DNA from: Candidatus Poribacteria bacterium
GTDB taxonomy: Bacteria; Poribacteria; WGA-4E; JAJDTR01
DNA length: 64,000 bases
NCBI GenBank assembly: GCA_965222225.1
Contig: CBDCTK010000002.1
Location: 5,184,001 to 5,248,000 of the forward strand
Direction: 5' to 3'
Part shown: piece after piece, positions 1 to 64,000 of the stretch
Numbering within the stretch: the first letter of the stretch is position 1
How the letters are laid out: every line of letters begins with the position of its first letter
Made by a program: the position numbers and the translations under genes
The notes under the pieces: generated by a model
The model's input: the letters and a program-made list of their open reading frames with translations, nothing else
Database searches by the model: none
Told to the model about the DNA's origin: nothing

Positions 1-528
1 GCGAGAGTTTCGGGAGCGGGCAGGTTGATTGTTGTCGGAGGACCGCCGGGGCGTCTCGAAATGGCAAAGCGATTGGGCGCGGATGTCACAATCGACATTG
101 CGGAAGTTCCAGATCCCGAGGAACGGAAGAAAATCGTCCGTGAGAATACACCTCAAAATAAGGGGGCTGACATCGTGTACGAATGTTCGGGTTTTCCCGC
201 CGCTATTCCCGAAGGGCTGGATTTTATCCGCTACAGTGGCACTTACGTGGAATATGGCCACTTCGTTGATGTCGGAACGTTTGAGTGTAACCCCAACCAA
301 ATGCTCATGCGCAAGAATCTGCGATTGGAAGCCGGATGGGGTTTCCGACCGCACCACTTCATCCGAGCGGTGCCGATGCTCGAAAAACACCAATCTCTCT
401 TTACTGACTTTGTCAGCCACATTCTTCCTTTAGAGGATGTCGCTCAAGGCTTCAATGCCCTGCACACCAGCTACAATCTTGACGGTCGAGACGCCATCAA
501 GATCGCCATCAAAGGCGGTTTAGCTTGA
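1..528 (+). CDS. Zn-dependent alcohol dehydrogenase (MDR family), 5'-truncated by window edge
   Basis: Frame open from base 1; RLEMAKRLGADVTI, GADIVYECSG motifs of the MDR C-terminal half. Confidence 0.85.
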   Translation, partial: ARVSGAGRLIVVGGPPGRLEMAKRLGADVTIDIAEVPDPEERKKIVRENTPQNKGADIVYECSGFPAAIPEGLDFIRYSGTYVEYGHFVDVGTFECNPNQMLMRKNLRLEAGWGFRPHHFIRAVPMLEKHQSLFTDFVSHILPLEDVAQGFNALHTSYNLDGRDAIKIAIKGGLA

Positions 529-789
529 TGAGGGACAAAACCTTGCTTGAGATAGAGTTTTCGAACTCAAGGACATACGCCAATTGAGGTTTGTAGGCTG
601 GGCAATTCGATGAGGCGAGCGAATTATGACTGCGATAGAACTCCCATAGAAATTTCTCTGAGATTGCAGAATCGTAGATGAAATTCTCAAAGTATTCAAA
701 GTATATAGAAACGCCGATTCACTGCGCAGCAAAAGACCTTGATTCATCAAGATTCGCATCGTGCTCCTCTATTCAGCGAGTTCCCTAAC

Positions 790-823
790 TGCACGGTCTG
801 GATTGATAAATCCAGACCGTGCA
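790..823. repeat. Perfect 15-bp inverted repeat (hairpin)
   Basis: TGCACGGTCTGGATT-GATA-AATCCAGACCGTGCA. Confidence 0.8.
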
Positions 824-971
824 CTTGAATGTGCTAGTCTAGCTACTCCGAGTGCGCGCTCACCGGGTAGACTAAAAATTTCTAACTAACATTTCTTAGT
901 TTTATCAGTTTTATCAGCAATTATTGCCGAAACAAATCGGCAGACTAAATAGTTACGATGTAAGATAACCA

Positions 972-1814
972 ATGGCGGGAAAGACAATTATCACCGCGGC
1001 AGTGGTAGGATCCAGTCCTGCGAAAGAGATGAATCCTGCTGTGCCGTACACACCGAAGGAGATTGCGGAGGCTGCCATCGTGTCTTGCCGGGCGGGAGCC
1101 GCCATTGCCCACATCCATGTGCGCGACCCGGAAACCGGAAAACCCGATTCATCGATTGAGTTATTTCGAGAAGTTGTTGATCGAATCCGTCAATCCTGCG
1201 ACATTGTGATTAATCTGACAACTAGCGGCTATAATATCACCGGTGACGACGTCATTGAAAAGCGCCTGGAACCTGTCACATTGGGGCCGGAAATCTGTTC
1301 ACTGGACATCGGTTCGGTGAATTTCGCGAATGCCGCGTTTGTCAATTCCCCGGAGTGGGGCAGGACTGCGGCGGCTCGGATGCGCGACCACGGGGTAAAA
1401 CCGGAGATTGAAGCCTTCGACGCGGGTCACATGCGTCAAGCTGTCAATTGGGTTGCGGAGGGACTGTTTGACGACCCGCCATATTTCCAACTGTGCATGG
1501 GGGTCGGTTGGGGAATTCAGGCCTCGCCGGAGAACCTTCTGCTTATGCAGAGGCTTGTGCCGCCCTCCTGTCCGTGGTCCGTTTTGGGCGTTGGAAGACA
1601 TCAATTGCCCATGATTACAATGGGCGTGATTTTGGACGGCCACATACGGGTCGGTTTTGAGGACAATATCTATGTCAGCAAAGGGGTGTTAGCTAAGAGC
1701 AATGCTCAGATGGTGGATATGGCTGCAAACGTGGTAGAGACCCTCCAACACCAAGTAGCCACGCCCGATGATGCGCGTCGAATACTGGGTACTTCTAGTC
1801 GTAGCACGAGCTGA
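972..1814 (+). CDS. 3-keto-5-aminohexanoate cleavage enzyme family (BKACE/DUF849)
   Basis: IITAAVVG, PYTPKEIA, AHIHVRDP, VKPEIEAFD, HIRVGFEDN motifs. Confidence 0.9.
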   Translation: MAGKTIITAAVVGSSPAKEMNPAVPYTPKEIAEAAIVSCRAGAAIAHIHVRDPETGKPDSSIELFREVVDRIRQSCDIVINLTTSGYNITGDDVIEKRLEPVTLGPEICSLDIGSVNFANAAFVNSPEWGRTAAARMRDHGVKPEIEAFDAGHMRQAVNWVAEGLFDDPPYFQLCMGVGWGIQASPENLLLMQRLVPPSCPWSVLGVGRHQLPMITMGVILDGHIRVGFEDNIYVSKGVLAKSNAQMVDMAANVVETLQHQVATPDDARRILGTSSRSTS

Positions 1815-2110
1815 CAACTTCGTTTCGACCTGCTGTCCTACCAAAGGGCGACTAACCGGAAATATACGGATAGCTTCAATCCTCATCTGTACGTTAATTA
1901 AATAGCACGTGTTCTAATCGTCGAGGGAATTTTCGGCTGCCTGTGAGTTCGATGTACAGATTCTGCGGTAGCATTGTCCTCTCTACGGAGGCGCACCGGG
2001 GGAAAAGACAACCCGGGTTTGCGGGTGCTTTTCCCCCTCACCTCGTTTCCTCTTGGGACATTTTGTGCCCTATATCCAACTGGAAGTCACTCGTACCGTA
2101 AGAATGCTAT

Positions 2111-2149
2111 AAAAAAGCACCCAACCAAGACATTGATGGGTGCTTTTTT
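2111..2149. terminator. Bidirectional intrinsic terminator
   Basis: AAAAAAGCACCCA...TGGGTGCTTTTTT between convergent genes. Confidence 0.75.
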
Positions 2150-2186
2150 AGGGTGGTTGGTAAGTAATGCGTTAGGTTTTTACCAT

Positions 2187-2513
2187 CTACCATCTATTAC
2201 CGCCACCACCACCACCGCTACCGCCACCGCGTCCCCGTCCACCGCCGCGTCCCCGTTCACCGCCGCGGTCTTCCCGAGGGCGTGCTTCGTTGACCTTGAT
2301 TGCACGTCCCTGTAACTCGCTACCATTAAGTTCCTGAACTGCTCGCTCGCCATCGGCTTTCTCTCGCATTTCGACGAACCCAAACCCTTTTGATTGACCA
2401 CTGTACTTGTCCATGATAATGTTGACAGCGTCAACTTCTCCGAAAGCCGCAAATAGCCCCCGCAATTCATCATCTGTGGCATCGAACGATAAATTGCCTA
2501 CGTAGATGTTCAT
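2187..2513 (-). CDS. RRM RNA-binding protein with Gly-rich tail
   Basis: MNIYVGNL (RNP2), KGFGFVEM (RNP1), RGG-rich C-terminus; start placed at MNIY. Confidence 0.92.
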   Translation of the reverse strand: MNIYVGNLSFDATDDELRGLFAAFGEVDAVNIIMDKYSGQSKGFGFVEMREKADGERAVQELNGSELQGRAIKVNEARPREDRGGERGRGGGRGRGGGSGGGGGGNRW

Positions 2514-2820
2514 ATTTGTCTCCCAAATCGGTAAAGGCAAAAGAAAAATGTCATCAGACAACAGTTTTGTCTGTGCCATCTTTAATGTTTTTAAGAGTGG
2601 ATTGAAATGTGCCTGTTATCGCGGTGTTTTGGCAGGAAACATAGAATGGTAGGAATAAAAAACTGATTCTTATTCATCAAGGCTAGCTGTCAAAATACTG
2701 CTCTTTTTCTTGAAGGGCGAAAATTTCGCGCTTCAATTTCGGACACAACCGGTATTATAACACAGATTCGTAATTTGCGCAACATTCCATACTATTTCTG
2801 ATGTCAACCCGTGGGCCACT

Positions 2821-3402
2821 CTATAACCGTCTATTAACCCTATGTCGATCGGCAGAATTTGCTCCTGATGGGGGCATAGACCGCTGATTAACGGACAAAT
2901 AGCGTTTCGGCGGCGCGGTAGAGATAATATCAATCCAAACGAGTGTGGCGTCCTCCGTGTGTGATTGTACGACGAATTTGGCGTTGTCCGAAGATAAATG
3001 TGAGCCACGCGGATAATAAATCGTGGCAAACGTGCCGAGTATCAGGAGCACAGCGAACGTAGCAGCAAACGTAAAGGACGGTGCACGCTTGAGCACGCTG
3101 TTGTGAGGCCAAGCCATGGCGGATTCCAGTCTCTGCCAGATTCGGTGTCTTAAAGATGTTCGCAATTTCTCGCTTGCGGAGACCTCCGACGCCCGGTACA
3201 TTACGTCTGAGACGAAATCGTCTGAGGTTTTGACGAGGTCGAGGCGATGAAGGATTTCGTCAGTCTGTCGAATTCGCACAGCCTCGTGCGCGCACGTTGA
3301 GCACTGTCCAAGATGCCACTTAATCAACTGAATCTTCCACAGTGGCATCTCGCGGTCAAGATACGCGGAGATTTCGGACTGTATACCTTCACACTTTAGC
3401 AT
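2821..3402 (-). CDS. Membrane anti-sigma factor with zf-HC2 domain
   Basis: C..ISAYLD..HLGQCSTC (HxxxCxxC) plus one TM helix; overlaps the sigma gene stop. Confidence 0.85.
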   Translation of the reverse strand: MLKCEGIQSEISAYLDREMPLWKIQLIKWHLGQCSTCAHEAVRIRQTDEILHRLDLVKTSDDFVSDVMYRASEVSASEKLRTSLRHRIWQRLESAMAWPHNSVLKRAPSFTFAATFAVLLILGTFATIYYPRGSHLSSDNAKFVVQSHTEDATLVWIDIISTAPPKRYLSVNQRSMPPSGANSADRHRVNRRL

Positions 3403-3988
3403 TAGAACTCTCTCCAATTCCAACCTCAAGCAGAAGCGTTTTCATATTTTGGCGCGCCCGGTGAATCAATGATTTCACCGCGCTCACGGAGCAATTCATG
3501 ATTTCGGCAATTTCGTCGTATCTTAAATCTTGATAGGTTACCAAGTTTAACGCTATACGCTGATTATCCGGGAGCAGATTCAGCGTTTGCTGGATCATCA
3601 ACTGCTGCTCCTTCTTTTCATAAAGCTCATCGGGCAAATAACTTACGTCCCGCATGACATACGAATAATTAATGTCTTCGCCCTCCGAAACAAGATCGTC
3701 GAGAAAAACCGTGTTGCGTCGGTGCCGATTTCGCACCTCGTTCCGGCAAAGGTTCGTCGCAATCAGATAAATCCAGTTCTTGAATTGACACTTGGGCTCG
3801 TAACTGCTCGCGCTACTCAGAACCCTGATAAACGTCTCCTGTGCCAGATCTTCGGCGCGCTGGTAGTCGTAGATACACCGATGGATATAATTGATTATTA
3901 AGTCCTTGTAGCGTATGACCAGAAGTTCGAACGCACTCATATCGCCGTTTCGACATCTCGCCATCAACTCTTCGTCCGAAGTTCGCAA
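3389..3988 (-). CDS. ECF RNA polymerase sigma factor (RpoE/SigW-like)
   Basis: AEDLAQETFIRV, WIYLIATNLCRN, YDEIAEIMNCSVSAVKSLIHRAR. Confidence 0.92.
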   Translation of the reverse strand: MRTSDEELMARCRNGDMSAFELLVIRYKDLIINYIHRCIYDYQRAEDLAQETFIRVLSSASSYEPKCQFKNWIYLIATNLCRNEVRNRHRRNTVFLDDLVSEGEDINYSYVMRDVSYLPDELYEKKEQQLMIQQTLNLLPDNQRIALNLVTYQDLRYDEIAEIMNCSVSAVKSLIHRARQNMKTLLLEVGIGESSNAKV

Positions 3989-4224
3989 CGCGCACCTCCA
4001 TTTCTCAACAAGAGGGCAGCGGGTCTCACTCTAGATGCACCGTGTTCTTCTAAAACACCAGTAAGCCCCTCTGAGTTTCGCACCAAAGTGTCAGAAATTC
4101 ACAAAAACCGCTCTTGGGCAGGCGTCAAAAGTATACTTCATATTTTGAAGATGGTGTAGAGAAAAGATCTGGGTCGCTCCCGTGCGATAGAAATCTAAGC
4201 AGCCTTATGTCCGTGCGAAACGCT

Positions 4225-4547
4225 GTAGGAGCGATTTCCGAATCGATCAAACGAATGGACAGCGATCGACCGAACGATTAGTGAGGGCGATAGCAAATCC
4301 CGTGCGGTAGAAATCCTTAGAAGTCAGGAATCGGAATTCCCTCCTACCCAAATCACACGCTCTATAATCGATATTGCCACCTAATGTAATTTGAAATCAA
4401 GATCGACTTTGTAGGGTGGGCATTGTCCACAAGCCTTTGAAAGCGCCAGTGGCAATCAAGTGAGTGCACAACGATCAACTGAACGAATAGTGAAGGCGAT
4501 AGTAAATCCCGCGCGATAGAAATCCCATAGAACACCGTGAAACCCAA
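4225..4547. repeat. Composite REP cluster with nested 36-nt elements
   Basis: GTAG-footed hairpins at 4225 and 4411; 36-nt element copies starting near 4245, 4264, 4454, 4473. Confidence 0.75.
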
Positions 4548-4588
4548 CTCTCTAACTACTCGCAAGCCAACCCACCTCTACACTAAAG

Positions 4589-4617
4589 TTGAAGTTCAGA
4601 CCAACTTAAGGTATACT
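4589..4617 (+). promoter_or_regulatory. Putative sigma70 promoter
   Basis: TTGAAG-17-TATACT. Confidence 0.5.
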
Positions 4618-4630
4618 GAAAGCAACCGAT

Positions 4631-5614
4631 GTGCTCATTCTAAATAATCTCCCTAGAACGAATGCGGGGCGTTGCCTTTTGATTAAATCGTCTTTCCTCT
4701 GCCTCTTCGCTCTATTTCTGATTGCATCGTCCGGGACACGCGCCGACGCACGCGAATCATGGGATTTGGTAGAGAGCGAAAATTTTCTGGTCTACTACCA
4801 CGGCAATGTCAAATCGGCGCAGAAAATCGTTGATATTGCGGAAGATTTCTACCCCAAAATGCGCCGCTTAATGGGCGATGTCCGCCTAGGTAAGATCGAG
4901 ATTTGGGTTTGTGAGGCGCAGTCAGAGTTTCAGGCAGCCGTTCATGCTCCCATTCAAGACTGGGCGATCGGCTGCGCATTTCCGCTCAGTCGGCGCATAA
5001 TCATCCAAAACCCGCGTGTCATCATTCAGCGTGATTTTCAGTTATCCCAAGTCATCCGCCACGAAATCGTCCACATTATCTTCGGGCAGCGTACCCAAAA
5101 AGCAATCGGCAAGATTCCGCGATGGTTCGTGGAAGGCATAGCCATTTATTTCTCGGGCGAGTGGGCGCCTCGGCGCAACGATGCGCTGATGAAACATATC
5201 TTCTCAAAGTCGGTGATTCCGCTTGCCGAGCTCACGCACGGATTCCCGAAATCTGGAAACCTCGCGCAACTGGCGTACGCGGAAAGCCAAAACGCCGTTG
5301 CGTGGCTGGCGGAAACCGAGGGTGTTGAAAAACTATGGGAGATTATCGACCGGCTTGCAAGCGGCAGCGATCTGGATACCGCCTTCCAAGATTCAATCGG
5401 ATTACAACTTAGCACCTTTGACGCGAAATGGCGCAAGTCACTATCCCGGCGCTACCATTGGGCGGCAATGCTCTCAAGTTCCTATCTCTTTTGGGGAAGC
5501 CTGGCGCTTTTCTTCATGCTAGTCTACCTTCGGTACTGGCGTTACAAACGAAGGCGGCTTCGTCAACTAGAACGCGAGTCGGAAGAGGAGGATGCCTTTT
5601 TCATTGAGCGATGA
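4631..5614 (+). CDS. Membrane-anchored peptidase MA-like zinc metalloprotease
   Basis: Signal peptide, HEIVH (HExxH), PRWFVEGIA third ligand, C-terminal TM followed by basic tail. Confidence 0.8.
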   Translation: MLILNNLPRTNAGRCLLIKSSFLCLFALFLIASSGTRADARESWDLVESENFLVYYHGNVKSAQKIVDIAEDFYPKMRRLMGDVRLGKIEIWVCEAQSEFQAAVHAPIQDWAIGCAFPLSRRIIIQNPRVIIQRDFQLSQVIRHEIVHIIFGQRTQKAIGKIPRWFVEGIAIYFSGEWAPRRNDALMKHIFSKSVIPLAELTHGFPKSGNLAQLAYAESQNAVAWLAETEGVEKLWEIIDRLASGSDLDTAFQDSIGLQLSTFDAKWRKSLSRRYHWAAMLSSSYLFWGSLALFFMLVYLRYWRYKRRRLRQLERESEEEDAFFIER

Positions 5615-5650
5615 TATAAATTTTCTTGTAACTCGGAGAACCCAAAAGTT

Positions 5651-6142
5651 ATGCGCGATAATCTTTTTGTGCCAAACAAAATGGCTTATGTCAAAGGGAA
5701 AGCAAAACCTGATGTCGAGTGCATCCTGTGTGCCATTGTCGAAGGAGACGAACGGGTAGAGCGTTTGGACATTTACCGAGGCGAATTATTTACGATTTCG
5801 CTGAATCTCTACCCGTATAGCCCGGGACATCTAATGATTTTTCCCAATCGCCATATTGTTGACGTTCGAGAATTCACTCGTGAGGAGGTTGTCGAACTGC
5901 ATCGCCTTCAATGTCGCTCCCTTGAAGTATTGGATCGCGTATACCAACCCTACGGATACAACCTCGGTTTCAATGTCGGACAAGCGTCAGGCGCAAGCAT
6001 TCCGCATGTACATGCCCACGTTGTCCCGCGCTACCCCCGCGAGCTGGGATTCATTGACGTTATCAATGGCGCCAGAATTATAGTCGAAGATCCAAACGTG
6101 ACACAAGACAAACTCCGCCAAGCGTTTAACGCAGACGATTAG
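5651..6142 (+). CDS. HIT-family hydrolase (Ap4A phosphorylase/FHIT-like)
   Basis: CILC, NLYPYSPGHLMI, HVHAHVVPR histidine triad. Confidence 0.9.
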   Translation: MRDNLFVPNKMAYVKGKAKPDVECILCAIVEGDERVERLDIYRGELFTISLNLYPYSPGHLMIFPNRHIVDVREFTREEVVELHRLQCRSLEVLDRVYQPYGYNLGFNVGQASGASIPHVHAHVVPRYPRELGFIDVINGARIIVEDPNVTQDKLRQAFNADD

Positions 6143-6179
6143 TGTCTGATGCTGCGTTCAACCATCCGCTCATTTGATA

Positions 6180-9100
6180 CTATTTTACTATCACCGCCCT
6201 GCGCGACGCCGAAAACCTTCCCGCAACAAACCGCAAGAAGTACACACCGCTGGAGACCTGCTCTCCGTTCTGGTTCTGACCATCCCAATATGCGGCTTCC
6301 GAACGTGTCAGGTAGTACCCGGCGGGTTTAAAGCCGAGCGGGATTTGCCGGACGAGGCGCCCTCCGGTGCCATGGATAAATAGTGTCACATCTGCTCCCT
6401 AGGCTAACTGATACGGTATCCATGTCTCCAGGTTAAACGGGTTGGGGAAATTCGGGAGTAACTTCGTTTCTGCCACGGTCTGCGTCAGGTGCGTTAGCCA
6501 AAGGCGTAGAAGCCGAATCGCCGCCTCAACACCGCCTGATATTTCGGATATTTCTTCCAATGCGTTCAAGGCTTGGTTAATAGCAATGGCCTCTTCGGGC
6601 GTGGCAACTTTCGATTCGGAGATATCAGACGCGGTGGGCGCTGCGGCGGCGTTTTCACCAAGCGCCCCTGCCACCAGCACCAGGTCTAGCACGTTAACCT
6701 GTCCATCCTTGTTCACATCCGTCCGCGCGTTACGTGGCGGCTTTTGTCCAAACTCCTGTGCAACAAGCACAAGATCCAGAATATTGACCATTCCGTCCCG
6801 GTTGACATCTTCGCTAGACTGACTTTCAACCCCTTCTGCGGTGATAAACAAATCCGCCCAATTCGCTTTGTCAGAACTTGCGCTTCCAGCCGGATTTGTC
6901 ACCAATTCCAGCAATACGATTTCACCCGCAAACTCGGCAAGAGAAATCTGGGCATCCACCCAGCCTGATGTGTCTATGAATCGTTCAAATTGAGATTGTC
7001 CGTTTAGTAATACTTGGAAAAGAACTCCATCACTTTGACTACCCCCTTCCCCCAGGCCCATTGAAAAAGCGAATGTCACATCTCGGGCTTGGGGCAGAGC
7101 GAGCAAAAACTGAAGAATTGTCTCCCCATCACGAGGTGGATGGGCGAAAATGGTTTCCTTACGCACGCCGCCGGACGTAGCCGCCGTTCGTGCGCCCGAA
7201 TTCCAAGCGCTGCCCAGCCGAAAAATACCTTCAAACTCAAGCCCGGCAACAAACTCGGCCTCTCTAAGATTGTACGGTGGCACCACTTGTTGAACAGGTT
7301 CAAAGAACAGGAGGATTTTCGCTGGCAGTGCGGTTTCGAGATAATACTGTCCCTGTCCGACAGACCGAATTTTCGCGGGCAAACGCTTTATAGGCTTATA
7401 AGGCAGGAAGAACCCTACGTTTATGTGTGTTATGTGTGTATCGACTGGATCGGCGACGATTTTGGGTTTCCCCCAAACCGCCCAATCCCAGCCCGTATTT
7501 CCGGCAGGCCCTGGATTCGTGGTAAAACGTAGGATGACGTTCTCGCCGCTGTAGGGAGTTAAGTTCAGGAGAATGTGCTTCCACCGCTGTTCGTGGTGGT
7601 GTTGACGAAAGATCTCTTCGCCTTGCACGGAAACGATGAACGTCACGCCATCGGAGTTTTCGGAACCGTCCCGCAATCCGATATTGAATTCTAGATTGAT
7701 TCTGGGGCTTTCCGGAAGCGCAAGCGTAAATTCACCGAACGTGTCGCCGCTAGCCCCTTGGTGAGGGGGATGCGCGTAAATCGCCGCCTTTCGAGTGCCA
7801 GCAACAGTGGCTTCGACTCGCCTAAAGGTAGCTCCTCTTTGCCCAGTTAATTCTTGCCCGTCAAGGATGATTCCTGTCCTCACAAGATGAAACCTAGACA
7901 TTAGATCAATGTCGTCCGAGCCGCGAACGCGTTCCAACCGGAACACGGCGGCATTCGTCGTCACGCGCGTCTCTGTCACGGAGACCCCTTCCGGCAAGGC
8001 ATTAATATGCACTTGTGAAAAATCGCGTGGCAAATCACTCAAGAGATAATTTTGATTCGGATTCAACCCGAGTATCGTGGTTTGGTTGTATGCGCGCCAT
8101 TGCGGTAGGGTTCGCTCAGTTATCGCTTGCGTTACGCCAGAAAACACTCTCTCGTACCCTGCGCTACCCCGAGGTAAAACAAGCACAGAACCAGTGTCTG
8201 TCGTTTGCTGCCTTGCAATTTCACCGTCTTGACCGACATACTGGAATAGGGTTCCCGATTCCCAAGCCCCTTCAAAGTCGGGTTTCAAACTAAGTTGTTG
8301 CCATTTTCGGGCGACCGAGAGCAGTGTTTGTGTCCCAGTATATGAGGGATTCAACAGTTCCAACCTGAGGCGAAGTGTCGGCAAGACTCCCCAACTCTCA
8401 TAGGAGTCGAGGTGCTCTTGATAAAGTTGCGGATTTCTATCTAGTTCCGGCAATGACAAATGGCCGTAGGGTAATGTATAAGGAGAGAAGAGAAACGCGC
8501 TAATCGGATGTGCTTTTGCCTCCGGCGAGAGTCTCGGGCGTTGTGAAAAACTCTCCCGAAAGAAGGTGACTTCGTGAAGTCTTTCGCCGCTGAAAACAAC
8601 CCGCGGCATCGCTTCCGCCAATTCCTTATGGAGCAGTGCGTTGCCTTGGGAAGCATTTAAGCCTTCAATCAGTCCATTGGCATCATTTATCACAACGTGA
8701 CTGATATCCAAATGGAATGCATCCACTCCGTATTTTTTCCACACATCGTTCAGTTGTTTAACGAATAGTTTTCTAAATGAAGAATCAGCGAGATTAATGA
8801 AAGCATGGCGTCCAGGGTTGTCTGTTTCACCCCACCGCCAACCAATCGGATTCCCATTCCAGGGATCCCGAAATTGAGAGTTCTGAAATTTTGCGTATAG
8901 GGGATGGTAAGGCGAGACTCCTACGAGATTTGTATGAGGCATTACGCGGAATCCGTGTTGATGTGCGGCTTCAACAAAACGCCCAAAACCGTCTCGTGCC
9001 GCGTAATCGGGATAATTTACATCGTAAGCATATTTGCGCCACCCAACCAGATACAGTAAGGTTTTTGCCGGATTGATTAGTTCTGCCAGCCGATCCAAAA

Positions 9101-9994
9101 ACCGGGTGTCCAAATCGGCGTAGATGATAACCAAGCCAATGTCGTCAACCCATGCTGGCATTTCTGACAGTCGCCAAGGGTTGAAAGTTTGTTCAATCCA
9201 GTTCCGATACTGCTCGGCAGGCACACGCCAGTCGCCGGTGTATGTATTCAATCGCCACGTCACAGATTTAGCGGAAGTTAACGCATCGAAAGGGGCTTGG
9301 TTGTGCGTTTGAAAACCCAGCGCGAAACTGTCCAAATCCCGTTCGTAGCGGAGTTCCTTAAACTGAAATGTCGGGTCTGTACCGCGAACGAAAAAACCGC
9401 CATGCTTTCCCTGAATAATTGCAAGTTGCGTTTCCCAAGCGCCCGGATAGCCAAAACTTCTTGAAGCATTTGGATATGCCGCGTCAATAATCTGCCCGCC
9501 TTCCGCGGGAAGAATGAGCTCCAGATTTCTGATATCCAGATTCCCGCAGCCCCACTGGATTCCATAAACCCCCGGTGCATCAGAAACTCCGTCCTGTCCA
9601 ATGAGCAAGTCGTTTGTAGACTCGTCAACGGCTATAGACAGCCTGAATTCGTTCTGTCCCTCCCGAAATACAATCTCGGCTTCAAGCGGGGCTATTTTTC
9701 TTGCTTCGGTTAACGTAGCCTCCGATATCCAGATAGGGAGTTATGCTTCCTCAATATCCCGCTCTGCCCACCAAGACCCCTAGAAAGACCGGCGGCATCA
9801 GGCGGTAAGGTATACACTTCGTCTGTTATCTTGTTGGCAATCTGATTGATAACGCCGTTCTCAAACCGAACCTCGTAAGTGTCCGTTTCGACAATGACAG
9901 TGTTATCATGGACGGTAATTTTGGCGGCTTGCACCGCCTCGGTATGAAGCATAAACAGGACGCTGCAAAGGCTTGCTATGACCAAATTACGCAA
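6180..9994 (-). pseudogene. Large secreted DUF6259/glycoside-hydrolase-like protein with dockerin and C-terminal FlgD-Ig/T9SS-CTD-like domain; frameshift plus in-frame amber
   Basis: TTG start 9994 after GGAGG with signal peptide; frameshift near 9740; DVNRDGMVNILDL/DVNKDGQVNVLDL dockerin; TAG at 6399-6401 followed in frame by GADVTLFI...YWDGQNQNGEQVSSGVYF. Confidence 0.8.
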
Positions 9995-10086
9995 TTGAGT
10001 TCCCTCCATAGAAACGTAAGACATAAAACAAAACCGGGAAAACGTTGGCGTTTTCTTGCATGTAGCCCCAGTTTGATGATCCATTT

Positions 10087-10140
10087 GTAGGGTGCGCACT
10101 GCGCACCAGCCTTTGGAAGCACCAGCGGCGCGACAGGTAA
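10087..10140 (+). repeat. REP-like element (empty allele)
   Basis: GTAGGGTGCGCACTGCGCACC-AGCCTTTG...CCAGCGGCGCGACAGGTA; related copies at 4411, 22022, 26769, 36502, 37209, 55688. Confidence 0.8.
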
Positions 10141-10283
10141 ACGTGTGTAGGAACTCAAATGCCGAAAATGACTTCCTTCCTATATTCGAACAGATTTTAA
10201 ACAGTTACGAATAAAAGTAGACTCATCAACCGCTCCGGAAGATTGAGCGTGGCATGGAATCCAATCTTCCATCCTTCTCAACC

Positions 10284-11183
10284 TTACCCATCGGGATCCG
10301 TAACAATCTGCGTCCCAATCCCCTCCGAAGTAAAAACCTCAAGCAAGAGCGCGTGGCTAATTCGTCCATCAATGATGTGCGCTTTGGAAACGCCGCCGAA
10401 GATGGCGATGGTGCACGCCTCAACCTTTGGAAGCATGCCGCTGCTAATCACCCGATCGGCGATCAAACCCTCAATCTCCTCTGTCTTCACCGTGGGAATC
10501 AGTGTTGAATCGTCATCCAAGTCTCGCAAGATGCCCCGCTGATCCGTAAGTAAAATCAGTTTTTCTGCCTTGAGTGCGGCGGCGATTTCGCCTGCCATCG
10601 TATCCGCGTTTATATTATAGGTGCAACCATCTTCTCCAACCCCGTTCGGCGCAATAACAGGGATGTAGCCATCCCGATCGAGCGACACAATGACGCTGGG
10701 ATCGACATGCGCGATGTCGCCGACGAAGCCAAGATCAACGTCCGTCGCCTCACCGAGGTCGTCGACAACGTGCGCAAAATGCTTTCGTGCGCGAATAAGG
10801 TTGGCGTCTTTGCCGCAAAGCCCCACGGCGCGTCCCCCGTGCGCGTTGATAAGCGAGACGATTTCCTTGTTGATGGTTCCAGCCAACACCATCTCGGCGA
10901 CCTCAACCGTTTCCTGATCCGTGACGCGCAGCCCCTGCACAAATTCGGCGTCCTTGCCGATCCGCTGCATCCACTCACTAATCTTTGTTCCTCCGCCGTG
11001 CACAACAACAGGATGCATACCGGTATACTTCATCAAAACGATGTCCTGAATCACACTATCCTTTAGGGCGTCGTTTTCCATGGCGGCTCCGCCGTACTTA
11101 ACCACGATGGTTTTTCCGAAGAATTGACGGATATATGGAAGCGCTTCAATTAAGATATCTGCTTTCTTTACCAATTCATCCAT
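10284..11183 (-). CDS. argB: Acetylglutamate kinase
   Basis: LIEALPYI, VVKYGGAAM, VHGGG, GLRVTD, YNINAD, GMLPKV. Confidence 0.97.
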   Translation of the reverse strand: MDELVKKADILIEALPYIRQFFGKTIVVKYGGAAMENDALKDSVIQDIVLMKYTGMHPVVVHGGGTKISEWMQRIGKDAEFVQGLRVTDQETVEVAEMVLAGTINKEIVSLINAHGGRAVGLCGKDANLIRARKHFAHVVDDLGEATDVDLGFVGDIAHVDPSVIVSLDRDGYIPVIAPNGVGEDGCTYNINADTMAGEIAAALKAEKLILLTDQRGILRDLDDDSTLIPTVKTEEIEGLIADRVISSGMLPKVEACTIAIFGGVSKAHIIDGRISHALLLEVFTSEGIGTQIVTDPDG

Positions 11184-11249
11184 TTGCTATCTCCGTTGGA
11201 TAAACTCGGAATTTAGTCCTCACATCCTGTTTGAAAACCCATGTGGTGC

Positions 11250-11351
11250 GTAGGTTGGGTTGAGCGGAAATCCCTGAGAAATCACACATAGAAAGAGAAC
11301 TTTCGAGGTTTCATTTCGCCCTAAAGGGCCGAAATTCGAGTGAAACCCAAC
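11250..11351 (+). repeat. ~100-bp REP/MITE-like element
   Basis: GTAGGTTGGGTT...CGGAAATCC...GTGAAACCCAAC; copies 13064-13166 and 25633-25732; short forms 14839 and 23440. Confidence 0.75.
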
Positions 11352-11508
11352 TCTTCATCGCGCACATTGCTCCTGTAAGATCGCTCTTCGATCAGGAAAA
11401 GGCTTTGTCAAACGTGGCGATAGTGCCTGCATCGGGAGTAAATGACAATTGTAAGGCGAGAAGAACCTGTGTCCAAAAAATCGACTCGTCGGCTTGGTAT
11501 AATCCTCC

Positions 11509-12927
11509 CTAGAGGATTTCTACGTCGATCGCGTTTGGTGGTGTTGCGAGCCCTGTCGACATCCCCGCGACGATTACCGCGCGATCCCCACGCTCTGCAA
11601 TCCCGGAATTGAGAACGGCAGCCTTCGCGTTTTCAACCGACTGCTTAAGGCTTGCGGCCCGCTCAATTAAGGTGGGAAAGGTGCCCCAAGACAGCAACGC
11701 CCTACGAAGTGTTGTTTCGCTCCAACTAGACACGATTATGGATGCGAAGGGGCGGTATTTTGCCAGAAGTCGTGCATCCTGTTCAGATTGCGTGCAACAG
11801 ATGATAACCTTCGCACGAATGGCTAAAGCGATGTGGCACGCGGCATGAGCGATTGCACTTGGAATGGGTTTTTCTTCTTCGATTCCCTCTCGCTTCAGAC
11901 GTTCCGTGTAGTCGAGTCCGGCTTCGGTTGCCAAGGCTACGTCAGCCATCATCCGGGTTGCCTTCACGGGGTATTTCCCCACAGCGGTTTCCCCGGAAAG
12001 CATAATCGCATCCGTGCCATCAAAAATCGCATTCGCAACGTCGGTAACTTCCGCGCGCGTCGGGCGGGGGTTATTAATCATTGACTCAAGCATGTGCGTC
12101 GCCGTAATTACCGGCTTACCCAAACGATTTGAAGCACGGGTAATCTCCTTTTGCACGATGGGCACTTCTTGAAGCGGGATCTCCAAACCGAGGTCCCCTC
12201 TGGCAATCATGACGCCGTCTGCCGCTTTGATTATTTCATCAAGGTTGTCTAACGCCTCATGCTTTTCAAGTTTGGCGATAATCGGTATGTCGCCTCCGTT
12301 TTGCCGAATTATCTCCCGTAAGGCGTGCAACTCATCAGCCGAGCGGACAAAAGATTGCGCCATCCAATCGACACCGTGTTCAATCCCGAAGATGACATCT
12401 TTGATGTCTTTCGGTGTTGGAATCGCCTGCTTTAACACGACACTCGGCGCACTGATTCCTTTGTTTGAGCCGAGTTCCCCGCCTACAATGACCTCGCAGG
12501 TAGCATCCGTCTCCGTCGTCGAGGAAACCGCGAGCTCGATTTCCCCGTCAGCCAATAAAATGCTATCGCCGGGCTTCACATCTTGCACCAGTTCTGGACA
12601 CGTTATTGAGACCCCTTCCTCGTCCCCCACTTTTGGTCGCGTCGTGAGAGTAAATTGTGAACCTTGGGATAATTCAACCGGCGGGTTCGCGAATGTGCCT
12701 ATTCGTAACTTTGGTCCCGACAAATCTTGCAGAATCGGCAAAGGCATCTTCCGCTGTTGGGACACTTGGCGCATCCGAGCAATCAGTTGAGCGTGGTCTT
12801 CATGCGATCCGTGGGAAAAACTAAGCCGAGCGATATCCATACCCGAGTCGATTAGGGCGTGTATCTTTTTGGTCGAGTTGCTAGCCGAACCAAGCGTGCA
12901 AACAATTTTTGTGCGTTTTCGTTTCAT
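11509..12927 (-). CDS. pyk: Pyruvate kinase
   Basis: RTKIVCTLG, DLSGPKLR, IIAKLE, DGVMIARGDLG, PTRAEVTDVANA, MLSGETAVGKYP. Confidence 0.95.
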   Translation of the reverse strand: MKRKRTKIVCTLGSASNSTKKIHALIDSGMDIARLSFSHGSHEDHAQLIARMRQVSQQRKMPLPILQDLSGPKLRIGTFANPPVELSQGSQFTLTTRPKVGDEEGVSITCPELVQDVKPGDSILLADGEIELAVSSTTETDATCEVIVGGELGSNKGISAPSVVLKQAIPTPKDIKDVIFGIEHGVDWMAQSFVRSADELHALREIIRQNGGDIPIIAKLEKHEALDNLDEIIKAADGVMIARGDLGLEIPLQEVPIVQKEITRASNRLGKPVITATHMLESMINNPRPTRAEVTDVANAIFDGTDAIMLSGETAVGKYPVKATRMMADVALATEAGLDYTERLKREGIEEEKPIPSAIAHAACHIALAIRAKVIICCTQSEQDARLLAKYRPFASIIVSSWSETTLRRALLSWGTFPTLIERAASLKQSVENAKAAVLNSGIAERGDRAVIVAGMSTGLATPPNAIDVEIL

Positions 12928-13063
12928 CGTCTATCACATGCCTTTGCACATATCCTTGCGTTTCAAATGTCCGTGCGCAAGTATGAAATTGCATAGCGTT
13001 AATATTCCAAAACCGGATTATACAACAATTTGCCTTGGATTGAAAGAACAAATCATAGTGTGC

Positions 13064-13444
13064 GTAGGTTGGGTTGAACGGAAATCCATAAGAAGTCGCA
13101 GGCAGGAGAAGGCATTCCGAAGAATTATTTCCCCCTGAAATCACTGAAACTCAAGTGAAACCCAACACCTCATCGCACATGCTGTGCCTGTAGGGGCTAT
13201 CGACAATCATCAAATCGTCGATAGCCCCTCTTACCAGCCTTCTTGCCGAGCTGTAGGAGCGATCTCCGAATCGCGACGAAACCGATCAACCGAGTGAATA
13301 ACGAGGGCGATAGAAATCCCTTTTTTCTTCAAAACTCGGTTTCTCCTTCTGCGTAGAGAATAACGATCAAGCGAGCGAATAGGGAGCGATCAAAAGAGCG
13401 AACAGCGACTGCGATAGAGTTCCCATAGAGATCCCCGCTATTCC
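13064..13444. repeat. Dense REP / 36-nt element cluster
   Basis: REPs at 13064, 13189 (hairpin) and 13253; 36-nt insert 13285-13320; nested copies 13365-13436. Confidence 0.8.
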
Positions 13445-13645
13445 TCACTTAAACCCCACTCGGTTGAGCAGAATCACGACGATTAGGATGAAGATGACGT
13501 TGAAGAAGGGAAATATGATGGTGGGAACTACCTGATACTCGTAGTCTTGGCGGGATATGACTAACCAGTAACAGTTGATTGGGATGAGGAACAACCCCAA
13601 CACAATGATCCGGAATGAAACCGCGTATGGCTGCTTTCGATTCAA
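13445..13645 (-). pseudogene. N-terminal remnant of a DUF6785-like membrane protein
   Basis: FRIIVLGLFLIPINCYW...PTIIFPFFNVIF resembles the family N-terminus; truncated at the repeat cluster. Confidence 0.55.
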
Positions 13646-13732
13646 TACAATTTGCTTAGTTCTCTAAGACTGACCGTCCTGAATTACATTGACAGTTTTA
13701 TTACGCATTACCCATTACGTATTATTTCTTAC

Positions 13733-14783
13733 TCATAGCGAATCCGCTCCGTCCGTCAGCCACTCCAAGTCGAAACGCGCAAACGAGATGTCCCCGCTGT
13801 AGGTGCTAATCCCTTTGCCATCCCTGTTTCCTTTTTCATAGAGACAACAAATGCTGCCATCCGGCGCGATGCAAAGATCGGAGTACGATGAAGGTCCCTC
13901 GCAAATGACCTTCGATACCGGCCAGGTTCGGCATTCATCGTAGCTTAGGCGTATCGTAAGATGGTTCCTATCATGCTGTTGTGCGCTCCCCGGATTCGTG
14001 AAGAGCACGCGGTTTTTCTCTTGTCCCGGAGGTCCATCTTCCGCGAGCGTATACCGGCAAACGTTCGCTTGACATCTGGGTTCCGGAAGACCGGCGTCAC
14101 TGAGACTGGGCGAAAAACTCTCGCCGCCGTCCTTACTCCAAGCCACTCGGCGGTGATAAGTCATGTTCTCCCTAGAACAGTATTGGTTGCGCGAATTGAT
14201 ATAGAGCCATCCATCGGCGGTTTCCAATACCGTTGACTCGTTGGTATGCCTGTCGGCACTTCCGCCCAACTCCCAGCTTGCGCCGTGGTCGTCACTGTAG
14301 ATGATGTGCGAGTTGTCATAGTCATCTTCATCTTCCACATTCTGTTTCATCTCCCTGTGATTGGCGGGGATCACTATGCGCCCGCTTCGCATTTGAATGC
14401 CGTGGCAGGGTCCTGTGGCATACCATGTCGCCCAGTGGGGAGGCCTTACCGAAGCGGTGATTTCCTCGGGTTCATTCCAAGTTTCTCCGTCATCGTTGCT
14501 GCTTGTCACCCAGACGCTGCGTGGAACTTCGAGCGTAGAGATTTTCTCGGTTCGGTTTCTGCAGAACAAGAGCCATATCGTGCCGGTGGTTCTATCCTGC
14601 ACCAGAGCCGGATTGCCGGAGACCCAGCCGTCCTTGGTAGTAACAACCTGCACATCCTCTAAATTTTCTAGCCTCATTGAAGGCTAGAATCGTTCCATTC
14701 GCTGTGGTGAGCAGTGCTGGAATCCTGCACTCATGGTATCCAAAGTCCCCGGCTTCATACAGATTATATTCCTGAAAAAACAT
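13733..14783 (-). pseudogene. Exo-alpha-sialidase (GH33, BNR repeats) with internal deletion and frameshift
   Basis: CRIPALL (RIP motif) in the 14783 ORF; Asp boxes SNDDGETW, SDDHGASW, SKDGGESF, SYDECRTW in the 14677 ORF; first Asp box missing at about 14660. Confidence 0.8.
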
Positions 14784-15172
14784 ACTCCCCCTCGGTTTTG
14801 TACTATTAGATTTTACGAACCGCGGTTTGGCCTTAGCCCGTAGGTTGGGTTGAACACAATGGAACTCAACTATTTACCTGCCTGATTTCCACTTTTCTCT
14901 TAGATGGAATCTTTAAGGAGCATTAGGACACCGATGAGGTGTTTTTAATTTTCCACACGTCCGCCCCGGAGGGGCGAAATGTCTGTAGAGTAGGATATGT
15001 CCAAACTGCTGCGCTCCAGCGGAGCGCAATCGACTCGCGAAATTCTGTATGAATCTGGTTTACCCACGATGCGGACAATTCAATCCGCGCAATCCCCTAA
15101 TCCTCTCAATCCGCGATTCAGACAATTGCAAGAAACCCCTTCGCAAATGACCGACTATGTCTTTACCGCCCA

Positions 15173-16015
15173 TTATTCAGACAGGTTCTTAACTTCGCCC
15201 CACGTCAGAGCCAATTTCCCGTATGAGTCTACTGCAAACGAGGTCATGTTCGCCGAAACCTCCTCTTGGGTCAGTGCTCTATTCCAAAACCGCACCTCAT
15301 CAAATTTCACGGGATAAAAAACATCCAGATGATTTGCCAGCCAGATCTTCGTCCGAGCTTTATCGTCGCCCGGTTTGCTGTTGAGCGACCTCGTGAGATC
15401 TTCCGCCTCTCCCGCCAAGTTGCCGTCAATATATAATCGGAGTTGCTTGTTGTCCTCGTCACGTACGGCGGCGATGTGGTGCCACACCCCATCGTTAATC
15501 TTCGGTCTCTCTGCTATCGCGCCATCCTTGCCATCGTTGACAAATCCATTCACATTCACTACAAAGAATCGAAGCAGATCCTCATTCAACAAGAGAATCG
15601 TCCAGTGCCCCTGAAAGTGGGTTTTGGGACCAAACCCTCCGATGATACCAAGCCCGACAAACCGATCTACGGGCGGGGGGATGCCCTGCGCCCGAGTTTG
15701 GATCCATAACTCGGCAGTGAAGGAGTTCCTCTCCGCCTCAATCATTTCATCAGTCAGCTCGATTTCCACAAAGCCACTTGTGCCATTGAGTTCCAGAGCC
15801 CTCGCGTGGACACCTGACGGAATCACTTTTGTGCCGCCGACGAGTTTTCCGCCTTTCGTTTTGCCCGTTACATCCGTCGTGACCCTGCCGGTGTCATTGT
15901 CAAAAGTGAGGTAAAGTAGAAGACTGTCATCAATGCCTTCCACAGGCAAAACGACTGCTATCAGAAGCATGAGAGTCGTCATCCCGACAGATAGACTCTG
16001 CGTTGCTGTTATCAT
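15173..16015 (-). CDS. Secreted LamG-like jellyroll protein
   Basis: Signal peptide; FTAELW, WHHIAAV, LYIDG, DEVRFWNRAL; tail FAVDSYGKLALTWGEVK. Confidence 0.85.
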   Translation of the reverse strand: MITATQSLSVGMTTLMLLIAVVLPVEGIDDSLLLYLTFDNDTGRVTTDVTGKTKGGKLVGGTKVIPSGVHARALELNGTSGFVEIELTDEMIEAERNSFTAELWIQTRAQGIPPPVDRFVGLGIIGGFGPKTHFQGHWTILLLNEDLLRFFVVNVNGFVNDGKDGAIAERPKINDGVWHHIAAVRDEDNKQLRLYIDGNLAGEAEDLTRSLNSKPGDDKARTKIWLANHLDVFYPVKFDEVRFWNRALTQEEVSANMTSFAVDSYGKLALTWGEVKNLSE

Positions 16016-16133
16016 TTGTCCCCCTTATTCCTTTGTATTCCTCCCCACATCGGGGGTAACCTCTCCAAACAGGTTTACCAAGAACCAATTTATAGTTGCC
16101 ACAATCTCGTCGGCGCTCAATTTGCACTAGTCA

Positions 16134-16986
16134 TTAACCACGGTCTTTATGACGCGCCTTAATCTCGCCCCACATCAGGGGCAGCTTATCCAAAGCGCTG
16201 ACCGAAAACCACGTCATGTTTTTTAAAATCTCATCGGCGCTCAGGGCTTTATTCCAGAACCGCACTTCATCAAATTTCACGGACCAAAATACTTCAAGAT
16301 GATTCCCCAACCAGATTTTCCTTCGAGCCTTGGGGTCATCTGATTTGCTGTTGAGCGCTCTCGTAATATCCTGCGCTTCTCCCGCCAAGGCGCCATCTAT
16401 ATAAACTCGGAGTTGCTTGTTGTCCTCGTCGCGGACAGCAACCACATGGTGCCAGGCACCATCGTTGACCACCGGCCTATCTATTAACACGCCATCCTTG
16501 CCGTCATTGGAATGTTGACTGGCATTGACTACATTGAATTGCAGGATATCGTTCTCTAACATAAACAGCGTCCAGTGTCCCTGAAAGTGGTCTTTGGGCC
16601 CAAATCCTCCGAAGATACCAAGCCCGATAAACCATTGCCCAGCCTCCGGAATGCCCTGTGCACGAGTTTGCATCCATAGCTCGGCGGTAAAGGAGTCTCT
16701 CTCCGCCTCAATCATCTCAGGGCTCAGTTCAATCTCCACATAGCCGTTTACTCCGTTGAGTTCCAGTGCCCTGGAACGAACGCCGGATGTGATAGTTTTT
16801 GTGCCCCCGACAAGTTTTCCGCCTTTTGTCTTTCCCGTTGTATCCTTTGCAATCCTGCCCGTGTCGCTGTCAAAGGTAAGGTAAAGTAACAAACTTTCAT
16901 CGAGCGCATGCGTGGGCAAAGCCGTCGCAACCAGTAACAAGCCGACTGTCAGTCCGATTAGCCAATTCGTCTCCTTATCTTGTCAT
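16134..16986 (-). CDS. LamG-like protein, tandem paralogue of the 15173 gene; start region appears frameshifted
   Basis: Long stretches shared with the neighbour; ATG at 16986 reads ATG ACA AGA TAA, out of frame with the signal peptide NWLIGLTVGLLLVA. Confidence 0.7.
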
Positions 16987-17077
16987 CTTACGCACTTTTC
17001 CCTTTTAAATTTTGAACGCGATTCCCTCACCCCAACATCTACTGCGGATCCAAAAGCTAAGGCAAGACGACAATCTC

Positions 17078-17932
17078 TTAATACGTCTTCTTCAACCTTC
17101 CCCAAGTTGTCGTCAACTTGTCGGTAGGATCGACAGCTTGGGAGGCACGCGGATGCCTGAAATTTTCGAGAACCTCGTTCTCGTCCAACTCCCTGTCATA
17201 CATTCTGATAAGACTAATCGAGCCATTAAGGACACGATTATCGGGATCGGCGACATCCGATCTGAAAGCCGTGATACGCTTCACCTCTGACTTATCGTCG
17301 TAACTTTGATTAGTGGGATCTTCGCTGAGAAACTTGCCATCAATATAGGATTGCAATGAGCGGGAACGACTGTCGAAAGTAAATACAACATGACGCCATC
17401 TCTTTGCTCCGATGTCGAGACCGTTAGGTGCGATATGATCGGTACCATTCGCACCACCGCCTTTTTCGGTGATGAGCGTCGCGCGGATGTGACCGGTCTC
17501 GGCGCCGTCGAATCGGAGGAGAATACTTTGTTTGAAGGGCCAGGGACGATCCGCCATACCGAAGATTTGATGTTCCCCGCCGCCAACCGCTGGCCCCTTG
17601 CGCTTCACCCAAATCTCTATAGTCCAGTCTTCAAAGAAGAGAGATATTCCGGCTTGGCCGTAGGATTGTCCCGCTTTATCGGCAGTGTAAGCAGGTCCGC
17701 CATTTGGCCCCGCATTTTGTTCCAATTTTGCTCCCCCTCCGCGACTGGGCAACTGACCGCCTGCCGTACCCAGATTGGTCCAAGCATTTGGGTGTGCCAG
17801 ATTGTCGGCGGCATCAAGATAAAGGATGGGTTTGGGGACATAACCTGCCGCCATCGGGACTGCCATTGCCAACAGAACACCCATGCCGAGAAAGTGTGCT
17901 ATCTTCATGTGTTTCATATTAATTCGCCGCAT
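17078..17932 (-). CDS. Secreted LamG-like protein
   Basis: Signal peptide, WTIEIWVK, WRHVVFTF, IRMYDREL; tail AVDPTDKLTTTWGRLK; start uncertain. Confidence 0.82.
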   Translation of the reverse strand: MRRINMKHMKIAHFLGMGVLLAMAVPMAAGYVPKPILYLDAADNLAHPNAWTNLGTAGGQLPSRGGGAKLEQNAGPNGGPAYTADKAGQSYGQAGISLFFEDWTIEIWVKRKGPAVGGGEHQIFGMADRPWPFKQSILLRFDGAETGHIRATLITEKGGGANGTDHIAPNGLDIGAKRWRHVVFTFDSRSRSLQSYIDGKFLSEDPTNQSYDDKSEVKRITAFRSDVADPDNRVLNGSISLIRMYDRELDENEVLENFRHPRASQAVDPTDKLTTTWGRLKKTY

Positions 17933-18100
17933 TCTCCTGCCTTTCAATAATGCGACTTACCTGTTAGATTTGTCGCAGCGAATTTCACTGCGCGTCTTCT
18001 GTAGAAACAATCTAGAGATCCCTCCTCAAACCCCGAAAAATGACTATAGTCATCTGTCATTAAAAAAAAGCTTCAAAAAAGCAAAGCATTTTCACATATA

Positions 18101-18147
18101 AAAAACCCAAGTTTCGAAGCAGCGTCGCCGCAGTCGAAACTTGGGTT
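18101..18147 (-). terminator. Intrinsic terminator
   Basis: AAAAACCCAAGTTTCGA...TCGAAACTTGGGTT. Confidence 0.65.
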
Positions 18148-18182
18148 AAAGAACGTGAGTCCTAGCCTAACCGAAACCTGGA

Positions 18183-19028
18183 TTAATAACTTCCCGCTTT
18201 TACACGGCTCCAAGTTGTGGCAAGTTTGTCGCTCACCTCGACAGCCGTACCAAACTCACCAGTGTCAACCACTCTGTCCCACATTGTGACACTAGCGATT
18301 GAACCGCCAAAGCCGCGGCAAGGATTGTCCCCCGGAATCAGGAAAATTCCAATCACATCAAACGGGATTGTGTCGTCGAAGTCCTGGATAGTCTCGAACT
18401 CGCTGTGCTCCTCACCGTTGACGTACGTCTTCATTACGCCGTCATCATTGTTGAACGTAGTGGTTAGCACTGCCCACTCGCCGAACGGAAGCGTTGCGAC
18501 GGGGAAAAGATGTTGATTATTGTCTATACCACCAGATTTGGCTGCGGCGAGCGTGATTCGCAGGTCCGACGCCGAGAAATCCGGAGGATCGCCAAGCTCG
18601 AAGCGATACCCAATCCACTGACCGAAGGGCCAACCCTGATCGACCATACCGATCAAGTGATGTTCTCCGCCGCCCTCATTGACATCAACTGCGGGTCCGT
18701 TCTGTTTCGCGACAACTTGGAGTGTCCAACTTGCGACCAAAAGTTCAGGCCTGCCGTCCAATTCGTCGTCCGCGGTAGAGAAGCTGTGGCCGCATTCGGT
18801 TGAAGTATAAGCTGCGGTGCCGCCTGGTCCCGCATTTCTCTCCCAATCCGGTCTTCCATCGCCGGTTGGCACCACACCACCGGCGCTGCCGGTGTTCGTC
18901 CAGCCATCCTTGGAATCGTCATCTTGGTTGGCGTCTAAATCAAGTATGGGTGGTTGAGCTAGCGCGATGGGGCTAACTACCGCAAGAAGAAATCCCACGG
19001 TAAGGATTGTTGCAATTCTTGTAAACAT
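18183..19028 (-). CDS. Secreted acidic LamG-like protein
   Basis: Signal peptide; homologous to the 17078 gene (NAGPGG, GGGEH, GWPF); tail AVEVSDKLATTWSRVK. Confidence 0.8.
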   Translation of the reverse strand: MFTRIATILTVGFLLAVVSPIALAQPPILDLDANQDDDSKDGWTNTGSAGGVVPTGDGRPDWERNAGPGGTAAYTSTECGHSFSTADDELDGRPELLVASWTLQVVAKQNGPAVDVNEGGGEHHLIGMVDQGWPFGQWIGYRFELGDPPDFSASDLRITLAAAKSGGIDNNQHLFPVATLPFGEWAVLTTTFNNDDGVMKTYVNGEEHSEFETIQDFDDTIPFDVIGIFLIPGDNPCRGFGGSIASVTMWDRVVDTGEFGTAVEVSDKLATTWSRVKAGSY

Positions 19029-19449
19029 TTTTTATAGTTATCCTTTCCTAAAGAGTTTTAACGAGTTTCCACCCATCTTAATGGGGAAATTTGAACACCT
19101 GTAACTTTCAGAAACGTTAACTACTCACAAATGTTTGAGTATATATTACGTTGATAAAGTAAGTCAAGAGAAAAAAGTCCACCGAACCTGATTCCAGAAA
19201 CTCGAAAATCATCAAATCCTCAATTTCCCCTTGTCTTCAAATGTGTACGGCGCTTTAGGACTTACGACCTTTTGACTGTAGGGAATGCAGAACTGCGTTC
19301 TCTACTCGCCTTTCATCATTGCCCGTGCTGGTCACTTTTTAACCGGTCTCTCCACTTCTTTTTTCATTGCACCTCCGTTACAGCTCAAAGTAGACGACAC
19401 TTCGGCAACCAAGAACCAAATGATTCTCCTCAGAAAAAGCCATCACCTC

Positions 19450-19478
19450 TTGATTTTTAACACTTAGTCCCCTATAAT
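19450..19478 (+). promoter_or_regulatory. Putative sigma70 promoter
   Basis: TTGATT-17-TATAAT. Confidence 0.55.
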
Positions 19479-19543
19479 AAACAACGACATAGTTATCCAT
19501 GACAATTTGGTACTGTTAATCTTAAATACTTGGGAGAAAACAT

Positions 19544-20674
19544 ATGACCACAACCTATCGCGCTGGCGCCATTGGTAGGACAGGCGGAGGCGATTTTGGT
19601 CACGGCTTGGACGTAGCCTACGAGGGAATCCCGAATGTAAAATTTATAGCTGTAGCGGATCCTGATCCGAACGGTCGTCAGACAGCTGTTGAGCGAACAG
19701 GCGCTGAGCAATCATACGCTGATTACAGAGAAATGCTAGAGAAGGCGAATCTGGATGTGGTCAGCGTTTGCCCGCGCTGGATCGACTGCCACGCAGAAAT
19801 GGTGATCGCCTGCGCCGAAGCCGGAGTAAAAGGCATTTTCTGTGAAAAACCATTGGCGCGAACATTGGTTGAAGCCGACGCGATGGTTGATGCGTGCGAG
19901 CGCAATCGAGTAAAGATGGCGGTGGCGCATCGGCGAGCAAGCGGCTATGAGCAGCACGCCAAGAAGCTGGTTGATGCCGGCGAAATCGGCGAAATCCGCG
20001 TGATGCGCGGGCACGGCAAGGACGATCGCCGCGCGGGCGCTATGGATTTGATGGTCTTGGGAACGCATATCCTGGATAGCATGCGTTTTTTCGCGGGTTC
20101 TGAGGTTGCTTGGGCGCATGGGCACGTCACCCAAAACGGAAAGGAGATAAGCCTTGGAGATGTCCGAGAGGGTGATGAGCAAGTTGGTCTCCTCGCTGGA
20201 AATGGCGCATCGGGGTATTACGTTTTCAAAAACGGAATACGAGCATCCTATGAATCTCACGTCGGCATATCACCCGGGCGTGTAGACGCGGCGCGTTGGT
20301 TCGGGTTTGAGGTGTATGGCAGTGAGGGAATTATCTCACTCCGAAACTCTCCCAAAGGAGAGATGTACATCTATCCCTACGGCACTTGGATTCCGGGCGA
20401 AGAAAACGGTAAATGGGAACGTGTCCTCCTTGAGGAATGGGAAAATGCACCGGAGGGCGATACGCAGCGCAGCAACCGGATGATTGTCGAAGAGCTCATC
20501 CAAGCCATAGAAGAGGATGGCGAAGTACGCAATTGTTCGAGTGGACGCGCCGCGCGCGCCGCCCTTGAGATGATTATGGCTGTTCACGAATCTCAGCGGT
20601 TGGGGACGCGCGTGTCTTTTCCGCTTGAAAACCGCGAGAATCCGTATGAAGTTTGGCGGAGAGAAGCGAAATAA
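19544..20674 (+). CDS. Gfo/Idh/MocA oxidoreductase
   Basis: YADYREML, IFCEKP, GTHILD. Confidence 0.9.
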   Translation: MTTTYRAGAIGRTGGGDFGHGLDVAYEGIPNVKFIAVADPDPNGRQTAVERTGAEQSYADYREMLEKANLDVVSVCPRWIDCHAEMVIACAEAGVKGIFCEKPLARTLVEADAMVDACERNRVKMAVAHRRASGYEQHAKKLVDAGEIGEIRVMRGHGKDDRRAGAMDLMVLGTHILDSMRFFAGSEVAWAHGHVTQNGKEISLGDVREGDEQVGLLAGNGASGYYVFKNGIRASYESHVGISPGRVDAARWFGFEVYGSEGIISLRNSPKGEMYIYPYGTWIPGEENGKWERVLLEEWENAPEGDTQRSNRMIVEELIQAIEEDGEVRNCSSGRAARAALEMIMAVHESQRLGTRVSFPLENRENPYEVWRREAK

Positions 20675-20913
20675 ATCGAGATTTGCGATCGGCGCACCTA
20701 CAATGAGTGTGTCAAGCGTGGCGAAATCTCACTGAACCGTTCAGGGGGTTTTCAGACTTTTGAGATAATAATTAGGATTTACGCAAGTTACCCTGATTCA
20801 TGCGCATTGGAACAAGCCCTATTCAAGACTGTTGCACACACTCTTGAAATGAACCGAGCTTCCCTTCGCGCGTGAATGGGGTTGTAGATATACCATTTTA
20901 TGGAGGAAGATTT

Positions 20914-21936
20914 ATGGCATTCTATCGTGCGGCTGTAATCGGATGCGGCCGGATTGGCAGTACTATCGACGACGAGCAGCGCGATCGTCCGCAATTTCGC
21001 TACCCATGGGCACACGCACCGGCATACGTGGAAGCGAAGGGCGTGGACTTGATAGCTGGCGCCGACCTTTCGAAAGACCAGCTTGAGGATTTCAAGCGTC
21101 GTTGGAACGTCACCGCGCTCTACACCGACTATAAGGAGATGCTCGTTAAGGAAAAGCCGGATATCATCAGTGTCACAACCAAGACTACGGAGCGGGCGGA
21201 GGTAGTCATCACGGCTGCTGAAGCGGGGGTCAAAGCAATCTATGCGACCAAACCGATGTGCCAAACGCTGGCAGAGGCGGATGCAATGATTGAGGCATGT
21301 CGAAGACACGGCGTCATTCTTGCCATGGCGTGCCACAAGAACTGGAGCCCATGGTTACAGGCGTGCCTGCGGTGCATCAGGAAGGGAGACATCGGAGAGT
21401 TCTCCTCCATGGTTGCCAACTACAGTTGGAGTTTTAACGGCGGACATAGTCACACACTTGCGCTATTCCGCCAGTTTGCAGACGCGCCGGCAAAATGGGT
21501 GTTCGGTCACATGGACAGCGATGAAGCAGCCGCGGGAGAGAAAGACTTGCGAGGAACGGGCATGATCCTCTACGAGAATGGAATTCGGGGATTCCTGAAC
21601 ACCGGTGGCTGGTTAAACATTGACTTTATAGGGCGTGATGGGTGGTTCAGTTGCAGGAACGAACACGCCGATTTTGAGATGTGGGGCCGCCACCCGGACA
21701 CACGCGAACCCATCCGCCGTCAGTTTCCAAATCCGAAACGCCCCAGGAGTTCTCAACAAGCCGCTGTCGAAGGAATCGTCAAGAATCTCGACGAAGGTAC
21801 AGAGCCGCTCTGCCCGGGGGAATTCGGACGCGAAGCCCTCGAAATCGCAGTCGCGTTGCGGGAATCGCACCGGCGCGGTGGAGAGAAGATTGAACTTCCC
21901 GTGGCTGATCGGAGTCTGGGTTTCCAAAATCATTGA
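20914..21936 (+). CDS. Gfo/Idh/MocA oxidoreductase
   Basis: VIGCGRIG, YTDYKEML, ATKP; GGAGG RBS. Confidence 0.88.
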   Translation: MAFYRAAVIGCGRIGSTIDDEQRDRPQFRYPWAHAPAYVEAKGVDLIAGADLSKDQLEDFKRRWNVTALYTDYKEMLVKEKPDIISVTTKTTERAEVVITAAEAGVKAIYATKPMCQTLAEADAMIEACRRHGVILAMACHKNWSPWLQACLRCIRKGDIGEFSSMVANYSWSFNGGHSHTLALFRQFADAPAKWVFGHMDSDEAAAGEKDLRGTGMILYENGIRGFLNTGGWLNIDFIGRDGWFSCRNEHADFEMWGRHPDTREPIRRQFPNPKRPRSSQQAAVEGIVKNLDEGTEPLCPGEFGREALEIAVALRESHRRGGEKIELPVADRSLGFQNH

Positions 21937-21937
21937 C

Positions 21938-22105
21938 AATCAAGCGAGCGAATAGGATCAACTGAGCGGATAGATCAAGGGACTGAATAAGGAGTGCGAT
22001 AGAGATCCCGCCAGTATATTTGTAGGGTGCGCACCGCGCACCAGCCTTTGATAGTGCTCATCCTCAAATTACGGGGAATGGCACCTGTTATTCAGACAGG
22101 CTCCG
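21938..22105. repeat. Nested 36-nt elements, REP and orphan IS5-type end
   Basis: Copies at 21938, 21956, 21973; REP at 22022; TTCAGACAGGCTC near 22091. Confidence 0.7.
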
Positions 22106-22238
22106 GAACTACGCGAAGCAAACACAGGTAGCTCGCCAAGACGGTGCTTCGCCCCCTTGGTACGCTACTTTGGAGGCATGACCCCACAGGATTTTCGACA
22201 CATTTGTAGTACGAATACAAAATCTAACGAGGTGAAAC

Positions 22239-23270
22239 ATGAGGCTGGTACTACTTTCTTACAGTCACCACGGACGCAGCATGGCGCAGACAGCGCAAAA
22301 ACTTGGCCACGAAATTGTCGGCGTAATGGATGCCGAGGAGGAGCCGCGACAACGACTTGTCGATGACTTTCAATGCCCGGGATTCGATACCGCTGAATCT
22401 TGCCTCAATACTATCAAGCCGGATGCGGCGCTCGTGGCAGGTAAGCATGTCGAGATGCCTTCCCATATAGGTGCATGTGTGGATCAGCGCGTGCCGTACC
22501 TGTTGGATAAACCCTTTGCCGATTGTGCGGCGCGTCTGCGTCCGGTTGCCGAGGCGTCCGATAAACATGGCGTGTTCAGCGCGCTTACGTTGCCCAACCG
22601 CGCGAGTCAAATTGTGAGGGTGGTCCAAGGGATGGTCGAAGATGGCTCACTCGGCGACCTCGTCCTGTATAACAGCCGTTTGAATAATGGGCCTCCCTCT
22701 CGCTACGATCCGACGCCATCGTCTTGGCACAACGATCCGCAATTCTCCGGAGGCGGCTGTTGGGGAGTTGAAGCCGCCCACGGAATCGATACTTTTCTAC
22801 AATTCGTGGGTTACAAACCTATCACTGTCGTGGGCGCCGTCATGTCAAATGCCATGCACCGGCGTTGCGTTGAAGATGTCGCCATGGGTATTCTACGAAC
22901 GGACGATGGTGTGACCGGAATAGTCGAGTCGGGCTATTGCTATCCTTCGGGTGTACGCGCCGGCGATCATTTCTTCCGATTCGTTGGAACGAAGGCGTCA
23001 GTGTTTCAGCAGTACGACACACAAGGCCAGGCGGTCATTGAAGTTCACACCACCGAAGGTGTTGCAGTTGCCGAAAACGTCTCGCGCGGAGGTAACCAGG
23101 GCGTCATGGGCGAAGCCTTTTCGGCGATAAGCGAAGGACGTACCTTTGAACCAAACATCCTTACTGCGGTTCGCGTACTCGAAGTCCAAGATGCCGTCTA
23201 TGACTTCGCCCGGAAGTCAGCCATGACGAACGGTCCTCACGCAATGGGAACGCCCGCCCCGCGCCCATAG
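22239..23270 (+). CDS. Gfo/Idh/MocA oxidoreductase (divergent)
   Basis: LDKP, SGGG..HGID, VED motifs. Confidence 0.85.
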   Translation: MRLVLLSYSHHGRSMAQTAQKLGHEIVGVMDAEEEPRQRLVDDFQCPGFDTAESCLNTIKPDAALVAGKHVEMPSHIGACVDQRVPYLLDKPFADCAARLRPVAEASDKHGVFSALTLPNRASQIVRVVQGMVEDGSLGDLVLYNSRLNNGPPSRYDPTPSSWHNDPQFSGGGCWGVEAAHGIDTFLQFVGYKPITVVGAVMSNAMHRRCVEDVAMGILRTDDGVTGIVESGYCYPSGVRAGDHFFRFVGTKASVFQQYDTQGQAVIEVHTTEGVAVAENVSRGGNQGVMGEAFSAISEGRTFEPNILTAVRVLEVQDAVYDFARKSAMTNGPHAMGTPAPRP

Positions 23271-23626
23271 AACGCTTAGACCACTCGTGAACACAGTGAA
23301 TCCAACTCCTGTAGGAGCGATCAAGCGAGCGATTAGCAAGTGCGATAGAGATCTTGAAGGTGTATAGAAACGCCAATCCACTACGAATCAAGAGCCCCAG
23401 CGGGGCGACAGGTATGTAAGTTAACCCGTAACCATTCTGGAGGTTGGGTTGAACACAGAGAAACCCAACTCCTAGCTGATACTGTATGGGTTGATTGAAT
23501 AGATTAATGGGCGCCCCCACAACCAAAACCAGAAGTCATTGTCCTGCCATCCTAATATTTAAACCACTTTCCCTACTTGAATTACTATCCTCCGCTCACA
23601 ACCTGAGCCGATAGCGCAAAGTCACC

Positions 23627-24373
23627 ATGTCACAGTCCGAAGATGTCACAATTGATGAAATCGATTACCCGCTGGTTTATGTCCCGGAAGGATCATTTCT
23701 CATGGGAACAATCCCCACGGCCTTTCGGAAAACCGACCATGAAGAACCGCAGCGTGAGGTGACGCTTGACGCTTTTTACATTGGAAAACTTCCCCTGACC
23801 AATGCGCAGTATTCGCAATTCCTCGAGTTCAACGGTCACCATTTTCCCCATTTCCATGACAATCCGCGTTTCAACGCATCCAATTGCCCCGTTGTGGGAA
23901 TCAGTTGGTACGATGCCCTGGCGTTCCTGATGCGGCTCGATGAACTTAGCGGCAAGTCTTGCCGTTTGCCGACGGAGGCGGAGTGGGAAAAAGCCGCCCG
24001 TGGAACGGATGGACGAATATATCCGTGGGGAAATGAGTGGGATGTCTCAAAAGGAAACTTCGGCGAAATGCGGCTCAAGCGGACGACACCTGTTGGCAGC
24101 TATCCGAGCGGCGCCAGTCCTTACGGATGCCTCGACATGGGCGGCAATGTCTACGAATGGTGCAGCGATTGGTTCCACCCGGAAACGTACAAGTATGCCC
24201 CTGCAGACAATCCCGGCGGTGCGGCGGATGGCAGACGCAAAGTAATTCGCGGCGGCTCCTGGGTACCCCGCGGCGAATTTGCCGCACGATGCGCCAATCG
24301 GGCGGCTTATGAGCCAACGGAGAGGGTGCATAATGTCGGCTTTCGGATTGTGATTTCGGCGGCGGCTCGATAG
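23627..24373 (+). CDS. SUMF1/FGE-sulfatase domain protein
   Basis: GSFLMG, RLPTEAEWEKAARG, DMGGNVYEWC, RGGSW, GFR. Confidence 0.92.
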   Translation: MSQSEDVTIDEIDYPLVYVPEGSFLMGTIPTAFRKTDHEEPQREVTLDAFYIGKLPLTNAQYSQFLEFNGHHFPHFHDNPRFNASNCPVVGISWYDALAFLMRLDELSGKSCRLPTEAEWEKAARGTDGRIYPWGNEWDVSKGNFGEMRLKRTTPVGSYPSGASPYGCLDMGGNVYEWCSDWFHPETYKYAPADNPGGAADGRRKVIRGGSWVPRGEFAARCANRAAYEPTERVHNVGFRIVISAAAR

Positions 24374-24475
24374 CCTACACTTCGAGCTGAGTCCCTAAAG
24401 CTTGCCCGACACAGACCATAACCCGTTTCCCGCAAATTGATGGCATGTGTCGTACATCTCTCAGCCCTATCTAAT

Positions 24476-25549
24476 ATGGCGCCCAAAAACATCTCACAAT
24501 TTCGTCGTAATCTTTTGGCTTGGTTCAAGGCGCATCACCGCCAACTTCCTTGGCGCGAGACGAACAATCCATACCATATCTGGGTTTCAGAGGTGATGCT
24601 CCAGCAAACTCAGGCAATAAAGGTAGTGGAATACTACCAAGATTTTGTCGATAGATTTCCCGCGCTCCAACATCTGGCTAAGGCGGAACTGGATGATGTT
24701 CTAAAACAGTGGGAAGGTTTGGGATACTACGCCAGAGCGCGAAATCTGCGTAAAGCTGCCAAAATACTTGTAGATCAGATGGATGGGGAAGTCCCGGCGG
24801 ATTATGACTCGTTCCGAGAGCTGCCCGGCGTGGGTGACTATACCGCCGCGGCAGTGCAGAGCATAGCATTTAACAATCCGTATGCGGTTGTGGATGGGAA
24901 CGTGAAACGCGTAGTTGCCCGACTGTTCCTCATCGGTGCACCCGTGAATCAAAATGCCTCGGCGAAAATCTTCCAATCAAAAGCGGATTCTTTACTCGAC
25001 GGTGATGCTCCCGGACGTTTCAATCAAGCGATGATGGAACTCGGGTCAAGAATCTGCCGACCAAAATCCCCGCTCTGCGTTGTCTGTCCGGTAAACGATT
25101 TCTGTGACGCATTCCGGACGGCACGCCAAGACGAATTCCCCGTACGAGTGAAATCCAAGCCTACTCCCGAATATCACATTGCCGTGGGCGTTATTTACAA
25201 GGGAGATCGCGTTTTAATCACCCGGCGCAAAGCGGAAGGTTTGCTCGGCGGGTTGTGGGAATTCCCCGGCGGCAAAGTTGAACAGGACGAAACCGCCAAA
25301 GCCGCCTGTGTTCGAGAGATTCGGGAGGAAGTCGGTCTCTCTGTTGAAAAGGTAGATTTCCTTACGCGTATCAATCACGCCTATTCACACTTCAGAATTG
25401 GCGTAGATGTCTTTCGCTGTCACTATCGAGCACGCGAAGTGGTTTTGAACGGTCCCGTGGATTATCGGTGGATTCGGCTTGAGGAGATTGATCAATTCCC
25501 CTTCCCGCGTGCCAATCACAAATTCATCCCATTATTGAAAGCGAATTGA
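24476..25549 (+). CDS. mutY: A/G-specific adenine glycosylase with C-terminal Nudix domain
   Basis: WVSEVMLQQT, GLGYYARARNL, LPGVGDYTA, VDGNVKRV, 4Fe-4S Cys cluster. Confidence 0.95.
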   Translation: MAPKNISQFRRNLLAWFKAHHRQLPWRETNNPYHIWVSEVMLQQTQAIKVVEYYQDFVDRFPALQHLAKAELDDVLKQWEGLGYYARARNLRKAAKILVDQMDGEVPADYDSFRELPGVGDYTAAAVQSIAFNNPYAVVDGNVKRVVARLFLIGAPVNQNASAKIFQSKADSLLDGDAPGRFNQAMMELGSRICRPKSPLCVVCPVNDFCDAFRTARQDEFPVRVKSKPTPEYHIAVGVIYKGDRVLITRRKAEGLLGGLWEFPGGKVEQDETAKAACVREIREEVGLSVEKVDFLTRINHAYSHFRIGVDVFRCHYRAREVVLNGPVDYRWIRLEEIDQFPFPRANHKFIPLLKAN

Positions 25550-25791
25550 TATCATAGGAAACAACGACTATTATTCCGTATGTTTTGGGTTTGTAGTAGT
25601 GCAATTCATTGCACGTCCACAGATTGTGTTACGTAGGTTGGGTTAAACGGAAATCCACGAGACAGCGCACGCAGAACGCGTTTTCGAAATTCCATTTTGC
25701 CCGAAAGAGCCGAAATACGAGTGAAACCCAACACTCCATCCCGCACAATCTTCAATTCATCAAATCGTCAATTCCCCTCGTCATCTTGTTG

Positions 25792-25870
25792 GATCAAGCG
25801 AACGGATAGTGAAAGGATTTTCTATCGCCCTTGCTATTCACTCGGTTGATCGATAGAGATCCCATAGAGA
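25792..25870. repeat. 36-nt element containing an inverted copy of itself
   Basis: GATCAAGCGAACGGATAGTGAA[AGGATTTTCTATCGCCCTTGCTATTCACTCGGTTGAT]CGATAGAGATCCC. Confidence 0.75.
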
Positions 25871-25970
25871 TTTCCCGTTATTCCCTACGATTCCATAACA
25901 CGCGCTCACAAAGATGAAAAAGTCCGAAACCTCCCCACTCTCCTCACCACCACGTCTACATAACTTTTCC

Positions 25971-26016
25971 TTGACATTTAGCCCCGGTATAAGATATAAT
26001 TTAGGCAAGCCTAAAT
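25971..26016 (+). promoter_or_regulatory. Consensus sigma70 promoter overlapped by a DtxR/MntR-type operator
   Basis: TTGACA-18-TATAAT; palindrome ATTTAGGC-AA-GCCTAAAT at 25999-26016. Confidence 0.85.
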
Positions 26017-26067
26017 AATTTCAAAAGGCTAGACTAACTGATTTTTAGAACATGCTGGAGGCGCACG

Positions 26068-26721
26068 ATGCACACTCAGGCGGTTGAGGATTACCTCAAA
26101 GCAATCTACAAGCTGGCAGAAAGAAAAAGTAAAGTCACGACTTCCCTTTTAGCAGAATTCTTGGACGTAACGCCGGCCTCCGCGACAGGTATGCTCAAAA
26201 AGCTAAAGCAGATGAATCTGGCGGCCTATGAACCCTATAAAGGAGTGAGTTTGACCGAATCCGGACAGAAAATTGCTCTGGAGGTAATACGTCACCATCG
26301 TCTAGTTGAACTTTACTTGGCTGAAGCGCTCAACGTACCGTGGGACAAAGTGCATGAGGAAGCAGAGAAGTGGGAGCATGTGCTTTCTGAAGATCTTGAA
26401 GATCGGATTGATACGATACTTGGTCATCCGACTGCCGATCCGCACGGCGCGCCAATACCCAATCGAGATGGAACCGTCGCGATGCCTGCATTAAGCCCTT
26501 TGACGGTTCTCGAAGCTGGGCAGACAGGGATCATTGCCGAAGTGAGCGATCACGATTCGGCGCTATTGCGTTATCTTGGCGAGATGAATCTATACCCGGA
26601 AACGGAGTTCACGGTACTTGATATAGCGCCGTTTAATGGCCCGATAACCATCCGTAGCGAAAATTCCGAAAAGATCCTGGGTTCGGAAGTTGCGGGATAT
26701 ATTTTCGTGAGGTTAACCTAA
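26068..26721 (+). CDS. mntR: DtxR/MntR/TroR metal-dependent repressor with FeoA domain
   Basis: EDYLKAIY, RHHRLVELYL, EAEKWEH, DPHGAPIP. Confidence 0.9.
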   Translation: MHTQAVEDYLKAIYKLAERKSKVTTSLLAEFLDVTPASATGMLKKLKQMNLAAYEPYKGVSLTESGQKIALEVIRHHRLVELYLAEALNVPWDKVHEEAEKWEHVLSEDLEDRIDTILGHPTADPHGAPIPNRDGTVAMPALSPLTVLEAGQTGIIAEVSDHDSALLRYLGEMNLYPETEFTVLDIAPFNGPITIRSENSEKILGSEVAGYIFVRLT

Positions 26722-26800
26722 AGATATTCCGGTCTTGTAACCTTGTAGGGATCAACTGAGTAGTCTTTGTAGGGTGAGCGCTGCCCACCAGCCTTTAATT

Positions 26801-27736
26801 ATGCGTATACTTGGAATTGTCCTAATCATTGCCTCAACTGTGTTTCTCCCGTCTTGTGAACGACAGGGCAAAAACAAGGAGCACGACGATGGGCAATTTG
26901 ATGTCGTCGCGACAATTGGCATGATTGCCGACATCGTGAAAGTTGTCGGCGGCGATCATGTCAAGGTGACAGCGCTCATGGGTCCCGGCATAGACCCGCA
27001 TCTATACAAAGCGACCGCCGGAGACGTTTCGCGACTGACTGGTGCGAATATTATTTTCTATAACGGCTTGCATCTTGAAGCCAAGATGTCCGAAGTGCTG
27101 CGGCAGATGTCGAGTCGAGTAAAAACGGTTGCCGTTACCGATAGAATCGACCGCTCAATGTTGCTCGCTCCCCCCAAGTTTGAGAGCGCTTATGATCCGC
27201 ACGTCTGGTTTGATGTGACGCTTTGGAAAAAAGCGGTCGAAATTGTTCGCGATTCGCTTGTCAAGGCAGACGCCGAGCATTCGGAAACTTACGGACGAAA
27301 TTCAAAGGTTTATCTCGCGAGACTGGATGAACTTCACGAATACGTAAAGACCCAAGCGGGGCGTGTGCCGGAAAATCAACGCGTGCTTGTTACTGCGCAT
27401 GATGCTTTCAACTATTTCGGACAGGTTTACGGCTTTCAGGTACGCGGGCTGCAGGGTATCAGCACTGTAACGGAAGCCGGCACCGCGGACATTCAAGAGC
27501 TCGCTAAGTTTATTGTCCAACGGCGTATTCCCGCGATGTTCGTCGAAACCTCGGTGTCGTCGCGGAACATTGAGGCGGTACAGGCAGCGGTCAAATCACG
27601 AGGATTCGACGTAGAAATCGGAGGTCAATTGTTCTCTGATGCCATGGGTGATCCGGGAACGCCTGAAGGTACGTATATCGGCATGGTTCGTCACAACATT
27701 GACACCATTGTGAAATCCCTCGCGCCATCCGATTAA
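26801..27736 (+). CDS. troA: Mn/Zn/Fe ABC transporter substrate-binding lipoprotein
   Basis: Lipobox-like LPSC; DPHLY, DPHVW, HDAF, LFSDAMG. Confidence 0.9.
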   Translation: MRILGIVLIIASTVFLPSCERQGKNKEHDDGQFDVVATIGMIADIVKVVGGDHVKVTALMGPGIDPHLYKATAGDVSRLTGANIIFYNGLHLEAKMSEVLRQMSSRVKTVAVTDRIDRSMLLAPPKFESAYDPHVWFDVTLWKKAVEIVRDSLVKADAEHSETYGRNSKVYLARLDELHEYVKTQAGRVPENQRVLVTAHDAFNYFGQVYGFQVRGLQGISTVTEAGTADIQELAKFIVQRRIPAMFVETSVSSRNIEAVQAAVKSRGFDVEIGGQLFSDAMGDPGTPEGTYIGMVRHNIDTIVKSLAPSD

Positions 27737-28088
27737 TATCTGGCCATGTGGTAAATACTGCGCGCCAGAATTTAAAAGCCCCAGAGGGATCGAGCGAACG
27801 ATCAACTGAGCGGTTAGCGAGTGCGATAGGAATCTCATCTTGCCCCGCATTGGAGAGACTTGATTAACGCCAATAATGCACTGCGAATCTAGGGAAATGA
27901 TATATACCCAATGAGCTAAGCTTCACGTTCCAAAGACTGTGTCGCTAAGTCGTCGACAATCACGATTTGTGTCCTTTTCCAGCTAGTCATGGAACGACTG
28001 CCTAGCCATAAAATATTCAACTCCGTTACTACTATGATGGTAAATTGCATTCGTTCCGCGGCATGTTGATGTCGCGTAGGAGGGAAAA

Positions 28089-28931
28089 ATGCCAAGCTAT
28101 TCCGGAGAATCGGCGATTGAGGTCGAAGACCTCACCGTAGCCTACCGGGATCAACCTGTGCTCTGGGATGTCGATCTCAATGTTCCAGCCGGAGTCCTGA
28201 TGGCTATCGTCGGTCCCAACGGTGCCGGCAAAACCACACTTATCAAGGTGATTTTGGGCTTGGTGCGTGCGGCAGCCGGGCGCGTTTCAATCTATGGTCA
28301 GTCCTATTCTGTTCAACGTCGCCTTGTCGGTTACGTTCCGCAGCGAGGCAGTGTTGATTGGGACTTCCCCACAAGCGTGTTGGATGTCGTGATGATGGGA
28401 CGTTACGGCGCACTTGGTTGGATACGGCGCCCCGGATCCAGAGAACGAAAATTGGCGCTGGAAGCGCTGGAGAAAGTTGGAATGCAAGATCTGGCGCACC
28501 GACAAATCAGCCAACTCTCTGGCGGGCAACAGCAGCGTGTTTTTCTTGCACGTGCGCTTGTTCAAGACGCACAAATCTATTTCATGGATGAACCGTTTCA
28601 GGGTGTGGATGCCACAACCGAACGCGCGATTGTCGCGCTGCTGCAGGAGTTGCGTGCAGCGGGAAAAACACTCGTTGTAGTTCACCATGACTTACAGACG
28701 GTTGTGGACTACTTCGACTGGGTTACGCTGCTCAACGTGCGGCGCGTTGCAAGCGGGCCGGTCAGAGAGGTGTTTACCGAGAAAAATCTTCGGCTAACCT
28801 ACGGCGGGCGAATAGCCTTTCTTAATCGTGGGGAGGATGAACCTGCCGAAACACAAACCGCGCCTCATATAATTGCACCGGGGGAGGTCGAGAGTGATTA
28901 TACTGGAGTTGGGGAGAGACCTATTCCTTGA
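28089..28931 (+). CDS. troB: Metal ABC transporter ATPase
   Basis: [24 protein letters not shown]. Confidence 0.92.
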
Positions 28932-30027
28932 TTATACGCTACGAACAGTGGCTTTGGGTTCGGCGACGCTCGGCGTTGTGAGTGGAGCTCTCGGTTCTTA
29001 TGCCGTGCTGCGGAAACAAAGCCTGCTCGGAGATGCAATCTCACACGCGACTTTGCCCGGCGTCGCATTGGCATTCCTACTGACACAAAGCAAAGCTCCG
29101 CTCGTCCTCGTTATCGGAGCGGCGATATCTGGATGGATCGCCACGCTGCTCGTAATCGGCATCGTCAACAACACTCGGATTAAAGAAGATAGCGCGCTCG
29201 GCTTGGTGCTTTCGGTCTTCTTTAGCGTGGGGATGGTTCTGCTTACGGTAATCCAGAAAATGCCTACCGCCAGGCAATCGGGCTTGGACACCTTCCTGTT
29301 TGGCCAAGCCGCCGCGCTCCTGGAGCGTGATGTCATAACAATGGCTTCGCTCGGCGGAGTGACTATCATCATTATGCTATTTTTTTGGAAGGAGTTTAAG
29401 TTACTTTGTTTTGACTCGGCTTTTGGTGCAAGCCTGGGATTCCCAATGGCGGTTCTTGATGTCCTGCTAGTTACGCTCCTCGTGGTTGCGATTGTAGTGG
29501 GGCTCCAAACGGTAGGTGTGGTGCTGATGAGTGCGATGGTTGTGGCTCCCGCTGTCGCGGCACGACAGTGGACAAATCGGCTCGGAGGAATGGTTGTTCT
29601 CTCTGCGCTTTTTGGCGCGATTGCCGGTGTCAGTGGAACTGTCATAAGCAGCAGTGCGGTTCAGATTCCCACAGGTCCGACTATTGTGCTTTCTATCAGC
29701 GTAATTGTGGTGCTATCGATTACCTTCGCCCCAAACCGCGGACTCGTCTGGAATTGGATTCTCAATCAGCGTGAACGTAGAAAACTCCAAATCGAAGTCG
29801 TATTAAACGACCTCTACACGCTTGCATCACAACACGCAGACCCCCGTCACAGTCATTCCACCGCGGTCTTGGAGGCGATGAGCGCAAACCGGAGTAATGT
29901 GCGCAACAGTCTCAGAGAGTTAGCCTCGCGCGGTTGGGTTGAAAACGTCAATTCAGACGAATGGGCGTTGACATCCGAGGGAGTTATTCAAGCGCGGTAT
30001 GTTACCAGTCGGGGATCAAGGGAGTGA
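28894..30027 (+). CDS. troC: Metal ABC permease (ABC-3) with C-terminal wHTH-like extension
   Basis: [19 protein letters not shown]; GTG start after GGGAGG; stop codon lies inside a 36-nt element. Confidence 0.88.
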
Positions 30028-30084
30028 ATAACGACCAATCAAGCGAACGAACAGTGAGTGCCATAGAGTTCCCATAGAGATCTC
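30014..30084 (+). repeat. Nested pair of 36-nt elements
   Basis: GATCAAGGGAGTGAATAACGACCA[ATCAAGCG...GAGTTCCC]ATAGAGATCTC. Confidence 0.75.
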
Positions 30085-30200
30085 CTTGCCTCGCCGGCTC
30101 TGCGCGGCGACAGGACATCTAACTCCACACAAGTTTTTTTTGCTTGCCACACGCAATCAATGCACTTGAATTATAGAGAAATGGTATACGGAGCGCCGAT

Positions 30201-31310
30201 ATGTCGTCCGAAGTGTTAGAGATTCAGTTGATTGCGGTAGTTGTGGCGGTCGCGTGCGTCATGCCGGGTGTGTTTCTCGTATTGCGCCGTATGGCAATGA
30301 TGAGTGATGCTATCAGCCACGCCATTCTAGTGGGGATTGCGCTCGCTTTCTTCGTTACAGCCGATCTTAATTCGCCGCTTCTAATTATCGCAGCCACTGC
30401 TACCGGCGTGCTAACCGTAGTTCTCGTAGAGTTACTGAATCGTACGAGGCTGATACGTGAAGACGCCGCCATCGGAATCACGTTTCCCGCGCTGTTTAGT
30501 GTTGGCGTAATACTTATTGCCCGCCATGCGGGTGACGTTCACCTTGACACTGACGCCGTATTATTGGGAGAACTGGCTTTCGCGCCGTTTAATCGCTTCG
30601 AGCTTTTCGGACACGATTTTGGCCCGCGTGCGCTCTGGGCTATGAGCGCTATCCTGTGCATCAACGTCGCCTTCATAGCGTTTTTCTATAAGGAGTTAAA
30701 GCTGGTTACGTTCGACGCGAACCTTGCCGCAACCCTCGGTTTCTCTCCCGTACTCATTCACTACGGTTTGATGACACTGGTTTCAGTTACGGTGGTTGGG
30801 GCGTTCGATGCGGTCGGTTCAATCTTGGTGGTTGCCTTGATGATCGCGCCTCCCGCCACGGCATACCTACTTACCAATCGACTGTCCCGAATGATTGGGC
30901 TAAGCGGTTTAATTGGTGTCGCAAGCGCGATTGCGGGGTACTGGTTCGCGCACTATCAAGATGCCTCAATCGCCGGTTCGATGGGATTGATGACCGGAGT
31001 TTTCTTTGCCATGGCTTTTCTATTTGCACCGAATCGCGGCATCGTTGCCATCGCTCGCCGCCGCGCTAGTCAACGGTGGGAATTCGCGCAGACAATGCTT
31101 GCCATTCATCTTTTCAGCCACGAAGGGCTGCCCGAAGCGGAAAGGGAGGCGCACGTTTATCACCTCAGCAGCCATCTCCATTGGGAACCGGATTTCGCGC
31201 AACAAGTAGTCCGAAACGCCGAGCGTCACGGATTCATTCGCAATCAGGCGGGGCGGTTAGATTTGACCGAGCAGGGGCGAGAAATGGCGCAACAAGCACT
31301 TGTAGGGTAA
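30201..31310 (+). CDS. troD: Metal ABC permease (ABC-3) with C-terminal wHTH-like extension
   Basis: SDAISHAIL, REDAAIG, HLDTDAVLLGE. Confidence 0.88.
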   Translation: MSSEVLEIQLIAVVVAVACVMPGVFLVLRRMAMMSDAISHAILVGIALAFFVTADLNSPLLIIAATATGVLTVVLVELLNRTRLIREDAAIGITFPALFSVGVILIARHAGDVHLDTDAVLLGELAFAPFNRFELFGHDFGPRALWAMSAILCINVAFIAFFYKELKLVTFDANLAATLGFSPVLIHYGLMTLVSVTVVGAFDAVGSILVVALMIAPPATAYLLTNRLSRMIGLSGLIGVASAIAGYWFAHYQDASIAGSMGLMTGVFFAMAFLFAPNRGIVAIARRRASQRWEFAQTMLAIHLFSHEGLPEAEREAHVYHLSSHLHWEPDFAQQVVRNAERHGFIRNQAGRLDLTEQGREMAQQALVG

Positions 31311-31405
31311 ACGAATCTCCCCTCTTCCCCGGCGTTGCTGCTCGTCTGGCGTTTGCCATTGCTTGCCACTCTCCACTGTTTTTCCCCTTCCATTCTTCTC
31401 TCTTC

Positions 31406-32512
31406 TCACTTTGTCGCCTTGACGCTTCCCCACGTCGTCACGCGTTTCCCTTTTGACTCGACAGAAACTCCCTCCGTTGTGACGGCGAACACTTCACAAT
31501 TTTCAATGCCTACCGCATCACCAAGGAGGGCATCCACACGTCGCTGACCATTTATCGAATCCTCACCAACCCAAATCGCTTCACGGATGTGCGTGCCGTC
31601 GGTAATCTGGATATTGTCCGCCATCATGCCGAACTTCCCGAATGATGTTGCGCGATCTCCCCGTTTCTCCGTCCCGAGACTGATTGCCACGATTGTCTCG
31701 CCCGCGAGTTGATTCAATGCAACCCGATAATGCATCCAGTCCGTGTCGATAGCAGTTATAGATTCCCCAATTTGGTTTCCTTCTGCCGTATGAACAAATA
31801 CCCCTCCGCTCCTATAGACGCTCTCCACCGGGAATGCCAGCTGAAATTCCAAAAACGTGCCCGCCTCAGCCGTTGTTTCACCCTCCCAAATAGGAATGAA
31901 ACATTGAACAGGTGCGTTCGGTTTGGCAATATCTCCTTGCAACAAGAGGAATTTATCCCCTCGAATGTGTTCGGTGATGGTAAACTCGGGCGCCTCAATC
32001 CTTCCGGGAACGGTTGTAACACCTAACCGCATGCCGTCCGGGGTCGACAACTCAACATCTACAAGCTCAATCGCGGAGTCTTTGTATTCGAGTATCTCAA
32101 AAGTTACGCTCAATAGTGTGCCCTCATTGGCCCCGACACCGATTAAGGATGCCGCCGCAATGGGCGGTGCGAGTGTGGCAGTGTCAGTCGCCAAATCGGC
32201 TTGTACGCCATTGGGTTCGATGAGGAAAACTTCAATATTCGCAAGGTTCCTGATATTCGGGTCGCCGGGCAAATAATCACTGAACTCCACGCCGACAAAC
32301 GAGAGAGCAATCGCGTCAAATTTGAGATTAAGTTGATAGGCGGAGACATTCTCTGCGTTCGAGATATTCACATGAATTACAAGGTTTTCACCTACAAGTG
32401 GCGAGTCGATTACCGCCGGATTGATCGATACAACCGCCTCTGCAAATACCAACGACGGGATAGTCAGGCATATCGCTGCTAAACAAGCAATCATCCTGAA
32501 AAAACTATTCAC
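31406..32512 (-). CDS. Secreted cohesin-domain protein with TTWG tail
   Basis: Signal peptide; NVSAYQLNLKFD...GTLLSVTFE cohesin-like; tail VSVESKGKRVTTWGSVK. Confidence 0.75.
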   Translation of the reverse strand: MNSFFRMIACLAAICLTIPSLVFAEAVVSINPAVIDSPLVGENLVIHVNISNAENVSAYQLNLKFDAIALSFVGVEFSDYLPGDPNIRNLANIEVFLIEPNGVQADLATDTATLAPPIAAASLIGVGANEGTLLSVTFEILEYKDSAIELVDVELSTPDGMRLGVTTVPGRIEAPEFTITEHIRGDKFLLLQGDIAKPNAPVQCFIPIWEGETTAEAGTFLEFQLAFPVESVYRSGGVFVHTAEGNQIGESITAIDTDWMHYRVALNQLAGETIVAISLGTEKRGDRATSFGKFGMMADNIQITDGTHIREAIWVGEDSINGQRRVDALLGDAVGIENCEVFAVTTEGVSVESKGKRVTTWGSVKATK

Positions 32513-32922
32513 AATTGTCCTCCCTGACGCAACTAAAATCTTGATAGTGCTTTACAAACTAAATCATAATGCCTAGAATACCGCAGTTCTCCATGCTACG
32601 CTAGCCTATAATTACCCCCGACACCCGAATTTAGTTCCATCCTTTGGAAATCGGTTTCGGGATATTTTACTGAGCTTTAACGCTTGAAGCACTCGAATTT
32701 CGACAACAGCCAGCATCGCAAAGTGCATATTGTAGTGTTGAAATTTCGGCGATGTCAAGGAGTTTCATCGAACCGGTCGCGCCAATCGCAGTAGGAGCGA
32801 TCTCCGAATCGTGACAGGTCAGTTCAGTGTTGCAACACGCTTTCCGCTCTGGAGCAAATTATCGTCATAGCTTCTCCCCTTCCTTCGTTCCAATCTTCCA
32901 TCCTTCCAATCTCTCAATTCCC

Positions 32923-33930
32923 TCACTCCGATTTTTCGGCATTACCACTCCCTTCCACTGGCAATGCCTCAGCCTTATTCACCTTCTGTTCAGAGGTGCT
33001 CAGTGCAACCCTTAGCTGCTCCACAATCCTCGTATCTTGCGAAACTTCATTCCCACCACCCGTTCGCTGTCCGGGCGCATTCAACGCGAACGCTAACCCA
33101 TCCAAAATCCCCGCTAGTTGTGCAGCCTCGTTGCCAATCGCCTGTTGTTCCGGGGTTTTCAGTGCAAGTGTCAATCGCTCCAATACCGCAACAAGCTGAG
33201 GCCCGGACAAACTCTCTGACTTTCCGCGTTCAGTCGCCGACAGCTTCCTCATACTTTCCATCGTCTTGGTCAAAGAAGTCGTGAGCGCTTGCATATCGTG
33301 TACCGATTCAAGCGGCTCATCCAGCTTTCGACTGATTCGGTCGGCATTCTTCGCCAAAAGCGCAACGTGTTCCACTTTCGACGTGTACGGAACGTCACTC
33401 ACGACACGCCTATACTGATCCCGCGCTTCACGCCAAACTGAACCAAACTTCTTTTCAGGCCATCGCGCTGTCCCCGGTTTCAGATACGCCAACCGCTGGA
33501 TCAACATTTTTCGAAGTTCTTCCGCCCCCAGCGCGTCCTTCTGGGCAAGTCTGTTTATAATCTTGTCTTTCACCATTAACTCCCAGACCGCGGCTGAGCT
33601 AGGCATTCCCTGTGCATGACAGCGGATAATGAACTTCCGGTGTTCATCCGAAATAAACCGCGAAACCCACCGCCCCAACTCCTTATGGATTTCATCTTTG
33701 ATTACCTTTAGGTCCCCTCCATACCCCAAATCGGGTTCCTCTCTATACAAATCCCGATACAACTCCAATGCATGCCGTTGCACACGTGCGACAACCGCTT
33801 CAACAAGCTCCGCCCCGACCAATGTATCAAACATCGTGCGTATCTCCGACCTTAATTCCACCGCCCCGTCCTCCGGTACATCGTCGCTTAACGCATTTTG
33901 AAGTGCGATGTTCGGTTTTTCCGTCGCCAC
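32923..33930 (-). CDS. Hypothetical protein with DUF2280-like (phage) segment
   Basis: SDEHRKFII...YLKPG...WREARDQY...DVPYTSK resembles DUF2280; GGAGG RBS. Confidence 0.55.
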   Translation of the reverse strand: MATEKPNIALQNALSDDVPEDGAVELRSEIRTMFDTLVGAELVEAVVARVQRHALELYRDLYREEPDLGYGGDLKVIKDEIHKELGRWVSRFISDEHRKFIIRCHAQGMPSSAAVWELMVKDKIINRLAQKDALGAEELRKMLIQRLAYLKPGTARWPEKKFGSVWREARDQYRRVVSDVPYTSKVEHVALLAKNADRISRKLDEPLESVHDMQALTTSLTKTMESMRKLSATERGKSESLSGPQLVAVLERLTLALKTPEQQAIGNEAAQLAGILDGLAFALNAPGQRTGGGNEVSQDTRIVEQLRVALSTSEQKVNKAEALPVEGSGNAEKSE

Positions 33931-34358
33931 TGTTTTCCTCCGTTCATCGTCAAAATAGGGAACGAAAATCTCAGTCCCCGATTCTTAAGTTACTATGTCT
34001 ATTTCCCCCGTGTGCTAAGCGCTGCGGAATAGTCCCCACGTGGGTTTTCACGTTTCTGTCGGCTATCAACTATCCGGATTTCCCGGAAAAAAAGTGGTGT
34101 GAATCCTCTGGCGAAATGCTTAACATATATTACCCTATTTCATGTTCGGGTTGCAAGCTCTCTTCACGGTTCATGCAAACGAACTCGGTCATACTGTAAG
34201 CTTTCACGCTCTTTTTAATCTCAAAGCTCTCGATCCATTTACCCTCATAGATATTAAAAGTATGAAATGCCGATAATCTCCCTTTAGCGACCACTTCCCG
34301 CGCCTGTGTTTTGTGACTTTTTGCCTATACAACTGCCCTCAACCGATGTTGGTTCATG

Positions 34359-34387
34359 TTGACATAATCTGCAAAATGTGATACGAT
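34359..34387 (+). promoter_or_regulatory. Putative promoter of the FG-GAP array
   Basis: TTGACA-17-TACGAT with extended TG. Confidence 0.55.
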
Positions 34388-35511
34388 GCCCTGTGATTTA
34401 ATTGCAGGGCGGCACAAAGGCGAAACTTTGTTGGCCCCTGCACGGAAAATGAGAAAATGATGACAAAAACAATACAATTTGTGCTTCTCACGCTTGCCCT
34501 TGGCTTGGGAACGGAATCCTTCGTGAACGCCAAGGAAGTCAAGCTAGCCGGCGCCGAGGGAGGATCCGGAAATAGGCAGCTCGCTGTCGATATCGTGGCG
34601 GGGACAGTCATTGTAGGAGCGCACGCCGAAAACTACGCCAAAATATATGCCGCGAAAAACAATCGGTGGGAATTGCAAGCACAAGTCAGTGAGGCCGAAG
34701 GGAGTTACGGATGGGCAGTCGCCATTGGAAGTCTCCATTTGCGGGGTAACCCGCACGCTGCCATCGTAGGAGCCCCGAACAACAGCGACCGTGGCGACAG
34801 CGCGGGCGCTGCTTTTGTCTACGCCCCGAGCGGCGGCACATGGAAACAGCAGGGAAAACTCACCGCCGACGATGCTGCCGCTACAAACAATTTCGGACAC
34901 GCCGTCTCCATTGACGGAAATACTGCCATTGTTGGCTCGCCAAAAAGCGACGATGCCGGCAAAAACTCCGGGGCAGCCTATATCTTCGTCCGCGATGGCC
35001 CGACATGGAAACAGCAGGCGAAACTGCTCCCCAACGATCTGGGAGGATCGGATGCGTTCGGGGAGGATGTCTTTGTCTCCGGGCGCAGCCTATGTTTTCG
35101 TCCGCGAGGGAACGACGTGGGTACAAAAAGCCAAGCTTACTGCTGACGACGCGGCCAAGAGCGATCGGTTCGGACATTCGGTTGCCATGAGCGGCAACAG
35201 CATCATCGTCGGCGCGCCGCTGCACGATACCCCTGCCGGCAAAGATGCCGGGGTAGCCTATATCTTCGTCCCCCACGAGGACTCATGGAAGCAGCAGGCA
35301 ATGCTCATGCCGGCAAAGGCGGAAGCTTCCAATCAGCTCGGATTCGGTGTTGCTACCACGGGAAACATCGCAATCGTTGGCGCTCCAGCCCGTAATGAAG
35401 GGGCAAGAGCCGCAGGAGCGGCATATTCCTTTGTGCGTGTCGAAGGCATCTGGGAGGAGAAAGAAAAGGTTGTGCCCAAAGATGGCGCCAGGAAATTATA
35501 GAAATCCTTAA

Positions 35512-36384
35512 GAACCTGTTTGAAAAGTCATTTGACTCGGTTTCGCATCAAGTAAATGGAAGCGCTGTACACCATGGTCCCAGGAGTCTTAAGGATAGCG
35601 TTCATAATCCAAAGTCAATGGACGAAACCAGCCAAGCCAAGAAAATGTGCGTTCAACAATCCATCGTAACGGGACAACTTCAAACCCCTGCTGCCCTAGC
35701 GTAGATGCGATCTCCAGTTGACACTGATGAGCTAGATATAACCAGTCTTCTAATTCTCCGCGATAGGCAGCATCGGCACACACCAACTGAATTGTTATGT
35801 ACCAGCTAAACACTTCTGTTAGTAATTCAATAGCTATCTGATTGTCACTGACTTTGACTATCAATGGAACACCTATCGTATCAGTTACTAGATGTCGTTT
35901 GCGTCCTTTGACTCTCTTGTGACCATCAAATCCTCTAGTCGCCGCTAATTCCGTCGTCTTAACGGATTGGCTGTTGATGATAGCTGCTGTCGGTGATGGT
36001 TCTTTGCCAACATCACGACGTGTTTGTTCGTGAAGTGCCTGATGAATCAAGAGCCATGTATCGTCGGCGCTCCACTTTCTGAAATGGTAATAGACCGTTT
36101 GCCACGGTGGCATATCATGGGGTAGCGTTCGCCACTGACAGCCTGACTTGACAACATAAAAGATGGCGTTGATGATTAAATACATCTCCCACTTGAGAGG
36201 TCTGCCTAAGCGTTGAGCTGTTGGCAGAAACGATGACAGTTTCTCCCACTGTGCATCGGTCAAATCACTGGGATAACTCTTGCGGTTCATGTTTACTCCT
36301 TTCATTGGTTCAGAATGAACTGCTCCAATGAGTAAACGTAATCATCAACCCTTCAGACAACTTTCTTCTTTTTCAAACAGGATC
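35512..36384 (-). mobile_element. IS5-family (IS1031-like) element, degenerate
   Basis: TIRs GAACCTGTTTGAAAA / TTTTCAAACAGGATC; transposase ORF inside. Confidence 0.88.
35589..36290 (-). pseudogene. IS5 transposase, probably inactive
   Basis: YPSDLTDAQW, GCQWR, KGRKRH, RWIVERTF; first catalytic Asp reads N (IINSQSVK); small deletion and early stop. Confidence 0.8.
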
Positions 36385-36501
36385 TTAGCGCGATAAGATA
36401 AATTAAAAAATTGTGACATTATGTGACATTATGTGAGGAAATATGGCAATGGAAGCGTAAAGATTGCTGGTTTCTAACCGCCGCGGACAATGACATAGTT
36501 T

Positions 36502-36625
36502 GTAGGGTGCGATCAAAGGAATGAATAATGACTGCGATAGAGATCCCCTGCGCACCAGCCTTTGAAAGCGCCAGCAGCGATCGAGCGAGTGGATAACGAG
36601 TGCGATAGGGATCCCACAGGTATGT
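36502..36625 (+). repeat. REP allele carrying two 36-nt insertions
   Basis: Inserts 36512-36547 and 36580-36615 relative to the empty allele at 10087-10140. Confidence 0.85.
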
Positions 36626-37387
36626 AGCAGCCAACAATGAAAACATGAAAAAACTTTCTACAAATGACCAAAAATGGCTTTGCCACCGATTATTCAAACA
36701 GGCTCTAAGTTCGGTTCCTCAATTGCAATGAGCGACAACTCCGTTGTCATATCGTCCCACAATGCGGTGAATGAAGGCCCCGGATTTGCCAACGGTACCG
36801 CATTAGCGGTGACAACGCTTGGTCAAGTCAAGCGCACAGCGCTGTATCAAAACTTTCCGAACCCGTTTAACCCCGAAACATGGCTGCCTTATCGGTTGGC
36901 GTCGGATGCCCTGGTCACCCTTCGCATTTACAATGTCGGAGGGAAACTCGTGCGGGAGTTGGATCTCGGCGACCAAAGAGCGGGCGGCTACCTGACTCGC
37001 GAGACCGCCGCCTATTGGGATGGTCGGGACCAACGCGGTGAAGCCGTGTCAAGCGGTTTGTACGTTTACACCCTGCAAGCCGATGACTTCCGAGCCACGC
37101 GAAGAATGGTTATTTTGAAATAGATGAAGCGACTGAACAAAGATCAACAGACCGAATAGGATCAAATGAGATTAAGTGAACGAACAGTGGGCGCGATAGA
37201 ATATATTTGTAGGGTGGGCACTGCCCACCATTTCTCGTAGCGCTAGAGCTCCCAAAGAGATTCTCAACGCGTATAGCAACTTGAATAACCAAAAATGGTT
37301 CTGTCGCGATTATTTAACTGGGTTCATAAAAGCACATAGCCCGCACTGATTTCAGCAATTCAAACATAAATTAATAAGGAGATTTTG

Positions 37388-38977
37388 ATGAAAACGGCAT
37401 ATTTAGTATTGATTGGTCTGACTGTCGCCGTCGTATGGGCGTCCATCAGTTACACTGCCCTCGCTCAGAAAGATGTCAGGCTTGTCCCCGCCGACACGGG
37501 CGGCACCGATAATGATCCTGTGTCAATCGGTATCGGCACGAAGTACATCATCCTCGGCACACCGGGGAGTGCCCAAGACTTCGCCACAATCTTCGAGGGC
37601 GAAGGTGACAAGTGGAAGCAGACGGCACATCTCACGGGTGACGGCGGCGCGTTCGGGCAAGCTGTCGCTATCACCGATATCCGCGGACGAAGCAATACGG
37701 CATTTGCAATTGTCGGCGCACCAACCCACGACGGAGCCGGAGAAGCCCGAGTTTTTGCGCTCGGCGGAAGAGACTGGAACCCGCAGGCGAGACTCCGCGC
37801 CAGTGATGCGGCGGACGGAGACGCTTTCGGACATGCCGTCTCAATTAACGGCGACACCGCCCTCGTGGGTGCGCCGAAAGATGACGATGCGGGCAGCAAC
37901 TCCGGGGCGGTTTATGTCTTTGATCGTGTCGGCGCGCGCTGGAACCAACAAGCGAAACTTGTGGCGAAGGATGCCGCACCCTCCGCTGGATTCGGTGAAG
38001 CCGTCGCCCTATTTGGCAATACCGCTATCATAGGGGCACCACAGAGCGAGCATCGGGGCGTAAAGTTCGCAGGTGCGGCTTACGTGTTTGCGCGCGAAGG
38101 GAACAGATGGGTGGAGAAAACCAAACTCACGGCTGGCCATCCGGGCAAGGCGGACCGATTTGGGTTCGCCGTCGCTATCGGCGGGGACACCGTTGTCATC
38201 GTGGCGCCCTTGAAAGATACCGAGGGCGGACAAGATGCCGGCGCCGTCTACATTTTCGGGCGTGATGGGAACGCCTGGAGACAGCTTGCGAAAGTATTGG
38301 GGGAAGGCGGTTGGAAAGGCGACAAATTCGGAAACAGTGTGGCTACCAATGGAAACGTGGCAATTGTTGGGGCGCCTATCCGAGAAGAGGACGCATTTGC
38401 CTCGGGTGCCGCTTATGCCTTTGCACGTGTGGACGGAGTCTGGCAGGCAAAGGAGAAGGTCGTGCCCAAGGACGGATCCAAAGATCTTCACTTCGGTGCT
38501 TCGGTCGGGATAAATGAAAATACGGTGGCTATCGCTTCCCATCACAAAACCAAGTGCGCCGACTGCGGATGGCCGCACGGCGACGGCTCATCCGCCTATG
38601 TCTATAGCAGTATAGAAAGTTTCGGTACGCCGCCCTTCGCGGTCGAGCCGATTGATTTGAAAATAAATACGCTAGGGCGAGTAAAACGCACAGCGCTGTT
38701 CCAAAACTTCCCCAACCCCTTCAATCCGGAGACGTGGCTGCCGTATCAACTAGCTGCCGATGCCCCGGTAAACCTCCGCATCTATAACATCCGAGGTCAA
38801 TTGGTGCGAAAGTTGGATATCGGGGTACAAAAAGCCGGGAGCTATCGGGCACAAGAATCCGCCGCCTATTGGGATGGCAGCGATCAACTTGGCGAAAGCG
38901 TTTCCAGCGGCGTGTATTTCTACACGATGCAAGCCGGTGCGTTTCAAGCCACGCGCCGAATGCTTATTTTGAAATAG
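37388..38977 (+). CDS. FG-GAP beta-propeller protein 2 with FlgD-Ig/CTD-like tail
   Basis: Signal peptide; repeated FG.AV.I.G...VGAP; NFPNPFNPETW...TRRMLILK. Confidence 0.9.
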   Translation: MKTAYLVLIGLTVAVVWASISYTALAQKDVRLVPADTGGTDNDPVSIGIGTKYIILGTPGSAQDFATIFEGEGDKWKQTAHLTGDGGAFGQAVAITDIRGRSNTAFAIVGAPTHDGAGEARVFALGGRDWNPQARLRASDAADGDAFGHAVSINGDTALVGAPKDDDAGSNSGAVYVFDRVGARWNQQAKLVAKDAAPSAGFGEAVALFGNTAIIGAPQSEHRGVKFAGAAYVFAREGNRWVEKTKLTAGHPGKADRFGFAVAIGGDTVVIVAPLKDTEGGQDAGAVYIFGRDGNAWRQLAKVLGEGGWKGDKFGNSVATNGNVAIVGAPIREEDAFASGAAYAFARVDGVWQAKEKVVPKDGSKDLHFGASVGINENTVAIASHHKTKCADCGWPHGDGSSAYVYSSIESFGTPPFAVEPIDLKINTLGRVKRTALFQNFPNPFNPETWLPYQLAADAPVNLRIYNIRGQLVRKLDIGVQKAGSYRAQESAAYWDGSDQLGESVSSGVYFYTMQAGAFQATRRMLILK

Positions 38978-39167
38978 ATCAAGGAAGTGAATAACGACCG
39001 CGATAGCGTCCTCATAGCGCGCGCGATAGAAATCCTTTATAAGAGAAGAACAAACCTACAATATGGGAAGGCTCTATTTCCTACTCACCAGTTAACAACG
39101 AACAGAGACTACGCCAGCACGGACGCTGGCGACTAAAAATTCGCATAGACATAGAAGGGAATATATA

Positions 39168-40820
39168 ATGAGAAAAACGTTAACATCTCTCTTAATAGGT
39201 CTTACCCTCAGTATCGGTCTCGCACCTGTAAGCCACGCCGGAGTCGATAAACTCGTCGGCGCGGAAGAGGGGATTGACAATAAACATCTTGCGACGGATG
39301 TCAGCGGGGACATCCTCGCCATCGGTGCTTCCGGATCGGGCTACGTCAAAATCTACGTAAACGCCGGTGGAAATTGGAAAGAGCAGTGGCAACTCACAGC
39401 CCAAGAGCGAGTTGAACAAGAAGAGGCGCGTATTCCCGCCTTCGGATGGTCGGTCTCCCTTACGGGCGTCCACGAAATTGCCAGCGCGAACTACGCTATC
39501 GTTGGTGCGCCGACCGACACGCATCCTGAAAAAGGCGAGGGGGTCAATGAAGGTGGCGGCATTGCCGGCATCTTCGCCGCGGGAGAAAAAGGCGCCGCCT
39601 ATATTTTCCGCCGTACCGGAAACGAATGGCGACAACAGGTGAAGTTGATTGCTGAGGAACCCACAGATGACGATCGGTACGGCGAGTCTGTCTCTATTTT
39701 CCGAACCATGGCAATCATTGGCGTACCAAAAGACGATGATAACAAGAAGAACGAGGGTTCTGCCTACATTTATGTGCGCGAAGGTACTGATTGGCGTCAA
39801 CAAGCCAAAATTGTCCCCGATGGCCTTGGCGGCTCCGACGCGTTCGGAGAGGCCGTCGACATCCGCGAAAGCACAGCCGTGATCGGTGCACCGGCGCACA
39901 CACCCGGTGGAGTGAGATTCGCGGGCGCAGCGTATATCTACGTTCGCGAAGGGGAAACCTGGCGCCAACAAGCCAAACTCACAGCCAACGATGGTGCGAA
40001 AGCCGACCGTTTCGGTTCCTCTGTCGCTATTGGTAGTGGAACCGTAGTCATTGGTGCGCCGGCGCATGACACGGACAAAGGCAAGAATGCAGGAGCCGCC
40101 TATGTGTATGTGCGCGATGGAGATCGATGGAAACTGGAGGCGAAACTGACACCCGAAGTCGGAGAGAAGAACGATCAATTCGGATTTGGCGTCGACACCA
40201 ACGGTAATATCGTCATCATTGGAGCTAAAGGGCGCAGCGAACGCGCACCAGCCGCAGGGGCTGCCTATTCCTTTGTGCGAACCGATGGGCGCTGGGAAGA
40301 GAAGAAGAAGGTTCTTCCCGATGACCTAGAGCAAAAAATCAACTTCGGTGGTTCCGTTGCCATTAACGGCAATACCGTCGTCGTTGCGTCTCACAATGCA
40401 GGCAATGATGGCCCCGGATTTGGACACGGCACGGCGGTGCATGTTTACAGCAGTATAAAAGACTTCGACACACCGTCCTTCTCCGTTAATCCAACAGGAT
40501 TGAGAATTACATCACTTGGCAAGGTCAAACGCACGGCGCTGTTTCAGAACTTCCCCAATCCGTTTAACCCGGAAACTTGGCTGCCGTATCGCCTAGCCTC
40601 CGACTCGCCGGTTACCTTCCGCATCTACAATGCCCAAGGCCAGTTAATGCAGGAATTGGATCTCGGCACCCAAAAAGCTGCGGACTACCTGACTCGAGAA
40701 ACCGCCGCCTATTGGGACGGCAGAAACCGATTCGGAGAAACGGTGTCCAGCGGTGTCTATTTCTACACCCTTGAAGCCGGCTCTTACGAAGCCACTCGGC
40801 GGATGCTCATTTTGAAATAG
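39168..40820 (+). CDS. FG-GAP beta-propeller protein 3
   Basis: Same architecture as paralogue 2. Confidence 0.9.
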   Translation: MRKTLTSLLIGLTLSIGLAPVSHAGVDKLVGAEEGIDNKHLATDVSGDILAIGASGSGYVKIYVNAGGNWKEQWQLTAQERVEQEEARIPAFGWSVSLTGVHEIASANYAIVGAPTDTHPEKGEGVNEGGGIAGIFAAGEKGAAYIFRRTGNEWRQQVKLIAEEPTDDDRYGESVSIFRTMAIIGVPKDDDNKKNEGSAYIYVREGTDWRQQAKIVPDGLGGSDAFGEAVDIRESTAVIGAPAHTPGGVRFAGAAYIYVREGETWRQQAKLTANDGAKADRFGSSVAIGSGTVVIGAPAHDTDKGKNAGAAYVYVRDGDRWKLEAKLTPEVGEKNDQFGFGVDTNGNIVIIGAKGRSERAPAAGAAYSFVRTDGRWEEKKKVLPDDLEQKINFGGSVAINGNTVVVASHNAGNDGPGFGHGTAVHVYSSIKDFDTPSFSVNPTGLRITSLGKVKRTALFQNFPNPFNPETWLPYRLASDSPVTFRIYNAQGQLMQELDLGTQKAADYLTRETAAYWDGRNRFGETVSSGVYFYTLEAGSYEATRRMLILK

Positions 40821-41015
40821 CGCAAACGACAAACTCAAAGCGTGTGGGAGGTTCGGTATAGATGCGAATCTCCCACGCACTACCAGTTGCAGGACATAGA
40901 CGGCACAGTTCATGCCGCCGACTCGACATCGGGACTCGTGCCATTGATTAATTGTCATCGAAAACAAACGATTCCTGACCAATCTTCAAACAAAACAACT
41001 CGAAAGGAGCGTGCC

Positions 41016-42650
41016 ATGAAAAAAACGATACGATTTATCCTCATCACGCTTGCGCTCGGCATTGCATCGGCAACCGTAAATCATACGGCGCTGGCAAAAA
41101 AGGAAGTCAAGCTTATCGGCGTCGAGGAAGGAAACAACAACGAACATTTAACTTCAGACATTATTGGCGACTCCGTAATTATGGGAGCGCGTGGTGCGGG
41201 TGTTGCCACAGTCCACGTCTTTGACGGAAAATCTTGGAAAAAACAGGGGGATCTGCTTGCCAGCGATCCCGACAATGATAGAGCTGCCAGACCGTCTTAC
41301 AGCCATTCAGTCGCTATCGGGGCGCCCCACGAGTTTGCTGCTGCAAACTTCGCCATTATCGGTGCGCCGCGACACCTGCATGGAGGGGAACCGGCGCTTG
41401 CGGGCAAAGGGGGATTTGGTGCAGCATATATCTTCCGCCGCGGCGGAACGAAATGGAAACAGCAAATAAAGCTCGTAGCGCCAGACCCGATGCTCGACGA
41501 CCGGTTCGGCGAGGCTGTTGGCATCTACCGGAACACCGCCGTGGTTGGAGCATCGAAAGACGACGATCAGGGCAAAAACTCGGGTTCGGTCTTCGTCTAC
41601 GTATTCGATGAGGAATCGTGGAAACCACAAGCAAAGATAGTTCCCGACGATCTCGTCGGATCAGACGCTTTCGGAGAAGCGGTATCGTTAGATGAAAGCA
41701 CCCTCGCCATCGGAGCGCCGGGGCACACGCATAGTGGAGTAAGATTCGCTGGCGCCGTCTACATCTTTGTACGTGAGAACGATAAATGGGTACAGCAAGC
41801 CAAACTCACTCCCGATGACCCCGGAAAGTCTGCTCAGTTCGGGAGTTGTATATCACTCAGCTTCAACACGGTCGTCGTTGGAGCCCCGCTGCACGACACC
41901 GAGCGCGGTAAGGATGCGGGAGCGGCTTACATCTTCGTGCGCAACGGCGAAAGATGGACGCAACAGGCAAGATTGACTTCCAGCGACACGAAAGCCGGAG
42001 ATCGATTCGGTACGGGCGTTGCCACTACTGGAAAGAGCGCCATCATCGGCGCTCCGTTTAGACCTGAAGGCGCTCCGGGATCAGGCGCAGCTTATTCCTT
42101 TATAAGCGTTGACGGGAAATGGGAAGAGAAGGAGAAAATCACCCCTGACGACGCGGGACAAAAAATCAATTACGGACTTTGGATTGCCATGAGCGGCAAC
42201 ATGGTTATTGTTTCGTCTTATGCCGCCCCAAATGAAGGCGGCGCGGAAAAGGGGATTGGCACTGCGGCTTACATCTATAATAGCGTTGACGATTTTGGTG
42301 TTTTGCCTTACGCTGTCGAAGCGTTCGGCATGAGCTTAACAACGCTGGGGAGTGTAAAGCGGACAGCCCTGCTTCAGAATTTCCCCAACCCGTTCAATCC
42401 GGAAACGTGGATGCCGTATCGCCTAGCAACCGACACGCCGGTTACCTTCCGCATATACAATAACCGAGGTCAATTGATGCGGGAGTTGGATCTCGGTCTC
42501 CAAAAAGCCGCGGACTACCTGACACGAGAAACCGCTGCCTATTGGGACGGCAGAAACCGGTTCGGAGAAACGGTGTCCAGCGGCGTCTACTTCTATAGAA
42601 TTGAAGCCGGATCTTACGAAGCCACCCGGCGGATGCTTATTTTGAAGTAA
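41016..42650 (+). CDS. FG-GAP beta-propeller protein 4
   Basis: Same architecture; ATG after AAGGAG. Confidence 0.9.
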   Translation: MKKTIRFILITLALGIASATVNHTALAKKEVKLIGVEEGNNNEHLTSDIIGDSVIMGARGAGVATVHVFDGKSWKKQGDLLASDPDNDRAARPSYSHSVAIGAPHEFAAANFAIIGAPRHLHGGEPALAGKGGFGAAYIFRRGGTKWKQQIKLVAPDPMLDDRFGEAVGIYRNTAVVGASKDDDQGKNSGSVFVYVFDEESWKPQAKIVPDDLVGSDAFGEAVSLDESTLAIGAPGHTHSGVRFAGAVYIFVRENDKWVQQAKLTPDDPGKSAQFGSCISLSFNTVVVGAPLHDTERGKDAGAAYIFVRNGERWTQQARLTSSDTKAGDRFGTGVATTGKSAIIGAPFRPEGAPGSGAAYSFISVDGKWEEKEKITPDDAGQKINYGLWIAMSGNMVIVSSYAAPNEGGAEKGIGTAAYIYNSVDDFGVLPYAVEAFGMSLTTLGSVKRTALLQNFPNPFNPETWMPYRLATDTPVTFRIYNNRGQLMRELDLGLQKAADYLTRETAAYWDGRNRFGETVSSGVYFYRIEAGSYEATRRMLILK

Positions 42651-42791
42651 GAAAGGTAACAAACCAAGCCGTGTGGGAGGTTCGATTTCTAACCGCACGG
42701 GATATGCGCGGTTGGAAACCGCGCCTACCAAAGGAGTTATGAAGACAAACGAGTACCGGCAAATCTAAAGACTACTCGAAAGGAGCGTGTC

Positions 42792-44438
42792 ATGGGAAAA
42801 ACCGTACGATTCATCCTCATCACTCTTGCGCTCGGCATTGTATCGGCAACCATAAATCATACCGCGCTGGCAAAAAAGGAAGTCAAGCTTATCGGTGTCG
42901 AGGAGGGCGTTAACCACGAGCATTTGACCGCGGACATAATCGGGGACACCGTCATTATCGCGTCACGCGGCGCAGGAACCGCCACAATTTACGTCAATGA
43001 CGGCAAAGTTTGGAAAAAGCAGGAGGACCTGCAAGCCCGTGACCACAATGCTCGAGATCCGTATGTTCCCGGCTTCGCTTATTCAGTCGCTATCGGGGCA
43101 CCTCATGAGTTTGCTACTCCAAACTTCGCCATTATCGGCGCGCCAAAACACTTGCATGGAGGAGACAACCTCAAAGGGCTGGACGGGCCCGCGGGATTTG
43201 GCGCCGCCTATATCTTCCGACGCAGTGGAAAGACCTGGAAGGAACATGTCAGACTTGTTGCCCCGGATCCCGTGGATGACGACCGATACGGCGAGTCTGT
43301 TGCCATCTACAGAACCACAGCCGTGGTTGGGGCGTCGAAAGACGACGATAATGGCAAAAACTCGGGTTCCGTCTTCGTCTATGTTCTAGACGGCGCCACG
43401 AATACGTGGAAACCCCAAGCAAAAATAGTTCCCGACGATTTAGGCGGGTCAGACGCTTTCGGAGAAACGGTATCGTTGGATGAAAATACCCTTGCTGTCG
43501 GAGCGCCGGGTCACACCCACAGCGGAGTGAGATTCGCCGGCGCCGTCTACGTCTTTGTTCGCAACGGAGATAAATGGGAACAACAAGCGAAACTCACTCC
43601 CGATGACCCCGGCAAGGCTTCGAAGTTCGGGAGCGCAATATCGCTCAGCTTCAACACGCTCGTTGTTGGAGCCCCTCTGCACGACACCGAGCGCGGCAGA
43701 GATGCCGGTGCGGCTTACATCTTCGTACGCAACGGCGACAGATGGAATCAGCAGGCGAAATTGATTGCCAAAGACACAAAGGAGAAAGACCGATTCGGTA
43801 CGGGCGTCGCCACCACCGGCAAGAGCGCCATAATCGGGGCTCCGTTTCGACCTGAAGGCGCGCCGGGATCAGGCGCCGCCTATTCCTTTGTAAGCGTTGA
43901 TGGGAAATGGGGGGAGAAGGTGAAAGTCACCCCCGACGATGCCGGACAAAAGATTAATTACGGGCTCTGGGTCGCCATGAGCGGCAACATGGTCATTGTT
44001 TCGTCTTATGCCGCCGCGAACGAAGGCGGCGCCGAAAAAGGAATCGGCACTGCGGCTTACGTTTATAATAGCGTAGACGATTTCGGAGCGTTCCCCTACG
44101 CCGTCGAACCGTTCGGCATGAACCTAACAACGCTTGGGAGTGTAAAAAGAACAGCGCTGCTTCAAAATTTCCCCAACCCGTTTAATCCGGAAACGTGGAT
44201 GCCGTATCGCTTGGCGTCGGATGTCCCGGTGTCGATTCAGATTTTCAACGTAAAAGGACAACTGCTACGGGAACTGAATCTCGGAGAACAGAAAGCGGGC
44301 AGCTATCTAACCCGAGACACCGCCGCTCATTGGGATGGAAGAGATCAGGTTGGAGAAACTGTTTCCAGCGGCGTCTATTTTTATGCCCTGCATGCCGGTG
44401 CATTCCAAGCCACCCGGCGCATGCTCATTTTGAAGTAG
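42792..44438 (+). CDS. FG-GAP beta-propeller protein 5
   Basis: Same architecture; body very similar to paralogue 4. Confidence 0.9.
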   Translation: MGKTVRFILITLALGIVSATINHTALAKKEVKLIGVEEGVNHEHLTADIIGDTVIIASRGAGTATIYVNDGKVWKKQEDLQARDHNARDPYVPGFAYSVAIGAPHEFATPNFAIIGAPKHLHGGDNLKGLDGPAGFGAAYIFRRSGKTWKEHVRLVAPDPVDDDRYGESVAIYRTTAVVGASKDDDNGKNSGSVFVYVLDGATNTWKPQAKIVPDDLGGSDAFGETVSLDENTLAVGAPGHTHSGVRFAGAVYVFVRNGDKWEQQAKLTPDDPGKASKFGSAISLSFNTLVVGAPLHDTERGRDAGAAYIFVRNGDRWNQQAKLIAKDTKEKDRFGTGVATTGKSAIIGAPFRPEGAPGSGAAYSFVSVDGKWGEKVKVTPDDAGQKINYGLWVAMSGNMVIVSSYAAANEGGAEKGIGTAAYVYNSVDDFGAFPYAVEPFGMNLTTLGSVKRTALLQNFPNPFNPETWMPYRLASDVPVSIQIFNVKGQLLRELNLGEQKAGSYLTRDTAAHWDGRDQVGETVSSGVYFYALHAGAFQATRRMLILK

Positions 44439-44615
44439 GATCAAGCGAATGGATAATGAGCGCGATAGAGATCCAAAGGCGATAGAAGATCCTGATAGAG
44501 ATTCCTCAAGCGAATGGCTAGAACGACGTAAATCAACCGAACGAATAGTGAGGGCGATACCGCGTTCATAACGACCAATCAACTGAGCGCTTAACGAAGG
44601 CGATAGGAGATTCTG
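44439..44615 (+). repeat. Cluster of 36-nt elements directly after a stop codon
   Basis: Copies near 44439, 44532 and 44577 plus fragments. Confidence 0.7.
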
Positions 44616-44884
44616 ATCGGGATCTGTAGATGATTGATGTCCTAAATAGTTCCCAAGGAAGTTCTTCCCAATCACGACTTCCCGTCCATAGAAAAACTCG
44701 CTCATACAGTTGGCTTGTCGTAGCAATCTTCGATCGTCCAATCGTCCATCTTCGTTCTTTTTATTTCGCGTCCGACTGGTCGTTCACTTGTTTGTAAACC
44801 GCGAGACGTCTAAATGTGAATGTGAATGTGAATGGCTACAATAGGACAAATCGAGAAACTTGCTCCGATTGAAAGGGGACACTC

Positions 44885-46513
44885 ATGAAAGTCATACGGT
44901 TTATCGTCATCAGCTTGTTGCTCAATTTCCTGTTCACGGCGACAGGCCAAACTGCAGGAAAGGAAATCAAGTTGATTGGTGTCGAAGATGGGTCGAACAA
45001 CAATCATCTGTCCGCAGATGTCATTGGTGACTCGGTAATCGTCGGCGCGCGAGGAGGAGGTCTCGCGAAACTCTATGTGGGCGCCGGCGAGAAATGGAAA
45101 CTGGTAGCTGAGCTCATTGCCAAAGATGCAAATCAGCGGGATCCGGCTGTACCCGCCTTTGGATGGGCGGTCTCGCTTGCTGCTCCCCATGAACGCGCCA
45201 GCGCAAACTATGCCGTCATTGGAGCGCCAAAAGACCTTCATGGCGGTGACAACGAAGAAGGAATATTCGGCCATCAAGGATTCGGCGCCGTTTATACCTT
45301 CGCTCCTAGCCGAGGTACGTGGAAGCAGCAGCATAAGATTATCGCCCCAGATCCGAAAGAGAAAGATCAGTTTGGTTTCGCTGTCTCAATCGAAAGAGGT
45401 ACCATGGTGATCGGTGCACCGGGAGAAGACGGCGCAGCCAAGGACGGGGGCGCCGCCTATGTCTTTGTACGCGATGGAGAGGAATGGAAACAGAGTGCGA
45501 AAATCATCCCCGAGGATTTGGGTGGATTGGACGCTTTCGGCGAGTGTGCTGTGCTTCGCGGGAACACCGTTGTCATCGGGGCGCCTGGGCACACGCATGG
45601 CGGAATCAGATTTACCGGTGCCGCTTACGTCTTTGTGCGCAACGGGGACACGTGGGAGCAACAGGCGAAGCTGACAGCCAATGACGCCGGCAAAGCCGAC
45701 CGGTTCGGTCATTCTGTCGCTATGGCTGGAGAGACCATCATTGTGGGTTCGCCCTTGAACGATACTGTTGGCGGAAAAGACACCGGCGCCGCCTATGTCT
45801 TTGTCCGCGATGGCGACAGGTGGAATCAGCAAGCGAAGCTAGTCGCACAAGGCTTACGAGCGAAGGATCAGTTCGGATTCGGGGTTGCCACTACGGGCAG
45901 CATAGCCGTTGTGGGCGCGCCGTTGCGCCATGAGCGCGCGCCTGCGGCGGGCGCCGCTTATTCTTTCGTGAGAGTTAATGGCGATTGGGAGGAGAAAAAG
46001 AAGGTTGTCCTCGACGACGAAAGGCAAAAACTCAATTTCGGCACATGGGTCGCCATGAGCGGCAATACCGTCGTCGTCTCGGCGCATAACGACACCAACG
46101 ATGGGCCGGGTTGGGGAAACGGCACGGCAGCGTTTGTATACAGTAGTGTAGAAGATTTCGGAACGCCGCCGTTTGCTGTTGATCCGTATGGATTGGCGCT
46201 GACGACCTTTGGTAGGGTTAGGAATACCGCGTTGCTTCAGAACTATCCCAATCCGTTCAACCCGGAAACGTGGATGCCGTACCAATTGGCGGCTGATGCC
46301 CCGGTCGCCATCAACATCTTCAACGTTCAAGGGCAACTGATTCGGGAGTTGAATCTCGGCGCACAAAAAGCGGGCACCTATCTGAGCAGAGACACCGCCG
46401 CCTATTGGGACGGTCGAGACCAGCTAGGACAGACCGTTTCCAGCGGGGTTTATTTCTACTCTATGCAGGCGGACACATTTCGTGCGACGCGGAGAATGTT
46501 CATCTTAAAATAG
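44885..46513 (+). CDS. FG-GAP beta-propeller protein 6
   Basis: Same architecture. Confidence 0.9.
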   Translation: MKVIRFIVISLLLNFLFTATGQTAGKEIKLIGVEDGSNNNHLSADVIGDSVIVGARGGGLAKLYVGAGEKWKLVAELIAKDANQRDPAVPAFGWAVSLAAPHERASANYAVIGAPKDLHGGDNEEGIFGHQGFGAVYTFAPSRGTWKQQHKIIAPDPKEKDQFGFAVSIERGTMVIGAPGEDGAAKDGGAAYVFVRDGEEWKQSAKIIPEDLGGLDAFGECAVLRGNTVVIGAPGHTHGGIRFTGAAYVFVRNGDTWEQQAKLTANDAGKADRFGHSVAMAGETIIVGSPLNDTVGGKDTGAAYVFVRDGDRWNQQAKLVAQGLRAKDQFGFGVATTGSIAVVGAPLRHERAPAAGAAYSFVRVNGDWEEKKKVVLDDERQKLNFGTWVAMSGNTVVVSAHNDTNDGPGWGNGTAAFVYSSVEDFGTPPFAVDPYGLALTTFGRVRNTALLQNYPNPFNPETWMPYQLAADAPVAINIFNVQGQLIRELNLGAQKAGTYLSRDTAAYWDGRDQLGQTVSSGVYFYSMQADTFRATRRMFILK

Positions 46514-46642
46514 AACGGGAAGAATGGAATCGTATAAGCGTGCTTTATTCTTTCTATTGCCCCTTAGCCGCTTATCCCCATTAATGAATATACAGTGTTA
46601 TTTATACCGACGAATTCAGTTTGACATCGGGAGGAAAATGTC

Positions 46643-48247
46643 ATGAAAATGTGTATAAGATTTGTCCTTATCAGTCTGATGATTGTCACTATGTCGGCGA
46701 ACATCAGTCACGCTGGCGAATTCAAACTTGTCGCTGCCGAGGATGGTACGAGAAACAGCCACATGACGGCTGACATTATCGGTGATACTCTGATTGTTGG
46801 AGTACACGAGGGGTTTGGTTTAGCCAAAATCTATGTTGGTTCCGGAAAAAAGTGGAAAGTGCAGGCAGAACTCTCCGCTCTTGAAGGCGGTGGAGACGAA
46901 AACAGAGGCGTCCCCGGATTCGGATGGTCGGTCGCACTTACCGCTCCGCATGAGTTTGCTAGCGCGGACTATGCCCTAATCGGAGCAGCAAGGGACCATG
47001 CTGCCGGAGCATTATCTGGCTCAGCCTATATCTTCGCTCGCAATCGGACGACATGGAAGGAACAGGCGAAACTCATTGGCGGAGATACAGCCAAAGAGGA
47101 CAATTTCGGCTGGGCGGTGGCTATTGACAGGAACACTGCAGTCATTGGCGCTCCCGGCGACGACGACGCCGGAAGCAGCTCGGGTGCAGCCTTTGTCTTT
47201 GAATTCGAACGCATAAAATGGAAAGAGAAAGCGAAACTCATTCCCAAGGATTTAGACCGATCAGCCGCTCTCGGAACTTCGGTCTTGGTTCAAAAGGACA
47301 CGATCATCGTCGGGGCGCCAAGGCACACGCATAGCGGTGTCAGGTTCACCGGCGCCGCCTTCGTCTTTCGACGCGACGGAGACAAGTGGGTCGAACATAC
47401 CATGCTCACCGCCGATGACGCCGCTAAAAGTGACAGTTTCGGTACTTCGATTGCCATAAGCGGCGACACGGTTGTCGTAGGCGCGCCATTAGCCGATACG
47501 GACAGAGGAAAAGATGCTGGCGCCGCCTATGTCTTCGTTCGCGATGCCGGTGGATGGAAACAGCAGGCGAAACTGGGTTCCAGCGATGCAAAGAAAGCCG
47601 ATCAGTTCGGATCTAGTGTCGCCATTGAGGGAAACAACGTCATCGTTGGCGCCAAAACTCGCGACGAGGGCGAACCGGGCTCGGGCGCCGCATATTCATT
47701 TGTGCGTTCGAACGGGGTATGGGAGCAGAAACAGAAAGTCGCACCCGATGACCCCGGGCAAAAGATTAATTACGGTACTTGGGTCGCTGTGAGCGGCAAC
47801 ACCGTCATTGTCTCGGCACATAACGGGCCGAACGATGGCCCCGAATGGGGTAAAGGCGCCACGGTTCACATCTATAACGGCATTGAAGATTTCGACGCAG
47901 TACCCTACTCAGTCGAGCCGTTCGGTTTGGCTGTGACAACTTTCGGGAAGATTAGGCGTACAGCGCTGCTTCAGAATTTTCCCAATCCCTTCAACCCGGA
48001 GACATGGCTGCCGTATCGATTGGCGGCTGATGCTCCCGTGACCCTCCACATCTACAATGTCCGAGGACAACAGATAAGAGAACTCGATCTCGGCGTACAA
48101 AAGGCGGGAGGCTATCTAAACCGAGAAACCGCCGCTTATTGGGATGGTAGAGACAATGTCGGACAGACCGTTTCCAGTGGAGTCTACTTCTACAGTCTAC
48201 AGGCAGACACATTCCGTGCAACGCGCAGAATGCTTATTTTGAAGTAG
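46643..48247 (+). CDS. FG-GAP beta-propeller protein 7
   Basis: Same architecture. Confidence 0.9.
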   Translation: MKMCIRFVLISLMIVTMSANISHAGEFKLVAAEDGTRNSHMTADIIGDTLIVGVHEGFGLAKIYVGSGKKWKVQAELSALEGGGDENRGVPGFGWSVALTAPHEFASADYALIGAARDHAAGALSGSAYIFARNRTTWKEQAKLIGGDTAKEDNFGWAVAIDRNTAVIGAPGDDDAGSSSGAAFVFEFERIKWKEKAKLIPKDLDRSAALGTSVLVQKDTIIVGAPRHTHSGVRFTGAAFVFRRDGDKWVEHTMLTADDAAKSDSFGTSIAISGDTVVVGAPLADTDRGKDAGAAYVFVRDAGGWKQQAKLGSSDAKKADQFGSSVAIEGNNVIVGAKTRDEGEPGSGAAYSFVRSNGVWEQKQKVAPDDPGQKINYGTWVAVSGNTVIVSAHNGPNDGPEWGKGATVHIYNGIEDFDAVPYSVEPFGLAVTTFGKIRRTALLQNFPNPFNPETWLPYRLAADAPVTLHIYNVRGQQIRELDLGVQKAGGYLNRETAAYWDGRDNVGQTVSSGVYFYSLQADTFRATRRMLILK

Positions 48248-48448
48248 ATCAAGCTAGTGGATAGCGAGTAGAATGCTCTATCGGAGTTCTATCGCACTCC
48301 TTATTCATTCGCTCGATCCCTCCTTATTCAGTCGGTTGATCGATTGCGATCTTTCTTGCCCCGCCTTGGATAGAATTGACTTGCACCATTAATGCACCGC
48401 ACAGTTCCTGTTTTTTTGCGTAAGTCCTGAAAATAGAGGGAGATCACC

Positions 48449-50053
48449 ATGACAAAAATGTTGCAATCCGTCTTCAGTTGTCTAATGCTCTGCATCCTGT
48501 TCGCTGCCGTAGGTAATGCCGCCGGATTCAAGTTGGTTGCCGTTGAGGAGGGGACCAGAAATGGCCATCTAACGTCCGATATTAATGGGGACACCATAAT
48601 CATTGGAGCGCATGCGGGTTTCGGCATGGCAAAAATCTACGTTGGGAGTGGCACAAAATGGAAAGAACAGGCTGAACTTACCGTGAAGCCCGTCGGTGGA
48701 GACGTGGAAAGGAGCATTCCCGCTTTCGGATGGGCTGTCGCTCTTACGGGCCCCCATGAGTTGGCTAGTCCCGACTATGCAGTTATCGGGGCGGCAAGGG
48801 CCGGAGCAGATCAATCGCTGGCTGGAGCGGCATATATTTTCGTCCGCAACCGTAACCAATGGAACGAACAAGCGAAACTGGTCGGCGCGGATGTGGCGCC
48901 AGCCGACAGTTTTGGACATGCGGTCTCCATTGAAAGGGAGGTTGCCGTCATTGGTTCGCCCGGCGATGATGATGCCGGTAGCAGCTCGGGTTCGGCATAT
49001 ATCTTCGTCCGCAACGGAACCGAATGGAAACAGCAGGTTAAGCTCGCTCCGGCAGATCTACAACGCTCGGACGCCTTCGGAAGTGCCGTTCTAGTCTATA
49101 GGAACACCATCATTGTCGGGGCGCCGAAACATACGCATAGCGGTGTTAGATTCACCGGCGCGGCTTACGTGTTTGAACGCAACGGGGACACTTGGGTACA
49201 AGAGACCAAACTCGCAGCCGACGATTCCGCCCCGAGCGACAATTTCGGAGCTTCTCTTGCGATGAGCGGAAACACCATCATCGTTGGCGCGCCGTTAACT
49301 GACACCGACCGTGGAAAAGATACCGGTGCAGCCTATGTTTTCGTCCGAGAGGGCGGAGGGTGGCGGCAGCAGGCAAAACTCGGTTCCGGCGACGCAAAGA
49401 AAGCCGATCAGTTTGGGTCTGGTGTTGCCACAAGTGGAAGTATCGTCATCGTTGGCGCCAAAACTCGTGATGCAGGTGGACCGGGATCAGGGGCGACATA
49501 TTCCTTCGTGCGGGTTAACGGACGCTGGGAGGAGCGGGAAAAGGTCTTGCCTAGAGATTCGGGGCAAAAGATCAACTACGGGGAATGGGTCGCAATAAGA
49601 GGCAACACCGTCATAGTTTCCGCGCACAACGCACCCAATGACGGGCCCGAATCAGCCCACGGCGCCGTGGTGTACGTTTACGATAGCGTCAAAGATTTCA
49701 ACACGCCGCCATTCGCTGTCGTGCCCTCTGACTTGAGCGTAACAACACTGGGACAGATCAAGCGCACGGCGCTGCTTCAGAACTTCCCCAATCCGTTTAA
49801 CCCGGAGACCTGGCTGCCGTACCGCTTGGCGAACGACGCCGATGTCAAAATTCGCATCTACGATGTCCGTGGGAGTTTAACGCGCGAGTTAAATCTCGGG
49901 ACGCAAACATCGGGCGAATACCTGACACGAAAAACAGCCGCCTATTGGGACGGTAGAAACCAATTCGGTGAGACCGTATCGAGTGGCATTCACTATTACA
50001 CATTGCGTGCTGGCTCGTTCCAAGCCACGCGGAGAATGTTGGTCGTGAAATAG
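48449..50053 (+). CDS. FG-GAP beta-propeller protein 8
   Basis: Same architecture. Confidence 0.9.
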   Translation: MTKMLQSVFSCLMLCILFAAVGNAAGFKLVAVEEGTRNGHLTSDINGDTIIIGAHAGFGMAKIYVGSGTKWKEQAELTVKPVGGDVERSIPAFGWAVALTGPHELASPDYAVIGAARAGADQSLAGAAYIFVRNRNQWNEQAKLVGADVAPADSFGHAVSIEREVAVIGSPGDDDAGSSSGSAYIFVRNGTEWKQQVKLAPADLQRSDAFGSAVLVYRNTIIVGAPKHTHSGVRFTGAAYVFERNGDTWVQETKLAADDSAPSDNFGASLAMSGNTIIVGAPLTDTDRGKDTGAAYVFVREGGGWRQQAKLGSGDAKKADQFGSGVATSGSIVIVGAKTRDAGGPGSGATYSFVRVNGRWEEREKVLPRDSGQKINYGEWVAIRGNTVIVSAHNAPNDGPESAHGAVVYVYDSVKDFNTPPFAVVPSDLSVTTLGQIKRTALLQNFPNPFNPETWLPYRLANDADVKIRIYDVRGSLTRELNLGTQTSGEYLTRKTAAYWDGRNQFGETVSSGIHYYTLRAGSFQATRRMLVVK

Positions 50054-50251
50054 TATTAACGCACTTCGGTTGGTGTTAACGTATTATGCCACACCTCCGT
50101 CCTGTAGAAGGGAATCTACTTTACGATAGGTTTTTGGCGAAACTTTCGTTCATCAAATCAGAGATACTCACCAAACACTCATTTATTTGCGGTCAAAGAC
50201 AAACATTTGTTGCATCTTCCTGACATCGACAAACATCGAGAGGAGATTTCC

Positions 50252-51826
50252 TTGAAACACTTAAAGTTAATTCTAGCCGCTCTAATCCTTGGTATTGGCC
50301 TAGCAACCTTCACTCACACCGCTTTGGCGCAAAAGGGCATCAAGCTGATTGCAGACGAGGACAACGACATCGGATCTCAACTGTCCGCCGCTATAAGCGA
50401 AAACTCTGTGATTGTTGGATCAATTTCTGAAAACACTGTGACAGTGTTTGCATTCGATGGAAAAAACTGGGCAAAACAAGCGGAACTAATCCCTCGAGAC
50501 GAGGGCAGTGTCGGATGGTCGGTCGCCATCAGCGGCGACAGCCTGATCATCGGCGTTCCTCATGACGATGCTGGCGCCGAAACCTCAGGCTCAGCATTTA
50601 TTTTTGTTCGGAAGGGCCAAAACTGGGATCAGCGAGCGAAACTGGGCACCGACGACCCGACAAAAGCGGACAATTTCGGATATTCTGTAGCGATTGACAG
50701 GAATACCGCCATTGTTGGTGTCCCGAGGGACGATGACGCGGGCAAAGACTCCGGATCAGCCTACGTATTCTTCCGCGAGGGGGCAGCGTGGAGGAAGCAG
50801 GCGAAGCTAGTTGGCTCGGATCTGGCGGGTGGAGACGCCTTCGGCGAATCTGTCTTCTTCCATGGCAACACGGCTGTCGTCGGTGCGAATGGACATACAC
50901 ATAGTGGCGCGAGATTTGCCGGCGCAGCTTACGTTTTCGTGCGTAGTGGAGATCGGTGGACAGAAAAAGCCAAACTCGTAGCTGCCGATGCCGCGAAAGC
51001 CGACCGTTTCGGAAGTTCGGTTAGCATGAGCGGAAAGACCATTGTTGTCGGGGTGCCGTTTCATGACACTGAACGCGGAACCGATGCGGGAGCCGCCTAT
51101 GTCTTTGCGCTTGACGGAGCAGCTTGGAAATTTCAAGCCAAGCTCACGCCTAACAAATCAAAGAAAAACCTTAAGTTCGGATTTGGCGTTGCCACCACTG
51201 GAAGAATTGTCATTGTTGGGGCACCAGGGCACGACGATCCGGCGAGAGGTTCAGGCGCCGCCTATTCCTTCGTACGCACCGAAGGTGTTTGGGCAGAAAA
51301 AGCTACTGTCGTACCGGAGGACGGCGCCAAAGATTTACACTTCGGCTCCGCGATCTCCATGAGCGAGAACGCGGTTGCTGTCGCGTCCCATAGTGGGCCA
51401 TTTTTGAACCACGACGGAAAACCCAACGGCGATGGCCACGCCGCATATATCTATAGTAGTATCGAGGATTTTGGAACGCCGCCGTTTGCTGTTGATCCGT
51501 TTGGATTGAGAGTGACGACGCTAGCTCAAGTTAAGCGGACAGCGCTCCTTCAGAATTTTCCCAATCCGTTTAACCCGGAAACCTGGATTCCGTATCGCTT
51601 GGGTGCTGACTCCGACGTTACACTTAGCATTTACAATGTCCAAGGGCAACTCATGCGACAATTAAATCTAGGTGAACAAACCGCCGGTGAGTATTCTACG
51701 CGAGAACGCGCTGCCTATTGGGATGGACGCAATAGTCGGGGTGAACACGTGTCAAACGGAATCTATTTCTATCAATTGTCCACTCCAACCTTCGATCGGA
51801 CGAAACGGATGGTAATTGTAAAATAG
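50252..51826 (+). CDS. FG-GAP beta-propeller protein 9
   Basis: Same architecture; TTG start after GAGGAG. Confidence 0.9.
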   Translation: MKHLKLILAALILGIGLATFTHTALAQKGIKLIADEDNDIGSQLSAAISENSVIVGSISENTVTVFAFDGKNWAKQAELIPRDEGSVGWSVAISGDSLIIGVPHDDAGAETSGSAFIFVRKGQNWDQRAKLGTDDPTKADNFGYSVAIDRNTAIVGVPRDDDAGKDSGSAYVFFREGAAWRKQAKLVGSDLAGGDAFGESVFFHGNTAVVGANGHTHSGARFAGAAYVFVRSGDRWTEKAKLVAADAAKADRFGSSVSMSGKTIVVGVPFHDTERGTDAGAAYVFALDGAAWKFQAKLTPNKSKKNLKFGFGVATTGRIVIVGAPGHDDPARGSGAAYSFVRTEGVWAEKATVVPEDGAKDLHFGSAISMSENAVAVASHSGPFLNHDGKPNGDGHAAYIYSSIEDFGTPPFAVDPFGLRVTTLAQVKRTALLQNFPNPFNPETWIPYRLGADSDVTLSIYNVQGQLMRQLNLGEQTAGEYSTRERAAYWDGRNSRGEHVSNGIYFYQLSTPTFDRTKRMVIVK

Positions 51827-52101
51827 TAGCAAAGCGAAACCGATTGTTTTTCCTAAAAACTCGGTTTCTTCCCTTACCTACCTCAGATCGTAGGGAATGC
51901 AGATCTGCATTCCTCATAGGGTCTTTAATCCGCGAAATCCTGTAATCCGTTTAATCCGTGATTCAGACAATTCCCAAAAAGCGTCCGCGTATGAGTTTTG
52001 ATTATTAAATCGAATCTGCAATCATTCAACCAATCGGATTTCAACAATTATAAATCTTAGGCTACTTCTAAAGATCTCTGCGACCGGATGACGTTATGGC
52101 A

Positions 52102-52788
52102 CTACCATCTGCGGGTAAAGCTCAGCCTTCCCGTTAAACCCGATTGCTCCTCCATTCTCTTGGTATCATACCCGGCAAGGATACCAAGCGTGTTATTTTT
52201 GCCGTATCCGATATTGATCCGTGCACCGAGAATCTGGCTGAAAACTGTTCTCTCATCTCCCAAACCCACTACGGCTTCAAACTGCGGGCCAACCGCGACA
52301 GTCCTGTTAAGGGAATAGGTGAGGTAATTGCGCGTGTAGACTTCGTTGTCCCGTTCCTCATCAAACACGGAATAGAGCGACCCAATCGTCCACGACTTGA
52401 GGAAGATTTTACCGGCGGGCAGAAACACAAACAGATGTGGAAAAATAGCGGAGGGACCATCCGGCGCTTTATAGTCAAACCCAAGACCAAGCATGGGCAG
52501 CAGCGTGAGGCTAAAACTTTCCCCTTTAACAGCCGGGATGGAAACACCGAGGTCAAACTCGCCGAGTGTATCGTCAATGTAAATATTGGACTCTAGCGAG
52601 ACACCGCCTATCGAATGCGTTGCCCCAATCAGGAAATGCGTACCCAAGCTATCGGTATCAACTCGGAACCAGCCGGGAATACGAGGTTTTTCAGAGTCAA
52701 CTTCACCCGCATGGCTGTCCTCAAGAATCGAAAAACTGGCGATCGTCACCATGCAAACAATCGTCAAAACAGGAATAAAGCGACACAC
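52102..52788 (-). CDS. Putative outer-membrane beta-barrel protein
   Basis: Signal peptide, alternating amphipathic strands, terminal aromatic (GRLSFTRRW); promoter TTGACA-17-TATGCT at 52861-52833. Confidence 0.6.
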   Translation of the reverse strand: MCRFIPVLTIVCMVTIASFSILEDSHAGEVDSEKPRIPGWFRVDTDSLGTHFLIGATHSIGGVSLESNIYIDDTLGEFDLGVSIPAVKGESFSLTLLPMLGLGFDYKAPDGPSAIFPHLFVFLPAGKIFLKSWTIGSLYSVFDEERDNEVYTRNYLTYSLNRTVAVGPQFEAVVGLGDERTVFSQILGARINIGYGKNNTLGILAGYDTKRMEEQSGLTGRLSFTRRW

Positions 52789-53141
52789 AATGCGTTGCCA
52801 TCCTTTCGTGTAATAGAATTCAACTGTACGTTAGCATAAGCAATTACTGTCTATTTGTCAAGATACTCAAGCCTTCTATTCAAGGGCAATCACACCCTAA
52901 TCTTGAGTGTGTTGTGCGGCGGCCACTGCCCACAGTCTCTAAGTCGCAATCTCAATCTTTTCACCTCTCTTCCAGGGCGAAGTAGAGGCCATCTCTACAA
53001 CCAAAATTAGATGCGATCGCCCTACATTCTGATACCAATAAATTGGACAAAGCAAGTCTATTCATGCTAGGATGTTATACCTAATCTTGGAATATCGCAC
53101 TTCTGAAAGGGGTGAATGGTCTTGCGGCACAATCGAATTCA

Positions 53142-53941
53142 GAGAGTGTTCACACAAAGATAGATAAGGCAATCTTCTGATACCGACGGAAGACCTCTGG
53201 GTCGCTCAAAGCAGTCCATAACTTCATGGCATTGTCCACCATCTCAAGTTTCTTGGATACTATTTTGGTGCGGCGTGTGAATCGTCCAAGATGATGGCGT
53301 GTATTGCTGTTATCACGTTTGACTGTTGCTGTCCCTGATTTCCCGATGTGATGACGCTCCGCAGGAAGTACCTTGGCAAACGCTTCCCAATTGTCAGTGT
53401 AATACTGGCAGTCACTTAAGTGTTTCACTTTGTCGAATAGCCGTCTGAAGGTATCAGCATCACGACCACCGATAACCCAGGCAACGGTTTTGCCTGTTTC
53501 ACGAGAAACTGCTTTGTGAATCCATCTTTTGTTTTTTTTGACCCGATAAAATGCCACATCTCATCAAATTCCAATTCACGGGTATTGATTGGAATCTCAG
53601 GCTCCGACAACAGGGCTGCTTCCTTTGCAAGCCATTTTTGAACAGTACTTGGCGATACATTAAACAAGTTGGCAATAGTGCCATAAGATGCTTTTGCAAG
53701 GGAGTAGAGAATTACTGCAAAAGCACGCTTGATGGTGGTTTGAGGGTTGGTTCTCTCGTCTCCCTCAACGAAATTATAACCGCACGTTTTACAACGGTAT
53801 CGCTGTTTGGAACGAACGAATCCGTTTTTCGTGACTTCCGAACTTTGACAGTTCTTACAGTTTGACATAATATCTCCTTCCTGACCTTTCTGGTTAGTTA
53901 GAGGAATTATATCATAAATCTATCTATATGGCAATACTCTC
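53142..53941 (-). mobile_element. IS1-family element with 8-bp TSD
   Basis: TSD CGAATTCA at 53134-53141 and 53942-53949; ends GAGAGTGTT / AATACTCTC. Confidence 0.9.
53150..53868 (-). CDS. IS1 transposase InsAB via -1 frameshift
   Basis: Zn-ribbon CKNC..CKTC, DEMWHF, A8C slip site at 53531-53539, YTDNW; expected catalytic E reads K (VKRDN). Confidence 0.85.
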
Positions 53942-54381
53942 CGAATTCACATCAATCTCACCGGCTGGATGATTGCGATGGGAATTTGTTGTTATCTGAT
54001 AACGTTAGGTCTTATCGAGATCGTGCATGAACACGAGGTTTCCGATTCGCACGATTGTTCTGCCTGCTTTTTCAGTGCGAACCACCTCGGAATTGCGCTC
54101 CAAGCTGTAGACCTCCCAAATCTAGACTCTTGTATCTCAATTCATCACCCTTTCGACCCGGCTTTTATATCCACGGCAGTTGTTGGCAATGTCCGTAGCC
54201 GCGCCCCACCAGCGTCCACTGCTTAATCCACCAGTTGTATCGGGATCTCAGTTTCTTTACCCAAGTTATTTCTGCCTATTTCCCGGTCGATTCTAGGTAA
54301 CCTTGATAACAGTCTAACTGTATCTACCTTCCCATCGGCATTCATGCCGGGAATACAATCTATTTATACTCGGAGGACAAC

Positions 54382-61413: not shown

Positions 61414-64000
61414 ATGTGGTCGAAAATCACAGAGGTTGCACTCAAAAATAGGCTACTGACAATTGCCTGCATGATTGTGGTAGTTATCATTGGTTTCCGG
61501 ATGTTTCGTTCGGCGCCGATTGACGTCTATCCTGACATCAATCCACCTCGCATTACCATCCTGACCGAAGCACACGGCTGGTCCCCGGAAGAGATGGAAA
61601 CCTTGGTTACGTTACCTATCGAAAGTGCAATGAACGGTGCGCCGTATGTCGCACGGGTTCGGTCCTCCTCTGCGATCGGTTTGTCGCTGGTGTTCGTTGA
61701 ATTCAACTGGGGCATGGATATTTTTCTAGCGCGGCAAATGGTCTCTGAGCGTCTTCAACTCGTTGCCCCGAATCTGCCTCACGGTGTAGATGCGCCGATT
61801 ATCTTGCCGACATCTTCCCTTCTGGGTGAGATTCTGGAATACGCGATTGTTGATGAAATCGGGAATTTTGACGAGATGGAAATGCGCGATCTTGCAGACT
61901 GGGTAATCCGCTATCAATTGCTATCGCAGGGCGGCATCGCCAATGTAATCAACATCGGCGGCTACGTGAAGCAATACCAGGTCTTCGTTGATCCTGAGCA
62001 GTTAATAAACTATAACCTCTCGTTGGAAGATGTCGCGGATGCCCTCGCGAAAAGCAACGAAAACTCTGCTGGCGGTCTTCTTATCAAAGATACCCGAGAG
62101 TTGATGATTCGCGGATTGGGGCGGATTTCTACAGTCGCCGACATTGAAAACGCCGTCATTGATGTGCGGGGACACAGCACCCCGATTCTCGTCAAAGATG
62201 TTGCGACAGTGAAAATCGGGGAACTTCCGGAGATACGGCGCGGGGCAGGCAGTCACAATGGGAAAGAGACCGTCCTGGGAAAGGTCGTTAAGCAACCGGG
62301 GGTCAATACGATGAGTCTCAGCGACAAGGTGGTTTCTGTATTAAAATCGCTGGAGAAGACACTCCCCGAAGGTATCAAGATTAAAATCGAGTACGCGCAA
62401 GCCGAGCTGATTCGGCGCGCCGTGGACACCGTCAAAGATGCCCTGCGTGATGGCGCGATTCTCGTCGTTGTAATCCTGGCTATCTTCCTCTTCAACATCC
62501 GCACCGCATTGATTACCCTCACCGCTATCCCGCTTTCGTTAATTATGGCGCTCATTGTCCTGCTATCTCAGGGGAGCACCCTCAATATCATGACGCTCGC
62601 GGGCTTGGCGATTGCTGTCGGAATGGTGGTTGACGACGCGATTGTCTACGTTGAAAACATCTTTCGACGATTGCAGGAGTACTTCCGGCTTCGCAGCAGG
62701 GGCGAGGCAACCGATGAAACACCCACACAGGTTGTGAGACGCGCAAGTGATGAGATCCGGTCGTCAATTGTTTTCGCGACGCTGATTATCATCCTCGTTT
62801 TTGTGCCGTTGTTCAGCCTGAGCGGTATGGAGGGCAGGATGTTTCGTCCTCTTGGATGGGCTGTCGTCATTTCAATGGCGGCATCGCTGCTCGTCGCATT
62901 AACGGTGGTTCCCGTATTGAGCGACCTCCTGTTAACGCGTTTCGGTAGACGACGCAAAGGAGAAGCATCAATTCTTGCCTCGAAAGAAAGTCCCATTGTT
63001 GTTTGGATTAAACGGGCTTATCGTCCTATTCTGTCCGTGGTCATGCGGTTGCGTTGGGGTGTTGTAGCCTTGGCGCTGTTGCTGATCGTCTTTACAGTGA
63101 CGGCGATTCCTCGCTTGGGCCGCGAATTTCTGCCCGTTATGGATGAAGCCACTTTTACTATCGCTGTCTTCTCGCCGCCGGGAACCTCGTTGGGAGAATC
63201 CACACGCATCGGACGTGAGATGGAAACTAGGCTCTTGACGCTTCCGGAAGTGACAAGCGTTAGCAGTCGCACCGGACGCGCGGAAGCCGATGAACACGCC
63301 CACAGCGTGAATACCCATGAAATCGTGGTAAACTTTATTCCGCCCGATGAACGGGAGAAGACACGAGAAGAACTACTTACCGAAGTGCGCGCATTGCTCT
63401 CGACGGAAAACTTCCCCGGCGTGATTGTTTCCGTTGGTCAACCGATACAGCATCGTCTCGATCATCTCTTGTCGGGCGTTAGCGCGCAAGTGGCGTTGAA
63501 ACTATTTGGCCCAGACCTCGACACGCTCAGGCAGAAAGCGGAGGAGATTCATTCGGTTATCTCGGAGATTCCAGGCGTAGCCGATTTATGGATTGAACAA
63601 CAGGTGCAAGTGGAGCAACTCCAGATTCGGGTCAAGCGACTTGAAGCGGCACGCTACGGCTTACGGGTGGAAGACGTGACGCATTTCACGGAGAGTGCCT
63701 TCAAAGGCGAAGCCGTCAGTCAGGTCATCCAAGGGCAACGCCAATATGCGCTCGTGGTTCGTGTTGATCCGACGCTTGTCAAGACCGTCGAATCCGTCGG
63801 AGACCTGAAACTCAGAACACCCTCGGGGACATTCGTTCAGTTAAAACAGGTCGCCGACGTTGGCTACGGGTTCGGACCAAATACCATCAATCGCGAGAAT
63901 GTTTCCCGGCGGATTGTGATTCAGTGTAACGTCCAAAATCGAGACCTCGGTAACTTTATTGCCCAAGTCCAACGGGAGATTAACGCGAACATTGACCTGC
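61414..64000 (+). CDS. czcA: Heavy-metal efflux RND permease (CzcA/CusA family), 3'-truncated by window edge
   Basis: ATG after AAGGAGG; PIDVYPDI, SPEEMETLVTLPIE, GMVVDDAIVYVEN, GMEGRMFRPL. Confidence 0.9.
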   Translation, partial: MWSKITEVALKNRLLTIACMIVVVIIGFRMFRSAPIDVYPDINPPRITILTEAHGWSPEEMETLVTLPIESAMNGAPYVARVRSSSAIGLSLVFVEFNWGMDIFLARQMVSERLQLVAPNLPHGVDAPIILPTSSLLGEILEYAIVDEIGNFDEMEMRDLADWVIRYQLLSQGGIANVINIGGYVKQYQVFVDPEQLINYNLSLEDVADALAKSNENSAGGLLIKDTRELMIRGLGRISTVADIENAVIDVRGHSTPILVKDVATVKIGELPEIRRGAGSHNGKETVLGKVVKQPGVNTMSLSDKVVSVLKSLEKTLPEGIKIKIEYAQAELIRRAVDTVKDALRDGAILVVVILAIFLFNIRTALITLTAIPLSLIMALIVLLSQGSTLNIMTLAGLAIAVGMVVDDAIVYVENIFRRLQEYFRLRSRGEATDETPTQVVRRASDEIRSSIVFATLIIILVFVPLFSLSGMEGRMFRPLGWAVVISMAASLLVALTVVPVLSDLLLTRFGRRRKGEASILASKESPIVVWIKRAYRPILSVVMRLRWGVVALALLLIVFTVTAIPRLGREFLPVMDEATFTIAVFSPPGTSLGESTRIGREMETRLLTLPEVTSVSSRTGRAEADEHAHSVNTHEIVVNFIPPDEREKTREELLTEVRALLSTENFPGVIVSVGQPIQHRLDHLLSGVSAQVALKLFGPDLDTLRQKAEEIHSVISEIPGVADLWIEQQVQVEQLQIRVKRLEAARYGLRVEDVTHFTESAFKGEAVSQVIQGQRQYALVVRVDPTLVKTVESVGDLKLRTPSGTFVQLKQVADVGYGFGPNTINRENVSRRIVIQCNVQNRDLGNFIAQVQREINANIDL

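What the first reader, a model, noticed from the sequence alone, without database searches (positions are those of the whole stretch)
34457..51826. Nine-gene tandem array of integrin-like FG-GAP propellers with CDR-like variable loops
Seen: nine co-oriented paralogues share one scaffold. Divergence concentrates in the loop after the second-blade GAP (THDGAG; TDTHPEKGEGVNEGGGIAGIFAAGEKG; RHLHGGEPALAGKGGFG; KDLHGGDNEEGIFGHQGFG; RDHAAGALSG) and in the last-blade loop (HHKTKCADCGWPHGDG; HNAGNDGPGFGHG; YAAPNEGGAEKGIG; HSGPFLNHDGKPNGDG). The central H(T)xxG.RF.GA loop is nearly invariant. Inference: a diversified secreted receptor or adhesin repertoire, for host-matrix or ligand recognition, evolving by birth and death.
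Basis: partly seen in the sequence, partly recalled or inferred. Interest (0 to 1): 0.8.

Follow-up and report, generated by a model that had tools for sequence, protein, structure and literature searches.

The report
Old, stable panel of surface propellers
Eight intact genes and one broken gene in a Poribacteria genome (likely a sponge symbiont) encode predicted propeller-shaped proteins that are likely exported to the cell surface; their distinctive loops differ between the genes but stay nearly fixed across related species, so they likely form an old, stable panel of binding proteins rather than an antibody-like, fast-changing repertoire.

Summary
The array is real, but it holds 8 intact genes plus 1 pseudogene (frameshift, IS5 insertion, deletion). 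Each intact gene encodes a signal peptide, a seven-bladed FG-GAP_2 propeller (pLDDT 92; nearest solved fold integrin-alpha, Z 37) and a type-IX-secretion-like tail. No blade (0 of 63) has the integrin calcium loop. Divergence between paralogues does cluster in the top-face loops of blades 7, 1 and 2 (identity 0.27 against 0.51).

The 'CDR-like' reading fails. The same gene order recurs in 9 of 9 congeneric species. Among orthologues the loops are under purifying selection (dN/dS 0.115 and 0.039; scaffold 0.125; dS 0.5-0.8). Turnover is slow: one g2 duplication, some losses, and exchange confined to the C-terminal half. The family has 20-34 matches per genome in this genus and none in another Poribacteria genus (0 of 24).

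Best reading: an old panel of surface binding proteins with distinct, fixed specificities, likely exported by a divergent type IX route. No ligand is shown. The scan found no look-alike of this DNA before, but noted a similar, calcium-type array in Cloacimonadota and this genome's SprA. New member of a known kind; moderate interest.

The parts
34457..35491 (+). g1 pseudogene, 5' part: signal peptide and blades 1-6 in two frames (frameshifting deletion near 35080)
   Evidence: PF14312 in both fragments; 82-84% DNA identity to the intact orthologue of G005
35507..36709 (-). IS5-family element inserted in g1; transposase ORF 35589-36305
   Evidence: DUF4096 + DDE_Tnp_1; 95% identical copy elsewhere in the genome; an RNA-library contig of another study joins g1 across this site without the IS (X19 record 24)
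36707..37123 (+). g1 pseudogene, 3' part: blade 7 remnant, 63-nt deletion, C-terminal sorting-type domain
37385..38977 (+). g2, 530 aa; short, variable blade-2 loop; blade-7 loop with CxxC in 13 of 13 orthologues
   Evidence: model
39168..40820 (+). g3, 550 aa; longest blade-2 loop (26-27 aa), nearly fixed in 10 orthologues
41016..42650 (+). g4, 544 aa from the likely start (the listed ORF begins at 40842)
42792..44438 (+). g5, 548 aa; closest pair with g4 (78%)
44885..46513 (+). g6, 542 aa; propeller modelled at pLDDT 92
45227..45283 (+). g6 blade-2 top (2-3) loop, V1: paralogue-specific, identical in 8 of 10 orthologues
45584..45616 (+). g6 blade-4 top loop with the conserved His-x-His and Arg-Phe
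46085..46123 (+). g6 blade-7 top (2-3) loop, V2: paralogue-specific, strongly constrained
46172..46222 (+). g6 17-residue linker that matches the free C-terminal tail of many other proteins of this genome
46226..46510 (+). g6 C-terminal FlgD-Ig / T9SS type A sorting-type domain
   Evidence: (TIGR04183 24.9 bits, cut-off 23)
46643..48247 (+). g7, 534 aa
48449..50053 (+). g8, 534 aa
50252..51826 (+). g9, 524 aa from the likely start (the listed ORF begins at 50207); most divergent member

Best explanation
The array encodes eight intact paralogous proteins with a predicted seven-bladed propeller that are likely exported by a divergent type-IX-like route and likely act as a fixed panel of surface binding proteins (adhesins or lectins), each with its own ligand site built from the top-face loops of blades 7, 1 and 2. 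Steps: (1) Sec export via an N-terminal signal peptide (seen in the sequence; no predictor run). (2) Outer-membrane passage via the C-terminal sorting domain, a SprA-like pore and PorV-like shuttles, then cleavage or anchoring by PorU-like sortases (domain and genes shown; their use inferred from Bacteroidota). (3) Display of the propeller, with the conserved His/Arg/Phe loop of blade 4 as a shared element and the blade 7-1-2 loops giving specificity (divergence pattern shown; binding inferred). (4) The loops diverged after old duplications and were then held by purifying selection, while exchange between neighbours touches only the C-terminal half and tail (shown). The ligands are most likely stable features of the sponge matrix, such as glycans or matrix proteins (inferred; untested).
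For: Fold: AlphaFold pLDDT 92.2, pTM 0.92, 7 x 4 strands. Best matches are integrin alpha chains, Z 37.4, rmsd 3.1 over 345 residues, 18% identity (same family tops). Sector: between-paralogue identity is 0.27 in the top loops of blades 7-1-2 against 0.51 in the other top loops, while within-orthogroup identity is 0.88 in both. Selection among orthologues: V1 dN/dS 0.115 (CI 0.072-0.162), V2 0.039 (0.021-0.062), scaffold 0.125; flanking genes 0.07-0.17. Between g4 and g5 the sector has dN 0.32 against 0.12 elsewhere. All nine orthogroups are monophyletic on the N-terminal half (support 0.98-1.0). None of the 65 paralogue-nearest windows (of 4365) starts before residue 226. Export: TIGR04183 over cut-off in 3 of 3 tested; SprA-like gene in 31 of 31 Poribacteria genomes; 3 of 3 tested barrels pass PorV_fam, two PorU-like proteins score 403 and 408 bits (cut-off 420), and one lies directly before a PorV-like gene. 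No strictly invariant polar residue points to a catalytic site. Near-identical contigs occur in RNA libraries of three studies, one labelled sponge metagenome.
Against: No ligand or binding was tested. No motor or ring genes were found (GldM, GldN, PorP: 0 matches, but the controls did not ring either), and SprA and PorU score below their family cut-offs. One Poribacteria genus lacks FG-GAP_2 repeats altogether (0 of 24 genomes), so the family is not needed by all Poribacteria. The one FG-GAP-containing sponge-symbiont protein tested in print (CAD42, cadherin + FG-GAP) changed neither removal by nor retention in the sponge (PMC13747020, passages). Copies are lost or broken in several genomes. 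The g4/g5 contrast is inflated by exchange in the C-terminal half. Loop faces come from strand topology, not from measured coordinates. RNA contigs may include DNA.
Confidence: 0.55

Rival explanations
1. The proteins are structural subunits of a surface coat or of a hetero-oligomer; the paralogue-specific loops are fixed because they form subunit-subunit contacts, not ligand sites.
For: Fixed gene order and one-to-one retention in 9 of 9 congeners. The integrin propeller's FG-GAP face also contacts a partner subunit (PMC3192720, Introduction, says the propeller stabilises the beta subunit; the face is my own knowledge). Strong constraint on V2.
Against: Single members are broken, lost, fused (the G004 g8 carries a g9 tail) or doubled without loss of the rest. 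A further 14 intact paralogues lie in six other loci of this genome, and the count varies from 20 to 34 matches across the genus.
Confidence: 0.15
2. The His-rich top face binds a metal ion or small molecule (scavenging or catalysis), in line with the neighbouring MntR/ZnuA ABC transporter and CusCBA-like efflux genes.
For: Conserved His at blade 1 (71 of 82), blade 4 (75 and 74 of 82) and blade 7 (His 59, Tyr 23 of 82). CxxC with His in 13 of 13 g2. Metal-transport neighbours in the window.
Against: None of these His is invariant; invariant columns are mostly Gly/Trp/Pro-type scaffold positions. The sample of 82 leans to g3-g7-like proteins. The metal genes are not next to the array in G008 or to the related cluster in G010. 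The sector has only 2-5 His per paralogue and is mainly Gly- and acid-rich.
Confidence: 0.12
3. Paralogue loop differences are neutral leftovers of old duplications; the copies are functionally redundant and kept for dosage.
For: Surface loops tolerate indels in most propellers (own knowledge). Within g4, g5 and g9 the sector evolves 1.6-2 times faster than the rest. Losses occur.
Against: Long, unrelated loops (up to 27 aa) are nearly fixed within orthogroups. V2 is more constrained than the scaffold (0.039 against 0.125, intervals do not overlap). Exchange between neighbours never reaches blades 1-3, although low similarity there could itself block exchange.
Confidence: 0.1
4. One reading: a CDR-like repertoire under ongoing diversifying selection (arms race with phage or host immunity).
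For: Divergence sits on one sector. The g2 blade-2 loop varies among species (dN/dS 0.48 with indels; 10 variants in 13 copies), and g2 is doubled in 5 of 9 congeners.
Against: No region reaches dN/dS near 1 among orthologues. Loops are often identical across species, for example g4 V2 in 9 of 9 and the g6 blade-1/2 link in 10 of 10. Database orthologues show the same loop classes. No reverse transcriptase or site-specific recombinase among the 44 proteins scanned (43 of the window plus one orthologue), only IS transposases. One weak inverted repeat.
Confidence: 0.07

Closest known systems
Pfam FG-GAP_2 (PF14312) repeat proteins, including NCBI-named 'T9SS type A sorting domain-containing protein [Candidatus Poribacteria bacterium]'
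   Same: Same repeat (222-247 bits) and same PF14312 + PF13860 architecture as most of the 120 listed relatives. The Atlas's nearest clusters are FG-GAP_2 (0.96).
   Different: Single-propeller form expanded to 20-34 matches per genome in one genus. Several other Poribacteria have one 14-repeat protein of about 935 aa or none. No member has a tested function in the papers my searches returned.
Integrin alpha-subunit propeller, and bacterial integrin-type propellers of Chouhan et al. 2011 (PMC3192720; parts 1-2 of 7 and passages read)
   Same: Seven four-stranded blades, N-terminal strand closing blade 7, FG in 49 of 63 and GxP in 36 of 63 blades; best structural matches are integrin alpha chains.
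   Different: No DxDxDG calcium loop (0 of 63) and no aromatic-aromatic-Gly-aromatic cage (0 of 63); blade 1 lacks FG in 9 of 9; no thigh/calf or transmembrane part; 17-20% identity. Chouhan's bacterial examples have a calcium site in every blade.
Type IX secretion (T9SS) type A cargo of Bacteroidota (PMC10994853, passages read)
   Same: Signal peptide plus C-terminal beta-sandwich tail over the TIGR04183 cut-off; terminal Lys invariant in 47 of 47; SprA-, PorV- and PorU-like genes in the genome.
   Different: Outside Bacteroidota; SprA and PorU below cut-off; no motor or ring found (inconclusive). An extra 17-residue Poribacteria tail motif precedes the domain. Kamke et al. 2014 (PMC3909097, passages and supplement hits) saw such tails in Poribacteria but found no structural genes of the system.
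Eukaryote-like proteins (ELPs) of sponge symbionts (ankyrin, TPR, NHL, cadherin/FG-GAP; PMC13747020, passages read)
   Same: Secreted repeat proteins with an animal-like fold, expanded in a likely sponge symbiont.
   Different: The tested FG-GAP-containing ELP CAD42 had no effect on phagocytosis escape, so that role is not supported for this repeat class. The architecture also differs (no cadherin).

Membership tests
Pfam FG-GAP_2 (PF14312) | Score over the curated cut-off with tandem repeats | tested here: met
   8 of 8 intact genes at 222-247 bits, cut-off 23, 5-6 stretches each
Integrin-type propeller (Chouhan 2011) | Seven four-stranded blades, last strand of blade 7 from the N-terminus | tested here: met
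   Model pLDDT 92, pTM 0.92; Z 37.4, rmsd 3.1, 345 aligned to integrin alpha-M
Integrin-type propeller (Chouhan 2011) | [quoted passage not shown] | tested here: not met
   FG 49 of 63, GxP 36 of 63, strict cage 0 of 63; blade 1 lacks FG in 9 of 9
Integrin-type propeller (Chouhan 2011) | DxDxDG-like calcium loop between strands 1 and 2 | tested here: not met
   0 of 63 blades; the loop is 2-3 residues except in blade 2
Integrin alpha subunit | Thigh/calf domains, transmembrane helix, beta-subunit partner | tested here: not met
   The propeller is followed only by a linker and a roughly 95-aa sorting-type domain; a partner was not searched for
T9SS type A cargo | N-terminal Sec signal peptide | tested here: met
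   Basic, hydrophobic, Ala-x-Ala-type N-termini seen in 8 of 8; no lipobox in 9 of 9; by inspection, no predictor run
T9SS type A cargo | C-terminal domain over the TIGR04183 cut-off | tested here: met
   3 of 3 tested (g2 27.6, g6 24.9, g9 33.4 bits; cut-off 23); the other five were not scanned against NCBIfam
T9SS type A cargo | SprA translocon, PorV shuttle and PorU sortase in the genome | tested here: inconclusive
   PorV_fam over cut-off in 3 of 3; SprA-like 161 of 200 bits, 2139 aa, present in 31 of 31 genomes; PorU-like 403 and 408 of 420 bits
T9SS type A cargo | GldLM motor and GldKN ring | tested here: inconclusive
   GldM, GldN, PorP: no match in G000 (95% complete), but controls did not ring; GldL and GldK not searched
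T9SS type A cargo | Tail bound by PorV, cleaved, protein on the surface | not testable with these tools
   The complex predictor was not available; localisation needs experiments
CDR-like or antigenically variable repertoire | Loops hypervariable among strains or species, dN/dS near or above 1 | tested here: not met
   V1 0.115, V2 0.039; highest single value g2 V1 0.48; tested between species only, strain-level DNA reads not obtained
CDR-like or antigenically variable repertoire | Diversifying machinery (reverse transcriptase, invertase, silent cassettes) or loop shuffling | tested here: not met
   None among 44 proteins scanned, 43 of them from the window; exchange windows never start in blades 1-3; rest of the genome not searched for such enzymes

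The most novel reading that the evidence does not exclude
One genus of sponge Poribacteria has built a fixed 'code' of 20-30 calcium-free integrin-like surface receptors. Each reads a different host matrix or cell ligand with the same face and sector, one of them (g1) displaying an RGDS loop that could engage sponge integrins, and all are exported by a motor-less relative of type IX secretion. That would give a ready-made, expressible panel for finding which sponge molecules symbionts recognise.
Probability: 0.2. Interest if true: 0.68.

Novelty: new member of a known kind. Interest (0 to 1): 0.36.

Why it matters
How uncultured sponge symbionts recognise and hold their place in the host is open, and most eukaryote-like proteins have no known ligand. 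This array gives nine orthologous groups with well-predicted folds, loops mapped to one sector, and a natural control (the same loops fixed across ten species). Ligand screens and loop swaps become straightforward. It also supplies cargo for the export route that Kamke et al. 2014 left unexplained in Poribacteria. It does not show a new diversification mechanism: the pattern is the familiar 'constant but different' outcome of old gene duplication.

Tried and rejected
CDR-like diversification: rejected between species. Integrin-type calcium binding: no motif. Lipoprotein anchoring: no lipobox. RNA elements: no Rfam match in the window. Inversion or cassette switching: one weak inverted repeat only. 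Promoter and terminator scans were not clearly above shuffles (20 against 14.1+/-3.6; 30 against 22.5+/-4.4), so the good-looking site at 34359-34387 is not claimed.

RGD mimicry: g1 has RGD in 8 of 9 intact orthologues, but the Gly fits the repeat consensus and RGD occurs in 22 of 120 database relatives, mostly elsewhere in the blade; kept as a lead only. Linkage to metal genes: not kept in all genomes. A profile of the free C-terminal tails did not reach the array linkers at 8 bits; only a matrix ignoring the Lys and Trp positions did. The background for that test included the array proteins themselves.

Strain-level DNA variation was not obtained. A second Foldseek run on the better model got no answer. 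Sequence search of the PDB gave only weak integrin and FlgD hits (E 3e-5 or worse). Runs with small word shares (X18, X20) and with none (X21-X24) were not used. RNA contig depths were not used to rank genes. Podell et al. 2019 was not held, and supplement files 11-12 of Kamke 2014 could not be searched; either might mention this family or the export genes.
Full report
WHAT IS THERE. Between 34457 and 51826 lie nine co-oriented paralogous units. Eight are intact open frames of 524-550 aa from their likely starts (g2-g9). The first (g1) is a pseudogene. Against the intact orthologue of G005 it shows a frameshifting deletion near 35080, an IS5-family insertion of about 1.2 kb and a 63-nt deletion. 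A contig from an RNA library of another study joins g1 across the insertion site without the IS, so the insertion looks strain-specific. Each intact protein has a signal-peptide-like N-terminus (by inspection; no lipobox), FG-GAP_2 repeats (222-247 bits in 8 of 8), a linker and a FlgD-Ig domain. That domain passes the TIGR04183 cut-off in 3 of 3 tested. A 79%-identical relative of g6 is named Ca. Poribacteria, as are most of the 70 loci. Near-identical contigs occur in RNA libraries of three studies, one labelled sponge metagenome; these may contain DNA and do not prove transcription.

FOLD. With an 82-sequence alignment AlphaFold gives the g6 propeller pLDDT 92.2 and pTM 0.92: seven four-stranded blades, with an N-terminal strand closing blade 7. 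The best matches among 48,161 solved chains are integrin alpha subunits (Z 37.4, rmsd 3.1, 345 aligned, 18% identity); CylK scores 33.6 and WD40 proteins about 31 or less. The full-length g2 model (pLDDT 71) also ranks integrins first. By the criteria of Chouhan et al. 2011 (PMC3192720; parts 1-2 of 7 and passages) these are not integrin-type propellers in the strict sense. The DxDxDG calcium loop is in 0 of 63 blades, the aromatic cage in 0 of 63, FG in 49 and GxP in 36. The fold is integrin-like; membership of that family fails.

WHERE THE PARALOGUES DIFFER. I assigned loops to faces from the model's strands (4-1 and 2-3 loops on the FG-GAP face, 1-2 and 3-4 loops opposite). Five of the seven length-variable loops fall on the FG-GAP face of blades 7, 1 and 2. 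The exceptions are the blade-2 1-2 loop and a two-residue insertion in blade 3 of g5. Between-paralogue identity is 0.27 in that sector, 0.51 in the other top loops and 0.56 in strands. The blade-4 loop keeps His, His, Arg and Phe in 75, 74, 81 and 78 of 82 aligned relatives, but it is no more conserved between paralogues than the blade-5 loop (0.65 and 0.66).

ARE THE LOOPS CDR-LIKE? No. I fetched the matching stretch from all 9 congeneric species and one sister-genus genome. The order g1-g9 recurs in all nine (split over two contigs in G006), with full-length orthologues 76-98% identical. The upstream cohesin-domain gene was found in 8 of 9 and the downstream 228-aa gene in 7 of 9. Of 110 family ORFs, I analysed the 85 of at least 500 aa from the genus; 22 shorter or split ORFs and 3 sister-genus genes were left out. 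Every orthogroup is monophyletic in the protein tree (g5 with only 0.44 support) and in a DNA tree of the N-terminal half (0.98-1.0). Within orthogroups the loops are about as conserved as the scaffold: V1 0.83, V2 0.95, scaffold 0.88, against 0.13, 0.37 and 0.53 between paralogues. Pooled pairwise dN/dS (Nei-Gojobori, pairs not independent, indels not counted) is 0.115 for V1 (bootstrap 0.072-0.162), 0.039 for V2 (0.021-0.062), 0.125 for the scaffold and 0.142 for the tail, at dS 0.5-0.8. Three flanking genes give 0.07-0.17 at dS 0.50-0.73. The 73 single-propeller database relatives show the same discrete loop classes. Against this reading: the g2 V1 loop varies (dN/dS 0.48, 10 variants in 13 copies), and within g4, g5 and g9 the sector evolves 1.6-2 times faster than the rest, while in g1, g3, g6 and g7 it evolves more slowly. 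Averages cannot exclude single selected sites, and strain-level DNA reads were not obtained.

TURNOVER. It is slow but real. g2 is doubled in 5 of 9 congeners; four full-length second copies form one clade with a near-fixed longer V1. g9 is missing from the stretch in G004 and G009; in G004 g8 carries a g9-type tail, which fits a fusion. Split copies occur in G003, G006, G007 and G009, some possibly assembly errors. In 65 of 4365 sequence-windows (14 of 85 genes) the nearest neighbour is a paralogue. All start at residue 226 or later, mostly between neighbours g3/g4, g4/g5 and g8/g9, so blades 1-3 are never exchanged (trees). Between g4 and g5 the sector has dN 0.32 against 0.12 elsewhere, inflated by that exchange. 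The genome holds 22 intact members in 7 loci. A blade-7 profile gives 20-34 matches per genome in the genus and 10 in the sister genus (matches are not exact copy numbers). FG-GAP_2 repeats were found in 57 of 81 genomes of the order, and in 0 of 24 of one genus. Four of five named Poribacteria genomes have their 14 repeats in one open frame of about 935 aa.

EXPORT. Kamke et al. 2014 (PMC3909097, passages; supplement hits) reported TIGR04183 tails on Poribacteria repeat proteins but found no structural genes of the system. Here G000 has a 2139-aa SprA-like protein (TIGR04189 161 bits, cut-off 200), three tested barrels over the PorV_fam cut-off, and two PorU-like C25 proteins (403 and 408 bits, cut-off 420), one directly before a PorV-like gene. 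The SprA-like and PorV-like genes are in 31 of 31 genomes searched. GldM, GldN and PorP were not found, but the controls were silent too. In Flavobacterium the type A tail binds PorV inside SprA and a motor extracts the cargo (PMC10994853, passages); that the same happens here is inferred. The complex predictor was not available. In 22 of 22 intact members the 17-residue stretch that best matches the free C-terminal tail of about 110 other proteins of this genome is the linker just before the sorting domain.

MECHANISM AND RIVALS. The best fit is an old panel of surface binding proteins: duplication, divergence of one sector of the FG-GAP face, then long purifying selection on each paralogue's loops (0.55). 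Fixed loops point to stable ligands such as host matrix glycans or proteins rather than an arms race; this step is inference. Rivals are a structural coat or hetero-oligomer (0.15), metal or small-molecule binding by the His-rich face (0.12), neutral redundancy (0.10) and ongoing CDR-like diversification (0.07). The only FG-GAP-containing sponge-symbiont protein tested in the papers found, CAD42, had no effect on removal by the sponge (PMC13747020, passages), which counts against a simple anti-phagocytosis role.

NOVELTY. The repeat, the architecture and tandem expansion of secreted propellers are known kinds. Nine literature searches (listings, plus passages of six papers: PMC13747020, PMC3909097, PMC8546597, PMC3192720, PMC7313196, PMC10994853) returned no description of this array, of the genus-level expansion, or of Poribacteria export genes. 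Podell et al. 2019 was not held and subscription papers are not covered. The scan's earlier notes hold no look-alike of this DNA, but describe a calcium-type nine-gene array in Cloacimonadota and this genome's SprA and a junction tail. I had found the SprA-like gene before seeing that note. Verdict: real, partly misread, new member of a known kind, interest 0.36.

Noticed in passing
window 34457-35146 (g1 blade-2 loop) and orthologues in L021, L024, L025, L028, L032, L034, L036, L037: g1 carries an RGDS stretch in its top-face loop in 8 of 9 intact orthologues and in the pseudogene. It may be chance, since the Gly fits the repeat consensus and RGD occurs in 22 of 120 relatives.
   Followed up: partly
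window 38465-38689 (g2 blade-7 loop): A His-His...CxxC...His loop is conserved in 13 of 13 g2 copies and is unique to g2 in the array; it could be a disulfide or a metal site.
   Followed up: no
G000 genome-wide; window examples 31406-32512 and 15173-19028: About 110 proteins end in a free 17-residue Val-x-Pro...Lys...Trp-Gly-x-Ile-Lys tail; the same motif, with Leu/Phe for Trp, precedes the sorting domain in 22 of 22 propeller genes.
   Followed up: partly
L116:7611-14027, L117:8919-9854, L118:8115-9200, L119:5043-11282, L120:6539-13935: SprA-like, PorV-like (13 matches in G000) and PorU-like genes; no motor found. Kamke 2014 reported no such structural genes.
   Followed up: partly
window 15173-19028: Four tandem Laminin_G_3 (concanavalin-like) genes on the minus strand, next to a BNR-repeat gene: a second small array of likely secreted binding proteins.
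   Followed up: no
window 26068-31310 and 54592-61392: An MntR/DtxR + ZnuA ABC transporter lies upstream, and His-rich proteins with OEP/HlyD efflux parts lie downstream; the linkage is broken in some genomes.
   Followed up: partly
window 32923-33930: A 335-aa ORF with no Pfam or NCBIfam match and paralogues elsewhere in the genome (54% identity); found before the array in G000 and G009 but not listed there for G001, G002, G003 or G007, so possibly mobile.
   Followed up: no
window 36503-36710, 37142-37240, 38977-39032, 44439-44566: A short dispersed intergenic repeat with dozens of copies in the genome; it also sits beside the IS5 element and between array genes.
   Followed up: no
window 53150-53868: An IS1-family element (two overlapping ORFs) with a 99-100% identical copy elsewhere in the genome.
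   Followed up: no
L027 (G004 g8) and L031-L032 (G006): The G004 g8 has a g9-type tail, consistent with a fusion that removed g9. G006 has the array on two contigs with many frameshifted copies, possibly an assembly artefact.
   Followed up: partly
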